Source: a virus
Lineage: Duplodnaviria > Caudoviricetes
Length of the DNA: 64,000 nt
Reading direction: 5' to 3' (one strand)
Virus record (IMG/VR): IMGVR_UViG_3300028603_000017
Span: 1-64,000 of that record
The notes beneath the pieces were generated by a model. That model did not search any database. It saw only the letters and a list, made by a program, of their open reading frames with translations, and was not told the origin of the DNA. The position numbers were made by a program, and so were the translations under genes. Positions 1 through 64,000 of the stretch are shown here, piece by piece (the stretch's first letter is position 1; each line of letters opens with the position of its first letter).

Positions 1-421
1 TAGATGAGCAAGTTCCTGCTCCAGAACCAGAACCAGAGCCTGAGCCGGAACCGGAACCTGAGCCCGAGCCTGAACCTGAGCCCGAGCACCTGAGCCCGAG
101 CCTGAACCTGAGCCCGAGCCGGAACCTGAACCAGAAGTACCTGAAACGTTTGCAATAGAAGACTGGTCATTAGATATGACTGGTGAGAACATAGGTCTGG
201 TAATTACTACGCTACCAGATAATGGTGGTGCAGCCATTACTCAAATCGATGTTGAACTAACTGACGATCTATCCGAAGTTACAGTTGAGAATATTGAAGC
301 TTCTGCGCCTGGTACGTTTGAGCTACCTATACTCTCAGCTGACTACTATCTTGTGCGCATCCGGGCTGTAAACTCAGTCGGTGCCGGTGAGTGGTCGGAT
401 GTCAAGAGTGTGTTAGACTAA
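1..421 (+). CDS. 3' end of a virion protein: (PE)n linker followed by a fibronectin type III domain; apparent frameshift at 87-88
   Basis: Frame starting at nt 3 reads DEQVPA(PE)n to nt 86. Frame starting at nt 89 continues (PE)n-VPETFAIEDWSLD into ORF 176-421 with Fn3 motifs PDNGGAAIT and YLVRIRAVNSVGAGEWS. Confidence 0.65.
21..136 (+). repeat. Hexanucleotide CCNGAR (Pro-Glu) tandem repeat
   Basis: ccagaa/cctgag/cccgag/ccggaa units, interrupted once by 'ca' at 87-88. Confidence 0.95.
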
Positions 422-455
422 TTTCTCGTCATTAGATAGACGTTAAAATCCTGCT

Positions 456-495
456 AATAGATACTCAGTAGGGTAGATCCTACTGAGTATCTATT
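456..495. terminator. Intergenic palindrome H1
   Basis: aatagatactcagtagg-gtagat-cctactgagtatctatt, then tatgtccg. Confidence 0.75.
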
Positions 496-537
496 TATGT
501 CCGATGTTATGAGTTTTGATAATGGAAAGATAAACAA

Positions 538-1167
538 ATGGCTAACACAATTGATGAAGTTGTAATTAGAAAGATACTCAATAGATCCGATACAGCAGTA
601 AATTGGACCAATGCTAATACTGTATTGGATTCTGGTGAGATTGGTATTGAATATCCTAGCAGGAAATTTAAAATAGGTGACGGAATTACTGCTTGGAATG
701 ATTTAACGTACTCTACTGGTGTAATCAGTGAAGACGTTAATAACATTTTGGTAATAGGTGCAGACGGATATCTATACGTAGCTAAACAAATAGATGATAA
801 CAATATCAGCGATAACACAACGTATTCATCTACTAAGATTGAAGAGATGGTTACTGATAAAGCGCAGATAGTAACCATCTCCAGTGCTAGCTCAACTTTG
901 CTCAAAACACAAGCTGGTAAGAATAAATACAACAGATATACCTCAGGTAGTAATACAACCGTGACACTGTCTTCAGCTCAAAACTATGAAGAGGGTCAAG
1001 TATTTAATATAAAAGCAGTTAATGCGCCTATGACTTTAGCGACTTCAGGAGTTTCTTTAAATTTACCTACTGGTAAATTAGCTAAAGTTCCTAAAGGTGG
1101 TGTTGTTACTATTGTTGTAATTGGTATTGCGTTGGTTGATATTTACGGCACTTTAGAGAATGCTTAA
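538..1167 (+). CDS. Tail fibre protein with Mtd/hyaluronidase-type N-terminal domain
   Basis: RSDTAVNWTNANTVLDSGEIGIE...KFKIGDGITAWNDLTY matches the Mtd N-terminal motif. Confidence 0.75.
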   Translation: MANTIDEVVIRKILNRSDTAVNWTNANTVLDSGEIGIEYPSRKFKIGDGITAWNDLTYSTGVISEDVNNILVIGADGYLYVAKQIDDNNISDNTTYSSTKIEEMVTDKAQIVTISSASSTLLKTQAGKNKYNRYTSGSNTTVTLSSAQNYEEGQVFNIKAVNAPMTLATSGVSLNLPTGKLAKVPKGGVVTIVVIGIALVDIYGTLENA

Positions 1168-1170
1168 GAT

Positions 1171-2913
1171 ATGTTATCAGGTGTAATAGCTTCAGCTGAA
1201 GATATTGATCTCAATGCTATTTTCAAAGTATCTGGTAGAGTTGGTTTTCATTATGGTAGATCAATAGATGAAATGCTGTATAAAAACCAAGCATCAGTAG
1301 AAAATAACACACCTCTAACAGCTGTTTCATTTATAGATTCTACAGGTACTATTCCTGCGATGAGTGAGGGCGATCCTGTTGGTTTATTTTTAGATCAAAG
1401 CAAAAGCCTACAAAGATTAACAGAGATGGTGGCTAGTACTAACTTATCTGGCTTTACTGTATTAGGTTCAGCCACTAAAACTACTACCAGCTTCACAACC
1501 GTATCTGCTGATACAGGCGTAGTTTATAGCGGACTCATAGTCGGTAAGTGGTATGAATTGGTATTAAACTATGACAACACTACGACAGATGAGCTAAGTA
1601 TTAATAACTACGATACCAACACATTCGCTATAAAGCAATTAAGAATAGGTAGTGGTAAAACCATATTCAAGTCATTATACAACGGTATTTATCTAAAGCA
1701 TTCGTCAGCTGGCACTACTACAGGTGTGAGTGTATCTATTAAAGAAATACCAGGTTTTCATCTGGTGCAAGAAGATCCTGATAAAAGAGCTACAATATCT
1801 TATCGTTATAACCTTATAGATTCTAGCGAAGACTTTACAGAAGGCTGGGTTAATACAGGTGTTATTATAGAGGATGACTATGAAGCTCCTGATGGATCTA
1901 TGACTGCTTTCAAATTAAAGAATACTTTAAGTGAAGAAAGTAAAATAGAACAAGCTCTACCATTAGATTGTGTTAACGGACAATATGTTAGATCTATATA
2001 TCTAAAAGCAGGATCCACCACATATCCAGCTATTGTTGTGTTCGAAGGTATTGGTGGTAGTTTAGGTAATGAGTATTTTACCTTTAATGTGAAGTCTAAG
2101 GTATTTGCGGCACAGACTAATTTGCTAGATGATTATGGATATACTGAGCTTAATAATGGTTGGGTATATCTTTGGTTTAAAATAACCAAGTCTGATGAAA
2201 AAATAATATCACCTAATATACATATTGGTTTTTATGGACCTACAGCTACTCAAAATGAAGTATTGGTATGGCATCCCGATATGAGATTAAATATCGATTA
2301 TAATGATAACATACCAAAATACCAAGCTACCCATGAAGATGGTACTGTAGATAAAATAGGTTTTCCTGCTTACTTAAAGACAAATGGTAATAGTAGTTAT
2401 CATACCGACATAACGCTAAGTAATGCTACTAAAGCCATGGTAGCTGCTGGTATGTACTCTATGGATGATAATAAATCTATATTTATAGAGTATGGTACAG
2501 ATATTAGCAATGATGAAGGTGTATTTAATATAGAAGCTAGATCTATTATAGATGAGAGCTCTAGAGCTATTACGTTTAAATCAAAGGGTGATGAAATTAA
2601 ATATATCACTCATTACTTCACTCATGATGCGCCTAATAAATCATCTTTTATAGCGTATACGGATTTAGTAGAACCAATATTGGAATTTACTATTGCAAAA
2701 ATAGAAAAACCAGCATTACATTCCACACAAGGATCTGGTGTTTTTATGTCTAGACCTTTATATTTGTTTGGCAGAAGTGGTGAAACTCTTTTAGGCAATT
2801 ATAGAATCTATACCATGCCTATGGTAATATTTATGCCTACAGCAGATAATGGATTAACCAGTTTTGAAAGATCTGTTATCTCTAGCGCTATTCATTCTGA
2901 GTTAAAATATTGA
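1171..2913 (+). CDS. Tail/receptor-binding protein with carbohydrate-binding-like domains
   Basis: 580-aa beta-rich ORF. GDPVGLFLDQS and NLIDSSEDF..W..APDGSMTA motifs are typical of phage fibre/spike proteins. Confidence 0.6.
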   Translation: MLSGVIASAEDIDLNAIFKVSGRVGFHYGRSIDEMLYKNQASVENNTPLTAVSFIDSTGTIPAMSEGDPVGLFLDQSKSLQRLTEMVASTNLSGFTVLGSATKTTTSFTTVSADTGVVYSGLIVGKWYELVLNYDNTTTDELSINNYDTNTFAIKQLRIGSGKTIFKSLYNGIYLKHSSAGTTTGVSVSIKEIPGFHLVQEDPDKRATISYRYNLIDSSEDFTEGWVNTGVIIEDDYEAPDGSMTAFKLKNTLSEESKIEQALPLDCVNGQYVRSIYLKAGSTTYPAIVVFEGIGGSLGNEYFTFNVKSKVFAAQTNLLDDYGYTELNNGWVYLWFKITKSDEKIISPNIHIGFYGPTATQNEVLVWHPDMRLNIDYNDNIPKYQATHEDGTVDKIGFPAYLKTNGNSSYHTDITLSNATKAMVAAGMYSMDDNKSIFIEYGTDISNDEGVFNIEARSIIDESSRAITFKSKGDEIKYITHYFTHDAPNKSSFIAYTDLVEPILEFTIAKIEKPALHSTQGSGVFMSRPLYLFGRSGETLLGNYRIYTMPMVIFMPTADNGLTSFERSVISSAIHSELKY

Positions 2914-2918
2914 CATAC

Positions 2919-2946
2919 GCTCTAGGTAGTGATCACTACCTAGAGC
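2919..2946. terminator. Intergenic palindrome H2
   Basis: Perfect palindrome gctctaggtagtgatcactacctagagc, preceded by acata. Confidence 0.75.
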
Positions 2947-2993
2947 AATGAGTGTGGATTCATTTACTTTATCTTATACATCAATATAGTCAC

Positions 2994-3035
2994 CACTATC
3001 AGACAGGAGACACATGTGTCTCCTGTCTGATAGTG
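2994..3035. terminator. Intergenic palindrome H3
   Basis: Perfect 42-bp palindrome cactatcagacaggagacacatgtgtctcctgtctgatagtg, followed by tatg. Confidence 0.75.
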
Positions 3036-3093
3036 TATGGTCAATTTTATGTCATTATATACACATAAAAATATTTAATAAAGGGTAGCACCA

Positions 3094-3918
3094 ATGAAAT
3101 TGTTAGATATTAATATCAACACATTTCCAAACGCACATGGTGATAGTTTCCATAAAAGATTAAGAAAACAATTTCAAATTATCAATGATAATTTTGCAGA
3201 GCTCAGTGGAGGCGGTACCAACTCAATTGGTTTATGGACTGAAGATACACAGCCTGATGGATACTATTATCCATTATGGTACAAGCCTTCAACGGGTGAA
3301 TTCTTTGTTTACTCTAATGGATCGTTCACGAAGCCTGTCGGTAATATTGGTGAGCCTGGACCACAAGGCACAAGTATTGTTTCTATTGAAAAGACGGGTA
3401 CAGTTGGATTAGTTGATACCTACACTATAAGCTTATCAAATGGTTTAACTACTTTTTTTACTGTAAGAAATGGTTCAGCCGGCACTAATGGTGTAGGCAT
3501 TACTAATATTGACAAACTCAGTGGAAATGGTAATCCTGGTACTACTGATACATATCGGATATATCTGAGCGATAGCTCTTCTTATGATTTCACAGTCTAT
3601 AATGGTGCTAACGGCACCAATGGTACTGATGGTACTAATGGTACTGATGGTGCTGACGGTGCTGATGGTGTTAGTATTACTAGTATACAAAAAACAGCTG
3701 GCAATAGTGCTCCCGGTACTACTGATACATATACCATAACTTTGAGTAATGGTCAAACCAGCACCTTTACTGTATATAACGGTAAAGATGGTACTAATGC
3801 TTTAGATGATTTTCCACGCAACATAACTAATGCGCTTAACGGCGATATTCTCACATTCAATTCAGGGGCATGGATAAACCAGCCTCGTACTGTCATAACT
3901 GATGGAGGTAATTTCTAA
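3094..3918 (+). CDS. Tail fibre protein with collagen-like G-x-y stretches
   Basis: N-terminal ININ..PNAHGD..LRKQF.IINDNFAEL. GEPGPQG and GTNGTDGADG triplets. Three TDTYTI..F.V.NG repeats. Ends DGGNF. Confidence 0.75.
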   Translation: MKLLDININTFPNAHGDSFHKRLRKQFQIINDNFAELSGGGTNSIGLWTEDTQPDGYYYPLWYKPSTGEFFVYSNGSFTKPVGNIGEPGPQGTSIVSIEKTGTVGLVDTYTISLSNGLTTFFTVRNGSAGTNGVGITNIDKLSGNGNPGTTDTYRIYLSDSSSYDFTVYNGANGTNGTDGTNGTDGADGADGVSITSIQKTAGNSAPGTTDTYTITLSNGQTSTFTVYNGKDGTNALDDFPRNITNALNGDILTFNSGAWINQPRTVITDGGNF

Positions 3919-5250
3919 ATGTCTAATACAGTTCGCATTAAAAGACGTGCACCAGGCGGTGCATCAGGTGCACCATCGTCATTAGAAAATGCTGAATTAG
4001 CATTTAATGAACAGGATGATGTACTGTATTATGGTAAAGGCACTGGCGGTGCTGGCGGTACAGCTACTCAGATAATACCTATTGGTGGACCTGGCGCATT
4101 TGTTAATTTAACAGGTAATCAAACTGTTAATGGCACAAAAACCTTTACGAGCATCAAGGTACCTGCTCCTACGGCTGACACCGATCCAGCGACTAAAAAG
4201 TATGTTGATGATTCTGTTGGCTCAGTTAGTATTCCAGACGGTAACAAAGGCGATATTACTGTAGCCAGTTCTGGCATTAGTTGGACCATTAATAACGGTG
4301 CTGTCACTAATGCTAAGATGGCCAATATGCCCGCTAATACACTCAAGGGTAATAATACTGGTTCAGCAGCAGCACCTGTTGACTTAACCGCCTCTCAAGT
4401 TAAAAACATATTAGGTTATACCAAAACTGATATTGGTTTAGGTAATGTAGATAATACTTCAGATGCTAATAAGCCAATATCTACAGCTACTCAAACAGCG
4501 CTAAACCTTAAAGCCGACATCAATAATGCTGCTCTAACAGGCACGCCTACGGCGCCCACAGCACCACCCGGCACTAATACCACACAACTGGCTACTACCG
4601 CATTTACCATAGCAGAAATTGCATCTAGAATAGCTGCTGCTGATGCTATGATTTATAAGGGTGCTATTGATGCCAGTACTAATCCTAATTACCCAGCAGC
4701 CAACGCAGGCGATACTTATCGTATTAGTGTAGCAGGTAAGATAGGCGGGCCTTCAGGACCATCTGTTGAAGTTGGTGATATGGTGATTTGCCATACTGAT
4801 GGTACGGCGGGTGGAAATCACGCTACTGTTGGTAATAAATGGGATATTATCCAAACCAATATTGATGGCGCTTTAACTGAATCTGATATTGGCACTACTG
4901 TGCAAGGCTTTGACCAAACTTTGGCTGGTATTGCTGCGACAGCACCAACAGCTAACCAAGGTTTTTATGCTACTGGAACAGACGTATTTGCTACGTATTC
5001 ATTAACCGCTGGTGGTAGAGCACTAAGTGGTGTAGCTGGTACTGCTAATACCTTCCCGTATTTCAGCGCTGCTAACGTAGTGAGCTTAGCGCCTATTAGC
5101 GCTTTTGGTCGATCACTAATGAATAGTGCTAATGCCTCAGCCGTAAGAGATGACTTAGGTCTGGGTACTATGGCTATGCAAAATGCTAACGCTGTTAATA
5201 TTACTGGTGGTACTATTGATAACATCGTAATCGATTGCGGTACTTTCTAA
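3919..5250 (+). CDS. Tail fibre protein
   Basis: RIKRR N-terminus. [23 protein letters not shown] and [23 protein letters not shown] fibre repeats. Confidence 0.85.
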
Positions 5251-5263
5251 CCATTAATTCATT

Positions 5264-6541
5264 ATGTCATGGAAGCTAAGATTAAAGCGTGGAACACTAG
5301 CTGACGTAAGTACTGCTGCAGCAAATTCATCACTCGATCAGTGGTCGCCTATTATTATCAGTAATGAAAATAGGTTAGTTGTTGCTAAATCGCCTAGTGA
5401 ATATTTTGATGTAGGTACTGTTAGATCAGTTGGTATTAGCGTGCCTCCTGGTTTTAGTGTTAATAACACACCTATTACGACTAGTGGTACTATTTCAATT
5501 AATTATTCTGCTGGATATCAAGGCTATACAACAGATGAGGCTTCTAAGTTAAGTACTATAGCACCATATGCTCAAGCTAACGTACCTACTAACTTAGCTG
5601 AAGGAACAAGAACGTCTACTAGTGTTTCTATTACTAGCTCTACTGGCAGTAGTGCTAGTTTGTCTGCAGCTACTACTAGCTTAGCTGGTGTGATGAGTGC
5701 TGCTGATAAGACTAAGTTAGATGGAATATCTGGTGGTGGGGGAATACCTGAAGGTGGTGATGAAGGTCAGCTATTGGTTAAGTCATCAGAAGACGATTAC
5801 GACACTGAATGGAAGTCACCTAATCCAGTAGCTGTAAAGGTTTATAAAGCTGATAATAAAGCTTTGAATGTGGTAACCACAGAAGATGGTCATTATGTTA
5901 AAGTCACTAAAGCTGATGGCGTTACTGAGCTTACAGTTAGTGTTACAAATAACGGTGTTTCTCCACCAATAACTACACAAGGTCCTATTCCAAGATACCT
6001 AGCAGAAGATCCTTTACCGGTATCCAATATTGGTCCTATTTGGCATGATGGGTACGCGTCTATGATGACGTGGCGGACAATAGGCTCATATACTGGATAC
6101 GCTTCATTAGAAGTAGGTAAAATAGCTCATTTTGATATTAGTTCAGTTCCTCCAGGATATGTAGCATCTAATGCTGATATATCTGGTAGCGCTTTTGAAG
6201 CATTAAGAGCAGCTATAGGTCAATCAACTACCAGAGATGCCAGAGGTGTCGTTATCAGAGGTTTAGATAATGGTAGGGGATTGGATCCTGGCCGAACACA
6301 CGGTACTTACCAAGCTGACGGTATTAGAGAATCTAATCTATGGGTAAGAGCTCTAACCGGAAATAATTCCATTATTAATCCGGCCCCGGATGGAGAATTC
6401 ACTCGTCAAACATATACTGGGACTACTTCACAGGGTTCAAGTCTAGTATCAAATACACCTCTACCCACTAAAGTGACGTTAGGATCTGCAACTGAGACTA
6501 GGATGAAAAACTTAGCGTTACTTAGTTTCTGGAAGTTTTAG
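5264..6541 (+). CDS. Tail fibre protein with C-terminal tail-collar domain
   Basis: VGKIAHF..SVPPGY, DARGVVIRGLDNGRGLDPGR..GTYQAD and ETRMKNLALL collar signature. Confidence 0.85.
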   Translation: MSWKLRLKRGTLADVSTAAANSSLDQWSPIIISNENRLVVAKSPSEYFDVGTVRSVGISVPPGFSVNNTPITTSGTISINYSAGYQGYTTDEASKLSTIAPYAQANVPTNLAEGTRTSTSVSITSSTGSSASLSAATTSLAGVMSAADKTKLDGISGGGGIPEGGDEGQLLVKSSEDDYDTEWKSPNPVAVKVYKADNKALNVVTTEDGHYVKVTKADGVTELTVSVTNNGVSPPITTQGPIPRYLAEDPLPVSNIGPIWHDGYASMMTWRTIGSYTGYASLEVGKIAHFDISSVPPGYVASNADISGSAFEALRAAIGQSTTRDARGVVIRGLDNGRGLDPGRTHGTYQADGIRESNLWVRALTGNNSIINPAPDGEFTRQTYTGTTSQGSSLVSNTPLPTKVTLGSATETRMKNLALLSFWKF

Positions 6542-6589
6542 AATTTACAAAATGCTATTAATGCGAATTACCTAGAGTCGCTTTCCGAT

Positions 6590-7234
6590 ATGAATAAATT
6601 ATTTCCAATTATTGATGAAAATAATTACTATATAGGTACTGATATTGGTTACGACACTTCTATTCAACCAGGTGTTATATTAGCACCATTAGGTTCAATA
6701 GATGCTGAAATACCGGAAGTTCCTGAAGGCTATAAAGCTAAGTGGGTAGATAACGATTGGGTGTTTGAGCAAGTTCCTGCTCCACAACCAGAACCAGAAC
6801 CTCCACTTAGTGATTTAAAAGACAATCTATGGAACTTAGTTAAAACCATTAGATCTCATTATGAATATGGTGGTGTATTAGTTTCTGAACACTGGTTTCA
6901 TACTGACACCGAATCCAGAATAAAACACACCAATATGGATATGGACGCTAAAGCAGCTATTGGTTCTGGAGCACTACCAACAGATAACTTTAAGATAGCT
7001 GGATATGATATTCCATGGACTACTATGGCAAATACATCCGTTATCTTAACTAATGAGCTAGTAATGAGCGTAGCTACAGCTATTAAAATATTGGATTTAC
7101 AAATATATCCACATTCGCAATCTCTTAGAACACAAATTAATAATGCTGAGTCTAAAGAGGATTTAGAGCAAATCAATATATGGACTGGATGGCCTAATAC
7201 ATTTAATCCTCCTGAGCAAATACCTTATTGGTAG
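6590..7234 (+). CDS. Tail fibre assembly protein (DUF4376-like C-terminus)
   Basis: Follows the collar gene. PEVPEGYKAKW..W, GGVLV...FHTD.ESR and WTTMAN motifs. Confidence 0.7.
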   Translation: MNKLFPIIDENNYYIGTDIGYDTSIQPGVILAPLGSIDAEIPEVPEGYKAKWVDNDWVFEQVPAPQPEPEPPLSDLKDNLWNLVKTIRSHYEYGGVLVSEHWFHTDTESRIKHTNMDMDAKAAIGSGALPTDNFKIAGYDIPWTTMANTSVILTNELVMSVATAIKILDLQIYPHSQSLRTQINNAESKEDLEQINIWTGWPNTFNPPEQIPYW

Positions 7235-7245
7235 TACTACAACGT

Positions 7246-7285
7246 CATAGCTCCTAGGTAGGATAATCCTACCTAGGAGCGTATG
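7246..7285. terminator. Intergenic palindrome H4 between convergent genes
   Basis: cata-gctcctaggtaggat-a-atcctacctaggagc-g-tatg. Confidence 0.8.
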
Positions 7286-7288
7286 TTG

Positions 7289-7393
7289 TTATATTCCTCT
7301 GCTAGCACCATTAGTGATTCTTAATTTACCCATACGACCAATAAAATCGTAATTAGTATTTCTTTGTGTAATTTGTGCGCCAATACCAATTAG
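7289..7393 (-). pseudogene. Orphan C-terminus of a LamG-domain gene
   Basis: Reads LIGIGAQITQRNTNYDFIGRMGKLRITNGASRGI*, 17/31 identical to LGIGARHTNRNSAYDFVGSIGRLVITKGVGR in the 3227-aa protein. No start codon for the homologous part. Confidence 0.7.
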
Positions 7394-7406
7394 TAAAAAA
7401 AAAAAG

Positions 7407-8162
7407 TCATAAAATCTTAAATTTCTTTATTTGACTATCAGGGATTACTTCTGTTCTTAAACCAATGTACGCTATATCTCCAGTAAAGTATCGAATATTT
7501 GCCCATCTACCGAGATAGTTACCAGAATTACTTCCATAGATAGTTGTGTTCAAAGTAAAAGAAGTTTGACTTAATAAAGTATGTTCATCCTCACCTTGGG
7601 CTTGAACATATACTTTTTGCATAGGTGCAGTGCCGTCATGAGTTACTACGATGCTAAGCCATGAATTAATATACGATACAGGTATATTAATATCTGTTAC
7701 GTTGCGACTATAATCTATGCGTAATCTAGGGTTTGTTGTGTTATTAGCAAAACCTAAACCAAAAGCATAATATGCGCCAGATGAGCCTGTGTCCCCTCCT
7801 CCCATATAACAAATAGTAGAGCTAGATACAAAAGAACTCTCAATAGGCCTTACAATAGCTATTAGTGTTCTACTGTTATTATTTAATACAATACCTGTTG
7901 ACGGAACAGTTAGATTATTGCCAGTTCCTCTTCTTATGCTAAATCCACCTTGCTTATTAGGATCATTTTCAGAGAAATCATAACCGCTCCCACCACCAAT
8001 CAGATGTCTATCTAAGCCAGATGAATCATTGTAATTTTGATCAAATTCATAAGAGAATACAGCAGCTCCAGTAGATATTTTTAGAAATTCTTCTGACCAC
8101 TTCAATTGCTTTAGTTCACCGCCCCCGCCAGCTCTTCTTAATATTTTAGATAGTTGACTCAT
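7407..8162 (-). CDS. LamG/concanavalin A-like domain protein (KxLRR N-terminal family)
   Basis: MSQLSKILRRAGGG start. YEFDQNYNDSSG, WLSIVVTHDG and YFTGDI LamG features. Confidence 0.75.
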   Translation of the reverse strand: MSQLSKILRRAGGGGELKQLKWSEEFLKISTGAAVFSYEFDQNYNDSSGLDRHLIGGGSGYDFSENDPNKQGGFSIRRGTGNNLTVPSTGIVLNNNSRTLIAIVRPIESSFVSSSTICYMGGGDTGSSGAYYAFGLGFANNTTNPRLRIDYSRNVTDINIPVSYINSWLSIVVTHDGTAPMQKVYVQAQGEDEHTLLSQTSFTLNTTIYGSNSGNYLGRWANIRYFTGDIAYIGLRTEVIPDSQIKKFKIL

Positions 8163-8233
8163 ATGGAATACATCTATAGTAGATTACAATCATAAAATTC
8201 TATGTTTAAATACACTATATAAAAGGATGCAGA

Positions 8234-8647
8234 GTGGAAACAATCAATATAGGTACTGGACCTGATAGTGGTGATGGTGAAACTACCAGATCAGCTATGC
8301 AAAAGATCAATGCTAATTTTACAGAATTAGATGAAACAAAAGCTGATAAAGCTGAAACTATTTTTACTATTACAGGTACTGATCCTGAAATAGTTGCTGA
8401 TAATGGTGATATTCAAATATGGGAATTAACTGCTAACCAGTCACCTACAATTAATCTAGGTAGCGGTAGATCTATTACGCTGCATGTTACAAAAGGAGCT
8501 TTTGTTATTACATGGCCTGAGATCGTTTGGGTAGGTGGTGAAGAGCCTGAGCTATCTGATGAAGACGTAAGTATCTTAACGTTATGGGAAGTCAACGGAC
8601 ACACCTTTGGCGTGATGGTGGGATCTGTTACTTTACCTACTCCATGA
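8234..8647 (+). CDS. Small tail adaptor protein
   Basis: INIGTGPDSGDGETTRSAMQKINANFTEL N-terminus (shared with ORF 3094). ITWP.IVWVGG.EP.LS C-terminal module. AAGGA upstream of GTG. Confidence 0.65.
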   Translation: METINIGTGPDSGDGETTRSAMQKINANFTELDETKADKAETIFTITGTDPEIVADNGDIQIWELTANQSPTINLGSGRSITLHVTKGAFVITWPEIVWVGGEEPELSDEDVSILTLWEVNGHTFGVMVGSVTLPTP

Positions 8648-8656
8648 GTATAAATA

Positions 8657-9331
8657 ATGGGGCATCTAGCCAAATTACTCAGACGAGGGGGGCTGGGAGA
8701 GGGTACTAGTCCTGGTGATCCATTTTATAATGACACTGTAATCATTTTAAATGCTAATGAAACAAATGGTGCTACTAGCTTTATAAATGAAGCACCGATC
8801 GTAATGGAACCTAGTATAAATAGAAATCTCTATGTTCAGAATAATCGCATCATACATTCAGTAGGTAATAATGGTAGATTATTATATAATAGCTCGCCCC
8901 ATTTTGCTTTAAATCAAGATTTAACAATTGAGTGCTATATTACTTTTCAAAGTTCTTATAGTGGATTTCTTTTATCACATTCGGGAATACTATACTTTAC
9001 TGTCTCTTCAATAAACATTGAGCAGTTTTATATAAGTAGTAATTACTGGAATATTTATTCCACGATCTTAAATGTTGGTACTAGATACCATTTAGCTATT
9101 GTTAGAACCATAATTGACAATAAAAATAGAATGTTTATAGATGGCGTTCAGGTGAGAGAAGGTACGTCTGTTTTAAATTATGTTAATATTCCATATGGAA
9201 TATTTGGTGTAGGTGGTAGAGACGATTTAAATGCTCCATATATGCAAATAGAGGCATTTAGATATACTAAAGCAGCTAGATATATTGAAGACTTTACTCC
9301 TCCTACTTTACCTTTCCCAAATCACTCTTAA
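8657..9331 (+). CDS. LamG/concanavalin A-like domain protein (KxLRR family)
   Basis: MGHLAKLLRRGG, DPFYNDT, DLTIECY, YHLAIVR, FRYTKAARY..DFTPP..PFP. Confidence 0.85.
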   Translation: MGHLAKLLRRGGLGEGTSPGDPFYNDTVIILNANETNGATSFINEAPIVMEPSINRNLYVQNNRIIHSVGNNGRLLYNSSPHFALNQDLTIECYITFQSSYSGFLLSHSGILYFTVSSINIEQFYISSNYWNIYSTILNVGTRYHLAIVRTIIDNKNRMFIDGVQVREGTSVLNYVNIPYGIFGVGGRDDLNAPYMQIEAFRYTKAARYIEDFTPPTLPFPNHS

Positions 9332-9333
9332 TG

Positions 9334-9381
9334 ACATAAATGCTCATATCGATCTGAAATCGATATGAGCATTTATTATGT
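9334..9381. terminator. Intergenic palindrome H5
   Basis: ac-ataaatgctcatatcgat-ctgaa-atcgatatgagcatttat-tatgtcg. Confidence 0.75.
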
Positions 9382-9408
9382 CGCTATTAATTTCAGGATA
9401 CAAACATT

Positions 9409-12400
9409 ATGGCTTATTTTATCTCCACCCCTGGTGATGGTAGATACGGTATACTGAAAATACTCAACATCATAACAGAAAAACAATTTACGTTAGATGA
9501 TGTTGAGTTTTCACTTCCACAAAGACATGACTCTGATGTAGAGTCTAGAAACACGCAAGTAGTTGTTCACTTTAAAGGTGAAAAAGGTTATTATGGTAAT
9601 AAAACAGTTTATTACAACAGAACACACATTTCTGCATTACCGCCTTTAACGATTAACCGTAATGGTGCTACTACTTATTATGGTGTTATCAATACGCTTA
9701 ATGAAGAGTATAATTTATTCTTAACTGAAAACGATATCATTGAAGGTCCTCTTCCAGATATCGTTAGTTCCGTTATTACAGTAACACTACCTATATCTGA
9801 GAATTCATACACTTATTATAGTGGCGATGAGATTGAGGTAGATCCTTTTATTCCAGAGTATTCTATCAGCAATGTAACTGATACCTTAATGACCTACGTA
9901 TGTGTTGGTCATGATAAGTGGGCACAGTACTCGGATAATTCTGGTAGTACCTATCAAATTCTCGTAGAAACAAATAGTTACGATTGTGGTTATGATGATA
10001 CCAATCCTAGAATAAAACTCACCAATCCTGCCTCTATGTCAACACTGGAGGAGGAAACGTCTGACCCATTTACAATTGAATACTTAAATCCAGATCAGCC
10101 TATTACTGTTACAGTATCTGGTCCAGGCTTAACAATCAGTCAAACCACGTTTGAGTTAGATACTGAAAATACAGAAGGTACTTTCACAGTATCGTCCAAT
10201 CACCCTGGTATTTATACGATATCGATTACTAACGTAGGTGGAGCTATTAATCCTCCGTCTGTTAACTATACTTTTATTGATCGATACAATACAACCTATA
10301 GTGTCACTCCTCCTGATTTATCAAGATTGATCGAAGGTGAATTATCAGATGACTTTACAATCACTGGATATCAAATAGATCCAGATGAACCTGTTACAGT
10401 TACTATACATCCTTCTAGTGGCCTAGTATCAACAGTTAATACAGTTTTATTAACCAATACAAATCCAACAGGTATATTTAAGGTATCTGCTGTTAGTGCA
10501 GGCAGCTATACGTTAAGCTTTACTAATAATAGATTTCTAATCAATCCGCAACCTATCTCTGTTGATGTTCTGTATCCAGGTCATATTACCATCACACCAC
10601 CAGCTGAGCCGGTAGTTGATGGTGTTGAATCTGGTTTGTTTACAGCGACACTAGTCAATGGTTTAGAATCAGTTACAGTTACACCTAGCTTTACAGGTAA
10701 TGTAGTTGTATTTCCTGAAAGTTTTATTCTTTCACCACAAAACCCTACAGGTAATTTTAGAGTTACTTATACAGGTACTGGTGCAAATACATTATCTGTT
10801 ACTAATGATGGTGTTGCTTATAATCCTGACGATTATAATTTTACAGTTATTACTAAACCTACTTTTAATATAACTGTACCTACTAGTGAGATTTTATCTG
10901 GTCAAACATCTGATCCGTTTACCATTACGTTAGTTAATGGATATAAGCCCGTAACTATTGGTATTACGACTGATTTTGACCACATCTCTACGAATTCAGT
11001 TATTTTAACACCAGGTAATCCTACAGCTACCTTTACTGTGTTGGCTAATGTAGGTGGTATATATCATCTGAATTTTACCAATAATGCTCAGCTAGATAAT
11101 CCTAGTGAGATTACAATCAATGTTGATCAGGTTTATAACACAGAGTATTCTGTAACGCCTCCAGCTCAGCTAAATCTAACGATTGGACAGACCTCTGGTA
11201 ATTTCACAGTAACTGCCACTCAAGTAGATCCGTCTTTACCTTTGACAGTAACAGCTAGTTCAGATGAGGACTTAGAGTTTTCCCAAGATACTTTTGTATT
11301 GACAGCAGGATCTCCTAGTGCAACTTTCACAGTCAGCTCTGATGTAGAAGATACCTACACAATCAATTTTGATAACGATTTAGGTTTGGATAATCCTAAT
11401 GATATTAATGTCAATATCATTGATCCTGGATTTTTACACCTTACTCCACCTGAGTCTGATATATTTATCAATAACTATTCAGATCCATTTACTGTATCGT
11501 TAGAGGGTGGACACAACACAATCATTGTGTCTATGGCTTCAGCAGGAGCTACCTTTTCTCCATCTACATTAACTTTATCTCCAGATAATCCTACTGGAAC
11601 TTTTAGAGTTAGATACACTACAGCTGGCAATAAAACCATTGTTGTTTCTAATAACGGTATTGCAGTTAATCCACCAAGCTATCCATTAACAGCATACGCT
11701 GTACCTACTATTACAGTTACAGCACCTGCTACACCAGTTTATGTAGATCAGCAATCAAGTAATTACACGATTACTTTAAATAATGGGTATAAACCTGTAA
11801 CGGTTAATATAACTACTGGTATTGAAACGATTAGTGGCACCAGTTTTGAGCTAACACCGGCTGCACCTACCGCTACATTTACAGTACAAAGCTCTATAGA
11901 AGGGTCTTGGAGTCTTAACTTCACTAATACTGAAGGTTATACAATGACCAACAGTTTGAATGTGAATGTGACGGAATATGTTGGTCCTATATTGTTATTA
12001 ACAAAACCATCTGGTGACTTTTATGTTAATGAAACCAGCGGTAACTTTACAATCACATTACTCAATCCTGAAGCTAACGTTACTGTTACTGTTGTTACAG
12101 ATGCAGATACCGTTAGCAGTTATACGCACATTTTAGGAGTAGGTAATACAAGCAGAACTTTCACAGTTAAATACGATAATGTTGGATTTGGCACTGTTGG
12201 TATTACCAACAACATGGGTTATGCCAATCCACCTGCTCACAATATCGAAATCATTGAAAGAGAACCTGTTGTCTTTACACTCGTTAAAACAACACCAGAT
12301 CCAGCTTTAAGAAATGTAGGACAAGTATTTACAATATCTGCTACCAATATTGGTAACACCATTAACGTAGTGGGTGTTGTTGATCCTACAGATGGTGTTA

Positions 12401-15400
12401 GTGTATCTCCAAGCAGTAGAAATTTAACACAAGGCTCTCCCAGCTCTACATTTACTGTAACAGCTAGTAATCCTGGCGATTATACATTTGGTATAACAAA
12501 CAACCAAGACGCTACAAATCCTACACCAGTAGAGTATACAGTTATTAATGGTGAGATACTATTAAGAGTACCTACTACCAATATTGCTTCAGGTATTGAG
12601 ACAGATTGGTTTGAAGTAGAGCTAACCAATTACAATACCAATACAGTTGTAGATATTGGTTTAACTGACTTTACAGATGGATCTGTTAGTATAGATCCAA
12701 CCGATGTCTATCAAACCAGTAGGATTTTATTAACATCTAGTAATAGAATCGGTAGATTTAAATTAACAAAAGCATCTGCTGGTAACATTACTTTATCGAT
12801 TACCAATAATCAAAGTCTGATTAATCCAGAATCTGTAGAATTGACTTTCTACGTAGGACCTGAATTAAGCGTCACTGCTCCTAGCGTAACAGAAGTCTTT
12901 GTTAATCAAATTGTGGGAAACTATGTGGTGACTCTATCTAATCCTGATAGTGAAGTCACATTTACATCCTACTACGATCCATTGGCTCAAGACACCAATA
13001 AAGCCAATGTTACGCTTTATATGGATTTCCAAGGTCAAGAAGAATCTACTGACTTTAAAGACTATAGTAATAAAAAATATACCATAAACAAAGTCTTTGC
13101 TGATCCTGATAATCCTGGAGTAGTTTTATCAGACACTGATCCTATCAATGGATATACCAGTGCTCAGTATTCAACTACAAATCACTATTTAACAGTTACT
13201 GAAACTACTAATGATTTTAGGTTTCCTGGTAACTTTACAATAGAAATTGATTTTAGAACTTCTTCAACTTCTAAAGTCTTATTAGATAAATATGCGTCTT
13301 CAGGTGCTAGTTGGTACTTGTGGATAAATGCTGACGGTTATTTACAGTGGTTTAGCAATGTTACTGGAGAGCTAGTTTCTCCAGACGCTGTCAATGACGA
13401 TGAAGTAAAACAAGTAGCTATTACTAGAGTAGGTGCTACTTTGTATATGTTCATCAATGGTCAAATGACAGCATCTAAGGCTGTATCGACATCAGAGATT
13501 GCAGGTGCTGGTACTACATTAGGTATCGGGGCTAGACACACTAATAGAAATTCAGCTTATGATTTTGTAGGCTCAATTGGTAGACTCGTTATTACTAAAG
13601 GTGTAGGTAGATATAATGCTAATTATGCTGTACCTGAGCTTAAAATACTGAAGATAGAGCCTCAAGCTCTGGTATTAGATGCTGGTGAGCCTACTCAAGT
13701 ATTTACTGCACAGTCTCCTAGTGCAGGACAATATTCGATTAAGTTCAGTAATGACAGAGGTATTGCAAATCCTACCGATCAATTATTGGCTTTCAGACCT
13801 ATACCTACCATAGAGCTTATACCGGCTCCGTATGTAACGGTAGACGGCTACTATATCGATGAAGAAACTAAAGACTTTACAATCAATCTCTTAAATGCCT
13901 CTGAGATGGATATTGAAATCAGTATCGTCAAAGACAGTGCTTTAGAGTTATTAGAAACACCTTTTGGTTGGGATGGTACTAAAACCATCATGAACCAAGA
14001 TAATGATAGCGTTAATTTTACAATAATTGCTAACGCATTAGGTAGTTATAGTTTACAGATACTTAATAACAAAGGTTTACCTAATCCTACTGTCTTTTAT
14101 TTAAAAATTAATGAAAGAACAGAATTAGCTCTAGGTTTAGAAGCTCCTGATAACACAAATATAGAGGTCAATAAAAACAGTGATAATTTTACTGTTAGAT
14201 TATTAGGTCCTCATATTCAAGACGTAACTGTCACTCCAGTGTCTGATCCTGCTGGTGTTGTATTTGAGCCTAGCTATTTTATTCTTAATCAAAGCAATAA
14301 AGTAGCTACATTTACAATCAGCTCAAATACGACTGGTGTATTTGATATCGGTATAGAAAACGATGCTGAGATCACAGATCCTGCTGCTGTAGAGTTTAGC
14401 TTCAGAGCAGCTTCACTATTACAGATTACTAGTGAACCTAGTGAATTACGTCAAAATGAGGAATCTGGGTTATTTGTATTAACACTGACCAATCCTTATC
14501 AACCTATTACAGTGCAGCTAGTTTCTCCAGACGCTGTCTTTAGTACAAATAACTTCATACTCTCCCCTGAATCCCCTACAGCCACCTTTACGGTAACCTA
14601 TAGTGGATTTGGTTTAAGACAAATACAGTTTATAACAGATATTGAAGTTACAGATAACACAGGCCACCAAGTTACTGTATTACCAACCGATGCACCCGCT
14701 TATATCACTTTAGATATTCCTGAGGGAGATTTATTTGCTGGTGTTAATTCTGGTGATTTTATTTTAACGCTACATAATGGTCCGTGGCATTATGATGAAG
14801 ATGATAACATCTTACAATATACAGTAGATACTGAATTGGTCACAACTGATTGGTCACTACCAGTCGATAGTTCTTTTGTACCAAAACAAGTAAACGTTGC
14901 AATTACTAGTGATACTGAAGTATTTAGTAAAACTGAGTTTGTATTAAATGCTGTCAATAACGTAGATACATTCAAATTAAACGGTGTTGAAGCAGGACAT
15001 TTTACGATTGAAGTAAGTAACGATAGCGATATCACAAACCCAGCAACTACAAATATTGTTGTGGATGCGGAACTATTTATTGGATTAACAGCTCCTGATG
15101 AAACTGTGTATAAATCAAGGAGATCTCACCCATTTGTAGTAAGTGTACCTGATTTAGATAGAGAAGTTGTTATTACACCTATATCTAGTAGTGAGGACAC
15201 GATATTCTATCCTGAATCTTTTACATTAACGCCCAGTAATCCTACTGGTGAATTTACAATAAAACACGCAACTGTAGAAACTATTTCTATTGGTTTAACT
15301 AACAACATCGGGTTGATTGATCCGATTGATGTTGACGTAGTGTTGGAAGATATGGATGAATGGGCTGAATATATTGAATATTTAGTAGCACCCACATCAA

Positions 15401-18400
15401 CTACTATAGACAATAAAGCTTATAGCGGATTGACATTAAATCCAGTTGGCGCGACCAGCGCTGTTAAAACCAGTTATGCACCATTTCCTGAGACTGGAAA
15501 TGAAGGTTATATTCTTAGTATACCTACAAACCAAGTCAATGTACTAAGACTACATAGTGATGACCTAAGTCCTCTTAGAATAAACTCTACAAAAGAGTTT
15601 ACTTTAGAGTTTAATATAAACACCAAAGAAAATAACTCATCAAATATAGTTACTTTGGTTGATTTTGGTGGAGAATACTATAGTGATGCTAATTTAGGGT
15701 ATGCTCCATGGATTTACATCGATAAATCTAACAACAGCATAGCTTTATATGACACTGTGCAAAAGACTGTAGTTTATTCTACACCAAGCAATAGCGTACC
15801 AGTATCACCATCAGACTATGAATTCCAATATATCGTTATTCAATATAAGAACGAGGTTATTAGTTTTTATGTGAATACTCAATTGGTTGGTACATTTAAC
15901 TATTTAATGCCTGATATTAATCATGGAACTAGTGTAGCTAGTACGAAAGTAATTAGCTTATTATCAACAAATAGAATTACTAGCGATAGTTTCTGGCAGT
16001 ATGCTGATGCTATTCGCTATACTGCCAAAGCCAGATATCAAGATTTGACACCACCGTTGCTATCTAGGTTATCTGCTACTAACATTACAGCTCTTAGACT
16101 GTATGAGCCAGCAGTGCCTTATATAGACAAAAATGAGATTAGTCATAATTTCACAGTGTCTCTAAGAGGAGAACTTGTTGGTGATGTGGTTATAACACCT
16201 AGAGCAAATGTGAGTGGTGTTCTATTTACACCACAGAGCTTGAGTTTAAATACTGCCAACAGAACAGCAGTATTTACAATGGTGTCAAACACGGTTGGTG
16301 AAGTTATAGTAACTATTGATGATTCCAGATATTTATATTGTCAAGATGGTATAAAAATTCAAGTATTAGATGTTGATCCATATTACGATAATACTTGTTT
16401 AAATTTCAGACCTAACACTCACGCTAATGAGGTAAGTAACTCTGCTTTTATAGATGTCAGTAATGTAGGACATACTTTAAATAATAGTTATAGTGGTGCA
16501 GAACGAGCTATTGTAGCTAAAGAATATTTAAGCATAGGTGGGCGAGCTGCTTATAAATCAGAAAATACCAATAGTTCAACTTCACTTACTTTTAATAGAT
16601 TACAAGCTACATTTGCTGACTTAAGTAATGATTTTACTATTGAAGGCACTATAGCTATAAGTAAAGACGGCAATGAAACCGGTTATATTCTGAACTTATA
16701 TCGTGGTATATCTGGTGATTATAGCGGTATTATAATACAATACGTTAGATCAATAAATAAATTACTAATAGTTGGTAATAATCAATACTTAATTCCTATT
16801 GAAGAAACACCAGCTACAATACCGCCCGCTAATACATTGTTTGATTTTGCGGTAGAATATATATCGGGTGTATTAACTATTTACATAGATGGCGATATTT
16901 ATGCTTCTAAGTATGTAACCATCAATAATCCAGCTGTGGATACTACGGCTTTTATTATGGGTAGGTCAGGTAGCGGTACTTATGCTTTTAATGGATGGCT
17001 ATCTAGATTAAGAGTAACAGGAGGTATGTATCGTTATGGCGCACCATATACTCCAACAGCTTTACCATTTAGTGGATCCAAAGCTAAGTTACTATCAATG
17101 ACTTCACCTGAGTTAGAAATATACGATACACAACAAACAGATGTATTTACTATAACGGCTTCAGGATTAAATAGACAAGATTGTGTTATCAACCTTGATG
17201 TTGGTAATCCAGGTTTGGTATTTACACCATCTACTATTACGTTGACAAAAGCAACACCTAGCGCTACATTTAAAATATCTGGTGAGCCAGGTATTTACAA
17301 CGTAGTCATTAATAATAATTTATTAATAGATGGTATTGATCCTTTTACATTGACAATTTACGATAGTAGTGAATCTATTATTTCTGTAGATGAACCTACT
17401 GATACTCAATACTTTACCAATGAAGAGTCTGATACTTATTCGCTAAGTGTTAGTAATCCAGTATTACCTATACAAACAGCGTTTGTTATAGATCCATTAC
17501 ACTTCGATCCTTATAAGGACGATGTGGTGGTTTACTTTGATTTTAATCTACCTAGTTATAAAGACATTAACAATATCGTAGAATGGACAGGTAATCCAAA
17601 TTACACTATCATTCCTATCAATAACCCTACTATTGATAGAATTAATCCGATTGACGGCATTAGTGATGTTGTTTTTGATACTGATCAAGGTATATATTTA
17701 GTAGATAGTGCTGAAGAATCTGCCTTTAGCTTACCAGGTGATTTCACTATTGAGGTAGATTTCATAGCAACTAACGATAATCAGCAAAGAAATATCTTTA
17801 GAATAGGTTCTAGCTATAATTCAACAGATAGTTCTAGAATTCGTGCTTATTTTCAGCATACCAGCAACTCTATTAATATAGAAATATACAGTAACCTAGG
17901 CACTTATGTAACACATACGTACAGTGGTCCTGAGCTTGCCCTAAATGTCGTAACTAGATTAGCGATTGCTAGAAAATTAAATACAAACACTATTTATCTA
18001 TTTATAAATGGTGTATTAGTATTTATGAATAATGCATCGCCACTCAATAGCACTATTATTAGTCCTAGTAATAAGGATATAATGATTGGCTCAGACATGA
18101 GTATTCCAGAGTATCCACAAAATAGTTTTAAAGGTAATATTAGTACTTTTAAGATTACTAAAGGTATTTGCAAATGGACTAGTAATTACGACATTAACGA
18201 ATATCGTGATATTTATCCTATATTTACACCTAATAACATTTATTTAGATGATGAGGATAATGAGATTGAATTTACTATTGCTTCATCTTATCCTAAGCAA
18301 TATAAAGTCATTGTTGATAACAATAAGAATTTAAATAAGCCTGAATTCTTAATAGGGTTTAATAAAATACCTGTTATTAATTTAATAAGACCAACAGTAA

Positions 18401-19092
18401 CTACTATAGTTAAAGATGATTATTCTGAACAATATATTTTATCTTTAACAGATCCAGGATTAAAGCCTGTGTTTGTAACTATTGAGTTACCTACTAATTT
18501 AACAATTCATTCAGCCAGCCTGAGTCCTACGTCTGGCACTACTTTTGAATTAGATATCAATACGCCTACCCTTACGTTTACTCTAACCAGTACAATAATA
18601 GGCGATTATTCGTTTAACATTAGTAATACTGAAGGATTAAATAATCCAGCAATTACTAATCTAACTGTTAAAGTACCTGAAATTATAATTACTGGACCTA
18701 ATACCAGTAATGAGGTATATGTAGGTGAAGACTCTAGCGACATCACAGTTGGTCTAGATATTGCTAATTCACCGATTGATTTAACAGTAACAATACCGAC
18801 AGATGTGACTTTTACTGATTTAGATCCTGAGATTAAGTCTAGAATCTATACATTCAGTAAAGACATTTTAGAACATAAGTTCAAGATAAGAAGCTCTGTT
18901 GGTGACAGTACTCAGCAAATTACTGTCACCCATAGTGGTGATATCGACACACAAACCATCGATATCTATATTGTGGACAGACCACTCCTACCTAATAATA
19001 TCAAGTCTACAGATTTTGATATGTATTTGGTACAAAGAGAATCTCAAGAAACTGATAACGACATTAATTTGTTACAAGGTTTCTTTGATTAA
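9409..19092 (+). CDS. Giant 3227-aa virion adhesin: phiKZ gp131-like N-terminal attachment domain, about 20 Ig-like repeats, four LamG domains
   Basis: NTQV...YYG....YYNR N-terminal domain. ~94-aa repeats with L(S/T)PxNPTxTF. Four FTIE/FTLE...RY LamG units. Confidence 0.85.
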   Translation: MAYFISTPGDGRYGILKILNIITEKQFTLDDVEFSLPQRHDSDVESRNTQVVVHFKGEKGYYGNKTVYYNRTHISALPPLTINRNGATTYYGVINTLNEEYNLFLTENDIIEGPLPDIVSSVITVTLPISENSYTYYSGDEIEVDPFIPEYSISNVTDTLMTYVCVGHDKWAQYSDNSGSTYQILVETNSYDCGYDDTNPRIKLTNPASMSTLEEETSDPFTIEYLNPDQPITVTVSGPGLTISQTTFELDTENTEGTFTVSSNHPGIYTISITNVGGAINPPSVNYTFIDRYNTTYSVTPPDLSRLIEGELSDDFTITGYQIDPDEPVTVTIHPSSGLVSTVNTVLLTNTNPTGIFKVSAVSAGSYTLSFTNNRFLINPQPISVDVLYPGHITITPPAEPVVDGVESGLFTATLVNGLESVTVTPSFTGNVVVFPESFILSPQNPTGNFRVTYTGTGANTLSVTNDGVAYNPDDYNFTVITKPTFNITVPTSEILSGQTSDPFTITLVNGYKPVTIGITTDFDHISTNSVILTPGNPTATFTVLANVGGIYHLNFTNNAQLDNPSEITINVDQVYNTEYSVTPPAQLNLTIGQTSGNFTVTATQVDPSLPLTVTASSDEDLEFSQDTFVLTAGSPSATFTVSSDVEDTYTINFDNDLGLDNPNDINVNIIDPGFLHLTPPESDIFINNYSDPFTVSLEGGHNTIIVSMASAGATFSPSTLTLSPDNPTGTFRVRYTTAGNKTIVVSNNGIAVNPPSYPLTAYAVPTITVTAPATPVYVDQQSSNYTITLNNGYKPVTVNITTGIETISGTSFELTPAAPTATFTVQSSIEGSWSLNFTNTEGYTMTNSLNVNVTEYVGPILLLTKPSGDFYVNETSGNFTITLLNPEANVTVTVVTDADTVSSYTHILGVGNTSRTFTVKYDNVGFGTVGITNNMGYANPPAHNIEIIEREPVVFTLVKTTPDPALRNVGQVFTISATNIGNTINVVGVVDPTDGVSVSPSSRNLTQGSPSSTFTVTASNPGDYTFGITNNQDATNPTPVEYTVINGEILLRVPTTNIASGIETDWFEVELTNYNTNTVVDIGLTDFTDGSVSIDPTDVYQTSRILLTSSNRIGRFKLTKASAGNITLSITNNQSLINPESVELTFYVGPELSVTAPSVTEVFVNQIVGNYVVTLSNPDSEVTFTSYYDPLAQDTNKANVTLYMDFQGQEESTDFKDYSNKKYTINKVFADPDNPGVVLSDTDPINGYTSAQYSTTNHYLTVTETTNDFRFPGNFTIEIDFRTSSTSKVLLDKYASSGASWYLWINADGYLQWFSNVTGELVSPDAVNDDEVKQVAITRVGATLYMFINGQMTASKAVSTSEIAGAGTTLGIGARHTNRNSAYDFVGSIGRLVITKGVGRYNANYAVPELKILKIEPQALVLDAGEPTQVFTAQSPSAGQYSIKFSNDRGIANPTDQLLAFRPIPTIELIPAPYVTVDGYYIDEETKDFTINLLNASEMDIEISIVKDSALELLETPFGWDGTKTIMNQDNDSVNFTIIANALGSYSLQILNNKGLPNPTVFYLKINERTELALGLEAPDNTNIEVNKNSDNFTVRLLGPHIQDVTVTPVSDPAGVVFEPSYFILNQSNKVATFTISSNTTGVFDIGIENDAEITDPAAVEFSFRAASLLQITSEPSELRQNEESGLFVLTLTNPYQPITVQLVSPDAVFSTNNFILSPESPTATFTVTYSGFGLRQIQFITDIEVTDNTGHQVTVLPTDAPAYITLDIPEGDLFAGVNSGDFILTLHNGPWHYDEDDNILQYTVDTELVTTDWSLPVDSSFVPKQVNVAITSDTEVFSKTEFVLNAVNNVDTFKLNGVEAGHFTIEVSNDSDITNPATTNIVVDAELFIGLTAPDETVYKSRRSHPFVVSVPDLDREVVITPISSSEDTIFYPESFTLTPSNPTGEFTIKHATVETISIGLTNNIGLIDPIDVDVVLEDMDEWAEYIEYLVAPTSTTIDNKAYSGLTLNPVGATSAVKTSYAPFPETGNEGYILSIPTNQVNVLRLHSDDLSPLRINSTKEFTLEFNINTKENNSSNIVTLVDFGGEYYSDANLGYAPWIYIDKSNNSIALYDTVQKTVVYSTPSNSVPVSPSDYEFQYIVIQYKNEVISFYVNTQLVGTFNYLMPDINHGTSVASTKVISLLSTNRITSDSFWQYADAIRYTAKARYQDLTPPLLSRLSATNITALRLYEPAVPYIDKNEISHNFTVSLRGELVGDVVITPRANVSGVLFTPQSLSLNTANRTAVFTMVSNTVGEVIVTIDDSRYLYCQDGIKIQVLDVDPYYDNTCLNFRPNTHANEVSNSAFIDVSNVGHTLNNSYSGAERAIVAKEYLSIGGRAAYKSENTNSSTSLTFNRLQATFADLSNDFTIEGTIAISKDGNETGYILNLYRGISGDYSGIIIQYVRSINKLLIVGNNQYLIPIEETPATIPPANTLFDFAVEYISGVLTIYIDGDIYASKYVTINNPAVDTTAFIMGRSGSGTYAFNGWLSRLRVTGGMYRYGAPYTPTALPFSGSKAKLLSMTSPELEIYDTQQTDVFTITASGLNRQDCVINLDVGNPGLVFTPSTITLTKATPSATFKISGEPGIYNVVINNNLLIDGIDPFTLTIYDSSESIISVDEPTDTQYFTNEESDTYSLSVSNPVLPIQTAFVIDPLHFDPYKDDVVVYFDFNLPSYKDINNIVEWTGNPNYTIIPINNPTIDRINPIDGISDVVFDTDQGIYLVDSAEESAFSLPGDFTIEVDFIATNDNQQRNIFRIGSSYNSTDSSRIRAYFQHTSNSINIEIYSNLGTYVTHTYSGPELALNVVTRLAIARKLNTNTIYLFINGVLVFMNNASPLNSTIISPSNKDIMIGSDMSIPEYPQNSFKGNISTFKITKGICKWTSNYDINEYRDIYPIFTPNNIYLDDEDNEIEFTIASSYPKQYKVIVDNNKNLNKPEFLIGFNKIPVINLIRPTVTTIVKDDYSEQYILSLTDPGLKPVFVTIELPTNLTIHSASLSPTSGTTFELDINTPTLTFTLTSTIIGDYSFNISNTEGLNNPAITNLTVKVPEIIITGPNTSNEVYVGEDSSDITVGLDIANSPIDLTVTIPTDVTFTDLDPEIKSRIYTFSKDILEHKFKIRSSVGDSTQQITVTHSGDIDTQTIDIYIVDRPLLPNNIKSTDFDMYLVQRESQETDNDINLLQGFFD

Positions 19093-19101
19093 TTAAGGTG
19101 T

Positions 19102-19139
19102 CATAGCTCCAGGTAGGCTTAACCTACCTGGAGCGTATG
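19102..19139. terminator. Intergenic palindrome H6
   Basis: cata-gctccaggtagg-cttaa-cctacctggagc-g-tatg. Confidence 0.8.
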
Positions 19140-19187
19140 TCTTCAATTCTGTGACTATAGTTATTTCTTTATAAAAGGAACTCTAAC

Positions 19188-20405
19188 GTGAGCTACGTAC
19201 AAACAATCTATCAATCCCATCCTAAGAACCCTTTTGCTAACTTTAATGCTCAAAATGCTGCCGGTAGTTTAATTATTTTATTTGATCTACTGTTAGTTGA
19301 CGGTGGTCCTACTATCAATATCGATACGATTACCAGAGATGGTGTTAATGCTGTCATAAAGACTACACTTAATCATGATTTTGTTGTAGGTGATAAGATA
19401 TTAATTGCTGATACAGGTGAAGCTAATTTCAACGGTGTTAAACGAGTAGAGCAAGTATTGACTACTGATGAAGTTGTTGTATTTGTAGAAAATACTGGTA
19501 GCACGAGCGTTTCAGCTGGTACTGTAAAGTGGGCTAGTGCTGGTTGGACCAAGTACTACTCTGGTAGCTATGAAGCTATTTACCAAAGTGCTGACCTCTA
19601 CGATGGTGCACCTTTTTATCTACAACTACTAGATGATAACACTGTAACTGCTAGGGTAAGAGTAGGTAGAAACGTAACAGCAATGAATGTAGGAGAACTA
19701 CTCACTCCTGAGACATATATAAAAAAGGGCGAAACAAAGCTATCGTACTGTATTTTTGCCGATAATAAAACTATTCATGCGTCTTGGAACCAAACCATTT
19801 TGTGGTCTATTGGGTATGGTAAGAAAATAGATGAAGAGTTAGAGCTATTAATGCCTCCCAGTATTTATGCTCCTAGCGCTACAACTACTGCCCTTGCAAA
19901 CAATAATAACCCATCTTCTGGGTTTGGCTATAAGTCAGATTTAAAGATTCAGATGACGCAAAACCAAAGCAGTTGTTGTATTTTAGCCAGTGATCCCATT
20001 ATAGCATCAAACTCTATTGGTATAACATCTATTTTAGGTAGACCTATAGCAAATAGTACTGGTGGTGCGCTAGCAAGTGCTAGTAGTCCGTCTTTTTTAG
20101 ATAATTCCCAAAATGGTCTTCGTGGTGTAAATACCTTAACCGGTAAAATGCAATTATGTTCTGTAGATATTTGGGAAAAGATTGGTGAAATAGGTGATTG
20201 CTTCCAACCTAATTGTAGAGTTAGAGGTTTTTATCAGGCGTACGCCAGATTGCCTTATGAATATATTTCAACCAGTCCTGATCTACATATGAAGATGAAA
20301 ATCAAGATTGATAATGTTGATACTAACTTTATAGCTGTAAATTATTTTGTTAATACAACAAACAACTCTCAATTATTTATCAATGCAGATAGTTGGGAAG
20401 ACTAA
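19188..20405 (+). CDS. Putative tail fibre/receptor-binding protein
   Basis: GSLI.LFD.LLVDG, HDFVVGD.ILI...NFNG and AGWTK motifs seen in phage tail proteins. AAGGA RBS before GTG. Confidence 0.55.
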   Translation: MSYVQTIYQSHPKNPFANFNAQNAAGSLIILFDLLLVDGGPTINIDTITRDGVNAVIKTTLNHDFVVGDKILIADTGEANFNGVKRVEQVLTTDEVVVFVENTGSTSVSAGTVKWASAGWTKYYSGSYEAIYQSADLYDGAPFYLQLLDDNTVTARVRVGRNVTAMNVGELLTPETYIKKGETKLSYCIFADNKTIHASWNQTILWSIGYGKKIDEELELLMPPSIYAPSATTTALANNNNPSSGFGYKSDLKIQMTQNQSSCCILASDPIIASNSIGITSILGRPIANSTGGALASASSPSFLDNSQNGLRGVNTLTGKMQLCSVDIWEKIGEIGDCFQPNCRVRGFYQAYARLPYEYISTSPDLHMKMKIKIDNVDTNFIAVNYFVNTTNNSQLFINADSWED

Positions 20406-20419
20406 TAAAGGAGTATCAA

Positions 20420-22885
20420 ATGGCTGATCCTCTTTACGACAGAGTAATATTACAGCTAAGAGCTAAGTCTGGATTTACTGGCCTGATGAATCAGGCCAGA
20501 ATGTTTGATGACGCTTTTGTAGTAGGTGAAGACAGAATAAGTGATGAGCATGGATTCTTAAATGATCATTCATTTAAGCTAGATAAGACAGCTAACTTAT
20601 TTACTTCTTTTTCTACTTTCTTTTATAGGAACTTAGCAACTCAGATGAATATGACATTTGAGTGTAGAATTAGATTTAATACTTTAACTGAAAACGCTTT
20701 TATTTGTCAGTTAAACAGCAGTACTGCTTCGAATAGTAGGGTGTTTGGCGTATCATCAGCTGGTAAAATGGTGTATTATAGCAACACTAGTGCCAATGCT
20801 ACACAAACAGGCTCAGCCGTAATAACAACAAACACAGATTATCATTTAGCATTTGTAAGAACGTACAACGGTACTACCATCGGTGGTAAATTGTTGATGT
20901 TTTTAGATGGTGTTAAAGTATTTGATGCATCAAATACCACATATACTAAAAAAACAGTTTCTGATACAACCAGTTACATTATACTGGGTGGATCTAGGTG
21001 GCAAGCTAATAATAGAGTAGACGGCTATATTGATGATGTCAGAATAACTCTTTACGATAGATATAGAGAAAATTTTACACCACCTACGAATGATGACTTT
21101 ACAGAACCAGATACACCTAACTGGTATATAGAAAGACCTTCTAGAGAAGGTAAAACTAGGTTGCCAACTGATAATATCAATTGGCAGGCCGCGCCATCTA
21201 AATCTACTTACTTTATACCTACTTATACCAAGAAGTTAGATATATCAAACCCAACAATTGGTACAGATATTCAGCTGCCATCAACACAGATAATAGTATC
21301 TAGTCAAGAAAAGTATGAGTATAGAAATGTGTATGGGCAGCACAATATCGAAGCTACTGTTCTGATAGATAATGAACCTGTACCTAACACACATGTTCAT
21401 CTCATGCTTAGATCTAATAAAAAAATTATTAGATCTACTATATCAGATGAATACGGTAATTATTCTTTTAAGAATGTTCCAGCCAATACCGATTTTGTTA
21501 TTTATGCTGAAGACAGTATAGCAAAACCTACTAATTTAAGAAAGAACGCTTATGTTAGAGACTTTGTTAGATTAGCATCTAAACAGGTTTGTATTGTAGG
21601 TAATAGAAATATACAAAATATTGAAAAGTTTACTTTAAAAGCTTATGGTTTAACAGAACCTACTACTTTTACTTTTAAACCTACGGCAAATATTACATAT
21701 TCTGTTGCTAGCATTACTTTAACGCCTGAGACTAATACCGAAGAGTTTTCTATAATGGCTAGTGAGCCTGGTGTTTATACCTTAGATGTTAATGAAACAA
21801 ATGGTTTTGAAGTAGTGGCTAAAACTATTGTCAATCAAGGCAGTGGTGTAATTGATCCTGTTATGATAGGATATCCTCACATTGATGGTGGGATATATGT
21901 TGGCGATACATTAACAGTAACTCCGGCAGTACTATTCAGTATACCTACTGCTACAATGAGTTATCAGTGGTTAAGAGACGGACTACCAATTGCTGGTCAA
22001 ACTAGTTTGACTTATACATTAACTCAGGACGATCCTAATCACCAGATATCTGTTGAGCAGACTGCCACAGTAAATGGAAATGATTATATTAGATCTAGCA
22101 ATAAGGTTAATCCTTTTACTGATATAACGCAACATGTGAAGTCATTATATACTAAATACGGTGCGGTTGGCGGCATGTATGACATGCTGGATAAGTCTAC
22201 GCTATATTCAGATAGTAATGGTTTAACACCCATTGCCGATGTTGGTAATGATCCCGTTCTATTTGTAATGGATATTTCTGGTAATAATCTTCACTTACAC
22301 CAGAACAATATCAATAATGCTGTACTTAGTACGGAAGCTGGTTTAACAAATAACAGTAGTACTGATTTATTCTTAGAATTCAGTGATAAGATAATTCCAG
22401 TATCACAGCAAGATGTCGAAAGTACAACGTACGATGGTTTTACAATAGCGTATTCTGGAACAAACAACGGCGGGGCTTGGATGTTTTTATTTTTTTTATA
22501 CCAAACTCAAAGCTTTGTTCCATACTTTGGTATTAGAGGTAGTGGTAGTGGAGGTTTTGAAACTAATTTTAAGTCTAGTTCGAAATCAGATGGCAACTCA
22601 ACCATATTTGTCAACACTGGGTCTATTGATCCAGAGCTCGTTGGACAGAGAATAAGCTGTGTTGGTAAGCTTCGAAAAATAGGAGCTATTAGCATTGAAA
22701 CAATTAATAAAGTAGCTACAAATCCTTTATATTCTAAATCGATTTATTTGCCGACGAATTTTGATAGTGCTAGATTATTTGAGGGTGGCTACAATATTAC
22801 GTGTTCTAGATTAATGTTTATTAATTGCGAAATGTCTGATGAGGATAATAATTTAGTTAAACAATGGATTGATGGCAGTCCATAA
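20420..22885 (+). CDS. Multidomain tail protein: LamG, carboxypeptidase-regulatory-like, Ig repeats, C-terminal lectin-like domain
   Basis: AAGGAG RBS before ATG 20420. GYIDDVRIT..RY.ENFTPP, SDEYGNYSF and YQWLRDG.PI.G motifs. Confidence 0.75.
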   Translation: MADPLYDRVILQLRAKSGFTGLMNQARMFDDAFVVGEDRISDEHGFLNDHSFKLDKTANLFTSFSTFFYRNLATQMNMTFECRIRFNTLTENAFICQLNSSTASNSRVFGVSSAGKMVYYSNTSANATQTGSAVITTNTDYHLAFVRTYNGTTIGGKLLMFLDGVKVFDASNTTYTKKTVSDTTSYIILGGSRWQANNRVDGYIDDVRITLYDRYRENFTPPTNDDFTEPDTPNWYIERPSREGKTRLPTDNINWQAAPSKSTYFIPTYTKKLDISNPTIGTDIQLPSTQIIVSSQEKYEYRNVYGQHNIEATVLIDNEPVPNTHVHLMLRSNKKIIRSTISDEYGNYSFKNVPANTDFVIYAEDSIAKPTNLRKNAYVRDFVRLASKQVCIVGNRNIQNIEKFTLKAYGLTEPTTFTFKPTANITYSVASITLTPETNTEEFSIMASEPGVYTLDVNETNGFEVVAKTIVNQGSGVIDPVMIGYPHIDGGIYVGDTLTVTPAVLFSIPTATMSYQWLRDGLPIAGQTSLTYTLTQDDPNHQISVEQTATVNGNDYIRSSNKVNPFTDITQHVKSLYTKYGAVGGMYDMLDKSTLYSDSNGLTPIADVGNDPVLFVMDISGNNLHLHQNNINNAVLSTEAGLTNNSSTDLFLEFSDKIIPVSQQDVESTTYDGFTIAYSGTNNGGAWMFLFFLYQTQSFVPYFGIRGSGSGGFETNFKSSSKSDGNSTIFVNTGSIDPELVGQRISCVGKLRKIGAISIETINKVATNPLYSKSIYLPTNFDSARLFEGGYNITCSRLMFINCEMSDEDNNLVKQWIDGSP

Positions 22886-22896
22886 CTTATAACGCC

Positions 22897-22934
22897 ATAT
22901 ATTCCAGGTAGAATTAATTCTACCTGGAATATAT
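22897..22934. terminator. Intergenic palindrome H7
   Basis: atatattccaggtagaattaattctacctggaatatat. Confidence 0.75.
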
Positions 22935-23056
22935 TTCCTAACTTGAAAAAGAGATATCTATGATTATTAATAATCTTTGTATTTGTAGGCATTCCACTAC
23001 CCTCCCCTCCCCCCTTAACACCATAAGTTTTCTCTCAGCTATTCGAGGTATACTCA

Positions 23057-23620
23057 ATGGCTGAGATTATACCGCTTAAATTAATTAATCTAGGCGATGG
23101 TAATGGTAAGGTGCAAGAATACCAGCCTGGTGATATAATTCATCCAGACCACTTACCACCTAAGTTTGAGTATGGGTGGTCACCTACCACATTTTATACT
23201 TCGTCAGGTTCGTCGTTTAATATTTCAATTCCGGCTGACGTAAATGAGATTTCATTAGCCATAATGTTAAATTTGTCCTCAGCCGGATCAATCTATTTTA
23301 GATTAGGTGATTTGGGTGGTATAAAAACATCAGGTTACGAATCAGTAGCGACCTCATGGACCGGCGGAACGCCTATCAATCTTAGTGATAGGTTTCAGTC
23401 TTGGGTTAATGCAGTAAGTCATAGAGGAGAGTTGAGATTAATTAGACATGTGTCTACAAATCAAAATTGGTTTATTAATGGTACTATATATGGGGTGAAC
23501 GCTAATAATATATCTGTTCTTAGTGGTTTGTTATATCTTCCAAATATGTTGACCACCATTAATTTCTCTACACCTGGATCATTTGCTGCTGGGTTTGTCG
23601 GTTTACGTTATAGGTATTAA
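23057..23620 (+). CDS. Putative tail tip/fibre protein
   Basis: PLKL...G.G..QEYQPGD N-terminus and beta-rich C-terminal domain (FRLGD.GG..TSGY). Confidence 0.55.
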   Translation: MAEIIPLKLINLGDGNGKVQEYQPGDIIHPDHLPPKFEYGWSPTTFYTSSGSSFNISIPADVNEISLAIMLNLSSAGSIYFRLGDLGGIKTSGYESVATSWTGGTPINLSDRFQSWVNAVSHRGELRLIRHVSTNQNWFINGTIYGVNANNISVLSGLLYLPNMLTTINFSTPGSFAAGFVGLRYRY

Positions 23621-23645
23621 CTACTTACTTCAAAAGGAAATTAGC

Positions 23646-23783
23646 ATGTTAAGTATTACTACAGCATAATTTTCCCTTGTTTGTGGCAGATGTTATTTAA
23701 CCAGCGATATTACTACTATTCGACTAATTGCAGAAAGTGTGAATTTTACTGCTGGTAGTTACGGTATTAGATGGCGATATTAA
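23646..23783 (+). pseudogene. Internally deleted paralog of ORF 23057-23620
   Basis: AAGGA + ATG, MLSITTA*, then in frame FSLVCGRCYLTSDITTIRLIAESVNFTAGSYGIRWRY*, aligning to ISVLSGLLYLPNMLTTINFSTPGSFAAGFVGLRYRY*. Confidence 0.75.
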
Positions 23784-23792
23784 ATTAACGTA

Positions 23793-23832
23793 ATGAGTAT
23801 AATGTGTAGTTTTTACTACACATTATACTCAT
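23793..23832. terminator. Intergenic palindrome H8
   Basis: atgagtataatgtgtagt-tttt-actacacattatactcat, then atgccg. Confidence 0.75.
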
Positions 23833-23849
23833 ATGCCGTAATATAAAGG

Positions 23850-24614
23850 ATGAAATTAATGACAAAAGGAAAACTCATTGCTATTGAAGGTATTGATGGT
23901 GTAGGTAAAAACACTCAGGCCAAACTTTTACATCAACACATTGTTGAGACTAAAGGAGAGTGTGGATTCTTTAGTTTTCCTAGATACGATACCCCTACAG
24001 GTAAGATTATTGGCGAATATCTAAAGTCAGGTAGAGATGATTTAGATCTACGTGGTAGAGCAAAGCTCTATGCCGACGATCGTTTAGCTGCTAAAGATGA
24101 AATCAACTCCTATCTAGAGCGTGGAGTAGATGTCGTTTGTGATCGCTATATTACCAGCAACATTGTTTACTTTGAACAATTTGCTCGCATGGATCATCCT
24201 GAACTGGTAGATGTTATTGGTAAAGAAATTGAACACAATGAGTTTGTGATCAATGGAATTCCAAAGATTGATCAACTCATTACTTTGACAGCCAGTTTAG
24301 ATCACTTTAATTCCATGATGGAATCTAAAACCGAGCGAGAATACACTGCTGATAAACTTGACAAACATGAAGCCAATTTTGAACTCATCAAAGGCTGTCA
24401 TGAACTCTATGGTAAATATGGATTAGAAAAAGGTATTGTAGTTATTTGTGACAGTGATGGTCTGATGTTGAAAATTGAAACTATACATCAAGCCGTGAAA
24501 TATATTTATCAATTATATATTTATCAATTGGATAAATATTTACTAAATAATCAAACGTTTATATTTAATCATGTTGATAAATATTGGATGACTTATAAAC
24601 AATATATGCAATGA
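23850..24614 (+). CDS. tmk: Thymidylate kinase
   Basis: IAIEGIDGVGKNTQ P-loop, FPRY, LYADDR, VVCDRY. Confidence 0.92.
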   Translation: MKLMTKGKLIAIEGIDGVGKNTQAKLLHQHIVETKGECGFFSFPRYDTPTGKIIGEYLKSGRDDLDLRGRAKLYADDRLAAKDEINSYLERGVDVVCDRYITSNIVYFEQFARMDHPELVDVIGKEIEHNEFVINGIPKIDQLITLTASLDHFNSMMESKTEREYTADKLDKHEANFELIKGCHELYGKYGLEKGIVVICDSDGLMLKIETIHQAVKYIYQLYIYQLDKYLLNNQTFIFNHVDKYWMTYKQYMQ

Positions 24615-24916
24615 AATTTGTAACAAGTAGAGTACAAGATTGTGATTACCGAGCCGATCGAAAAACACCTCTCGGTAATCCATTCAAAATGTATTCGGAA
24701 GATCAAAGAGATTCAGTGTGTGATCAATATCAAAATATGTTTGATTACAAAATAGCTGACTTTGATCCTACTTACATATATTGGTTAAGAGACATTAAAC
24801 AAAAGGCAATTGAATCTGGTAAACCTATTTTTAAAATAGGCTGTCACTGCGCACCCAGACGATGTCATGTGGATACAATAGTTAATTTTCTAAATAACCA
24901 TATTAACAGTATTTAA
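24611..24916 (+). CDS. DUF4326 family protein
   Basis: DRKTPLGNPF and GCHCAPRRCH.D motifs. Confidence 0.8.
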   Translation: MKFVTSRVQDCDYRADRKTPLGNPFKMYSEDQRDSVCDQYQNMFDYKIADFDPTYIYWLRDIKQKAIESGKPIFKIGCHCAPRRCHVDTIVNFLNNHINSI

Positions 24917-24918
24917 TT

Positions 24919-25797
24919 ATGCGTCAAGACTTAATTGATTGGATTCAATCTACTAGTTTAAAAGAATCTATTGATTGGATCTATAATTCATTAATCTCTA
25001 CTGGATATACGACTGAACAATTCGAAGATGAATTAATACACGTATATCAAAAGCAAGCTATTGATTATCTAGTCAATAAAGATAAAGATAAAAATACAAC
25101 AACAGATGCCGTAATTGTAAAAGATACACCAATGGTTACTTCAGATAAATACGCCGACATACAAACTAAAGATACGAATAAACTCATATTAGATGGCAGA
25201 GTCTGTAATATTCTAGTAGATGTTAAACTACCTAGAGTAGTGGTATTGGATAATTTCCTATCTAATGCAGAGTGTGAAGAGATTATCAATATAGCCAAAC
25301 CAGAGATTAAACGCTCTAAGGTAGTCAATAGAGAGGCTCCTGGCTCTAAAGTAGACGACGCTAGAACATCTTCAGGTATGTTTATATCTAAAGGTTTTAA
25401 CGACTTAATTAGCGATATAGAAAACAGAGTATCTTTATTGACTAATTGGCCTGTATCTCACCAAGAGTCTACTCAAGTATTAAACTATCAGCCTGGTCAA
25501 GAATATAAACCCCATAACGACTACTTTAATCTTGAGTCTCCCAATACTCCATCTACATTAGCTAGAGGTGGACAAAGAATAGGTACGCTCGTTATGTACC
25601 TCAACGATTGCGGTGCTGGTGGTGGTACTATCTTTCCTGAATCAGGTATTGAAGTAAAACCTAAAAGAGGACTAGCAGTATTCTTTGGCTATCCTACTCA
25701 TGATAAAGCTAGTAAGACACTCCATGGTGGAATGCCTGTAGTGTCTGGTGAAAAGTGGATAGCTGTTAAATGGTTAAGACAATCCAAATTTAGTTAG
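24919..25797 (+). CDS. 2OG-Fe(II) oxygenase, prolyl 4-hydroxylase-like
   Basis: FLS.AECE, RTSSGMF, YKPHNDYF (HxD), GQRIGTLVMYLN, LHGGMPV..GEKW.A.KW. Confidence 0.92.
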   Translation: MRQDLIDWIQSTSLKESIDWIYNSLISTGYTTEQFEDELIHVYQKQAIDYLVNKDKDKNTTTDAVIVKDTPMVTSDKYADIQTKDTNKLILDGRVCNILVDVKLPRVVVLDNFLSNAECEEIINIAKPEIKRSKVVNREAPGSKVDDARTSSGMFISKGFNDLISDIENRVSLLTNWPVSHQESTQVLNYQPGQEYKPHNDYFNLESPNTPSTLARGGQRIGTLVMYLNDCGAGGGTIFPESGIEVKPKRGLAVFFGYPTHDKASKTLHGGMPVVSGEKWIAVKWLRQSKFS

Positions 25798-25839
25798 AAA
25801 TATATTATTATAGTGGTCTAACTAAATTATTCTCCTAAC

Positions 25840-26235
25840 ATGGAACAGTCTAAATTTTTTGCATCTTCTCATCGGCCAAAAAATGAACCAGATGTTTTGA
25901 ATAACACTCTTGTTGTTCAGACTTTTATCAGTAAAATAATTTCAGAACAATATAGTAGTTACTGTATCCTAGTAGATAGCTATAGCAAAGTTAAAGATCT
26001 TAATAAGTTATTTATTGAGCAATATGAGACTGTTCCTGATTGGTTAAAGCCAAAGATAAAAAAGAAGCTCATTACCAGAATTGAGTTTAGTAATTACAAC
26101 AAAATGTATTTCATTCATAATCCTCGAATAGCTAAATGCTTAACTTTTAGCCAATGCATTTATTTAGGGGATATTGAAAATTATAATGCTGACTATATAT
26201 TTTTAGTAAATCAAGCGTCGTTAAGAAATAATTAA
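25840..26235 (+). CDS. Hypothetical protein resembling a degenerate T4-type terminase ATPase segment
   Basis: YETVPDWLKP.....RIEFSN..K...IYLGD resembles the gp17 YExLPxWL...SIELENGS...I.IDE region. No Walker A motif. Confidence 0.4.
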   Translation: MEQSKFFASSHRPKNEPDVLNNTLVVQTFISKIISEQYSSYCILVDSYSKVKDLNKLFIEQYETVPDWLKPKIKKKLITRIEFSNYNKMYFIHNPRIAKCLTFSQCIYLGDIENYNADYIFLVNQASLRNN

Positions 26236-26259
26236 TTTATAAAAAGGAAATATTTAAGA

Positions 26260-26901
26260 ATGCTAATGTCTGACAAGTGGATCAAAGAACAAGCCGAGAA
26301 CAACGGGATGATCACACCCTATTTTGATCATTCCATAAAGACTTTCCCTGACGGTAGGAAAATTCCTTCATTCGGCCAATCAACAGCAGGCTATGATATC
26401 CGTCTAGGTAGAAACTTTACTTTCTTCAAAAATGATTTTGATATCCATAGTGCGATTGAATACGGTAGAGGAAACTCAACTTTATATCAAGATGTTCCTA
26501 GATACAATAAAGAATTTGTAGATATTCTTGACTTTGATAAAGAAGCTACTTTCGAAATCAATGATGTAGATTGGATTATTCTACCTCCTCACTCATTTAC
26601 TCTAGCTCATGCTGAGGAACATCTGAATATTCCTAGAGATGTTTCTGTTGTTTGTATGAACAAGAGTACTTGGGCAAGAACAGGCGTGATGTTAAACGTA
26701 ACTCCTGGGGAACCTCTTTGGAGTGGATATCTAACACTTGAGATTAGTAATACCACCAATCTACCTGTCAAGATCTGGACTGGTATTGGTGTGGTACAGC
26801 TTCAGTTCTTCAAGTTAGATCAAGAACCATCCGTCAGTTACGCTGATCGTAATGGTAAATATCAGAACCAACCTAAGACACCTGTTTTAGCAACAAATTA
26901 A
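26260..26901 (+). CDS. dcd: dCTP deaminase
   Basis: MSDKWI, SFGQSTAGYDIRL, KSTWARTG, VTPGEP.WSGYLTLE, YADRNGKYQNQ. Confidence 0.95.
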   Translation: MLMSDKWIKEQAENNGMITPYFDHSIKTFPDGRKIPSFGQSTAGYDIRLGRNFTFFKNDFDIHSAIEYGRGNSTLYQDVPRYNKEFVDILDFDKEATFEINDVDWIILPPHSFTLAHAEEHLNIPRDVSVVCMNKSTWARTGVMLNVTPGEPLWSGYLTLEISNTTNLPVKIWTGIGVVQLQFFKLDQEPSVSYADRNGKYQNQPKTPVLATN

Positions 26902-26908
26902 TTTAGTA

Positions 26909-26951
26909 ACATATATGCTAGATAGGGTTAAACCCTATCTAGCATATATGT
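26909..26951. terminator. Intergenic palindrome H9
   Basis: acatatatgctagatagggtt-a-aaccctatctagcatatatgt. Confidence 0.8.
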
Positions 26952-26965
26952 CGTCAAAATCTTAA

Positions 26966-27006
26966 TCAAAATAATCTCAACCATATATTGTAAACACGAA
27001 TAGGAA
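26966..27006 (+). promoter_or_regulatory. Putative phage early promoter (copy 1)
   Basis: tcaaaataatctcaaccatatattgtaaacacgaataggaa is 33/41 identical to 61663-61703. Heads a GC-richer island. The TATATTG core resembles the phiKZ early motif TATATTAC. Confidence 0.75.
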
Positions 27007-27048
27007 ACAATAGTGTTTCTTAAATGGTTTCTTTAGGAGAATTGAAAA

Positions 27049-27393
27049 ATGTATAAAATCGCATTCATCCCGGAGGACACCACAACACACCATCGAAGGA
27101 AAACTGTTATGACTGAAGAAGCTCTAGTAAAAATCCTCAAAATTCTTGCTCCTTTGAAAGTTGAGCAAGAAGAAGAGCGTCTGAAGCGTCTGGTAGATGC
27201 TAAGATCAATGTCGAAACCGCACTATTCGTGAATCGCAAGATTCACGAATACAACACACAGGGTGTGGTGGATTCTCTCCTCACACCTACTGTCAAGCTC
27301 AAGAACTACTATCAAAAGTTTGCTCACGAGCAAGACCCTAAATACGAAGCTAAGTGCTTCAAAATGATCGCTCGTATCGAGCGCTGGAAATAA
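27049..27393 (+). CDS. Hypothetical early protein (alternative start 27109)
   Basis: AGGAG RBS; codon usage rich in C-ending codons. Confidence 0.7.
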   Translation: MYKIAFIPEDTTTHHRRKTVMTEEALVKILKILAPLKVEQEEERLKRLVDAKINVETALFVNRKIHEYNTQGVVDSLLTPTVKLKNYYQKFAHEQDPKYEAKCFKMIARIERWK

Positions 27394-27400
27394 CACACTC

Positions 27401-27432
27401 CAAGGAGTCAACCATGCAAGGAGTCAATCATG
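27401..27432 (+). repeat. 16-nt tandem duplication of RBS plus ATG
   Basis: caaggagtcaaccatg caaggagtcaatcatg. Confidence 0.85.
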
Positions 27433-27618
27433 AACAAAGCCTTTTACCAAGAACGCATTAAGAGCCTGCAGGCTCGGATGCAGTCCCTCATCCACTACCG
27501 GAACAAGTTCTTGGATCAATACAAGACCAAGAAAGCTCTGATCATCCAACGCGAGATTGACGCTACCAAACATCAGATCCAAAAGACCGTCACCAAAGCT
27601 GCTTTTGCAGTGGAGTAA
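27430..27618 (+). CDS. Hypothetical basic coiled-coil early protein
   Basis: AAGGAG RBS; 62 aa. Confidence 0.75.
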   Translation: MNKAFYQERIKSLQARMQSLIHYRNKFLDQYKTKKALIIQREIDATKHQIQKTVTKAAFAVE

Positions 27619-27622
27619 CAAA

Positions 27623-27835
27623 ATGACCACCAACCTCCAAAGCGAATCCTTCTTGTTTGACAAGGAGGACGACTTGTCTGACATGTCTCAAGAAGAATTC
27701 GATCTTTGGGTGAAATCCCAAATCGATCAAATAAACGGCATGATCAGGCGCAAGCCTCAACCTGTCAGAAAAGAGGTCAAATCGACCAAAAAGTTTGATG
27801 GGTTCTTTTCATCTTTTCGTTTCATTTTCGCCTGA
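27623..27835 (+). CDS. Hypothetical early protein (MTTNLQSESF...)
   Basis: GGAG upstream of ATG 27623; 70 aa. Confidence 0.7.
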   Translation: MTTNLQSESFLFDKEDDLSDMSQEEFDLWVKSQIDQINGMIRRKPQPVRKEVKSTKKFDGFFSSFRFIFA

Positions 27836-27845
27836 AAGGCAAACC

Positions 27846-27983
27846 ATGTACAGCATCAAAAAGACCAAGGAAGGTTGGATTGTCTTGTCTCCCGAAGGCA
27901 AGCGAGCTCTCGTTCCTCAAGCTTCCAAGCAAGACGCTGCTGAAGTGGCGTCCTGGTTCAACTCGATAAAGAAAGAAAAGTGA
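27846..27983 (+). CDS. Hypothetical early protein (MYSIKKTKEGWIV...)
   Basis: AAGG RBS; 45 aa; operon packing. Confidence 0.7.
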   Translation: MYSIKKTKEGWIVLSPEGKRALVPQASKQDAAEVASWFNSIKKEK

Positions 27984-28147
27984 TGTTCGTCATCTCCGGT
28001 ATTCTCATTCTCTTCGGCATGATCGTCGGTCTTCCCATCGATCCGACCGAGACCATGACCACCAGCGAAACCATTCGCTTCTTTGGTGGTTACACTATGT
28101 TCATCAGCGGTGCTGTTATCGCTGGTGTCGCTTCCGTAAAAGGATAA
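27983..28147 (+). CDS. Small two-TM membrane protein (not in ORF track)
   Basis: TGATG overlap with the upstream gene. Reads MFVISGILILFGMIVGLPIDPTETMTTSETIRFFGGYTMFISGAVIAGVASVKG*. Confidence 0.7.
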   Translation: MFVISGILILFGMIVGLPIDPTETMTTSETIRFFGGYTMFISGAVIAGVASVKG

Positions 28148-28150
28148 ACA

Positions 28151-28582
28151 GTGGACTACAAAAACTGGGTTGAAATGTACCGACGACTCGTCGGACGTAT
28201 CGAAAGAGACACCCACATGATGTCTCATTGGTACAAAAGTGGTGAGAAGATCGCCACCATGATGCCTAATGGTAAGATCGTCTTCTTCGGCGAATATGTC
28301 GGCTCTGACATGACGAAGGACGATCTGAATATCTATGCCAGCATCAAGGAAAAATCTTTCAACGAGAAGTCCTTCAACGAAGCCCAAGCTAAGGCAACTG
28401 AAGCTCGCAACAAGTTCTGGGACGAATTCAAGCGAGAACTGCTGGAATGGCACGGCATCCAAAACCATCCCAAGGCTGATAAATTCTGGGACATCTTGCG
28501 CAATAATAACGGTGATGATATTCAGGCCTTGATTGGTGATGCTGAAAAATGGGCTGAATCGCTCAAATCGATGAAAGTCTGA
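28151..28582 (+). CDS. Hypothetical early protein
   Basis: AAGGA before GTG; FKRELLEWHGI..HPKADK.W..; 143 aa. Confidence 0.75.
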   Translation: MDYKNWVEMYRRLVGRIERDTHMMSHWYKSGEKIATMMPNGKIVFFGEYVGSDMTKDDLNIYASIKEKSFNEKSFNEAQAKATEARNKFWDEFKRELLEWHGIQNHPKADKFWDILRNNNGDDIQALIGDAEKWAESLKSMKV

Positions 28583-28629
28583 CAGAATTTGCTTCACCGG
28601 CTTACGACTACGACGATGAATGAGTCGTC

Positions 28630-28672
28630 ATAGTACTGCCTAGTACCCCTACAGGGTACTAGGCAGTACTAT
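28630..28672. terminator. Palindrome H10 between convergent genes
   Basis: atagtactgcctagtaccc-ctaca-gggtactaggcagtactat, followed by a T-run. Confidence 0.85.
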
Positions 28673-28683
28673 ATATTTTTTTT

Positions 28684-29479
28684 TTATTTGGTAGGAAATG
28701 GTTTAAAATCAGGAATAAAGTCTTCTGTATATCTAATAGCTCTTGTTATTCTGATTTGATCTATGTGACCTTTATAAGAGCAGTTCCGATTCGATTGTCT
28801 GTTCATACCAATAATTAGGCTTTGTGCTGGATGATTGTCTATAGAGTTTGAATAAGTCGTACCTGCATTTGACTTACCATTGACAAACACCTTATAGTTA
28901 GTATTATCTCTCACAATAGCTAAATGCGACCATTGTCCTTCTGGTACTGTACTAGCGTTACTAGGGATACTAAGATAAATACCACTACTGGTTTGTGCCT
29001 GAATATAACCAGTTACAGCATGTACTCCATTTTGACTATTTTCTAATTCTAATTCAAATCTGTAGTTATTACTACCTCTAGTGCCGTAGAATAAAACTCC
29101 ACAATTCGTAGTAGTATAAAAATTAGCTCTAGGTTTTACATAACATTCATACGTCCACTGCGTGTGTAAAGATAATCGAATTTGTGGATTATAGCTAGGA
29201 TCAGACGATAAAAAAGAACCTTCATCTATTACTGGCTCATCACTGAAATAAATAGAACCTTTATTTGTTCCTATTAAAGATTGTTTTTTTTTTTGTATTG
29301 TAAATAGGATTTGTATATAAAGTAGGGGCTATGATTGTATTATAACTGCTTTTATCAATAAAGTTGGTAGAGCCTTCAGCCATACCCTCAGCTGTCAATA
29401 ATAAAACCACGTCGCTCCAAAGAGGGTCTCTGCGATAGTCTAGTGTAGATGCTCTACGTAGTTTGGTAGCTAAGCTCAT
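28684..29479 (-). pseudogene. LamG-domain gene (KxLRR family) frameshifted at an A11 tract
   Basis: ORF 29479-29261 (MSLATKLRR..DPLWSDVVLLL) joins ORF 28914-28684 as one stop-free 264-aa frame if the T11 at 29284-29294 is T10 (..WTYECYVKP..QWSHLAIVR..RITRAIRYTEDF.P..PFP). Confidence 0.85.
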
Positions 29480-29482
29480 ATT

Positions 29483-29533
29483 TTAGTACCATCCCCTTCC
29501 CCCAGCTGATCCTAATTTATAAGCTAGTTGCAT
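29483..29533 (-). pseudogene. Orphan N-terminus resembling the KxLRR LamG family
   Basis: MQLAYKLGSAGGRGWY* immediately upstream of the gene starting at 29479; compare MSQLSKILRRAGGG. Confidence 0.4.
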
Positions 29534-29614
29534 AATACACCTGTAAAACGATAAGACAAATAAATATGAATACTAGAATAATAAACATATACTCATATTT
29601 ATAAGGTTTGTTTC

Positions 29615-31408
29615 ATGCCAAATCCAAACGATCCTATCGACATTACAAAGCCTGCCACTGAATTACTGATAGAGCAGTTTAATGTCTTAAATGATACCAA
29701 TCTAAATCATAACGATTTTTTATTCTCACTGCCTGAGCCAGCATCAGTACCGTCTACAGATATCAATACAAAGGTCGTATTGACACCTAAAGTATCTAGC
29801 GGATACTATACAAATAGAGAATTTTACTATACCCGTATTGATGTTGCTCAATTATTCAATAATGACAAAGTAGAGATTACTTATACTGAAGATGATGAAA
29901 ATCTCTCAGACATTATTGATCAGATCAATACAAAGTACGGTATTTACCTACAGGCATCAGACTATATTGATGTACCACTACCAGATTACGCTGAATTAGC
30001 TACCAATCCTAATCCCAGTATTGCCGTCGCTATTAATCCGGAATCTTACATTTATGTAGGTACGGGTAATTTGGTATTGGGCGAAAGAGTCAGACCTATT
30101 GATAACTACAACTATACCAGAAACATATTGGTAGTTACTGATAGTGAAGATAGTGGTATATTTGGCAATGATGTAGTCCTACTGGATACTGAATATAAAA
30201 AAGCCAGTTACTTTAAGGTATTTAGAAATACCACTCAAGTAGACTATTTTAGAGTAGATAAAGTCATTCCGCTATCTAATAGACGTTTCTATTTAGGTGG
30301 TCAATTTGAATTTGAAGCATCATTAGATGACGATCCTTTACAGGAATATGAATGCTCTGGCGTTATTATTGATACTTACGGTATGATCACCAAAGCCAGT
30401 GAAGAGCCATTATTTGGTCAAACTGCTAATAAGCATTATGGTAGGAATAAGAATATCGACAAGATTTATCTGGCAGATGTAGAAAATCTCATTACGCCAG
30501 CTGCCAGTATAAAGCTATACAAATACGATATTGATGGTGTGCTAGATGATATCTTTGACCCACAGCTAAGCTATAACCCTGTTATGGTCAGAGTCGATAG
30601 TGGTGGTAAAATCTATACAGTATCGCCTCAGTTTACTGGACCTTTACCAAACGATCCCTTAACGACTGGTAAACAGGTAAGAATTGATCGCCTCAATGAT
30701 GATGGTAGTATTGATAATAGTTTCTCACCTGTCAATATTAGAGTTAACTCTGGCGCTGATGATGTAATGCCTTTGTTAGATCTCTTACCTATGGATGGGG
30801 GAGGCTTTTTTGCCTGCTTTAAACCTATCTATGGTACCAGCGTATTATCTAGTTATCCTATTGTTAATGACGTACCCTTTGTCAGTGGTAGCGATCCTGA
30901 TGATTGTGCTTTTAATCCTGTTTTCAGAATAAACCAATCTGGTGGACTGGTAGGAGCATTTAAAACAGTATTACCTAACAATAAGCCAGAGACAGTCATG
31001 ATAGACGATGTTGACTTGGTTGAGGATAAATTCTCACTAATGTATGCTGATAATAAGTTATCAGTATTAACTTATCGTAATAACCCTATTACTGGCTTTG
31101 CTCAGTTTGGTGTGATGAATATGAGCATTAGTGGTAATATTAACAATATTGCACCTGAGAGATATGTTAACGATATCAGGTGGGAAAATATTGTGGCTAT
31201 GAATAAGTTTGATAATGGTCAATTTATTCTCTCTGGATTAGGTAGGATAAAGCTCCAGACAGGTGGATGGGGTAATGCCCAATATCTGATGGCTAGCTAC
31301 AATCAATCTGCACAGCTCACTGGTATCGTTTATCAGCCTGTGGTGGTAGGTACACCAAATGCACAAATCTATGATGTTAATGTTGTTGAGTGGTTGGTAG
31401 AAGCATGA
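29615..31408 (+). CDS. Virion protein: gp131-like N-terminal domain plus beta-propeller (delta-60-like repeats)
   Basis: NTKVVLTP...YY....FYYTRID; RLNDDGSIDNSF and YDIDGVLDDIF repeats. Confidence 0.7.
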   Translation: MPNPNDPIDITKPATELLIEQFNVLNDTNLNHNDFLFSLPEPASVPSTDINTKVVLTPKVSSGYYTNREFYYTRIDVAQLFNNDKVEITYTEDDENLSDIIDQINTKYGIYLQASDYIDVPLPDYAELATNPNPSIAVAINPESYIYVGTGNLVLGERVRPIDNYNYTRNILVVTDSEDSGIFGNDVVLLDTEYKKASYFKVFRNTTQVDYFRVDKVIPLSNRRFYLGGQFEFEASLDDDPLQEYECSGVIIDTYGMITKASEEPLFGQTANKHYGRNKNIDKIYLADVENLITPAASIKLYKYDIDGVLDDIFDPQLSYNPVMVRVDSGGKIYTVSPQFTGPLPNDPLTTGKQVRIDRLNDDGSIDNSFSPVNIRVNSGADDVMPLLDLLPMDGGGFFACFKPIYGTSVLSSYPIVNDVPFVSGSDPDDCAFNPVFRINQSGGLVGAFKTVLPNNKPETVMIDDVDLVEDKFSLMYADNKLSVLTYRNNPITGFAQFGVMNMSISGNINNIAPERYVNDIRWENIVAMNKFDNGQFILSGLGRIKLQTGGWGNAQYLMASYNQSAQLTGIVYQPVVVGTPNAQIYDVNVVEWLVEA

Positions 31409-31890
31409 GTACTTTGAATCTGCCTTATGCTAAACCTTTTGTATTTAAAATGATCAATGCTGAGCTAGAAATAGCTGCTGATCCTGATAACTATACTTTA
31501 AGCGATCCTATTGTATCCTTAGGTTTTTTTAATACAGAGGTTATTATCAGACCTTTGATCGTATCCAAGATATATGGTCGGCACTCATTTAAATACAATA
31601 GAGTTAAGCTAGAGGATTTAAATTCTCCTATTGAGATAGTAGTAGAAAATGAAACTAGGTTAGTTGATTTAATTCCTAAGATCAATGCTCTAGAATTATT
31701 TGATACCAGTATTCCTAGTCCACTTGATTTTCTAGATGAATTAGGTGTGCCTTATATTGGCTCAACAGAGATACTAGATAAACCATTGCCACCATTTGGT
31801 AGTGCTAGTCAAACATTTACGACATTGGTAGCTAGGCAAAATTCCTATATACTCAGTGGTGTAGCAGAAATTAAACTCATTAAAGGATAA
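31405..31890 (+). CDS. Virion protein, stand-alone gp131-like domain
   Basis: NTEVII.P.....YG...FKYNRV.L; ATGA overlap. Confidence 0.7.
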   Translation: MSTLNLPYAKPFVFKMINAELEIAADPDNYTLSDPIVSLGFFNTEVIIRPLIVSKIYGRHSFKYNRVKLEDLNSPIEIVVENETRLVDLIPKINALELFDTSIPSPLDFLDELGVPYIGSTEILDKPLPPFGSASQTFTTLVARQNSYILSGVAEIKLIKG

Positions 31891-31892
31891 TA

Positions 31893-32321
31893 ATGCCTAA
31901 TCCTGATTTAGACCCTAAAGTTAAACTCATTAGCGTATATAATGCCTATAGAGCAGCAAACAATAAAGATCCTTTAGAAGTAACTGATTATAACTTTGGT
32001 GTACCTGAAGAATATTCTGGTCCTAAGAGTACTAAGAATACAAAGATAATCTTAACTCCTACACCGACTTCACCTGCATATGGTACAATTATTTTGTACT
32101 ATAATCGAATTGATTTGGCTAACCTAACAGGTTTTTCAGTAGAAAAAGGCTCTGCTACTACTGTGTTAGGTTTACTAGATAAGATCAATGAAGAGTTAGG
32201 TGTAGAGCTAACACCTATGGATGTGGAAGAAGCAGCCTTAGGTGCAGGTAGCTCTTTTACCCTAACTGTAACTGACCAATGTATGATCTTTTATGGATCT
32301 ACGACTATTGGTTTAACTTAA
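31893..32321 (+). CDS. Virion protein, stand-alone gp131-like domain
   Basis: FGVP...NTKIILTP....AYG...LYYNRIDL..INEELGVEL..D. Confidence 0.75.
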   Translation: MPNPDLDPKVKLISVYNAYRAANNKDPLEVTDYNFGVPEEYSGPKSTKNTKIILTPTPTSPAYGTIILYYNRIDLANLTGFSVEKGSATTVLGLLDKINEELGVELTPMDVEEAALGAGSSFTLTVTDQCMIFYGSTTIGLT

Positions 32322-32332
32322 ACCATTATACA

Positions 32333-32361
32333 CTCCAGAGTCCTACTATAGGACTCTGGAG
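32333..32361. terminator. Intergenic palindrome H11
   Basis: ctccagagtccta-cta-taggactctggag, then ctatgtcg. Confidence 0.75.
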
Positions 32362-32421
32362 CTATGTCGTCATTTTTTTATTAATCATTCAAATACTTTA
32401 GACGACTAAAAGAATATACCA

Positions 32422-33360
32422 ATGGATTTTAAAGAAGAAACCACACATTTACATCATATAACCAGAAGCAGTAAAACCATATTGTTTTATAAAAAGCTCA
32501 ATATCTTTAGCTTCCTATCAGCATATGTGTTTTACGAATGGTTTAAAAAGCACGGTATGTTAGAACAATTGGAATTGATACCTGTTGTTCATCCTAAAGA
32601 TATTTATATCCATAGTTCAGTATTTAAAAATAATCACGTTATTTTTATTGATATCGACATCACTAAGAAAACAATCAAACACTTTATTGTTCACTCTAAG
32701 ACAATGGAGTTCTTTGATAACAAAAGATCGACTGAAATTATCAAAGAATATTTAGTTAACTCTATCTTACCAAAAGAGTTATTAGCCAAAGCTAATTTTT
32801 ATAATCATAGCAAAACCAGTGTTTTGTATGTAGTCTATAGGGCTATTACAAAAGATGATTACCCTAAAGTCTTTACAGATTTAGAGGAATTCTCTTACGA
32901 TAAGTTTACCAATAAGGTAACAGATTACAATTTAAGACTACCAGCTATCATTGGTAATAATTTTGATATTGTTGATAACTTCGTAAGAAATGATGCTCAT
33001 CTGGCTTATAAAGCAACACTCAATAGTCGAATTGTGGTAGGTTATCTAACAGATCAAGCATTAACGACTGTTTATAATAATTCATACGCTTGTGATTATA
33101 ATAATTATAAAGCAGCTGTTATCAATAACACTATATCAAACTCGATGTTCATAATAGCGGTTATGCTATCTGTCGAACATATAGATTTTGCTATTTGCTA
33201 CGAAAAGATAGGTAATATATTTAACTACAAGATCGTCACCAGAAATAAGAATATTGATTTAATTAAACTATTTAAAAAATATGAACCTATAGGTTATACA
33301 GATTGTGTTTGGTTCAGTACCAATAATCAGATTTTATCTAAATACAAAATATCAGTTTAA
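32422..33360 (+). CDS. Degenerate DHH/DHHA1 phosphoesterase-like protein
   Basis: Spacing ILFY..SFLSAY / VIFIDI / FFDNK / AAVIN / DFAICY follows phage DHH proteins, but the DxD and DHH residues are missing. Confidence 0.5.
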   Translation: MDFKEETTHLHHITRSSKTILFYKKLNIFSFLSAYVFYEWFKKHGMLEQLELIPVVHPKDIYIHSSVFKNNHVIFIDIDITKKTIKHFIVHSKTMEFFDNKRSTEIIKEYLVNSILPKELLAKANFYNHSKTSVLYVVYRAITKDDYPKVFTDLEEFSYDKFTNKVTDYNLRLPAIIGNNFDIVDNFVRNDAHLAYKATLNSRIVVGYLTDQALTTVYNNSYACDYNNYKAAVINNTISNSMFIIAVMLSVEHIDFAICYEKIGNIFNYKIVTRNKNIDLIKLFKKYEPIGYTDCVWFSTNNQILSKYKISV

Positions 33361-33361
33361 T

Positions 33362-33496
33362 ATGAGAAAAAGAAAGAAACAATTAATGAGACGAATTAGA
33401 TTTCAATATCTAGAAGCTAAAGAATACGAACAACAAATGCTTCGAGCACTTGAACAAGGTTTTATTTCAGGAAGAGCTAAACAATGTCAGAATTAA
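33362..33496 (+). CDS. Small basic hypothetical protein
   Basis: 44 aa filling the gap between operon genes. Confidence 0.45.
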   Translation: MRKRKKQLMRRIRFQYLEAKEYEQQMLRALEQGFISGRAKQCQN

Positions 33497-34062
33497 GTGA
33501 AAAAGACGAAACGAATCTCGTCAAAGAAACTATTGATGAAGTTATTGATACTGTGTTGTCTCCTCAGATAGATATACCTCATTCACAGAACCAAAAGCAA
33601 AAAAATAAACAATACTACATTATTCCTGTACTGGTAGATGTTGTTCCTATCACTAGCGAAACTCATGATAAACTACCTCAGGTTTTTGTAAAGCCATATT
33701 CTCTTGTATTTAAATCCCTTATTCGTAACGGTAATGTTGATAGAGAGACTTTCTTTAAACACGCTAAGAAAGCTACTGTGATGGATATGGCTGAAGCAGC
33801 CATTAATGCTTCATACTACGAAATGATAAAAGCCAATGGCGTTACGCTTAATTGGGAAGAAGCCAATGCTGCTTTGCTTGTAGGTCAACATATTACCAGA
33901 TGCTATTGGCAGCAAAACCATATTTCTATGACTGTATTTCAAAATGGTGATTTAGACCACCATGCTCCTTTGAGGATCTATTCAAACGGTAAAGCTTTTA
34001 TTAACACTGGCTGGAATCCTACTGAGGATGACAAATCTGCAACAGACTGGATTATTGTATAA
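33484..34062 (+). CDS. Protein with C-terminal DUF2829 (Tad2-like) domain
   Basis: LNWEEANAALLVGQHITRCYW...GWNPTEDDKSATDWIIV. Confidence 0.7.
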   Translation: MSELSEKDETNLVKETIDEVIDTVLSPQIDIPHSQNQKQKNKQYYIIPVLVDVVPITSETHDKLPQVFVKPYSLVFKSLIRNGNVDRETFFKHAKKATVMDMAEAAINASYYEMIKANGVTLNWEEANAALLVGQHITRCYWQQNHISMTVFQNGDLDHHAPLRIYSNGKAFINTGWNPTEDDKSATDWIIV

Positions 34063-35585
34063 TGACTATTGAAAATAAAGCAGCTAATATTGAAGTGGGT
34101 ATTACAGATCACTATGACCCTGAAGTACAAGCTATGCTCATGGCTATGTATTCTAGATCGTATGGTCCTATTGCTAATCGTTTACCTAGCAACGAAGAAT
34201 CTGTTCAAGAACATAAAGAAAAACTAGGACGATTCTATACCGGATACGGTCATCGCTCAATTGGCCAACTAGGCTCTACCGCTATTTGGTTAGAAGGCGT
34301 GTCTCAATTAGCAGCTAAAGCTATTGAATATCATCCTCTATTTAATGGTCAAGAATCATCTACTAGATACATTGATTATTCTAATCAACCTATGTATGTA
34401 CCTAGTTTTGATTCAGGTAATGCTCAAGGTAAAGAATTGTCTCACCAAGTACAGCAATGGCAGGAAAAGTGGAGAGCTTTTTATGTCAAAGCTTTACCTT
34501 TGACTATTGAGATGATTAAAGAGCAGTTTCCTTATGATGTTCAGTATCCTGGTGATGCTACAGAAGAACAGCATAAGAAGCAAAGAACTACTTGGGAAAA
34601 TACAATCAAAGCCAGAGCTTTTGATATTTGTGGTGGTTTCTTGCCAGCAGGCTCTACAACCAATGTAGGTTTCTTTGGTACCTTTGATACACTCAATGAT
34701 CACTTTGGTGAAATGCTCCACCATCCCTGTGAAGAGATGAGAAATATTGCTGTGGAAGTTCTCACGAAGATGAAAGAAAAATATCCGTATGGTACTATGG
34801 ATATTGAAAAGCTTAGAGAACAATACAGCTACGTTACACCATTTCACTTTTATCCCAATGGTTGGGACACTAAGAATGAACACGTACCACTAGAAGTAGA
34901 GGTAAGTAATCTAAAGAGTGTTCATGAAGGTTTTGAAGAGCTTGCAGCTAACCGTAAGAAAGGTCAGAAGTTCGATAGAGTAACATCTTCTAGATTTAAT
35001 CTGATCTTCAAAGGCCATTTAGACTTTAGATCCTATCGTGATCTGCATCGCCATCGTAATGGCGTTATTGACATGTGGTGGCTAGCTCCTTATAAAGAAA
35101 ACATCCATTCTTTTTATAGAGACAACATTCCTCAGAGTTTACTGCCTGAATTAGAAGCACTAGAAAAAGAATTCAGTGATTTCTTTGATGGTTTTATAGG
35201 AAGTGATGTTACTACTATCTCAGAACTACAATATGCTGTACCTATGGGTTATGAAATTCCTGTGACGTACAAATGTGATCTCAACCAAGCTATGTATATT
35301 CTGGAGCTGCGCTCTGGTAAGACAGTACATAATACACTAAGACATTTGATTCAATATTGGGCAGAGATCTTTAATAAGACGTTTAGCAACACTTTTAAGA
35401 TCCATGTGGATTTTGATAAGGATAACTTCACTCTGCGCAGGGGTACACAAACCTTTAGTGAAGAAGCTATGAAAGAGCTGACAGACCAACCTGTTGGTGA
35501 AACTAAACCTACCAATATTGAACATGCTCCTACAGTAGAAAAGCTCCTGTATCAAACAGACTTTAATCAAAACACTATTCATTAA
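34062..35585 (+). CDS. thyX: Flavin-dependent thymidylate synthase (long two-domain form)
   Basis: YGHRSIGQ, QESSTRY, ARAFDI..GFLP, RDLHRHR, ELRS..TVH. Confidence 0.9.
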   Translation: MTIENKAANIEVGITDHYDPEVQAMLMAMYSRSYGPIANRLPSNEESVQEHKEKLGRFYTGYGHRSIGQLGSTAIWLEGVSQLAAKAIEYHPLFNGQESSTRYIDYSNQPMYVPSFDSGNAQGKELSHQVQQWQEKWRAFYVKALPLTIEMIKEQFPYDVQYPGDATEEQHKKQRTTWENTIKARAFDICGGFLPAGSTTNVGFFGTFDTLNDHFGEMLHHPCEEMRNIAVEVLTKMKEKYPYGTMDIEKLREQYSYVTPFHFYPNGWDTKNEHVPLEVEVSNLKSVHEGFEELAANRKKGQKFDRVTSSRFNLIFKGHLDFRSYRDLHRHRNGVIDMWWLAPYKENIHSFYRDNIPQSLLPELEALEKEFSDFFDGFIGSDVTTISELQYAVPMGYEIPVTYKCDLNQAMYILELRSGKTVHNTLRHLIQYWAEIFNKTFSNTFKIHVDFDKDNFTLRRGTQTFSEEAMKELTDQPVGETKPTNIEHAPTVEKLLYQTDFNQNTIH

Positions 35586-35587
35586 TT

Positions 35588-35980
35588 ATGGGAATCAATT
35601 CAGCTATTATTGCAGTAGATTTTGATGGTACTGTGGTCGATCACCGTTTTGAGAGTAAAACAGACTTAGTACCACATGCTCCTCACGCAGTAAGAACACT
35701 CAAAGACCTTACCAATAGTGGAGCTAGACTGATACTTTGGACTATGCGTTCTGGCTCTAAGCTAGATGAAGCAGTTCAGTGGTATGAGGACAACAATATC
35801 CCTTTATGGGGAGTCCAAAAGAACCCTGAACAAGAAACATGGTCACAATCTCCTAAAGCATATGCACAAATCTATATTGATGATGCTGCATTAGGAGCAC
35901 CACTGATTAAACCTGAAGGCTTTGCCAGACCATGTATTGACTGGCTGGCTGTCAGGAAATACTTCCAAATGAAAGACTAA
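35588..35980 (+). CDS. HAD-superfamily phosphatase
   Basis: IAVDFDGTVV, LILWTMR, SPKAYAQIYIDD. Confidence 0.88.
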   Translation: MGINSAIIAVDFDGTVVDHRFESKTDLVPHAPHAVRTLKDLTNSGARLILWTMRSGSKLDEAVQWYEDNNIPLWGVQKNPEQETWSQSPKAYAQIYIDDAALGAPLIKPEGFARPCIDWLAVRKYFQMKD

Positions 35981-35990
35981 ATAAACATAG

Positions 35991-36022
35991 ATACAGGACT
36001 GGTTTCATTACCAGTCCTGTAT
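35991..36022. terminator. Intergenic palindrome H12
   Basis: acatag-atacaggactggt-ttcatt-accagtcctgtat-tatg. Confidence 0.75.
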
Positions 36023-36086
36023 TATGCAGTTATATATTTTTTTACTATGGTCTCCAATATTTTGAATTATTTATATTTTGTTTTGA

Positions 36087-36416
36087 ATGACAGAAGAATT
36101 AATACCTAATCAGCTACAAGCTAATGTTCTCATTAATGATTTAAAGAATGTCGTAAAGACTCGCTTACTGGGTATTAATGAATGCATTAGACAACTTAGA
36201 AAGAATGAAAGAGCTATTACAGATTACAAAGATAAACTTAATCTGTATAAACTGGCTAGAGCTCAAACCAATACTGTTTTAAATAAGTTAGTTAATCTCC
36301 TGAATAAAGGAGAATTTACTCTAACAGAATTTAAACAATTAAAACAAGAATTTATAGAAATGACTATTCCAGATATAGAAAAACAAAGGACTGATGATGA
36401 GTTTGAGCACAGTTAA
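36087..36416 (+). CDS. Hypothetical coiled-coil protein
   Basis: 109-aa ORF in operon. Confidence 0.65.
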   Translation: MTEELIPNQLQANVLINDLKNVVKTRLLGINECIRQLRKNERAITDYKDKLNLYKLARAQTNTVLNKLVNLLNKGEFTLTEFKQLKQEFIEMTIPDIEKQRTDDEFEHS

Positions 36417-36969
36417 ACGCAGAAGTGTATTTCTATCTATCTTTTTAGAATTGAAAAATGATGAAAGACTAGATAAAGATATCTATACTCATCTAGAGAT
36501 TAATGATAATGGTAATCCTACCATTACAGTAGAAGATTCTAAAAATAAGAATACATGCTATATTCAGTATAGTCCTGGTACTGATAGCTTTAAAATAGAG
36601 CATTGGGCAGGACTGCCTAATACTGCCTTTAATTTAGGATTAGCTCCTGAACTAGTATTAACTACCTATATTCAAAATGAATCTGGGTATATCAACCGCA
36701 TTAAATCCACTATTGTTAAAGCACTTGACTATGAATCAGCTTATAAGCAATGGATTTTAAATGGTAATAATCCTAAGATAGTGGCTAATACCTATAGTGT
36801 AGATGGTATTAAGGATTTACCTGAAAACCAAGTATTGGTCAAAGAAATACAACTAGAGCAATCAAAACCTGGCGTAAAGTCTTATACAGTCGTTAATAAA
36901 CGCAACCAGACTTTTACATTTTCATATGCTGATTTCCACAGCAAGTTTCAACTCAATTTATCGCAATAA
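36394..36969 (+). CDS. Hypothetical protein
   Basis: 191-aa ORF, AAGGA upstream. Confidence 0.7.
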   Translation: MMSLSTVKRRSVFLSIFLELKNDERLDKDIYTHLEINDNGNPTITVEDSKNKNTCYIQYSPGTDSFKIEHWAGLPNTAFNLGLAPELVLTTYIQNESGYINRIKSTIVKALDYESAYKQWILNGNNPKIVANTYSVDGIKDLPENQVLVKEIQLEQSKPGVKSYTVVNKRNQTFTFSYADFHSKFQLNLSQ

Positions 36970-36982
36970 AGGAAAGACAATC

Positions 36983-37465
36983 ATGGCAACCAAGAAATCT
37001 CCTACTAAAGCAGTAAAGACTACTGCTAAAAAACCTGCTACTAAAAAAACTACAGTTAAACCTGAAGTCAAAACTAAAGAACAAACCAAACCTGTTGCAA
37101 AGACAGCTGTAAAACCTGTAGCTAAAAAGACAGTTAAGCCAGCAGCTAAGAAAGATGTTGTAAAACCAACTGTTGTCAAAGAAGCCAAACCTGGCAAAGC
37201 TATGACTCCTGGTAATATAAAGGTAGCTGTTAAAAAGCCTGAGCCTAAAAAGGTAGAAGCAAAGCCTGTAATCGCCTCTACTCCTGCTGTCGTAGCTCAG
37301 CCTACCCAGACTATTGGTAAAGTATCTTTATCGTCTATAACCAAGTCTGTACCGGCTCCTACTCATGTAGCTAAGCCTGGTGCTGGTAAGATCTCTTTTG
37401 CTGATCTGATGTCTAAGATGACCAGCAATATGAGCTCAGCTGTTGTTAGTGGTCAAGCTAGATGA
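36983..37465 (+). CDS. Histone H1-like Lys/Ala/Pro/Thr-rich protein
   Basis: MATKKSPTKAVKTTAKKPATKK..., repeated VKP/AKK units; AAGGA RBS. Confidence 0.7.
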   Translation: MATKKSPTKAVKTTAKKPATKKTTVKPEVKTKEQTKPVAKTAVKPVAKKTVKPAAKKDVVKPTVVKEAKPGKAMTPGNIKVAVKKPEPKKVEAKPVIASTPAVVAQPTQTIGKVSLSSITKSVPAPTHVAKPGAGKISFADLMSKMTSNMSSAVVSGQAR

Positions 37466-37695
37466 ATAATAGTTTTAATGATTTAGATGATGGTTTTTAT
37501 ATAGTCAACGGTATATTCGATCAAATGTGCTTAGTTAAACTATATAGAAATCCAGACACAAATCAAAGAGGTATTGGATTTGGCATCTGGGATGGATCTG
37601 GATTTATACCTCTAACAGATCTATCGCCAGAGACCAAATTAGATAGAGTAGATATTTCTATTATGGGAACTTCAATATCGCACTCTGTTCTTTAA
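37462..37695 (+). CDS. Hypothetical protein
   Basis: ATGA overlap; GIGFGIWDGSGFIPL.DL. Confidence 0.65.
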   Translation: MNNSFNDLDDGFYIVNGIFDQMCLVKLYRNPDTNQRGIGFGIWDGSGFIPLTDLSPETKLDRVDISIMGTSISHSVL

Positions 37696-37704
37696 CAGCA
37701 TATA

Positions 37705-37731
37705 CTCCAGGTAGGACTAACCTACCTGGAG
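37705..37731. terminator. Palindrome H13 between convergent genes
   Basis: cata-ta-ctccaggtagg-actaa-cctacctggag-c-tatg; stem identical to H6. Confidence 0.8.
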
Positions 37732-37739
37732 CTATGTTG

Positions 37740-38444
37740 TCAAGATAATGGAAATGGTTTATTAGGCACAATAAAATTAGATATATATCTAGCTATTCCT
37801 CTGGTAATTCTAAATTGCTGCATATAGCCAGAATACGGATAATAATTACCGCTATCATACATAGTTCTACCTATCTGTAAGGGCATAGCGGGGTTTGCTG
37901 AATAGTTAGTTGGCATGCCAGCCACCATAACGCCGTTTACAAATAGCCTTAAATAATCATTATGATTAGTAGCAGCAATATGTTGCCATTGGTCTGCCAC
38001 TATCACACTATCGCTATTTAAACCAGAAATGCCAATAAATGAAAAACCAATTCTACCGTTAAGGCCAGCATTTATTGCGAATAACCAACCATTAACTCCA
38101 CCATTACGATTAGTAGCTATAGTCATTCTGTCTACTATATTGCTAGGTTTTATAAAACATTCTACTGTAAAGTCAGTATATGCTAATCCATAATCGCTTT
38201 CATAAACACTAACTAATGAGTTAGCGTAATGATTAAACAATATTGAATTAGAACCAAATTTAGGATCTACACTACTTGAAGTAGTATTATTGAAACTAAA
38301 TATTTTACCTTTAGCGTCATTAAAATTATTATTTGTTGGAATAAAATCTGTTCCTGGAATTAAACAAATCACTTGATCCCAATAGGGATCATGATCAAGA
38401 CTCAGTGCCTCCCTCCCTCGTCTCAATAATTTAGATATTCCCAT
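37740..38444 (-). CDS. LamG/concanavalin A-like domain protein (KxLRR family)
   Basis: MGISKLLRRG, DPYWDQV, DFTVECFIKP, QWQHIA, FRITRGIARY..NF.VP..PFP. Confidence 0.85.
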   Translation of the reverse strand: MGISKLLRRGREALSLDHDPYWDQVICLIPGTDFIPTNNNFNDAKGKIFSFNNTTSSSVDPKFGSNSILFNHYANSLVSVYESDYGLAYTDFTVECFIKPSNIVDRMTIATNRNGGVNGWLFAINAGLNGRIGFSFIGISGLNSDSVIVADQWQHIAATNHNDYLRLFVNGVMVAGMPTNYSANPAMPLQIGRTMYDSGNYYPYSGYMQQFRITRGIARYISNFIVPNKPFPLS

Positions 38445-38492
38445 ATTGTTGTCCGTATAGTAAATAAAGCTATAGAATTTGATTAAGACATA

Positions 38493-38531
38493 TTACCTAA
38501 TAGACAGGGATTACACCTGTCTATTAGGTAA
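38493..38531. terminator. Intergenic palindrome H14
   Basis: gacata-ttacctaatagacagg-gattaca-cctgtctattaggtaa-atgtcg. Confidence 0.75.
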
Positions 38532-38537
38532 ATGTCG

Positions 38538-40385
38538 TTATTGATCAGATACTACAGTATTTTCTTTATTAAACTCATTTAACATATCTACCATAGATGG
38601 GAAGTTAAACATAGCTTGACAATATTCCACTCCATTAACATGTCCAGCAGTAGCTAGGTTAATACCTTGCATACGTTGCGTATATTCGTCTACACCTTCT
38701 ACTCTACCTACTTCTAGTATGGTAGTTTCTTTAGACATGTTCAGAGTTGCACCACCGTTGGGGTAACTTGCTGATACATCCAAATCACCAGTGTGGACAT
38801 GGCAGTTACTACGAAGATTTGGAAATTCTTCAATACATTTAAGACCAGAATCTTGTATAAGGTGGGCAGGCAGTGTTATAATCCAACCCTTAAGATCTAA
38901 ACTCACCTTTGAGGCATTAGCCTCAGTCATTTCAAGTTCTTCTTCATCCTCATCGTCCTCATCTCCATTATCTTGTACATCGTCACTGTCTTTACCATCC
39001 CCTTTAGGAGGGGTAACGCCAATGACTTTACCTTTTTCTAAACAGAAGTAATGTAACTTATCTACCAAACGTCTAGGCTGACTGTTAAAATGCTGGAAAT
39101 CACTAAAGTCTGAGAACATAGGCATCGTCAATGCCATATCACCATTCTTTTCATCTAGCATTTCAACAGATATGCAGTCCCATACGTTATAGACCATATA
39201 TTCAATCTTGAATCTAGACTGCATCAATTGATGCCATTTTAGACCTGTTAGATGATCGGCTTCTTTAAAATGTAATTTACCACCTAGATTATTTCTTTTT
39301 AAAATAGCGTCTAAGCTATAAGACTGCTCTTCTTGTTTACCTGTTCTTACTTGCTTATAGACACACATGGCGTCTACAAAGTAAAAACTACTGGTACTAA
39401 ATACCGTATGCCATTGAGCTGCTGGCTTAATAGGTGTGATCTTACCTGAAGCCGTTACCTTTTGCTGAGCACCTTTTTTGTATCTGAAGTATCTATAGGA
39501 CTTAGGCACTATAGGGTCAGAGAAGATGTCTTTAGGATGGATATTGTAATTATCTAGCGTCTTTAGGATTTTAGACATATCGAAGTCAATATTCCAAAAT
39601 GCAAAGAAATCAGGCTTTAACTCATTAGCTTTAGCGGCTATGATTTTAACAATATCTAAAGGCGTATCTACTATTTTTAATTCATATTGAATATTTCTTT
39701 CTTTCAATATGTCTACATTAGTAGGAATTAACTCTTTTTTATTATCTGGATTAGGTCTGAGTAGCTCTGCATTAGAGAGATACTTTTTCATAGCTTTATC
39801 AAACTTTTCCTCTACCATTACCTCACCTTGAAGGTAGGATTTAAGGACAGCTATGGTCACTGATGATTTAAACGTAATGCTCATCATGATAATTTCTTCA
39901 CTACCATTGATGACATCGGTTTCAATATCTCCTACAGCGACAGTATATTTGGTTTTTAGATTAGGGTGTCTATCTGAGAGAGTCTTTTTTAGTAAAGCTG
40001 TAGACAGTATCTCAGAGCCATAAATATACGGAGATTCATACAGTTGCTTTAATTGACCTCTAAATCCAGGATTACCAATTGCTCTAGCAATAGATCTGGA
40101 TAGGTTAGATTGGGTAGTTTCATACTTGATGAGTTTATTGATATCTTCCCATTCTTTATGTTGCTTATATTGTCTAGCTCCTTTTTGAGCTATCCAAAAA
40201 GGTCTTTTGTAGTTATAGACTAATTTAACTTCTGGTGTAATTGTACCATCAGCATTATGGGTCTGTAATTTAACCAGATGCATATCAGGCTCATTATGCT
40301 CTGGTGGATCTACATGTACTGCAAACCTACACTCGAAACCTGTAGGCGGTTTGTTAGTTTCTTCACTCAAAGGTAGGATCTCCAA
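38538..40385 (-). CDS. Family B DNA polymerase, exonuclease-containing subunit (phiKZ gp82-like split polymerase)
   Basis: ExoI GDIETD, ExoII FWNIDFD, SYSLDAI, ExoIII YNVWD and polymerase motif A DLDVSASYPN. No motif B or C. Confidence 0.85.
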   Translation of the reverse strand: MEILPLSEETNKPPTGFECRFAVHVDPPEHNEPDMHLVKLQTHNADGTITPEVKLVYNYKRPFWIAQKGARQYKQHKEWEDINKLIKYETTQSNLSRSIARAIGNPGFRGQLKQLYESPYIYGSEILSTALLKKTLSDRHPNLKTKYTVAVGDIETDVINGSEEIIMMSITFKSSVTIAVLKSYLQGEVMVEEKFDKAMKKYLSNAELLRPNPDNKKELIPTNVDILKERNIQYELKIVDTPLDIVKIIAAKANELKPDFFAFWNIDFDMSKILKTLDNYNIHPKDIFSDPIVPKSYRYFRYKKGAQQKVTASGKITPIKPAAQWHTVFSTSSFYFVDAMCVYKQVRTGKQEEQSYSLDAILKRNNLGGKLHFKEADHLTGLKWHQLMQSRFKIEYMVYNVWDCISVEMLDEKNGDMALTMPMFSDFSDFQHFNSQPRRLVDKLHYFCLEKGKVIGVTPPKGDGKDSDDVQDNGDEDDEDEEELEMTEANASKVSLDLKGWIITLPAHLIQDSGLKCIEEFPNLRSNCHVHTGDLDVSASYPNGGATLNMSKETTILEVGRVEGVDEYTQRMQGINLATAGHVNGVEYCQAMFNFPSMVDMLNEFNKENTVVSDQ

Positions 40386-40401
40386 TCATTTGAATCGAAT
40401 A

Positions 40402-40421
40402 CAGACATACCAATATGTCTG
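40402..40421. promoter_or_regulatory. Minimal CATA/TATG palindrome H15 between divergent genes; candidate divergent promoter
   Basis: cagacata-ccaa-tatgtctg lies between the polymerase (-) and head gene (+) starts. Confidence 0.5.
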
Positions 40422-40446
40422 ATTAATACTTTTTGCAATAAAGACC

Positions 40447-41757
40447 ATGAATACAATGAAAAAAAGGTTAGGATTGGAAGCTATTGCCTTTCAGTCTAAG
40501 AATTTCGGTAAAGAACTAGAATTAAATATTGAAGTTTTAAGAGCACAAAACCTAACGATTGATCAAGCCAATAAATCTAAATATAGAAAGAATTTAGATG
40601 ATACCATAAGGAAATATACCAATTTGAATATTTATATTTATTTTGTTCCTTATGACGAAAATACAATTAATGTAAATATTCTTAATATTAATTCTGGTAT
40701 TAATGGCACTGGCGTTGATGTCACTGAAAAAGAATTGGCTAATTTTGGTGAATATGTAAAGAAGCGTGGAAAACAAGCGAAATTTTCAGCTAATTTAAAA
40801 ACTGGTAAAGTAGATGGTTTCTATAGTCAAGTCCAGCAACCTATGGTGTTGGACTATAATGGGTTTGTTAACAATCCTAGATATACGCCAGCTGAAGTCG
40901 TATCTACTATTTTACACGAAGTAGGTCATGCGTTTACCCAGCTTGAATACAGCAATAGAATCGTATCCACAAACCAAGCATTAGCTGCAATATTCTATTC
41001 CATATCTAAAGATAATCCGCCTGATAAACATCTTGGCTATCTAAGGTCAGCTAGTACAGTTATGGGATTAAATCCATCAGCTTTGGACGATATCGTAGAT
41101 GTAAAGAATAATACAATTATATCGTCCATTATTGTTGATAGAGGGATATTAAATATCAAAAGTGAGTTAGGTACTCATTTTTATGATTCTGTCAGTATTG
41201 AATATTTAGCTGATCAATATATGGCTAGGTATGGTTATAGTGCACATTTTGCTAGTCGCCTAAATAAACACTATCAAGGCAGTACCCATAAATCTGCTTT
41301 GACTAGAACAGTTGCAAGACTATTAGAACTCATTGGTGCTTTAATTGTTGGTTTTACTGCTTTAGGTATATTTACAATAAGTGCTATTGCGGCTTTTATC
41401 TACCTTGGTGCAGTTACAGCTATGCTAATAGCTGGTGAAGGTATTAGTATAAAACGAATGACATATGACAATATTATCGTTCGTTATAAAAGGCTCAATG
41501 AACAGGTTATTGAAAGACTAAAGAACAATAAACTAGCTAAAGAAGAAGTAAAACAACTAATAGCTGATTATAACAAAGTCAAAGAAATCATTGAAAAAAC
41601 CAAAGACTTTAAACCAATCTATCAAAAAGTATTTGATTTCATGATTAAGACAAGGCGAGACGGTATAGCCGCTATGCAGCTACAAAGAGAATTAGAAGAA
41701 TTAGCGTCTAGTGATTTATTTGTTAAATCCGCTCAACTAAAGGTATTAGCATCATGA
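40447..41757 (+). CDS. Virion head protein with HExxH zinc-peptidase motif and hydrophobic helical hairpin
   Basis: GLE/AIAFQ processing-like N-terminus, ILHEVGHAF, EYLADQYM..YG, and a long hydrophobic stretch LIGALIVGFTALGIF...LIAG. Follows the polymerase as in phiKZ-like phages. Confidence 0.75.
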   Translation: MNTMKKRLGLEAIAFQSKNFGKELELNIEVLRAQNLTIDQANKSKYRKNLDDTIRKYTNLNIYIYFVPYDENTINVNILNINSGINGTGVDVTEKELANFGEYVKKRGKQAKFSANLKTGKVDGFYSQVQQPMVLDYNGFVNNPRYTPAEVVSTILHEVGHAFTQLEYSNRIVSTNQALAAIFYSISKDNPPDKHLGYLRSASTVMGLNPSALDDIVDVKNNTIISSIIVDRGILNIKSELGTHFYDSVSIEYLADQYMARYGYSAHFASRLNKHYQGSTHKSALTRTVARLLELIGALIVGFTALGIFTISAIAAFIYLGAVTAMLIAGEGISIKRMTYDNIIVRYKRLNEQVIERLKNNKLAKEEVKQLIADYNKVKEIIEKTKDFKPIYQKVFDFMIKTRRDGIAAMQLQRELEELASSDLFVKSAQLKVLAS

Positions 41758-42224
41758 GACATATTGCTAAATTCTCAGATAAAACCAAAGAGCAGTTAGC
41801 CAGCTTGCTATCTGTAGATCCAAAACTCATCCATATTGCTTTAGGTAAGTATTTGGCTGACACTATGGCAATGCCTACAGCTCCTATTGAAAATATAGCT
41901 GAGCTATATAAAGCATCGTTTCAAACAGCTAATTATGATACATTAGTTTATATAGCTGAAATATTACCTATTGATTTTAAAGCAGTAGATGAAAAAGCTG
42001 AAATCTTTTGGAAAGATAAATATCGAATGCTCTACGATATTTATTATAAAATACCTACTGCTCAAGATCATTATGGTTTATTCTTTGGTATTACCAATAA
42101 GAATATCTCTGTAGAGGAATTACAATTTATCAAAGAACATGCTTTAGATCTGTGTAGAATCTACAATAAGTTCTTTGATATTGTAACAGATATTAAAAAC
42201 CGAATTATTGAGGCTAGAAAATAA
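41754..42224 (+). CDS. Putative virion (head) protein
   Basis: Position in conserved virion block; 156 aa. Confidence 0.55.
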   Translation: MRHIAKFSDKTKEQLASLLSVDPKLIHIALGKYLADTMAMPTAPIENIAELYKASFQTANYDTLVYIAEILPIDFKAVDEKAEIFWKDKYRMLYDIYYKIPTAQDHYGLFFGITNKNISVEELQFIKEHALDLCRIYNKFFDIVTDIKNRIIEARK

Positions 42225-44311
42225 TGAACCTGAATGCAGATGCTGGTGAGAACATTACGTTTGATCATTTGTTTAATGAAAATCCAGATCAATTGGATCT
42301 GGTAGACAATACGGATCAAATCAATCCTAAGCAGCCTAATAAAGATACTTTAGTTATCGTTAATACAGATGGCCAGTCAGATCCTGCGAAACCTACAGCA
42401 ACAGAGCTTTTTGGTAGTCCTTTAGTTAAAAACGAATTACCTAACTTTAATGCTGAATTTATTGATGTTACTAAAAACAACTACAATACAACAACGGATC
42501 TCATTGAAGTTTATAATGGCTTAATTCAAGCCAATGGAGTATCTAAAGAAGATATTTCATTAGTAGATTCTATCTCTCCTGGTTTTATCAATGATAAAAA
42601 TCCTATTGGTTTTTATACAGAAGAAAGATCTAAAACTCAATATAAGAAAGCTTTAGAATCTTTAGATAAAGAAATAGATGCTAGGATTGGCATTATTGCT
42701 CAAGCATCTATTGATTATCTAGATAAAGCTCATGAAAAGTATTCAGCTTTAATTTCTTTATTGGAAAAAGACATTATTGATAAAGTTGTTTCTTTACAGC
42801 TAGAGGTACAAGCTTTATCTCTTAAAGTCAATAAAGAAGATAAACATATCAATGAAACATTAGAATCTACTGTAGGTAGATACGTTGATCAAGACTGTGA
42901 TTATTATAAAAAGCTACCGTCCAACATTAATAAAGCGATGATGGAGCTATCTAACGTCTTTGGTCCAGGAGACTCTTTCCTATACAAACTATCAGCTTTG
43001 TATCGCTCTCAGCTAAATACTGATAGTGAGACTTGGTTTACAATAGGTGATAGTAGGGAATTAACTTCTGTCCATAAAGAGCGTCCTTATTTTGGTTTAG
43101 TACAAACCGATAAGACACATGGTTGTGAAGACGCTATTCATAGTCTACATATCCACACAACACTAGCTATTGGTGCTGATACATTAGATCAGATAAAGAC
43201 GTTAACTGGTGCAGCTATTGGTGTCGTTACTGACTTTCCTACGTATAAGGAACAAATTAAACTCTTATCTAGCTCTGCTGATAAACCTAAAGATAAGATT
43301 TTAGAAGAACTCTATGGTCTTAGTTCAGCTAACTCTAAAGACGCTTTAGTTGTTCTAACTATTGTAAACTTCTTAGAAACCTTTATCTGCTATCTAGAGA
43401 AACTAAAAGCTGTTTACTCTGCTATTTCTGATCGTAAAAGTATTTCGACAGAAAGTAGAAAAGAAAAATATAAAGTATCTAAAGAAGGTTTCTTTGATCT
43501 CTTCAAGAAAAAGAAGAAAGAAGAACCTAAAGATAAGTCTTTAAAAGAAATTATAAAAGATAATATTAAACAAGTAGAAGATAACACTGAGGATCAAATA
43601 AAAGTAACTTATAATAAGTTAAATGATTCTTTCAAACTTGATCAATTAGAAAAAGAATTACTCTTATTGAAGAAATGTAGAGATATTAATTTAAAATATT
43701 TAAACGAATATCCGAAATGGTTAAATTCGTATTATAAAGTGTTATCTAAAATACCACGTAATAGAGATGAGATTTTAAAGATATATGCAAAATGTCGTTT
43801 TGAAGCAGATTCTTTAATTTCTAAAGAATATAAAACACTGCCAAATCTGAAAAAAGAAGTTACTAATAATGAAAAAATAGTTACTTCTAAGAATAATGTC
43901 TTTAAGATAATTTTGTCTGCGTCAGCTCTTGAGACAGCCAGAGAAGCAATGAGCTTTGATGAATATGATTTTGTTAGTATTCCTTATGTTCAAATAAAGA
44001 TCTTATCTGAAGACAAACCTGAAGAAACAAGCATTCAAATAAATAAGAAGAACCTTTTAGATATATTAAACACATTACATGAACTATGTGACGTTGAGCA
44101 GGAATTTAATGAAACTCCTCTTAAAAATAATATAAGTGATGTCGCTTTTGATCTACAGGAGTTATCTGAAGATTCGCGAGACGATGAAGAATATGTGACT
44201 ATGGGACATGGGGCTGGTGAAGATTACTATCAAGGCTTTCCTACTAATATCTTATTTGAAATTGAACGCACAATAGAAACTTTGTTTAAGAAAATAAACA
44301 TCAAATTCTAA
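42224..44311 (+). CDS. Putative internal head protein, two-part
   Basis: FYTEERSKTQY motif. Internal ISTE/S and VSKE/GFFDLFKKK protease-like sites separate the two domains. Confidence 0.65.
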   Translation: MNLNADAGENITFDHLFNENPDQLDLVDNTDQINPKQPNKDTLVIVNTDGQSDPAKPTATELFGSPLVKNELPNFNAEFIDVTKNNYNTTTDLIEVYNGLIQANGVSKEDISLVDSISPGFINDKNPIGFYTEERSKTQYKKALESLDKEIDARIGIIAQASIDYLDKAHEKYSALISLLEKDIIDKVVSLQLEVQALSLKVNKEDKHINETLESTVGRYVDQDCDYYKKLPSNINKAMMELSNVFGPGDSFLYKLSALYRSQLNTDSETWFTIGDSRELTSVHKERPYFGLVQTDKTHGCEDAIHSLHIHTTLAIGADTLDQIKTLTGAAIGVVTDFPTYKEQIKLLSSSADKPKDKILEELYGLSSANSKDALVVLTIVNFLETFICYLEKLKAVYSAISDRKSISTESRKEKYKVSKEGFFDLFKKKKKEEPKDKSLKEIIKDNIKQVEDNTEDQIKVTYNKLNDSFKLDQLEKELLLLKKCRDINLKYLNEYPKWLNSYYKVLSKIPRNRDEILKIYAKCRFEADSLISKEYKTLPNLKKEVTNNEKIVTSKNNVFKIILSASALETAREAMSFDEYDFVSIPYVQIKILSEDKPEETSIQINKKNLLDILNTLHELCDVEQEFNETPLKNNISDVAFDLQELSEDSRDDEEYVTMGHGAGEDYYQGFPTNILFEIERTIETLFKKINIKF

Positions 44312-44420
44312 TTACGTTACTGATTCAACTGAAAATATATATAGATTTATACAAGAATATAACATAAGACAGTTTTCTGCTGTTTTAGACTTTGTTAAAG
44401 CATCTATGCGACAACATTAA
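44298..44420 (+). pseudogene. Orphan C-terminus of an internal-head-protein paralog
   Basis: +1 frame reads NYVTDSTENIYRFIQEYNIRQFSAVLDFVKASMRQH*; compare YSNRFTKAMISYAGQSIKQYQ* (52994 end). Confidence 0.6.
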
Positions 44421-44482
44421 ATAAATACATCATACACTCTAGATAGGGTTAAACCCTATCTAGAGTGTATGATGTATTTATT
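44420..44482. terminator. Long palindrome H16 between convergent genes
   Basis: 31-bp stem aataaatacatcatacactctagatagggtt-a-aaccc...; 25-nt core identical to H9. Confidence 0.85.
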
Positions 44483-47433
44483 TAAGCACCTACAAATTGA
44501 TCACCCAAATTGTGTTCAATGAAATTGATGTTGATATCCTCAACTACAATTCTATCACCGTTAGGTAGAGCAGTTAGCTTCTTACCAATAGAGAGTCTAT
44601 CACCCTCATTAAGAATCGTGATAGTATTGATGTTAGCAGATCCACCTAATCCAGTAATAGCTACACTAATTACATCTTCACCATAAATGGATCTTAGGTG
44701 TGTAATAATAGCGCTATTGCTAACAACGTTATTGACTAAGAGATTATCTATTTCTCTGATAGTAGAATCATTCAAGTATTTTCTGAGTTCAGCATTTTCA
44801 TATACTGACTTTTTGACATACAGATGAACATTAAAGACTTGATTGGCTTGAATGTTCATCACTTGTGATTGATCAGCTAAAACCTTAATCGTGCCTAGAT
44901 TGGTCTTAGGATACAAATAGATTCTGGTCTGATCTAATGATCTTTGATTAAAATCACCTAGTTCATTAACTACCCAGTTGACAATAGCGTCCGTCATTTG
45001 TTTTCTATAAGTAGCAGCAGAGCTATCGTTAGCTAACAAATAAACACCGTCAATAAAGAATAGTTCCATTTGCCTTAGGATACTGGATCCACCCAAAGGT
45101 ACAGGTTTACCATTTTCATCTAAAACAACATCACCAGCTTTATGTTTGTATTCTATTAAACCATCTTGACCAATAACAGGCTCACCCTTGTGGTACAAGA
45201 TATTGTAAGTGATTTGACCTAATTCATTAATTTTAAAAATAGAACCAGTCTCAGGATCTGTTTCATAGATATCGTTTTCATATACCTTAGGCTCATCCAT
45301 GGTATAAGTCTGGTATTGAGCAGATTGTAATACAGATCTAGATCTTTTCCACAGATAATCTAAACTGGTACCAAACTTAGTCAATAGAGTCTCATGGTTT
45401 AACCCTACTGCTGTACTGGGAGCTGTTACTCTATTGATCACATCATCAATAGCTGTCGTAGACCAATTAGGATCTAAGGATTCATCTAGATAATAAACAA
45501 TATCAAACCTTTGATTCAAAAGAGCGTATACGCTTCTGTCATCAGTATCGAAATAGTTAAAATTTAGAAACTGTAAATTATGATCAGCGTCAATATCAAA
45601 ATTTGATTGTAAATCAAATTCAAAGATAATCTCATTATCAGCAGCAGCAATAGCGGTGCCATTAATAGAGCATCTAACACCATTTTCAGGTATAAAAGAT
45701 ATCTGTGCGCCTACTTTACTCATAGGTAAAGCTTTCAGAGCATCATTGCTCTTTATCTTTGTTCTGATCTTAAAACCAGTATCAACTCTGATAATGTCAA
45801 AAGCTGACGTATTGATCTCTAAACCCGTACTGTCATTTTGATCCACGAAAGTCAAAGACTCAATCTTAGGATCATCTAAATGATAAGCTCTTAATTCAAA
45901 TTCATTACTGCTAGAGTCTAGTACGTAATAAAATGGATTATAAAGATACTTAACACCACTAACAGCTTTGACAAAAGCTTCATTGGATAAAACCATCAAA
46001 GATGATTTATCCTGAAGAGACAGTAAATTAATAATACCGTTTTCATTAACGAATAGAGTATTAGACGGAATAGTCAGTCTATTGCCGTTATTTCTAATGA
46101 AAGGATAATTCGTTAATGCATCCATAGATGAGATAAAGGTTTCAATACTAGAGTTACCAGCAGTAATGAGCTTTTCATCAAATGGGTCAGGCATTTGCCT
46201 GGTAGCTAAATAGATACGGTTAGTCACCACATCTACATTCTTAACAATAGAGTAGTTATTATTGCTTAAAAATGACTCTAGCTGTACATTGGTAATAGGT
46301 AGCTGTTGTGGACCAATGCTATTTTTAATGACTCTATCTCTGAGCTCATCAAATGTTAAAGCATTTCTGCCACCATCAATCATTTCAGCAGAATAAGCAA
46401 ATATCGTACGAATAGCTGACAGTGGTGCAGTAAATGCATTCATCTCAGATCTATCAATAGCGTACCATTCAGTGACAAAACTCTCTGGTGTATAAGTCGC
46501 TAAAGATATAACCAATCTACCTTTGGTATCGTAAATATCTGTTCTGATAGAACCGGTGATTTGATTGGTGGTAAAATAAACCTGAGGAATATAGACATTC
46601 AAAGTCTTTTCAGAGCTATTGACCTTCAGTACTGCTGTAGGTGTTTTGTTGTCATAAACCTGATCAGTGTGAGTCGTCTTTATTTCTTTCCACTTATTAG
46701 CAGTAGAGTTAGACTTATTCCATACTCTGGCATAATAAAATTCGTCTGTATAACTGTACGTTCTATTAAACCCACGAGTTACAGTAGTTTCTTCTGTGAA
46801 GGTTTCAATCTTGAATTGTTCAGCATGTACTTCAAGATATAACCATTCATCATATCCAGCAGGATACAGATCAGATGCTATTTTTCTAACATCCCACTTG
46901 ATAATGTTAGTCGTTAGTTCTTTTAAGGGATTGGTTTGGTCTGTATTGTAAACGATTTGTAGACCACCGTGCTTTAGCTCTCGTATCTCTACAGGGTAGA
47001 GCATTGAAAAAACAATATCGTTAACTGTAAAGAAAGTATTTCTAGGAATAACCAGTTTTCTGATACCTGTAGAAATATCAGTTACCATATTCTCTAGTAT
47101 TTCTGCTTTTCTAGCTACAATGGTAAACTTAGTACTAGCAGGTACTGCAAACCTATCGATAAAGTCTTCATCACTCATGTGAATATAGATATCGTCTTCA
47201 GTTTGAGCTACAGCAGGATATTGTCTTCTGGTATTGACTTCATTTTGTACCATAAATGCTGCTGTATGGACAGCAGCATTTTCTAAACTGAATACAAAAG
47301 GATTGGTAGCATCAACGAGTTCTACTTCACCATTTAATATAGCGCCCAAGTGTTCAGTAACAACTTGCTGAATGGCACTAGGGTTATATCTAAATCTTAA
47401 TATATTGTCTTTTAAACTATTGACAGTACTCAC
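44482..47433 (-). CDS. Baseplate wedge-like virion protein (phiKZ gp87-like)
   Basis: 983 aa. DATNPFVF.LE, YP..AQT.DD.Y.HMSD and GGRNAL.FDELRDRVI (gp6/J-type motif). Synteny. Confidence 0.7.
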   Translation of the reverse strand: MSTVNSLKDNILRFRYNPSAIQQVVTEHLGAILNGEVELVDATNPFVFSLENAAVHTAAFMVQNEVNTRRQYPAVAQTEDDIYIHMSDEDFIDRFAVPASTKFTIVARKAEILENMVTDISTGIRKLVIPRNTFFTVNDIVFSMLYPVEIRELKHGGLQIVYNTDQTNPLKELTTNIIKWDVRKIASDLYPAGYDEWLYLEVHAEQFKIETFTEETTVTRGFNRTYSYTDEFYYARVWNKSNSTANKWKEIKTTHTDQVYDNKTPTAVLKVNSSEKTLNVYIPQVYFTTNQITGSIRTDIYDTKGRLVISLATYTPESFVTEWYAIDRSEMNAFTAPLSAIRTIFAYSAEMIDGGRNALTFDELRDRVIKNSIGPQQLPITNVQLESFLSNNNYSIVKNVDVVTNRIYLATRQMPDPFDEKLITAGNSSIETFISSMDALTNYPFIRNNGNRLTIPSNTLFVNENGIINLLSLQDKSSLMVLSNEAFVKAVSGVKYLYNPFYYVLDSSSNEFELRAYHLDDPKIESLTFVDQNDSTGLEINTSAFDIIRVDTGFKIRTKIKSNDALKALPMSKVGAQISFIPENGVRCSINGTAIAAADNEIIFEFDLQSNFDIDADHNLQFLNFNYFDTDDRSVYALLNQRFDIVYYLDESLDPNWSTTAIDDVINRVTAPSTAVGLNHETLLTKFGTSLDYLWKRSRSVLQSAQYQTYTMDEPKVYENDIYETDPETGSIFKINELGQITYNILYHKGEPVIGQDGLIEYKHKAGDVVLDENGKPVPLGGSSILRQMELFFIDGVYLLANDSSAATYRKQMTDAIVNWVVNELGDFNQRSLDQTRIYLYPKTNLGTIKVLADQSQVMNIQANQVFNVHLYVKKSVYENAELRKYLNDSTIREIDNLLVNNVVSNSAIITHLRSIYGEDVISVAITGLGGSANINTITILNEGDRLSIGKKLTALPNGDRIVVEDININFIEHNLGDQFVGA

Positions 47434-47453
47434 GATATTTATCCAAACATTAT

Positions 47454-48566
47454 TTAAGCAAATGTATCATCGATGATTGATGTACCTAAGGCTGCCATAG
47501 CTTGATCGAATTGAGCTTTCTTTGTGTTATAATGATCAATTTCAATCCACCACTGTAATTCATAGCTCTCAGGATTTATTCTAGGATAACCTCTGTTATT
47601 AAAGAGTTTCAAATATTCATACGGAATAGCTATCATCAAGGAGTCTCTGCGATCATCCCGCATAGCTGTGTTAAAGGTAGATACCAGTTTGTTAAATGCC
47701 CAAACTAAAATATCGTCATTATAAATAGCACCATAGCACTTAAATGGTATAGCTATTTGTGCATTTACATCATTATAAGGTTTTTCAGAATTGAAGTCAA
47801 ACTTACCAGCTATTGGATCCGCTATTGGAAAAGCAGCACCAGTAGCCGCAATGCTCTGAACATATCTTTTTGATGAATCTAATACCAGTCTATAAATACG
47901 GGTATTATAGTCAATAACATTACCAACAATATAATCAGGATAGGGTAGCAGTGTTCCTTCAAAGACCGCAGCCATATAGTGAGCCCAATAAAAGAACATA
48001 GAAGTAATGGGATCACCTCTTAAATTCCTGAAAGTCGCAGTGATATCGTATGATGTGTAATTTTTGACCACACCATCTACCATACCCCATTCTTCTTTAT
48101 ACATACCAGCTTCTGATCCTGAAGTAGGTACAGTAATATCTGGCCAACCACTCATGCTAATTAAGTTATTAGTGAGTAATGGTAAAAATGGGTTTTTCAT
48201 GTCTGTAAAAGGACATGCTTCTGGACCTAATCTTCTTGTCTCAGGATTTTTAGTACTGTACCCATCCATGATCCTAGGATCTAATTGGGTGCGTATATAT
48301 CTTTGGTATGACTTGGTATCTGCCGCTAATAACGGAATCATGATCCGCTCATTTCTAAGATTGGCAGTCGTCAGGTTAAGCTGTGGTCTGGTAAAGAATG
48401 TTAACCCGTATTGATCTTTATTAATTGGCACAGCAGATGCAATCTGCCTGTGATTTATGCCGTATAAATTGTCTATAATAGCACGAGACATGGTGCTACC
48501 CAAATTCATTTGGGTAATGTCATCAATGCTAAATGGAACTAACGGCTGACCGTCTTCGACACTCAT
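47454..48566 (-). CDS. Virion structural protein (phiKZ gp88-like, tail/baseplate)
   Basis: GLTFFTRPQLNL, SGWPD, IDYNTRIYRLVLD; synteny. Confidence 0.65.
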   Translation of the reverse strand: MSVEDGQPLVPFSIDDITQMNLGSTMSRAIIDNLYGINHRQIASAVPINKDQYGLTFFTRPQLNLTTANLRNERIMIPLLAADTKSYQRYIRTQLDPRIMDGYSTKNPETRRLGPEACPFTDMKNPFLPLLTNNLISMSGWPDITVPTSGSEAGMYKEEWGMVDGVVKNYTSYDITATFRNLRGDPITSMFFYWAHYMAAVFEGTLLPYPDYIVGNVIDYNTRIYRLVLDSSKRYVQSIAATGAAFPIADPIAGKFDFNSEKPYNDVNAQIAIPFKCYGAIYNDDILVWAFNKLVSTFNTAMRDDRRDSLMIAIPYEYLKLFNNRGYPRINPESYELQWWIEIDHYNTKKAQFDQAMAALGTSIIDDTFA

Positions 48567-48605
48567 TTTGAATAAAACCTTTTTTTTTCTGCTACAGGAA
48601 TAACT

Positions 48606-49709
48606 ATGGATCCCATTGCTACGTCACAGACCGCTGGTGCTGTACTCAATACAATTAAAGACGTTGTCAAATATGCAGTTAAGGCATCAGGCAATGTAGC
48701 ATACACCGATGTGTCTAAATCTCTAAGAGTTGAGCCTATCGTTATCATCTCTCAGGATTTAACCAATACTGAATTCATGCCTGATGTGATGCAGTCAGTG
48801 CAAAATCTATTTGTAGGTTATTATCTACAGGCTATTTCTTTGATTGGTAATATCAATACTGTTAAAGCTATTAAAGTATTAGATAAACTCAATCCTAATT
48901 CAAGTGTAGTTAATAGATCTTGGATGTATGGTTTTGAAAACTATAAGTTTAAACTGCCTAGTGTTAAAGTTCCTCAAGTAACTCTAGAGTCTTTTGGTAA
49001 TGAAAATTATACCGCTAAAGTATTTGAGAAAGATATCAATACTCGTATCAATGAAAATGCTTCGTTGTCTGTAGGTAAGATCTTTAACGTTAGTTTAAAA
49101 GTACCTATTAATGCCGATAAGGTAGAAGATGTAACTGTACCTGTGAGTGTTAGACTCATGGTAAATCAAGTCAGTGAAAAAGCTATTGTTTCTATGCTGA
49201 CGATGATGAGTCGTGATACGACTTTCAAAGAAAGATGGCATGCTTACCGAGCCGGTAAGATTTCTTTCATCAAAGATTTGGTGTTGTGCAATGATCTGAT
49301 TAAAGACGCTAAGCGAGTCATGCAAAATGATAAGGACGGCGTTATTACTCAGATCTTCCAAAGATCTACCAACAGTAAGCTCAACTCTTTATTTGGCTCT
49401 AGCGGTCTTAATCTGGCCAGTGCTACAAACATATATGTCATTAGTAAAGAAGTGGCAGACGCTATTGAAGCTAAACTCACTAGCAAGTTGTCTAATTTTA
49501 AAACAAGAGAAGAACTGCTCAAGAGTGGTTATTGCATGATTTTGGCTGTGGTAGATAAAACGTGGGAGCGTGTTACTTTCTATCATAGAGGCATTGCTGC
49601 TAGCTCTAGTGTTGGTATCAAAGATATCAAAGCCAGCAACAAAGGCAATGGTCCCGATGTTACTGAGATCATGAAAGCTATTTTGATCGGTAATCAACCT
49701 CCTATTTGA
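48606..49709 (+). CDS. Virion head protein (phiKZ gp89-like)
   Basis: RVEP, YYLQAI, LDKLNP, LSVGK, ERWH..RAG.I.F..DL; TLE/S site; synteny. Confidence 0.65.
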   Translation: MDPIATSQTAGAVLNTIKDVVKYAVKASGNVAYTDVSKSLRVEPIVIISQDLTNTEFMPDVMQSVQNLFVGYYLQAISLIGNINTVKAIKVLDKLNPNSSVVNRSWMYGFENYKFKLPSVKVPQVTLESFGNENYTAKVFEKDINTRINENASLSVGKIFNVSLKVPINADKVEDVTVPVSVRLMVNQVSEKAIVSMLTMMSRDTTFKERWHAYRAGKISFIKDLVLCNDLIKDAKRVMQNDKDGVITQIFQRSTNSKLNSLFGSSGLNLASATNIYVISKEVADAIEAKLTSKLSNFKTREELLKSGYCMILAVVDKTWERVTFYHRGIAASSSVGIKDIKASNKGNGPDVTEIMKAILIGNQPPI

Positions 49710-49721
49710 TCATCAACATAC

Positions 49722-49759
49722 TCCGAGTATAGATAGCTCAACAGCTATCTATACTCGGA
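49722..49759. terminator. Intergenic palindrome H17
   Basis: acatac-tccgagtatagatagct-caac-agctatctatactcgga. Confidence 0.75.
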
Positions 49760-49802
49760 TGATATCGCTATTTTTTCTTTTGTTTTATTGTTCATTATAA
49801 TC

Positions 49803-50705
49803 ATGGCTACATTATTCGATTATCTCAAGTCACTGCTGCCTAAGTTTGGTAAGGACAAAGTAGCAGAATTAGCTCGTCAAACACAAAACGAGTTAACCAG
49901 CTTTGTTATCCCTAGCTATATTGAAGCTGAAAAGGGTTTAGGCGCTAGAGCTTTTAAAGCTCCTAAGATTCTAGAGCTGACCAATATCCTTAAGCGTAAT
50001 GTTAAGGTAGATAAGCCTAACGATAATATTATCAGCATTATTCGAAAGAAGCTAGAGCAGATCTCTAAGAATAACCAAATCATAGAAAGTCATATTGTTG
50101 AGTCTTTAGAAGATGATGTGGTTATTGCTGGTGTTACTATTCTTAAAGTAAACCTACTGCGTTTGATTGAAACCACTAACTTCGTTGCTCGTTATTCCAG
50201 TAAGCTGCTAAACTATATCTATATTTTAGAAACTGCTGCTGTGGGTGGCGATATGCGCTATATCCAAGACTCTTTATCTAAGGGTGAGATTATTTGGCTA
50301 GAGGAAAGATTTCTAGATTATGCTGTAGCTTTAGGGATTTTGTCTCGTACTGATAGAGAAATATCATCTATACTGAATTCTTTACCTGAAGCTGTTGTAG
50401 AAGGCTCTAGCTCTAATGCTGCATTAGCTACCATGGGTGAGACTAAGTTTGATCCCTTTGGCTTTAGACGTTTGAGTGGATTTACTTATAATCCTATTTT
50501 TCATCTTCGTTTAATAGCAGCTAATTATCAAGCCAATAAGTACAAAGAGCAAAAAGAGCTCAAAACTATTTTGCAGCTGCGTCTTTTAAATCTGAAGAAT
50601 TCACAAACAGGTACTCCTAATCCTAAATTAGAGAGAGAAATAGAATATGTTCAACGCCGTATTGATCGCATAAGTGACGATATTCGTCGTGCTGAGCAAG
50701 AGTAA
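49803..50705 (+). CDS. Virion head protein (phiKZ gp90-like)
   Basis: SLLPKFGK N-terminus, NPIFH, LQLRLL.L...P.LE.EIEY; synteny. Confidence 0.65.
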   Translation: MATLFDYLKSLLPKFGKDKVAELARQTQNELTSFVIPSYIEAEKGLGARAFKAPKILELTNILKRNVKVDKPNDNIISIIRKKLEQISKNNQIIESHIVESLEDDVVIAGVTILKVNLLRLIETTNFVARYSSKLLNYIYILETAAVGGDMRYIQDSLSKGEIIWLEERFLDYAVALGILSRTDREISSILNSLPEAVVEGSSSNAALATMGETKFDPFGFRRLSGFTYNPIFHLRLIAANYQANKYKEQKELKTILQLRLLNLKNSQTGTPNPKLEREIEYVQRRIDRISDDIRRAEQE

Positions 50706-50742
50706 TCTTGAGAAAATCAATATCAGCAGTGAAAGGCGCATA

Positions 50743-51345
50743 ATGAACATTCAAAAACAAGTTGTTATCTATCCTCAAGGCTTTGCAGGTTTCGATATAG
50801 GGTTACCTATTCGAGTCATCAAACCGTCTCCTTCTGAAGTATTTAACTCTTTACTATACAAAACAGATATAGCCAAAACATCTAAAGCAGTAGTATCTAA
50901 CTTAGCTATTGAGAAGATGTGGAAAGAGTTAATTGGTGCTAATCGATTTACCTCTAGTTTTAACTTTAGAGAAGAGATACTGGTGGCAGCGCTGAACGCC
51001 TTTGGTACTGATAACTTTTTAGCTTGGTTTCAATTGCAGGCTAAGAATCCGTATTTAGGTCCTAACCATATTCGATTTATCAATGATACACTTAACTTTA
51101 TCAGTGGTAAAAAGAGAGCTTTGAATATTCAGTATTGGTTAGCATTACTCTCAGAGCAAGGTAGCTCCAGCAGTGAATCTGTTAATATTCAAGCTGAAGA
51201 ATTCTTTAGTACCAACAAGCCTTTACATATGAGACAACCTGTAGATCTTAAACACAATTTGATCAAATGGGTTAGTCAGCCTGGTGGATATGAGGATCTG
51301 CTAGGTACTTTACATGTGTTCTTTGGTGATTCTGACGCTACTTAA
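50743..51345 (+). CDS. Conserved virion-block protein
   Basis: YPQGF, AFGT.NF..W, KWVSQPGG..DL; synteny. Confidence 0.6.
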   Translation: MNIQKQVVIYPQGFAGFDIGLPIRVIKPSPSEVFNSLLYKTDIAKTSKAVVSNLAIEKMWKELIGANRFTSSFNFREEILVAALNAFGTDNFLAWFQLQAKNPYLGPNHIRFINDTLNFISGKKRALNIQYWLALLSEQGSSSSESVNIQAEEFFSTNKPLHMRQPVDLKHNLIKWVSQPGGYEDLLGTLHVFFGDSDAT

Positions 51346-51356
51346 GGAGAGCATTG

Positions 51357-52994
51357 ATGTTAAGCGTTAATAGGAAACTTAAAAGAGCGTTTGAAGATCT
51401 CAATATTGAAGTTGCTGTAGATAAGTTCAATAACAAACCACCTGAGGGTAGTTTAGATGCTATCATTGAAGATGTTGAGCAAAACGTGGAAGTCGCTAAA
51501 GCCAACGAAGAAAATGCTAGTCAAGACACTGACAAAAGCTTGCCAGATCTTGGTGACGATAATAGTAGCGACGATAATGTTGATTCTCCTGCTGATAGCG
51601 GCGATAGCGTAAGTGACAGTGATGAGCAATCAGCTGAAACTACCACCGAAACAACTGAAAAATCACAAGAGACTAAAGAAGATAAGCAAGAATCTGATAA
51701 AGATTCTGACGATGATTTAGATTCTCCTAAAGGTGATAATGCTAGCGATCAAGCTCAGACAGCTGGTGACAAAGCTGATGAAGCTGAATCTACTGCTGCT
51801 GCATTAGAAGAAATTGCTGAGATACTAGAGCAATCAGCTGAGATAGGTGGACTAGATCCACAATCAGCTGATATTGTTAGTGTGTCAGTTAATGCGGTCA
51901 CCAATCCTTTAGGAGTAGCTGTTGAGAGTATTGATCCTCAATTATTCAATAGTTACTCTAAACGATATAAGTATACATTAGAAGCTATTGATGATATTAA
52001 GCAAAAAGCCAAAGATATTGGTATTAAGATTATTGAATTCATCAAAAAGATGATGCGTTTGATAAAAGAAGCTTATCGTTTTTATAAGTCAGAGCTCTTT
52101 GCTGAAAAAGCAAAGTATGATGCTATTAAGAATGTATACTCTAGTGGCGGATTAAAAGTTGAGGCTTACAACGATAAACTTCAAGGTGTATTGTCTAATA
52201 TTTTACTTACTGGTAAAGACAATAGCTCTGACGCTGTTATTACAGCCGTTGAAGGCACGCACCATGTTTTGCTTAACTATATTAATGCTTATCGTAAGGA
52301 TTTAACAACTGCTGTAGCTGCATTTGATGATCTCAAAGAAAAAGTATTTAATATAGATTTAGCTGACGAGAGTAATGAGCTGCAAAGATTCAAAAGAGAA
52401 GATCTGGCACAATTTGGTCAATTCTTTGGTATTCATTTGACAGGTCAATTCAATCAAGTCAAATCTGTTAAAGAGATTCAAAAACCCTCAGACACGATTG
52501 CTGTATTTGAATCTCCTATTCTATCTGGTCAATACAGATACGTGGTATTTACAGCCAATAAAGCCAATATTAATACTGACGATATCCTAAAATCACAAGT
52601 TAAGTTGATGGCTGTAGGAGAGCCAGTTGAAGTACCTGATGAAATAGCTGTATGTGAATATACTGACTTTAGACAACTGTTCCAAGTTATTGATCAAATG
52701 TTTATTCTCAACAGAAGAATTGGTGAGTCTGTAGATTATGCTGAAAAAGAATTGGCTAAACTACTAGATTATGCTGAGGCTTTTAATGGTAGAATTAACA
52801 AAATGATCTCTAATAAACTAGAGAAAATGGGTTCAGAAACCAATCAACTCCATGGTCAACAGCTATTTAATAGTCTAGTAAATACTGTCAGAAGATTCTA
52901 TATTGAACCTATTGAGCAGACTCTGAGGTACTCTAATCGCTTTACAAAAGCTATGATTTCTTACGCTGGTCAATCTATAAAGCAATATCAATAA
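51357..52994 (+). CDS. Internal head protein (phiKZ gp93-97-like paralog family)
   Basis: Acidic propeptide, ALEEIA..LE.S...GGLD, AVE/S and TLE/A sites. Confidence 0.75.
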   Translation: MLSVNRKLKRAFEDLNIEVAVDKFNNKPPEGSLDAIIEDVEQNVEVAKANEENASQDTDKSLPDLGDDNSSDDNVDSPADSGDSVSDSDEQSAETTTETTEKSQETKEDKQESDKDSDDDLDSPKGDNASDQAQTAGDKADEAESTAAALEEIAEILEQSAEIGGLDPQSADIVSVSVNAVTNPLGVAVESIDPQLFNSYSKRYKYTLEAIDDIKQKAKDIGIKIIEFIKKMMRLIKEAYRFYKSELFAEKAKYDAIKNVYSSGGLKVEAYNDKLQGVLSNILLTGKDNSSDAVITAVEGTHHVLLNYINAYRKDLTTAVAAFDDLKEKVFNIDLADESNELQRFKREDLAQFGQFFGIHLTGQFNQVKSVKEIQKPSDTIAVFESPILSGQYRYVVFTANKANINTDDILKSQVKLMAVGEPVEVPDEIAVCEYTDFRQLFQVIDQMFILNRRIGESVDYAEKELAKLLDYAEAFNGRINKMISNKLEKMGSETNQLHGQQLFNSLVNTVRRFYIEPIEQTLRYSNRFTKAMISYAGQSIKQYQ

Positions 52995-53072
52995 TCTTAA
53001 ATATTTTGAGGGTAACAATATAGCCTTCAAAAAAGTACTTTTTTAAATGTTATTTAACTCAAGGATAATAAA

Positions 53073-54479
53073 ATGAGTTTTGCTAAACGATTTGGTATTG
53101 TAGCTGCCATGGAAGAGCTGCAAGAACAAGAAGCTGCTGCTGGTGCTGCAGCGCCTGAAGCTACTGGTGACGATACTCCTAGTGAAGAAGTCGATATTCC
53201 TGTTGCTGAGGACACTGTTGAAACGGCTGCTGCTGAAGTTGATATGGCTGAAAGCGATGTTGATGCAGCTGATGAAACCATTGCTGATGCTGAAAGTGAT
53301 CTAAGTACCCTTGATGGTATTGCTGATAAGCTAGAAGCTACTGAAGAAAACGGCGGTATCGACGCAGGCTCTGCTGCTATTGTTGAAGTGGCTGTTGAGC
53401 ATCTGTATCAAAAGCTGGGTGTTATTCGCGCTAAGGCTATGCCTGCATTAGAATCTTTTGGTGCCGATAGCTCACGCCTGAAGGCTACCCGCATTGCTGT
53501 CGAAGACATTCGTGAAAATGCCAAGAAGATTTGGGACGCTATTTTGCGTATGGTGGAAAAGGCTAAAGAATTTATCACCAAGTTCTTTAAAGCTATCTTC
53601 ACTGCCACTGGTCGTATTAAGGAACGTGCTCTAAAGCTCAAGGAAGCTGCTAGTAAAATTCAAGGCGAAGCTTCTAGCCAAACCATTGAAAACGCTGGTT
53701 TTGCTCCTGCTCTAGCGGTTGGCAGCTCTGTTGATTATAGTAAAGTAAATGCGTTCTTCTCGCACGGTGGTTTTTACAAAGCTGAACTAGATAAGTATGC
53801 TGATTTAGTTAACAACACTGAAAAGCTAGGTAAGGTTGCTGATGACTTTAAGAATGCTGTAGATTATTCTTTTGATCCTGCTTTGATCACCAGTATTGGT
53901 TTCAAGCCCAGCACTGAGTTTGGTGAAGCCGCCGAAGGCTTTACTTACTACAGTCTGTCTGACCTACCTGCTGTTGGCGGTAAGACGATTGCTGCATATG
54001 CTGTTAGTAAGGCTGTATCTGGTCAAGAAGCTCTAAAAGCTGTTTCACAATTCAAGGTAGAAGTCAAGGAAGTTGCAGATACATCAGAAGTTAACTCAGC
54101 TCCTACGCTGAAGATTTCTGAAGCACAAGCTTTGCTTGATTACATCATCAAAATCTGTGACACCACAGCTGAACTCAACGATGTTGTTAAGCAAATTGAT
54201 TCAACTTCAGACCTTATTATTCGTAGCGTTAAGAGCGCGCGTAATAAGGATATGATTGAGACTCTTAAGGCTGCTGATCGGGATGGTGCCAAAAGCGCTA
54301 GTGAAGATGTAGTTACTAAGTATGATGTTGCTAAAGATTTGATTAAAGCTTTACGCGCACAAAATGCTTTTATGACTAAACTCATTTCAGCTCCTGTGCG
54401 TCTGAATTTCAGCGCTGCTAGAGCAGCTACTGAATACGTAGGTCAATCACTGAAACTCTATAGTGCTAAAGCTGAATAA
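53073..54479 (+). CDS. Internal head protein (phiKZ gp93-97-like paralog family)
   Basis: Acidic propeptide, ENGGID, MPALE/SFG, IAVE/D then KIWDAI..K..F. Confidence 0.85.
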   Translation: MSFAKRFGIVAAMEELQEQEAAAGAAAPEATGDDTPSEEVDIPVAEDTVETAAAEVDMAESDVDAADETIADAESDLSTLDGIADKLEATEENGGIDAGSAAIVEVAVEHLYQKLGVIRAKAMPALESFGADSSRLKATRIAVEDIRENAKKIWDAILRMVEKAKEFITKFFKAIFTATGRIKERALKLKEAASKIQGEASSQTIENAGFAPALAVGSSVDYSKVNAFFSHGGFYKAELDKYADLVNNTEKLGKVADDFKNAVDYSFDPALITSIGFKPSTEFGEAAEGFTYYSLSDLPAVGGKTIAAYAVSKAVSGQEALKAVSQFKVEVKEVADTSEVNSAPTLKISEAQALLDYIIKICDTTAELNDVVKQIDSTSDLIIRSVKSARNKDMIETLKAADRDGAKSASEDVVTKYDVAKDLIKALRAQNAFMTKLISAPVRLNFSAARAATEYVGQSLKLYSAKAE

Positions 54480-54518
54480 AAAGCTCCTGAGGCAGCTGCT
54501 GCTTAAACTTTAAAACCT

Positions 54519-54553
54519 TAGATGAGGAGGAGGTAATGCCTCCTCCTCATCTA
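54519..54553. terminator. Intergenic palindrome H18
   Basis: tagatgaggaggagg-taatg-cctcctcctcatcta, then tttatgt. Confidence 0.75.
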
Positions 54554-54588
54554 TTTATGTTATTGATTTGATTGTTGGATTTATAAAA

Positions 54589-55944
54589 ATGGCTAAGAAA
54601 TTAATAATTGATCTAGAGAGTTTAAATGAAGATCCTAAGAAGGTCTTCGAAGATTCCGTGCATGAAGATCTCGCTGCCTTAATTGGTGAAGACGAATACG
54701 ATGACATGGAAGTAAAGGGCATGGAAATTGTCCTAGAGCAAATTGCTGAGGAGATTTCCACTGAACTGGCTGAAAATGATCGCGTAGCAGATATCGCTGA
54801 AAACCTAAGCGATGTAGCTGATGTATTAGAGAATTCTGGTAATGACCAGATTACTCCTACTGAAGCACAACTAATTGCTACCAGTGCCAATATGGCTGTA
54901 GCTGGCACCGATGGTGATGCCGCTGATATCGCACCTGCTCTAGAAGCCTTTAAAGATAAATCGTTAGCTATTGAACAACTTCGTATGAAGCAACAAGTAG
55001 CTATCGAGGGCATTATGGATAGCGTCAAGAATGTAGCGCAAAAGATAGGTTCTTATATTAAGGGTCTATTTAGTTTTGCTTATAAGATGGAAAACCGTAT
55101 TAAAGATTTAAAATCTAAAGTAGCAGAACTGGATTCTAAACCCAATAAAGAGATTACAACGAAACTAAACAAGTTTTATGCTCTTAAGAAAAATGAAAGT
55201 GAGTTCGTTGGTTCTGCTGAAGAATATAAATCGCTATTGACAAAAACTGTAACATTCTTTGATAGCTTTTCTACCTTAGTCATAAAGAGCGTAACTAACT
55301 TTACTAATAGTTATAAAAACTATTATAAAACGTTACCTGGTACTGACGCTACTTTTAAAGAAGCTTCTCGTCTTTATACTCTATATATGGATACCAGTAA
55401 AGAAATTGTAAATCTTCCTGGTATTAAAGAAATTCCTACCCGTGACTCCAAGGTTAAGAAGTATCGTTCTGAATACCTGCTTGGCGGTGCTGCTGTAGAT
55501 GCTCAGATTTATAAGGATGTTCCGGTTAGTGAAGAAAACATTCCTGAAATGAAGAACGCTGTAGATAATACCGGTGTTATGTTTAAGAAGTGGGATGCCA
55601 AAGATATCAGTAAGTCAAAAGATAAAACTATTGATTTCAAAGTCAATAAGAATTATCTAATCGACATTATTGCTCAAGCTGAAAAAGCTTTAGGAATCTT
55701 TAAAAGATTCTTAGATGGTGCTTACAAGTGGAATTCTGTTTTGTCAATTATGGATGACGATAAAATAGATTTTGCTACTAAATTTCTTAGTTTACATACT
55801 CAAATTGTAAACAAAGGAACTAATCACACGAATACCTACATTCGTTACGCCAGAGAGTATGCTAAAGTTTTGACTGATTATCCCTTGGATGTAGTTCAGA
55901 AACTAGTTAACGCAAAAGAGTGGGATAAAGCTGCGGCTGAATAA
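54589..55944 (+). CDS. Internal head protein (phiKZ gp93-97-like paralog family)
   Basis: ANMAVAGTD, PALE/AF, VAIE/GI. Confidence 0.8.
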   Translation: MAKKLIIDLESLNEDPKKVFEDSVHEDLAALIGEDEYDDMEVKGMEIVLEQIAEEISTELAENDRVADIAENLSDVADVLENSGNDQITPTEAQLIATSANMAVAGTDGDAADIAPALEAFKDKSLAIEQLRMKQQVAIEGIMDSVKNVAQKIGSYIKGLFSFAYKMENRIKDLKSKVAELDSKPNKEITTKLNKFYALKKNESEFVGSAEEYKSLLTKTVTFFDSFSTLVIKSVTNFTNSYKNYYKTLPGTDATFKEASRLYTLYMDTSKEIVNLPGIKEIPTRDSKVKKYRSEYLLGGAAVDAQIYKDVPVSEENIPEMKNAVDNTGVMFKKWDAKDISKSKDKTIDFKVNKNYLIDIIAQAEKALGIFKRFLDGAYKWNSVLSIMDDDKIDFATKFLSLHTQIVNKGTNHTNTYIRYAREYAKVLTDYPLDVVQKLVNAKEWDKAAAE

Positions 55945-55954
55945 GTGAACATAG

Positions 55955-55988
55955 TGCTAGATAGAGACCGTGTGGTCTCTATCTAGCA
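55955..55988. terminator. Intergenic palindrome H19
   Basis: acatag-tgctagatagagacc-gtgt-ggtctctatctagca-tg-tatg. Confidence 0.75.
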
Positions 55989-56030
55989 TGTATGTTGTTA
56001 ATTTAATTAGTTATCTTATTAGGGATTAAA

Positions 56031-56222
56031 GTGAGTTTCTCCAAAAGATTTAAATTAGATTTTGGTTTATAGGGAAGAATAAAGTCAAACAATCGTCTTG
56101 TTAAGAACAACATTTTTGCCAATGTAAATACAAGCGATATAGACAAAGAAGTAATAGAATACAGAACAATTATAAATTCTAACTTAGAACAGTTAGCAAA
56201 ATACTACATTGAGACTAAATAG
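56031..56222 (+). pseudogene. Remnant of an internal head protein paralog (internal deletion)
   Basis: AGGGA + GTG, MSFSKRFKLDFGL* (compare MSFAKRF at 53073 and 63867), then a short coding-like tail ..KEVIEYRTIINSNLEQLAKYYIETK*. Confidence 0.6.
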
Positions 56223-56239
56223 TCTCAATGTAGTATTTT
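56198..56239. terminator. Palindrome H20
   Basis: aaaatactacattgagacta-aa-tagtctcaatgtagtatttt. Confidence 0.75.
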
Positions 56240-56301
56240 TGACGCTATAAATACAGAATCTAAAATTATGTGTTATCGGATCACTCTATAAAGGCAAGAG
56301 C

Positions 56302-57885
56302 ATGCCAAACATAAGCATAATGACGCCTGAGCTTAATAACGCAGTTATTAGGCCAGCTGTTAAAGATGTTATCGACCAACTAATAGAGATTACCAATATA
56401 CCAAAAGATACCAGAGTCCTCTATATTGACTATATCCAAGCAGGATATCAAAGAGGCTCTACCATGGCTCAACAAGCTGATAATGAGCATGATAGAACTG
56501 CTTTCCAATATGGTAATCAAATGGCTATTGATGTCGATATCAATTACGATGAAGGCAATATCTCATCGACAGCCATTAGACAAGCTGAACAAATACCTAT
56601 TTTCAATGATGATAAACTAGGTGTTATCATCAAACCTATTTATAGTAAAACCAATATCGCTATCAATGTCAGATATCGTTCATCTTCTCCTACTGAAGGT
56701 AAGAAATGGAGAGACGGTATTAGAATGAATATCTCTAACATGAGAGATATTAATCTGCACGATATTACTTACCACTTTGCTGTACCTGCTCAGTTTATCA
56801 ATATACTAAAAGAAATACATAGACTAAGAGAAGCTACAGATCCTTATAATCAAGATTTACAAACCTATCTAGCAGCTCACGCTACTACCAGGTTTACCAA
56901 TCTTTCTAATCAATCAGGTTCTCAACAATTACTAGCTATTGCTGAAAAGCAAATGAGAGTACAGGGTTTGTATGACTTTGAGATAGCTCCTGAAAAAGGA
57001 GAGCCTGATGATACCAATTCAGCTTGGATTACGACATTTACTTATAATGTTAGTTTTGATGTACCAATAGCAGTTAATATGCGCTATCCTATTATGGTGC
57101 ATAATCAATTGCTAGATGAACCTTTCATTACGTATGAAAATGAATCTTACGATATTGATAAAGTCAATAAAGCTTACAGCATGTCTTTAGGAGCATTTGC
57201 TCATTTTGATGTCACTAGACCAATTCAGCAATATAACGAACCTACCAAAATCATTAATGTGCCTGAATTTGATGACTTTCATTACACAGGTGTATTAAAA
57301 GGTACAATTCCATTGATGTCAGTATTGTGTTCTATTGAAGAGTCTGATAAGAAACAGTTGCTTAATTTAAAAGACTTAGGTGAATATGGTATTGACTCTG
57401 ATGTGATGGAGTTTTTAAAGGATGAATACTTTTATCTGACTAAGCCTTATAAATCAGTATTCTTTGTTTCTTTGTATAAGTTCTCTGGACAAGTACCTGA
57501 TAAAGAAATACTGGTCGATTCTGATTTGAATGTCAGATCAAGATTCTCTGATCTATCTTTTAGAATTAATCACAGAGTAGTCTTTTCTATTCTTAAAGAT
57601 CTAACATTCTTAGATAGAGAAGCTTTAATAAGACTGAAGAAACACAAAGCTGCGGCTATTAAAGTATTTAAAGCTTTACAAGTCAATAGAGGTATTCTTA
57701 ACCAAATAGCTCATCATGTTAACTTTAATTCATTTATGCCTGATTTAGCTGATACTGGTATGAGCTTACAGAGATTGCAAATGCAGTACTATCAAACAAA
57801 TACAGTTAATACCAGCTACGTTATCTCTTATAATTCTGTTAATAAAGAAGAGTTAACCAGCTACAAATTAAGGAAACCATTATAA
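56302..57885 (+). CDS. Virion structural protein (phiKZ gp98-like by position)
   Basis: 527 aa; YPIMVHNQ, P.FDDF, LLNL.DL; follows the head paralogs. Confidence 0.6.
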   Translation: MPNISIMTPELNNAVIRPAVKDVIDQLIEITNIPKDTRVLYIDYIQAGYQRGSTMAQQADNEHDRTAFQYGNQMAIDVDINYDEGNISSTAIRQAEQIPIFNDDKLGVIIKPIYSKTNIAINVRYRSSSPTEGKKWRDGIRMNISNMRDINLHDITYHFAVPAQFINILKEIHRLREATDPYNQDLQTYLAAHATTRFTNLSNQSGSQQLLAIAEKQMRVQGLYDFEIAPEKGEPDDTNSAWITTFTYNVSFDVPIAVNMRYPIMVHNQLLDEPFITYENESYDIDKVNKAYSMSLGAFAHFDVTRPIQQYNEPTKIINVPEFDDFHYTGVLKGTIPLMSVLCSIEESDKKQLLNLKDLGEYGIDSDVMEFLKDEYFYLTKPYKSVFFVSLYKFSGQVPDKEILVDSDLNVRSRFSDLSFRINHRVVFSILKDLTFLDREALIRLKKHKAAAIKVFKALQVNRGILNQIAHHVNFNSFMPDLADTGMSLQRLQMQYYQTNTVNTSYVISYNSVNKEELTSYKLRKPL

Positions 57886-59252
57886 TGGCTATCGTTACCA
57901 AGAAACCTACTGCATCTACTAGTTTACCTCCAAATCCTCCTAGGATACATTCTCAAAATGTAAAAGTAAACGTAGTAGATACCAAATACAATCCTGTATC
58001 GTCTTTAATCACCAGCATTGAAGGCAGTAAATGGATAGTCGATTATTACTCTCAGGTCATTGACAGAGATAACGCACTGTATGGTCAAGACATTGGTCAA
58101 TCAGGCGTATATCAGCAATACAAGCTTATCAAAGGCTTAGAGTTTAAAGTAGCTAACGAATTATCGACTTCTCAAGAAGATGAATCTAAAGCCATGATCG
58201 TACAGGGCTCAGCTCACGTACACTCCATGATTATTGCTAATCATGGAGATGTATTCATTGCTGATGTCGGGGATGGTCGAGCTGGTGTCTTTCAGATTAC
58301 AATGTCTGAAAAGAAATCGATGTATACTCAAGCGGTTTATTATGTTGAATATACATTACTGTATTTCGTAGATGCAGAAAAGACCAAGAAGAAAGACTTA
58401 GACGATAAAGTAGTAGAGACTTACTACTATCTAAAGGACTTCGTCAATTATGGACAAAATCCATTAGTTATTACGTCTGAGTATGAAGCTTTCTTAAAAC
58501 TCCATGACCTACAAGAAGATCTAATAGATGCTTATTTTAAATGGTTTTTCTCTGTAGAGAAAAAGACACTATTGGTACCAGGACAAACTCATTTGGTTTA
58601 TGATCACTTTATGACCAAGTTTGTACTGAGTTTAATAGACTCTATGGAACATAATAAGATACGTTATACCAGAATATATAACGTAGATGGCGATGCTTAT
58701 TTAGAAGAACCTACGATCTTAGACGCTATCATTAAGCGTGATAAGTATATGGTACCTATGCTCAATAGGAAAATGGGATTAGCCAGTAAGCTGGAGTTTA
58801 ATAATGATCCCATGATGGAAGGCTTTAGGTTTGCTAATATTCCTTTGATTGTCTATCCTAAAATAGAGCAACCCATATTTGAATCTGTTACACCTATTAG
58901 AGCTAAAACTATTACAGAGATAGCCTTACAAGATGTATCGACCAGAATAGGTGATTTAAATAGTATTTTACCTATTAACATAGCAGATACTTTAGATGCT
59001 CAATTACCAGATCTGCCTAATATTGTTCCTGTATTGCAAGACGATTGTTATATCTTTACCAATACCTTTTATGAGGGTCAAATGGTAAGCTCTCAATTAG
59101 AGTGGATTGTCCATAAATTTCTAAATGAAAAAATAGTCAATGCATCTGAAGTATTTGAAGTATCTAAGAACTTTATCAATTGGGGTGGTTTAGAGAGATT
59201 TTATTATATTCCTGTTATTATCGCTATGATAAAATACATATTCAGGAGTTAA
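57885..59252 (+). CDS. Virion structural/tail protein (phiKZ gp99-like by position)
   Basis: EGSKW.VDYYSQV, GDVFIADVGDGRAG.F, LERFYYIP. Confidence 0.65.
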   Translation: MAIVTKKPTASTSLPPNPPRIHSQNVKVNVVDTKYNPVSSLITSIEGSKWIVDYYSQVIDRDNALYGQDIGQSGVYQQYKLIKGLEFKVANELSTSQEDESKAMIVQGSAHVHSMIIANHGDVFIADVGDGRAGVFQITMSEKKSMYTQAVYYVEYTLLYFVDAEKTKKKDLDDKVVETYYYLKDFVNYGQNPLVITSEYEAFLKLHDLQEDLIDAYFKWFFSVEKKTLLVPGQTHLVYDHFMTKFVLSLIDSMEHNKIRYTRIYNVDGDAYLEEPTILDAIIKRDKYMVPMLNRKMGLASKLEFNNDPMMEGFRFANIPLIVYPKIEQPIFESVTPIRAKTITEIALQDVSTRIGDLNSILPINIADTLDAQLPDLPNIVPVLQDDCYIFTNTFYEGQMVSSQLEWIVHKFLNEKIVNASEVFEVSKNFINWGGLERFYYIPVIIAMIKYIFRS

Positions 59253-59255
59253 TAA

Positions 59256-59867
59256 ATGACGTTATCTAAGCCAGTAGGTTCTAGTGTTGATATGTCAGTA
59301 CCTAGCCATGAATATATCTTCAAACGTATGTTCATGTGTGTTGTCTCTCAAATGGATATCACCAGTAAAGAATACCTAAAGAAATTTGGTATGCCTACTA
59401 CTGGTGATCCCAATATTGACAGAGAGATGGCAAATCAACTCATTACAACATACAAAACCATAGCTGATATGGTGGATCTATTCAGACAAGGCGTTACAGT
59501 CAGAGTGCCAAAACAACAAGACTGTAAAACTATATATGAGTACGTAGACTACCACATTCAGTCTTGGGCTCAAGCTATTCAAAATGGATTAAATCTAGGT
59601 AATGCTCCGTTAGAAGACTTAATAGAGATGGATAAGTTTGCTACCAAACTGTATCCGTATGCTCTAGATAATAAGCTCATTATGGAAAACTCTTCTGTAT
59701 TTGTTCAGCAATTAGGTAACAATTTCATTACCCACGATAATGTATTGGGTTCTATGAAGTCACCTACACGCATATTAGAAGAATCTGGTCTAGATGAAAA
59801 TGGACAATTGCCTCAAAGAGAGTCTTATGCTGATATCTTTATCAAAAGAGGTAAAGGATGGAAATAG
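59256..59867 (+). CDS. Conserved phiKZ-like hypothetical protein
   Basis: FGMPTTGD..ID, TIADMV, PLEDL..MDKFA; synteny. Confidence 0.6.
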   Translation: MTLSKPVGSSVDMSVPSHEYIFKRMFMCVVSQMDITSKEYLKKFGMPTTGDPNIDREMANQLITTYKTIADMVDLFRQGVTVRVPKQQDCKTIYEYVDYHIQSWAQAIQNGLNLGNAPLEDLIEMDKFATKLYPYALDNKLIMENSSVFVQQLGNNFITHDNVLGSMKSPTRILEESGLDENGQLPQRESYADIFIKRGKGWK

Positions 59868-61291
59868 AATCTACTGCCTTATTTCAAGAGATAAAAGCTA
59901 TTATCGATGATGGGCCTAAACCTGTTAACTATTACTATAAATGCTATTTTCTTATTGATGATAAGAAATATGAGCCTTTAAAGATTATTGATGTATTTCA
60001 TAAACGGAACTATGTTGAAGCTAGAGGTGATGAGAGATTCATCACCCTAGCTATTCCTATGGGTTTATGGTCTAAGATTATTTATCCAAAGCTCAATATT
60101 TTGGATATTACTTTGGTTAAAATACCTATTTATGAAATTGATGATAAAGAAAATCAAGAAGAAGAAATAGAAGAGATCAGATACACAGCTATTCCTGTAC
60201 CAGATTCAATACCTAATTTAACAGGTGATAATCTACAGAGATTCAGCATTGCTGCTTTGGATACCATGGACTTCTTTGAAGTTACATTTCAATTGGTAGA
60301 TAAAGGCTTAGAAGCATTAAAGATGGTCACAGTAGGTTCTGTTTTTAGACGTTGTAAAACAGAGGATGTTGTCAAAGGTATTTTAGCTAAAGAAAGATCT
60401 AAAGCCAAAACCATTACAGGAAAAGCTGTTGAAACGATTGATATGGTAGATGGCGATAATGATGATGAAATAGAGCATGTATTGATTCCTCAAGGCTTAC
60501 CCTATCTAGACGTACCTTTTTATGTGCAACAGCAATGTAATGGTGTTTATAATGCTGGAATGAATATCTATTATCAAAATAAAGGATTATTTGTTTATCC
60601 CCCATTTGATACAACCAGATATGATTCTGCTGATTTAAAAGCTACTATATTGAAAGTGCCTAAATACTCCTATTCGTATTTAGAAAGAACATACAGACAA
60701 GAAGGCGATATTGTTTATATCATAGGCACCAGTGATTCTAGTTTCGAAGATAAGTCATTTATCAATTCTAGAAATAGAGGTGACGGTATTCGCTTTGGCG
60801 ATGCTCGCTTTATCATGCGAGATGAATTGCTAGAGACCAAGGACAATAAAACCAAAATCGTTAGAAAAGACGTTAACCAAGAGTTTGTATCCAAAGATAA
60901 AAGTGATCAACCTGATTACCGTCAACAACTTTATGTTCCTTTATCTAAAGAACATATGAATGCCAATCCGTTTGTACAAAGATCCAGACTAGCACATATT
61001 AACGGTGCTATGTATCAAATTGATTGGCAAAACTCAAACCCTGATGTACTCATACCTGGAATGATGGTAAAGATCATTTATATGAGTAAACATGAATTTA
61101 GAGAACTGTATGGTGTATTAACACATGTAGTTACAAACACTCAGTTGTCTGGACAGGGTTTAAATTATACTAGACACATCACTAACTCATCTTTATTCAT
61201 ATTCAGCACTATGCTCACTGAGCAAGAGCAAGAATTTGATGAGATAGACGAAAGTGTTATAACTGCTTGGGAAAATTATGAAATGGGCTAG
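59858..61291 (+). CDS. Putative baseplate hub protein (phiKZ gp101-like)
   Basis: 477 aa; IPQG...YVQ....GVY..G...YYQ, WQNS.PD.L.PGM; synteny. Confidence 0.6.
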   Translation: MEIESTALFQEIKAIIDDGPKPVNYYYKCYFLIDDKKYEPLKIIDVFHKRNYVEARGDERFITLAIPMGLWSKIIYPKLNILDITLVKIPIYEIDDKENQEEEIEEIRYTAIPVPDSIPNLTGDNLQRFSIAALDTMDFFEVTFQLVDKGLEALKMVTVGSVFRRCKTEDVVKGILAKERSKAKTITGKAVETIDMVDGDNDDEIEHVLIPQGLPYLDVPFYVQQQCNGVYNAGMNIYYQNKGLFVYPPFDTTRYDSADLKATILKVPKYSYSYLERTYRQEGDIVYIIGTSDSSFEDKSFINSRNRGDGIRFGDARFIMRDELLETKDNKTKIVRKDVNQEFVSKDKSDQPDYRQQLYVPLSKEHMNANPFVQRSRLAHINGAMYQIDWQNSNPDVLIPGMMVKIIYMSKHEFRELYGVLTHVVTNTQLSGQGLNYTRHITNSSLFIFSTMLTEQEQEFDEIDESVITAWENYEMG

Positions 61292-61607
61292 CAATATCAT
61301 CCATCGATTTATCAAATGGCTTATTTCTTTATTCTTTAAACGAAATCATAAGTACGGTGTTAGTTTTGATGTTGATATCAATTTAAGTAACCTAATGTCA
61401 CCATTACCAAATGTAAATACATTTTACGATTTGGCTAGAGATGTTGGTATCTTTGAAGTGGTTGATGTTGATGCTAAAGAATCTATTGTAGTTATTAGAG
61501 AAGTAGGTACTGATACAGAATATAAAATAGATTCTGAGTTATTTATTATTCTGTTTGTTTCTAAGAGTGATGCCAGCTCTAATTTTGATTTATTAAAATA
61601 TAAATAG
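61278..61607 (+). CDS. Hypothetical protein
   Basis: 109 aa; amphipathic N-terminus. Confidence 0.6.
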   Translation: MKWASNIIHRFIKWLISLFFKRNHKYGVSFDVDINLSNLMSPLPNVNTFYDLARDVGIFEVVDVDAKESIVVIREVGTDTEYKIDSELFIILFVSKSDASSNFDLLKYK

Positions 61608-61613
61608 CACATA

Positions 61614-61641
61614 CTCCCAGTAGGTATTAACCTACTGGGAG
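61614..61641. terminator. Intergenic palindrome H21
   Basis: acata-ctcccagtaggt-atta-acctactgggag-c-tatgccg. Confidence 0.8.
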
Positions 61642-61662
61642 CTATGCCGTTAAAAAGTAGAT

Positions 61663-61703
61663 TCAAAAATATTTCAGTCACATATTGTAAACGTGAATAG
61701 GAA
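61663..61703 (+). promoter_or_regulatory. Putative phage early promoter (copy 2)
   Basis: tcaaaaatatttcagtcacatattgtaaacgtgaataggaa is 33/41 identical to 26966-27006. Confidence 0.75.
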
Positions 61704-61745
61704 TACATATCTTCCGAAATCAACTCTTTAACCTGGAGAAAACAA

Positions 61746-61865
61746 ATGCAAGCCATCAAGAATTGGGGCAACAAGTTTGCCAAGCTGCCCATCGACAAAC
61801 AAGTCATTCTGGTTTGCGGCATCGCTTGTGCTGCTGGCTATCTCATCAATTCCATCAAGCGCTAA
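61746..61865 (+). CDS. Small single-TM early protein (not in ORF track)
   Basis: GGAG RBS; MQAIKNWGNKFAKLPIDKQVILVCGIACAAGYLINSIKR*. Confidence 0.7.
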   Translation: MQAIKNWGNKFAKLPIDKQVILVCGIACAAGYLINSIKR

Positions 61866-61896
61866 TCTAGCGCTCGACTCAAAAAGGAAAAAAACC

Positions 61897-62085
61897 ATGA
61901 ACTACGAAAACATGACCGACGAAGAAATCGCTGCGGACACTGCTGCGAAGCTGGAGTACTGCGATCCCAAAAAGAACAAGAACTGGAACCGTGCTCTGTT
62001 CTGTGTTCGTATGCTCGCTGACGCTAACATCTACCTGGCTTGCGTCAGCTTGGGCATCACGCTGCACAAGGTCATCAAAGGCTAA
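61897..62085 (+). CDS. Small early protein with hydrophobic C-terminus
   Basis: AAGGA RBS; MNYENMTDEE...IYLACVSLGITLHKVIKG. Confidence 0.7.
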   Translation: MNYENMTDEEIAADTAAKLEYCDPKKNKNWNRALFCVRMLADANIYLACVSLGITLHKVIKG

Positions 62086-62123
62086 GTCTACCCACATCAA
62101 TCAAACCTCTGAAAGAAACTACC

Positions 62124-62279
62124 ATGACCCGTGAACAACTCATTAACGTAAACAAGATCGCCACCAATCAAGCTAAGAACCTCAAGACCAAGAAGAAAAT
62201 CATCGTCCTCTATGGCGCGGTGGCTTTGGCCACCACCAGCGTGCTGACTTTCTTGATCTACAAGGATTTGAAGAGCTGA
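62124..62279 (+). CDS. Small single-TM early protein
   Basis: MTREQL...KKKIIVLYGAVALATTSVLTFLIYK. Confidence 0.7.
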   Translation: MTREQLINVNKIATNQAKNLKTKKKIIVLYGAVALATTSVLTFLIYKDLKS

Positions 62280-62376
62280 ATCTCTCACCGTGAGCAAGAC
62301 CAAGTCTCACGGTGATTGGAATACCAATCCAACCATCGTGGGATTTACTTCCCAAAACAATTCTAGGAGAACTACC

Positions 62377-62520
62377 ATGTTTGAACAACGTCCCTTTGAG
62401 ATCCTCTTGACCTACTTGGCCGCCATGGCCATCGGCTCCATCGCTACCGTGGGTTTCCGCTCTTACGTGGACTGGAAAATAAAGCAAGCCAAAAAGGATT
62501 GCAATGAGCAAAAAGTCTAA
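62377..62520 (+). CDS. Small single-TM early protein
   Basis: AGGAG RBS; ILLTYLAAMAIGSIATVGF. Confidence 0.7.
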   Translation: MFEQRPFEILLTYLAAMAIGSIATVGFRSYVDWKIKQAKKDCNEQKV

Positions 62521-63538
62521 CACAACCAATGCTCGTAAGTTCTATCGTCGTCGCCAAATTTTGAAAGAGGAGCTCGAAATGGCAAAGAAAAACTGCAAGA
62601 AGCAAGCGATCAAAGGGTTTTCGCAACTGGAGAGCATGAATTTGCAGTCCATGCTTGCTGAAAAGCAGATCGCTGAAAACGGAGCTGACAACTTCGAATT
62701 CATTGCTGAGTGCGATGGAGTGCGTGCGAGCTTTTCGATCAATATTCCGATCGACAAAAATAAGCCCTTTCCAGAGGATCTTCTTCGGGAAGTGGTAACC
62801 TATGGTGTTTGCTGCAAAGACAGCGAATTCCATCTGATGGAAACGATGCTCAAGAGCATCGACCACAGTGGTGTGCAAACCATGGTTCAGAATTTCGTGA
62901 TGTATGCCAACGACATGCGTAAGGAGTTCGAGAGTATGGAATGCTCGAAATCCCAAACGATCGAGTCCTTGGATCAATTGAACGAAAAGCTGAAGGATCT
63001 CGCACCCAACTCCATCTACATCGCCCAGCGCAATAAGCGCCAAAACCAAACTCAACCCAACCAGGAGCTCAACATGGAAAACCAAACCCAACAACCCCAA
63101 GTCGAAGAAATCCAAGCCACCGCAGCCGAGGCTGGTGAGCCGGTCACCCAAACCGTGAGCACCGAAGAAGCTGCAACCACCAATCCCCAACCCGAAACCA
63201 CCATCATCAAGGAAGAAACCATGACCGACAACGTCAACCAGACCATCAACGAAGCTGCCGCTGCTGCTTACAATGCTGCCAAGGCTGCTGCTGACGCCGC
63301 CAGCTCCGCTGCCGATACGACCAAGGAAACCACCAACAAGACCAAAGCCGTTACCACAAAGGCTGCCAAAGAAACCAAGGGCTTCTTCGCTCGCCACCAA
63401 AAGAAGCTCTACATCGGTCTGGGTCTGATCGGTCTGGGCGGCGCTGCCTACTTCGGCTGGAAGAAGTTCGGCAGCTTGATCGATGCGGGTGAAACCGCTG
63501 TCGAAGTGGTGGTCGATACCGCTGGTGCTGGCAGCTAA
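62504..63538 (+). CDS. Early tail-anchored membrane protein with internal in-frame starts
   Basis: 344 aa; low-complexity Q/E/T/A linker; C-terminal TM LYIGLGLIGLGGAAYFGW. Confidence 0.75.
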   Translation: MSKKSNTTNARKFYRRRQILKEELEMAKKNCKKQAIKGFSQLESMNLQSMLAEKQIAENGADNFEFIAECDGVRASFSINIPIDKNKPFPEDLLREVVTYGVCCKDSEFHLMETMLKSIDHSGVQTMVQNFVMYANDMRKEFESMECSKSQTIESLDQLNEKLKDLAPNSIYIAQRNKRQNQTQPNQELNMENQTQQPQVEEIQATAAEAGEPVTQTVSTEEAATTNPQPETTIIKEETMTDNVNQTINEAAAAAYNAAKAAADAASSAADTTKETTNKTKAVTTKAAKETKGFFARHQKKLYIGLGLIGLGGAAYFGWKKFGSLIDAGETAVEVVVDTAGAGS

Positions 63539-63586
63539 CCAACCCCAATTTATCTAGCTAACAACTCTAGATAGATTAACATATAT

Positions 63587-63616
63587 ACAGCAGGAGTTCC
63601 TTTGAACTCCTGCTGT
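63587..63616 (+). terminator. Palindrome H22 ending early island 2
   Basis: acagcaggagttc-cttt-gaactcctgctgt flanked by acata and tatg; T-run downstream. Confidence 0.8.
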
Positions 63617-63662
63617 GTTATATGAATTATCTTTTTTTTTTGTTTATTTTCACTTACACACT

Positions 63663-63841
63663 ATGCGATTATCTGATGTCTTAATATTCAAAAAGTGTGT
63701 CACTTCTTTGTGAGAGATGGTAAAATCGAATACTGTAGTGATAGTATTCATGATCTAAAAGGTAAAACTGTAGATATGGTACAAAAGTATAAATATTATA
63801 GTTTAGGACAGGGTGGGCTCCCCTGTCTTCTATTATCATAA
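63663..63841 (+). pseudogene. Internally deleted DUF6527-like gene
   Basis: MRLSDVL.. start, out of frame with VCHFFVRDGKIEYCSDSIHDLKGKTVDM, the C-terminal signature of that family. The CxxC-containing middle is absent. Confidence 0.6.
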
Positions 63842-63866
63842 TGGGTGTGGAAACAAGGTAACCAAA

Positions 63867-64000
63867 ATGAGTTTTGCTAAACGATTTAATCTAGCTGCCG
63901 CTTTAGAACAAGTTACAGCTGAGTGTGATCCTGCTGAAGTCTTTGAAGATAACATTGATGCAGGTCTGGATGATCTAGAAGAACTACAAGAAAGCGTTGA
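63867..64000 (+). CDS. Internal head protein paralog, N-terminus (runs off the window)
   Basis: MSFAKRFNLAAALE; its first codons are identical to those of the gene at 53073. Confidence 0.8.
   Translation, partial: MSFAKRFNLAAALEQVTAECDPAEVFEDNIDAGLDDLEELQESV

Follow-up and report, generated by a model that had tools for sequence, protein, structure and literature searches.

The locus raises the question of why several highly divergent LamG proteins, encoded at dispersed positions of a phage genome, should all begin with the same short peptide. The window analyzed here is the first 64 kb of the 261-kb genome of a nucleus-forming phiKZ-like jumbo phage. It contains four single LamG-fold genes, at 7407(-), 8657(+), 28684-29479(-) and 37740(-), here referred to as tips 1 to 4. 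The original prediction was that the peptide (KxLRR) docks the LamG domains, as interchangeable tips, onto the small protein encoded at 8234(+). Inspection of the ORFs and the sequence confirmed the four genes and their starting peptides, and also that 8657 lies directly behind 8234 (with a gap of 9 nt) and that 7407 is divergent from it. The count of four holds for the window; a genome-wide leader scan adds a fifth single LamG gene (tip 5) outside it, at genome positions 222503-223168(+).

The five proteins share the leader pattern M-x-(x)-L-[SA]-x-K-[IL]-(L)-R-R, a basic and amphipathic stretch of ten residues. When the motif [KR][ILVM]{1,2}RR is required within 10 residues of the start codon, six ORFs match genome-wide, and five of these are the LamG genes. 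The leader is carried only by the five free-standing LamG proteins; two multidomain LamG proteins lack it. Look-alikes at genome positions 36394, 74674, 115611 and 199855 have low scores and lack the linker-plus-domain architecture, and they are considered chance occurrences. As had been claimed, the lectin domains are very divergent: the bodies of the tips are about 19-40% identical (a range that varies with gap counting) versus 38-62% for the eight-residue leader core. The codons for the shared leader residues differ from copy to copy. The leader is thus conserved as a peptide, and conservation at the RNA or DNA level is ruled out.

Tip 1 (7407..8162, minus strand) has 251 aa, with its leader in codons 1-10 (nt 8133-8162) followed by a G4 linker. 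The 71-bp divergent intergenic region between tip 1 and 8234 (8163..8233) contains one TATG per direction (8201-8204 on the plus and 8191-8194 on the minus strand), both about 30 nt upstream of the respective start codon. Tip 2 (8657..9331, plus strand, 224 aa) starts 9 nt after the stop codon of 8234. Its leader is followed by a Gly-rich linker that differs among strains: the strain alleles keep the leader and change the linker. A relative (P0041) is identical in the first 12 and last 7 residues, with a body that is only about 25-30% identical. More generally, orthologs in relatives retain the leader core while linkers or bodies change. Tip 3 (28684..29479, minus strand) has both leader and LamG domain, but it is split by a frameshift that the original prediction had missed, with an N-terminal frame at 29261-29479 and a C-terminal frame at 28684-29328. 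The frame is broken by an A11 homopolymer (29284..29294, minus strand). Intact alleles of 263-264 aa (P0217-P0220) occur in four near-identical strains, and these have either A10 (three Lys codons) or a shorter, interrupted run in place of A11. Tip 4 (37740..38444, minus strand, 234 aa) follows the DNA polymerase gene in the same orientation and is preceded by a hairpin and a TATG at 38489-38492.

Three tips had also been described as solitary cassettes ending next to a palindrome, an element that finds no support as anything out of the ordinary. The palindromes turned out to be the usual hairpin terminators of the phage, with a TATG motif behind them; because the same hairpins occur genome-wide, they are not special cassette borders. 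TATG is the late-promoter consensus of phiKZ (PMC4666361). Each of the four independent transcription units has a late-type TATG at a distance of 29-52 nt upstream; by chance, a 50-nt window would contain a TATG with a probability of 0.19. No enrichment of the phiKZ early-promoter motif was found.

The assignment to the LamG fold is of different quality for the individual tips. With Pfam Laminin_G_3 (PF13385, gathering cut-off 27.6 bits), tip 4 scores 60 bits and the C-terminal part of tip 3 scores 28.5 bits, both above the cut-off, and tip 2 is below it (20.9 bits). Tip 1 has no LamG match in Pfam, and hhalign comparisons with the other paralogs are not significant, so that sequence homology to the other bodies is undetectable. 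Its predicted structure (ESM Atlas) has a TM score of 0.69-0.75 to Laminin_G_3 clusters; 7407 is a LamG jelly roll by predicted structure only. The AF2 model of tip 4 has a pLDDT of 82 overall and below 50 for residues 1-16, and Foldseek matches it to ConA/LamG jelly rolls. In this model, the leader is predicted to be disordered and to stand off the domain. The LamG subfamily is very large (62,977 matches among protein representatives) and is dominated by giant multi-LamG proteins. A literature search gave no published function for jumbo-phage proteins with a single LamG domain.

The protein encoded at 8234 (137 aa) consists of two parts. About 40 N-terminal residues (8234..8353, plus strand) form a T4 gp9/gp10-like fiber motif, which matches Pfam PF07880 with an E-value of 7e-5 (sub-threshold, at 23.4 bits versus a cut-off of 25 bits) and the fiber, gp9 and gp10 families among the PHROGs. 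This motif is common to dozens of fiber genes and is presumed to attach the protein to the baseplate. The remaining residues (about 41-137; about 95 residues; 8354..8647, plus strand) form a domain, referred to here as the socket, which matches its family HMM with an E-value of 2e-33. It ends at the stop codon and is the sole match to this HMM in its own genome, which thus has one socket and five plug-bearing LamG genes. The socket has no sequence match in the Pfam copy searched, in the PHROGs or in the PDB. An AF2 model of 8234, built from a three-sequence alignment, has a pLDDT of 43, too low for a comparison of folds. A metagenome scan with 8234 returned only relatives of the N-terminal motif, and near-identical strains were absent from the results. 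The ESM Atlas has a look-alike cluster whose proteins are about 139 aa long and of which 35% are assigned to PF26209 (Phage_phiTE_241_C).

The socket domain also occurs in other phages, and the evidence for a relation to the leader comes from these foreign loci. The comparison set comprises 84 socket loci, six prokaryote contigs and gp42 of the cultured roseophage CRP-1, about 90 phage and prophage loci in total. In the 84 loci, the socket lies at the very C-terminal end of fiber proteins of 136-1,264 aa, with 0-5 residues between it and the stop. Partner statistics are based on 68 distinct loci, with 1,333 ORFs as controls. In 58/68 loci, the stop codon of the socket gene and the gene that follows overlap by 1 or 4 nt. 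This downstream gene has a leader-type start, with the core L-A-x-K-L-R-x-A-A, in 48-55 of the 68 loci versus 3-16 of the 1,333 controls; with leave-one-out scoring at a threshold of >=8 bits, the counts are 48/68 versus 3/1,333. The partner bodies belong to 23 unrelated families, among them LamG, Lcl_C, DUF285, DUF7483, beta-propeller and ALK_LTK_GRD; 20 of the families are leader-bearing, and only the leader is constant. The same arrangement is replicated in the six prokaryote contigs and in CRP-1 (gp42 as socket protein, gp41 as partner). Leader similarity tracks socket similarity, even between partners with unrelated bodies (rho 0.27, reached by 0/500 permutations); this covariation is modest and confounded by linkage. 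The leader family is found mostly in phages other than phiKZ relatives, namely cyanophages, the roseophage and prophage-like Proteobacteria contigs. No match to the socket was obtained in the phiKZ-like phage RSF1, whose LamG genes start with different N-termini.

The leaders of the jumbo phage belong to this foreign family. A scoring matrix trained solely on foreign leaders was applied to the 3,239 N-termini of this genome, and tips 3, 2, 5 and 1 are found at ranks 1, 2, 4 and 5 (with 20.2 bits for tip 3, 12.6 bits for tip 2 and 10.3 bits for tip 1). Tip 4, whose leader has one residue less, reaches only 2.6 bits. In the reverse test, a matrix from the five leaders of the jumbo phage discriminates between foreign partners and controls (Mann-Whitney p = 1.5e-22). 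The pair 8234 and 8657 has the complete module, a terminal socket and an adjacent downstream leader gene, and tip 2 is thus in the canonical partner position. The other four tips carry the leader, are dispersed over 215 kb, and none adjoins the socket gene in this sense.

Because the leader goes with an 8234-type fiber-end domain across phages, it is probably a plug; judged by sequence, it most likely allows interchangeable tips for host binding to be inserted into one socket. The coupling of socket and leader in foreign loci, together with the independently trained matrix, supports the docking idea of the original prediction, stripped of its palindrome-bordered cassettes. Adjacency across phages is evidence of functional coupling, not necessarily of direct contact; direct binding, a virion location, receptor binding and mixed loading of tips are what we infer from it. 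In detail, the 8234 product would be a short fiber or adaptor, fixed to the baseplate through its N-terminal motif, with the C-terminal domain of about 95 residues serving as socket. The ten-residue leader, on a flexible Gly/Ser-rich linker, would dock each single-domain LamG protein onto this socket, so that the LamG domain ends up at the distal tip of the fiber, where it probably binds glycans. The socket-plug pair would be a widespread, portable fiber interface, which normally consists of a fiber gene and one translationally coupled partner. The LamG gene with its plug may have been duplicated and scattered in this jumbo-phage lineage, and therefore five different tips, each behind a late-type TATG, could compete for one socket. 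We consider it probable that the socket of 8234 docks all five LamG tips by their leaders, with the tips competing for it. A bolder version is put forward only tentatively and is rather doubtful: the plug and socket would be a standard interface of many unrelated phages, onto which any plug-bearing adhesin can be loaded wherever it is encoded, competition among the five LamG tips would give mixed or alternative specificities within one burst, and poly-A slippage would turn one tip on and off.

The first alternative to be weighed is that only tip 2 uses the socket, while the four dispersed copies keep their leader by descent or for another use, e.g., as soluble lectins on the host envelope. A search of ±3.5 kb around 83 foreign loci revealed no further plug gene, so one socket with one adjacent plug is the usual arrangement, and this would fit tip 2 alone. 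The dispersed copies are found among non-structural genes (e.g., tip 4 with the DNA polymerase gene as neighbor), and this assembly has a frameshift in tip 3. However, the leader core has been kept in all five copies and in their orthologs while linkers vary and bodies diverged to about 20-35% identity (one of them so far that its sequence is no longer recognizable), the late-type TATG precedes all four independent transcription units, and tip 3 is intact in four strains. Restriction of docking to tip 2 is thus regarded as unlikely.

A docking function of the leader may also involve a partner other than 8234. The genome codes for six DUF7941 proteins, and these might be an alternative docking platform in the virion. 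Two tips adjoin such genes: tip 2 is directly upstream of a gene for a 3,227-aa DUF7941 protein (9409..19092, plus strand; Pfam), and tip 3 is divergent from 29615, one of three more DUF7941 genes (29615, 31390 and 31893; 29615..32321, plus strand). The giant protein itself holds four internal LamG domains, without a leader. In phage Goslar, DUF7941 proteins are predicted to oligomerize by peptide-to-domain beta-augmentation and to carry carbohydrate-binding domains (PMC13742148). DUF7941 is, however, reported only in chimalliviruses (PMC13742148), whereas the leader occurs mostly in other phages, always behind a socket. In addition, the linkers of the six DUF7941 proteins bear no resemblance to the leader. 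That the leader is a tag for this platform is therefore quite improbable.

In phiKZ-like phages, many head proteins are cleaved at S/A/G-x-E, and the leader is N-terminal and basic, with such a triplet shortly after it in tips 1 and 4; a cleaved propeptide, a phiKZ-type capsid-targeting signal or a secretion signal is nevertheless highly implausible, as tips 2, 3 and 5 lack the triplet (the nearest Glu of tip 2, in L-G-E, is off-motif and is missing from its strain alleles, which have no such triplet either), many phages that do not belong to the phiKZ group also have the leader family, and inspection of the five tips found Gly, Ser and charged residues instead of the hydrophobic core that follows the basic residues of a Sec or Tat signal.

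The plug-and-socket reading has counterparts among characterized phages, and by analogy the LamG leaders and 8234 would follow the known logic of a conserved N-terminal peptide plus an adaptor. Multi-RBP adaptor systems include K1-5, K1E and SP6, with gp37 and N-terminal peptides of 7 and 11 residues, as well as G7C (gp66/gp63.1), CBA120 (TSP1-4) and groups of Klebsiella phages (Latka et al. 2019, PMC6872550). As in K1-5, G7C and CBA120, a very short conserved N-terminal peptide is found on otherwise unrelated candidate RBPs that would share one adaptor, with bodies being exchanged by recombination while the peptide stays. Their adaptors use T4 gp10-like domains 2/3, though, and sequence searches detected none in 8234, where a distinct C-terminal domain without annotation is the candidate for docking. 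Also, their partners are trimeric tailspikes encoded beside the adaptor, in contrast to the five single LamG domains found here, four of them dispersed.

The long tail fibers of T2, T6 and S16 consist of gp37 and a separately encoded adhesin, gp38 (Trojet et al. 2011, PMC3157838). The proposed likeness lies in a small adhesin gene directly after the fiber gene, in an N-terminal part of the adhesin that binds the C-terminal tip of the fiber while the remainder sets specificity, and in a modular design with a hypervariable specificity part. However, attachment of gp38 takes an entire N-terminal domain and not a ten-residue leader, there is one adhesin per phage, and neither the gp37 nor the gp38 family is among the PHROG or Pfam matches of 8234 or the tips. 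The DUF7941 "fiber cloud" of Goslar and phiKZ, which is peripheral, baseplate-associated and assembled by peptide-to-domain contacts (PMC13742148), comes from the same virus family as this phage; the LamG tips differ in that they lack a DUF7941 domain and in that their leader family is tied to the 8234 socket. PF26209, annotated as a putative phage tail fiber C-terminal domain, resembles the socket in its position at the fiber end. Alignment of the phiTE_241 C-terminus to the socket by hhalign has a probability of 6%, and the gene after phiTE_241 lacks such a leader.

For uncultured phages, a rule may be derived: an unannotated C-terminal socket, combined with a leader at the start of the next gene, points to a protein at the fiber end. 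CRP-1 gp42/gp41 is a cultured pair that carries the same proposed interface. One socket with five plugs raises the question of how the phage decides which tip is loaded. If the bolder version is true, the phage would diversify its host range with no need for an invertase, for a DGR or for tandem cassettes. The plug can also reveal receptor-binding candidates far from the tail genes, which matters for the annotation of jumbo phages, whose host-recognition apparatus is largely unmodelled.

The genome is a single contig of 261,198 bp (36.5% G+C), of which the window is the first 64 kb. The DNA polymerase encoded in the window shares 44-48% identity with its counterparts in Burkholderia phage FLC9 and Ralstonia phages RP12 and RP31, and it also matches those of phiKZ-group Pseudomonas phages. 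Based on these matches, the genome is assigned to an uncultured jumbo phage of the nucleus-forming, phiKZ-like group. The region at 1-23 kb is devoted to fibres and baseplate and comprises fibre-like genes, a DUF4376 gene and the gene for a 3,227-aa DUF7941 protein, in which four LamG domains are accompanied by many Ig-like repeats. There are six DUF7941 genes in the genome, including those at 9409-19092, 29615-32321 and genome positions 196215-197025. This family has been proposed to build the Goslar 'fibre cloud' (PMC13742148). The DUF4376 protein is encoded at 6590-7234, directly after a fibre gene (5264-6541). A 209-aa protein (538-1167) has a weakly Mtd_N-like N-terminus (PF18454, below the cut-off).

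The four single-LamG genes of the window, 7407-8162(-), 8657(+), 28684-29479(-) and 37740-38444(-), and their common N-terminal peptide were confirmed in the sequence as described in the original prediction. When the entire genome was scanned for the motif, one more member emerged, the fifth, at 222503-223168(+), along with a single unrelated ORF. Throughout the genome, free-standing genes with a single LamG domain all start with this peptide (leader); it is missing from both LamG proteins with several domains (the 3,227-aa giant and the 830-aa product of gene 20393). The shared residues of the leader are specified by different codons in different copies, so it is conserved as a peptide. Each of these five proteins (tips) starts with a leader of 9-10 residues, the last two being R-R, and continues with a linker of 3-12 residues (Gly, Ser or polar) and a jelly roll. 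In the 37740 product as modelled by AF2 (pLDDT 82), the domain matches ConA/LamG-type jelly rolls, and residues 1-16 (pLDDT <50) are not packed against it. The LamG domain of the 7407 product is undetectable by sequence; its predicted structure matches Laminin_G_3 clusters. Distant LamG homologs (about 30% identity) lack this leader. M-F-[KR]-Y-L-R-R-S is the N-terminus of two giant multi-LamG proteins (P0066 and P0083), and several proteins with one LamG domain open with M-L-R-R and a poly-Gly stretch. Within this LamG subfamily, basic starts with L-R-R may be more widespread.

The adaptor-like gene 8234 codes for 137 residues, with a sub-threshold match to the N-terminal domain of T4 gp9/gp10. 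Its 30-residue N-terminal motif is common to many fibre genes. Residues 41-137 (approximately) have counterparts in four phage records, at the C-terminus of longer proteins. In all four, the protein stops with this domain (socket); the following gene begins immediately and codes for an N-terminus like the leaders of the window and a body other than LamG. With an alignment of the socket as query, 80 IMG/VR loci were recovered, and 84 loci were analyzed in total. The socket ends 0-5 residues before the stop codon in proteins of 136-1,264 aa, the upstream parts of which are tail fibres where annotated or matched. In 58 of the 68 distinct loci, the stop codon is overlapped by the next gene (1 or 4 nt), which mostly starts with M-(x)-L-[AS]-x-K-L-R-x-A-A or a closely similar sequence. 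The socket had no match in the Pfam copy searched, in PHROGs or among PDB sequences; PF26209 is possibly the name of a related domain. In MW202701 (ctYwJ313), a 718-codon fibre frame ending in a socket, 2087-4243(+), is not annotated as one gene; small hypothetical ORFs and an opposite-strand 'ribonuclease E' are annotated there instead.

The association of leader and socket was assessed statistically. At a threshold of at least 8 bits (leave-one-out), the leader was found in 48 of 68 partners, the genes directly downstream of the socket, versus 3 of 1,333 other ORFs of the same loci. A matrix trained on foreign leaders only was used to score the genome's full set of 3,239 candidate N-termini, and the tips starting at 29479, 8657, 222503 and 8162 ranked 1, 2, 4 and 5. 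The leader of 37740 is one residue shorter and had a low score with this matrix. In the reverse test, a matrix from the five leaders of this phage was applied to the foreign loci (p = 1.5e-22). The bodies of the partners fall into 23 unrelated families (among them LamG, Lcl_C, DUF285, DUF7483, beta-propeller and ALK_LTK_GRD), and 20 of these have the leader. The more similar the sockets of two loci with unrelated bodies, the more alike are their leaders (rho 0.27, not reached in any of 500 permutations). This covariation is modest and stems partly from linkage. The same arrangement occurs in six prokaryote contigs (Sphingomonas, Acidovorax, Ottowia, Burkholderiales, Porticoccaceae and one binned as Bifidobacterium) and in the cultured roseophage CRP-1, where gp42 is the socket protein and gp41 the leader-bearing partner.

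Strain alleles of 8657 have an identical leader and an altered linker. A relative's homolog (P0041) has the first 12 and last 7 residues in common with 8657, the body being only about 25-30% identical. For 37740, three proteins of about 60% identity were found, all mosaics: two have identical residues 1-70 and diverge thereafter, and two are nearly identical over residues 76-210 but have different residues 1-70 and leaders of different subtypes. This pattern indicates that N-terminal modules and bodies recombine. LamG proteins with the leader likewise occur in relatives whose socket protein is 74% identical. In a strain allele of the fifth tip (P0215), all seven differences lie within residues 163-171, making this segment either a hypervariable loop or a short patch of recombination. 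The tip gene at 28684-29479 is broken in the window assembly by an A11 run (29284-29294). It is intact (263-264 aa) in four near-identical strains, one having A10 (three Lys codons) and three a shorter, interrupted run. The break is thus a homopolymer length change (assembly error, recent mutation or slippage). Of these run lengths, only A11 disrupts the gene; the variation may reflect an on/off switch prone to slippage or an error of assembly.

The genes at 8234, 7407, 29479 and 38444 are preceded, at 29-52 nt, by a TATG, the core of the phiKZ late promoter (PMC4666361); a further TATG lies about as far before 222503. The motif would be consistent with late, structural-type expression of the tips and 8234, but because TATG is frequent (background chance 0.19 per 50 nt), it counts as supporting evidence only. 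Perfect hairpins directly follow tip genes (9336-9376, 28631-28670 and 37705-37731), each followed by a TATG within a few bases. These pairs look like combined terminator and late-promoter units.

We propose that the N-terminal motif of the 8234 protein attaches to the baseplate and that its socket binds the leader directly, so that the flexible linker would present the LamG domain as a distal, probably glycan-binding, tip of the fibre. The leader could alternatively be a propeptide or export signal, but it has neither a conserved cleavage site nor a hydrophobic core. Docking of the tips to DUF7941 proteins is weakened as an explanation, since members of the leader family are invariably found behind the socket in other kinds of phages, while DUF7941 is reported from chimalliviruses only (PMC13742148); in addition, the DUF7941 linkers of this genome are unlike the leader. 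The idea that 8657 alone docks, the other tips being relics, is weakened because all copies and their orthologs have kept the leader while their bodies diverged strongly.

Docking of leader to socket would follow the logic of the K1-5/SP6, G7C, CBA120 and Klebsiella phage receptor-binding proteins, where conserved N-terminal peptides dock on an adaptor (PMC6872550), and resembles that of the gp37/gp38 fibre-adhesin pair (PMC3157838). Compared with the known peptide-adaptor systems, gp10 D2/D3 were not detected in the docking domain of this phage, its partners are single LamG domains, and the number and dispersal of partners and the virus family differ. The phiKZ-like Ralstonia phage RSF1 is not one of the four records that the 8234 query matched, and the two LamG genes of RSF1 begin differently. 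These divergent genes, 4055-4783(-) and 4842-5504(+), share the basic N-terminus M-Q-x-x-M-L-L-[KN]-K-K, which may be an analogous tag with a different partner. If translation starts at the upstream ATG, ORF089 as annotated lacks about 80 codons.

Gene 8234 is the sole match to the socket family HMM in the genome (E-value 2e-33; next best 0.33). The flanks (±3.5 kb) of the 83 foreign loci contain no second leader gene, which argues that one fibre with one adjacent partner is the usual state. In this lineage, the partner has been multiplied and scattered. The five tips would then compete for one site, and virions may be loaded with a mixture of them.
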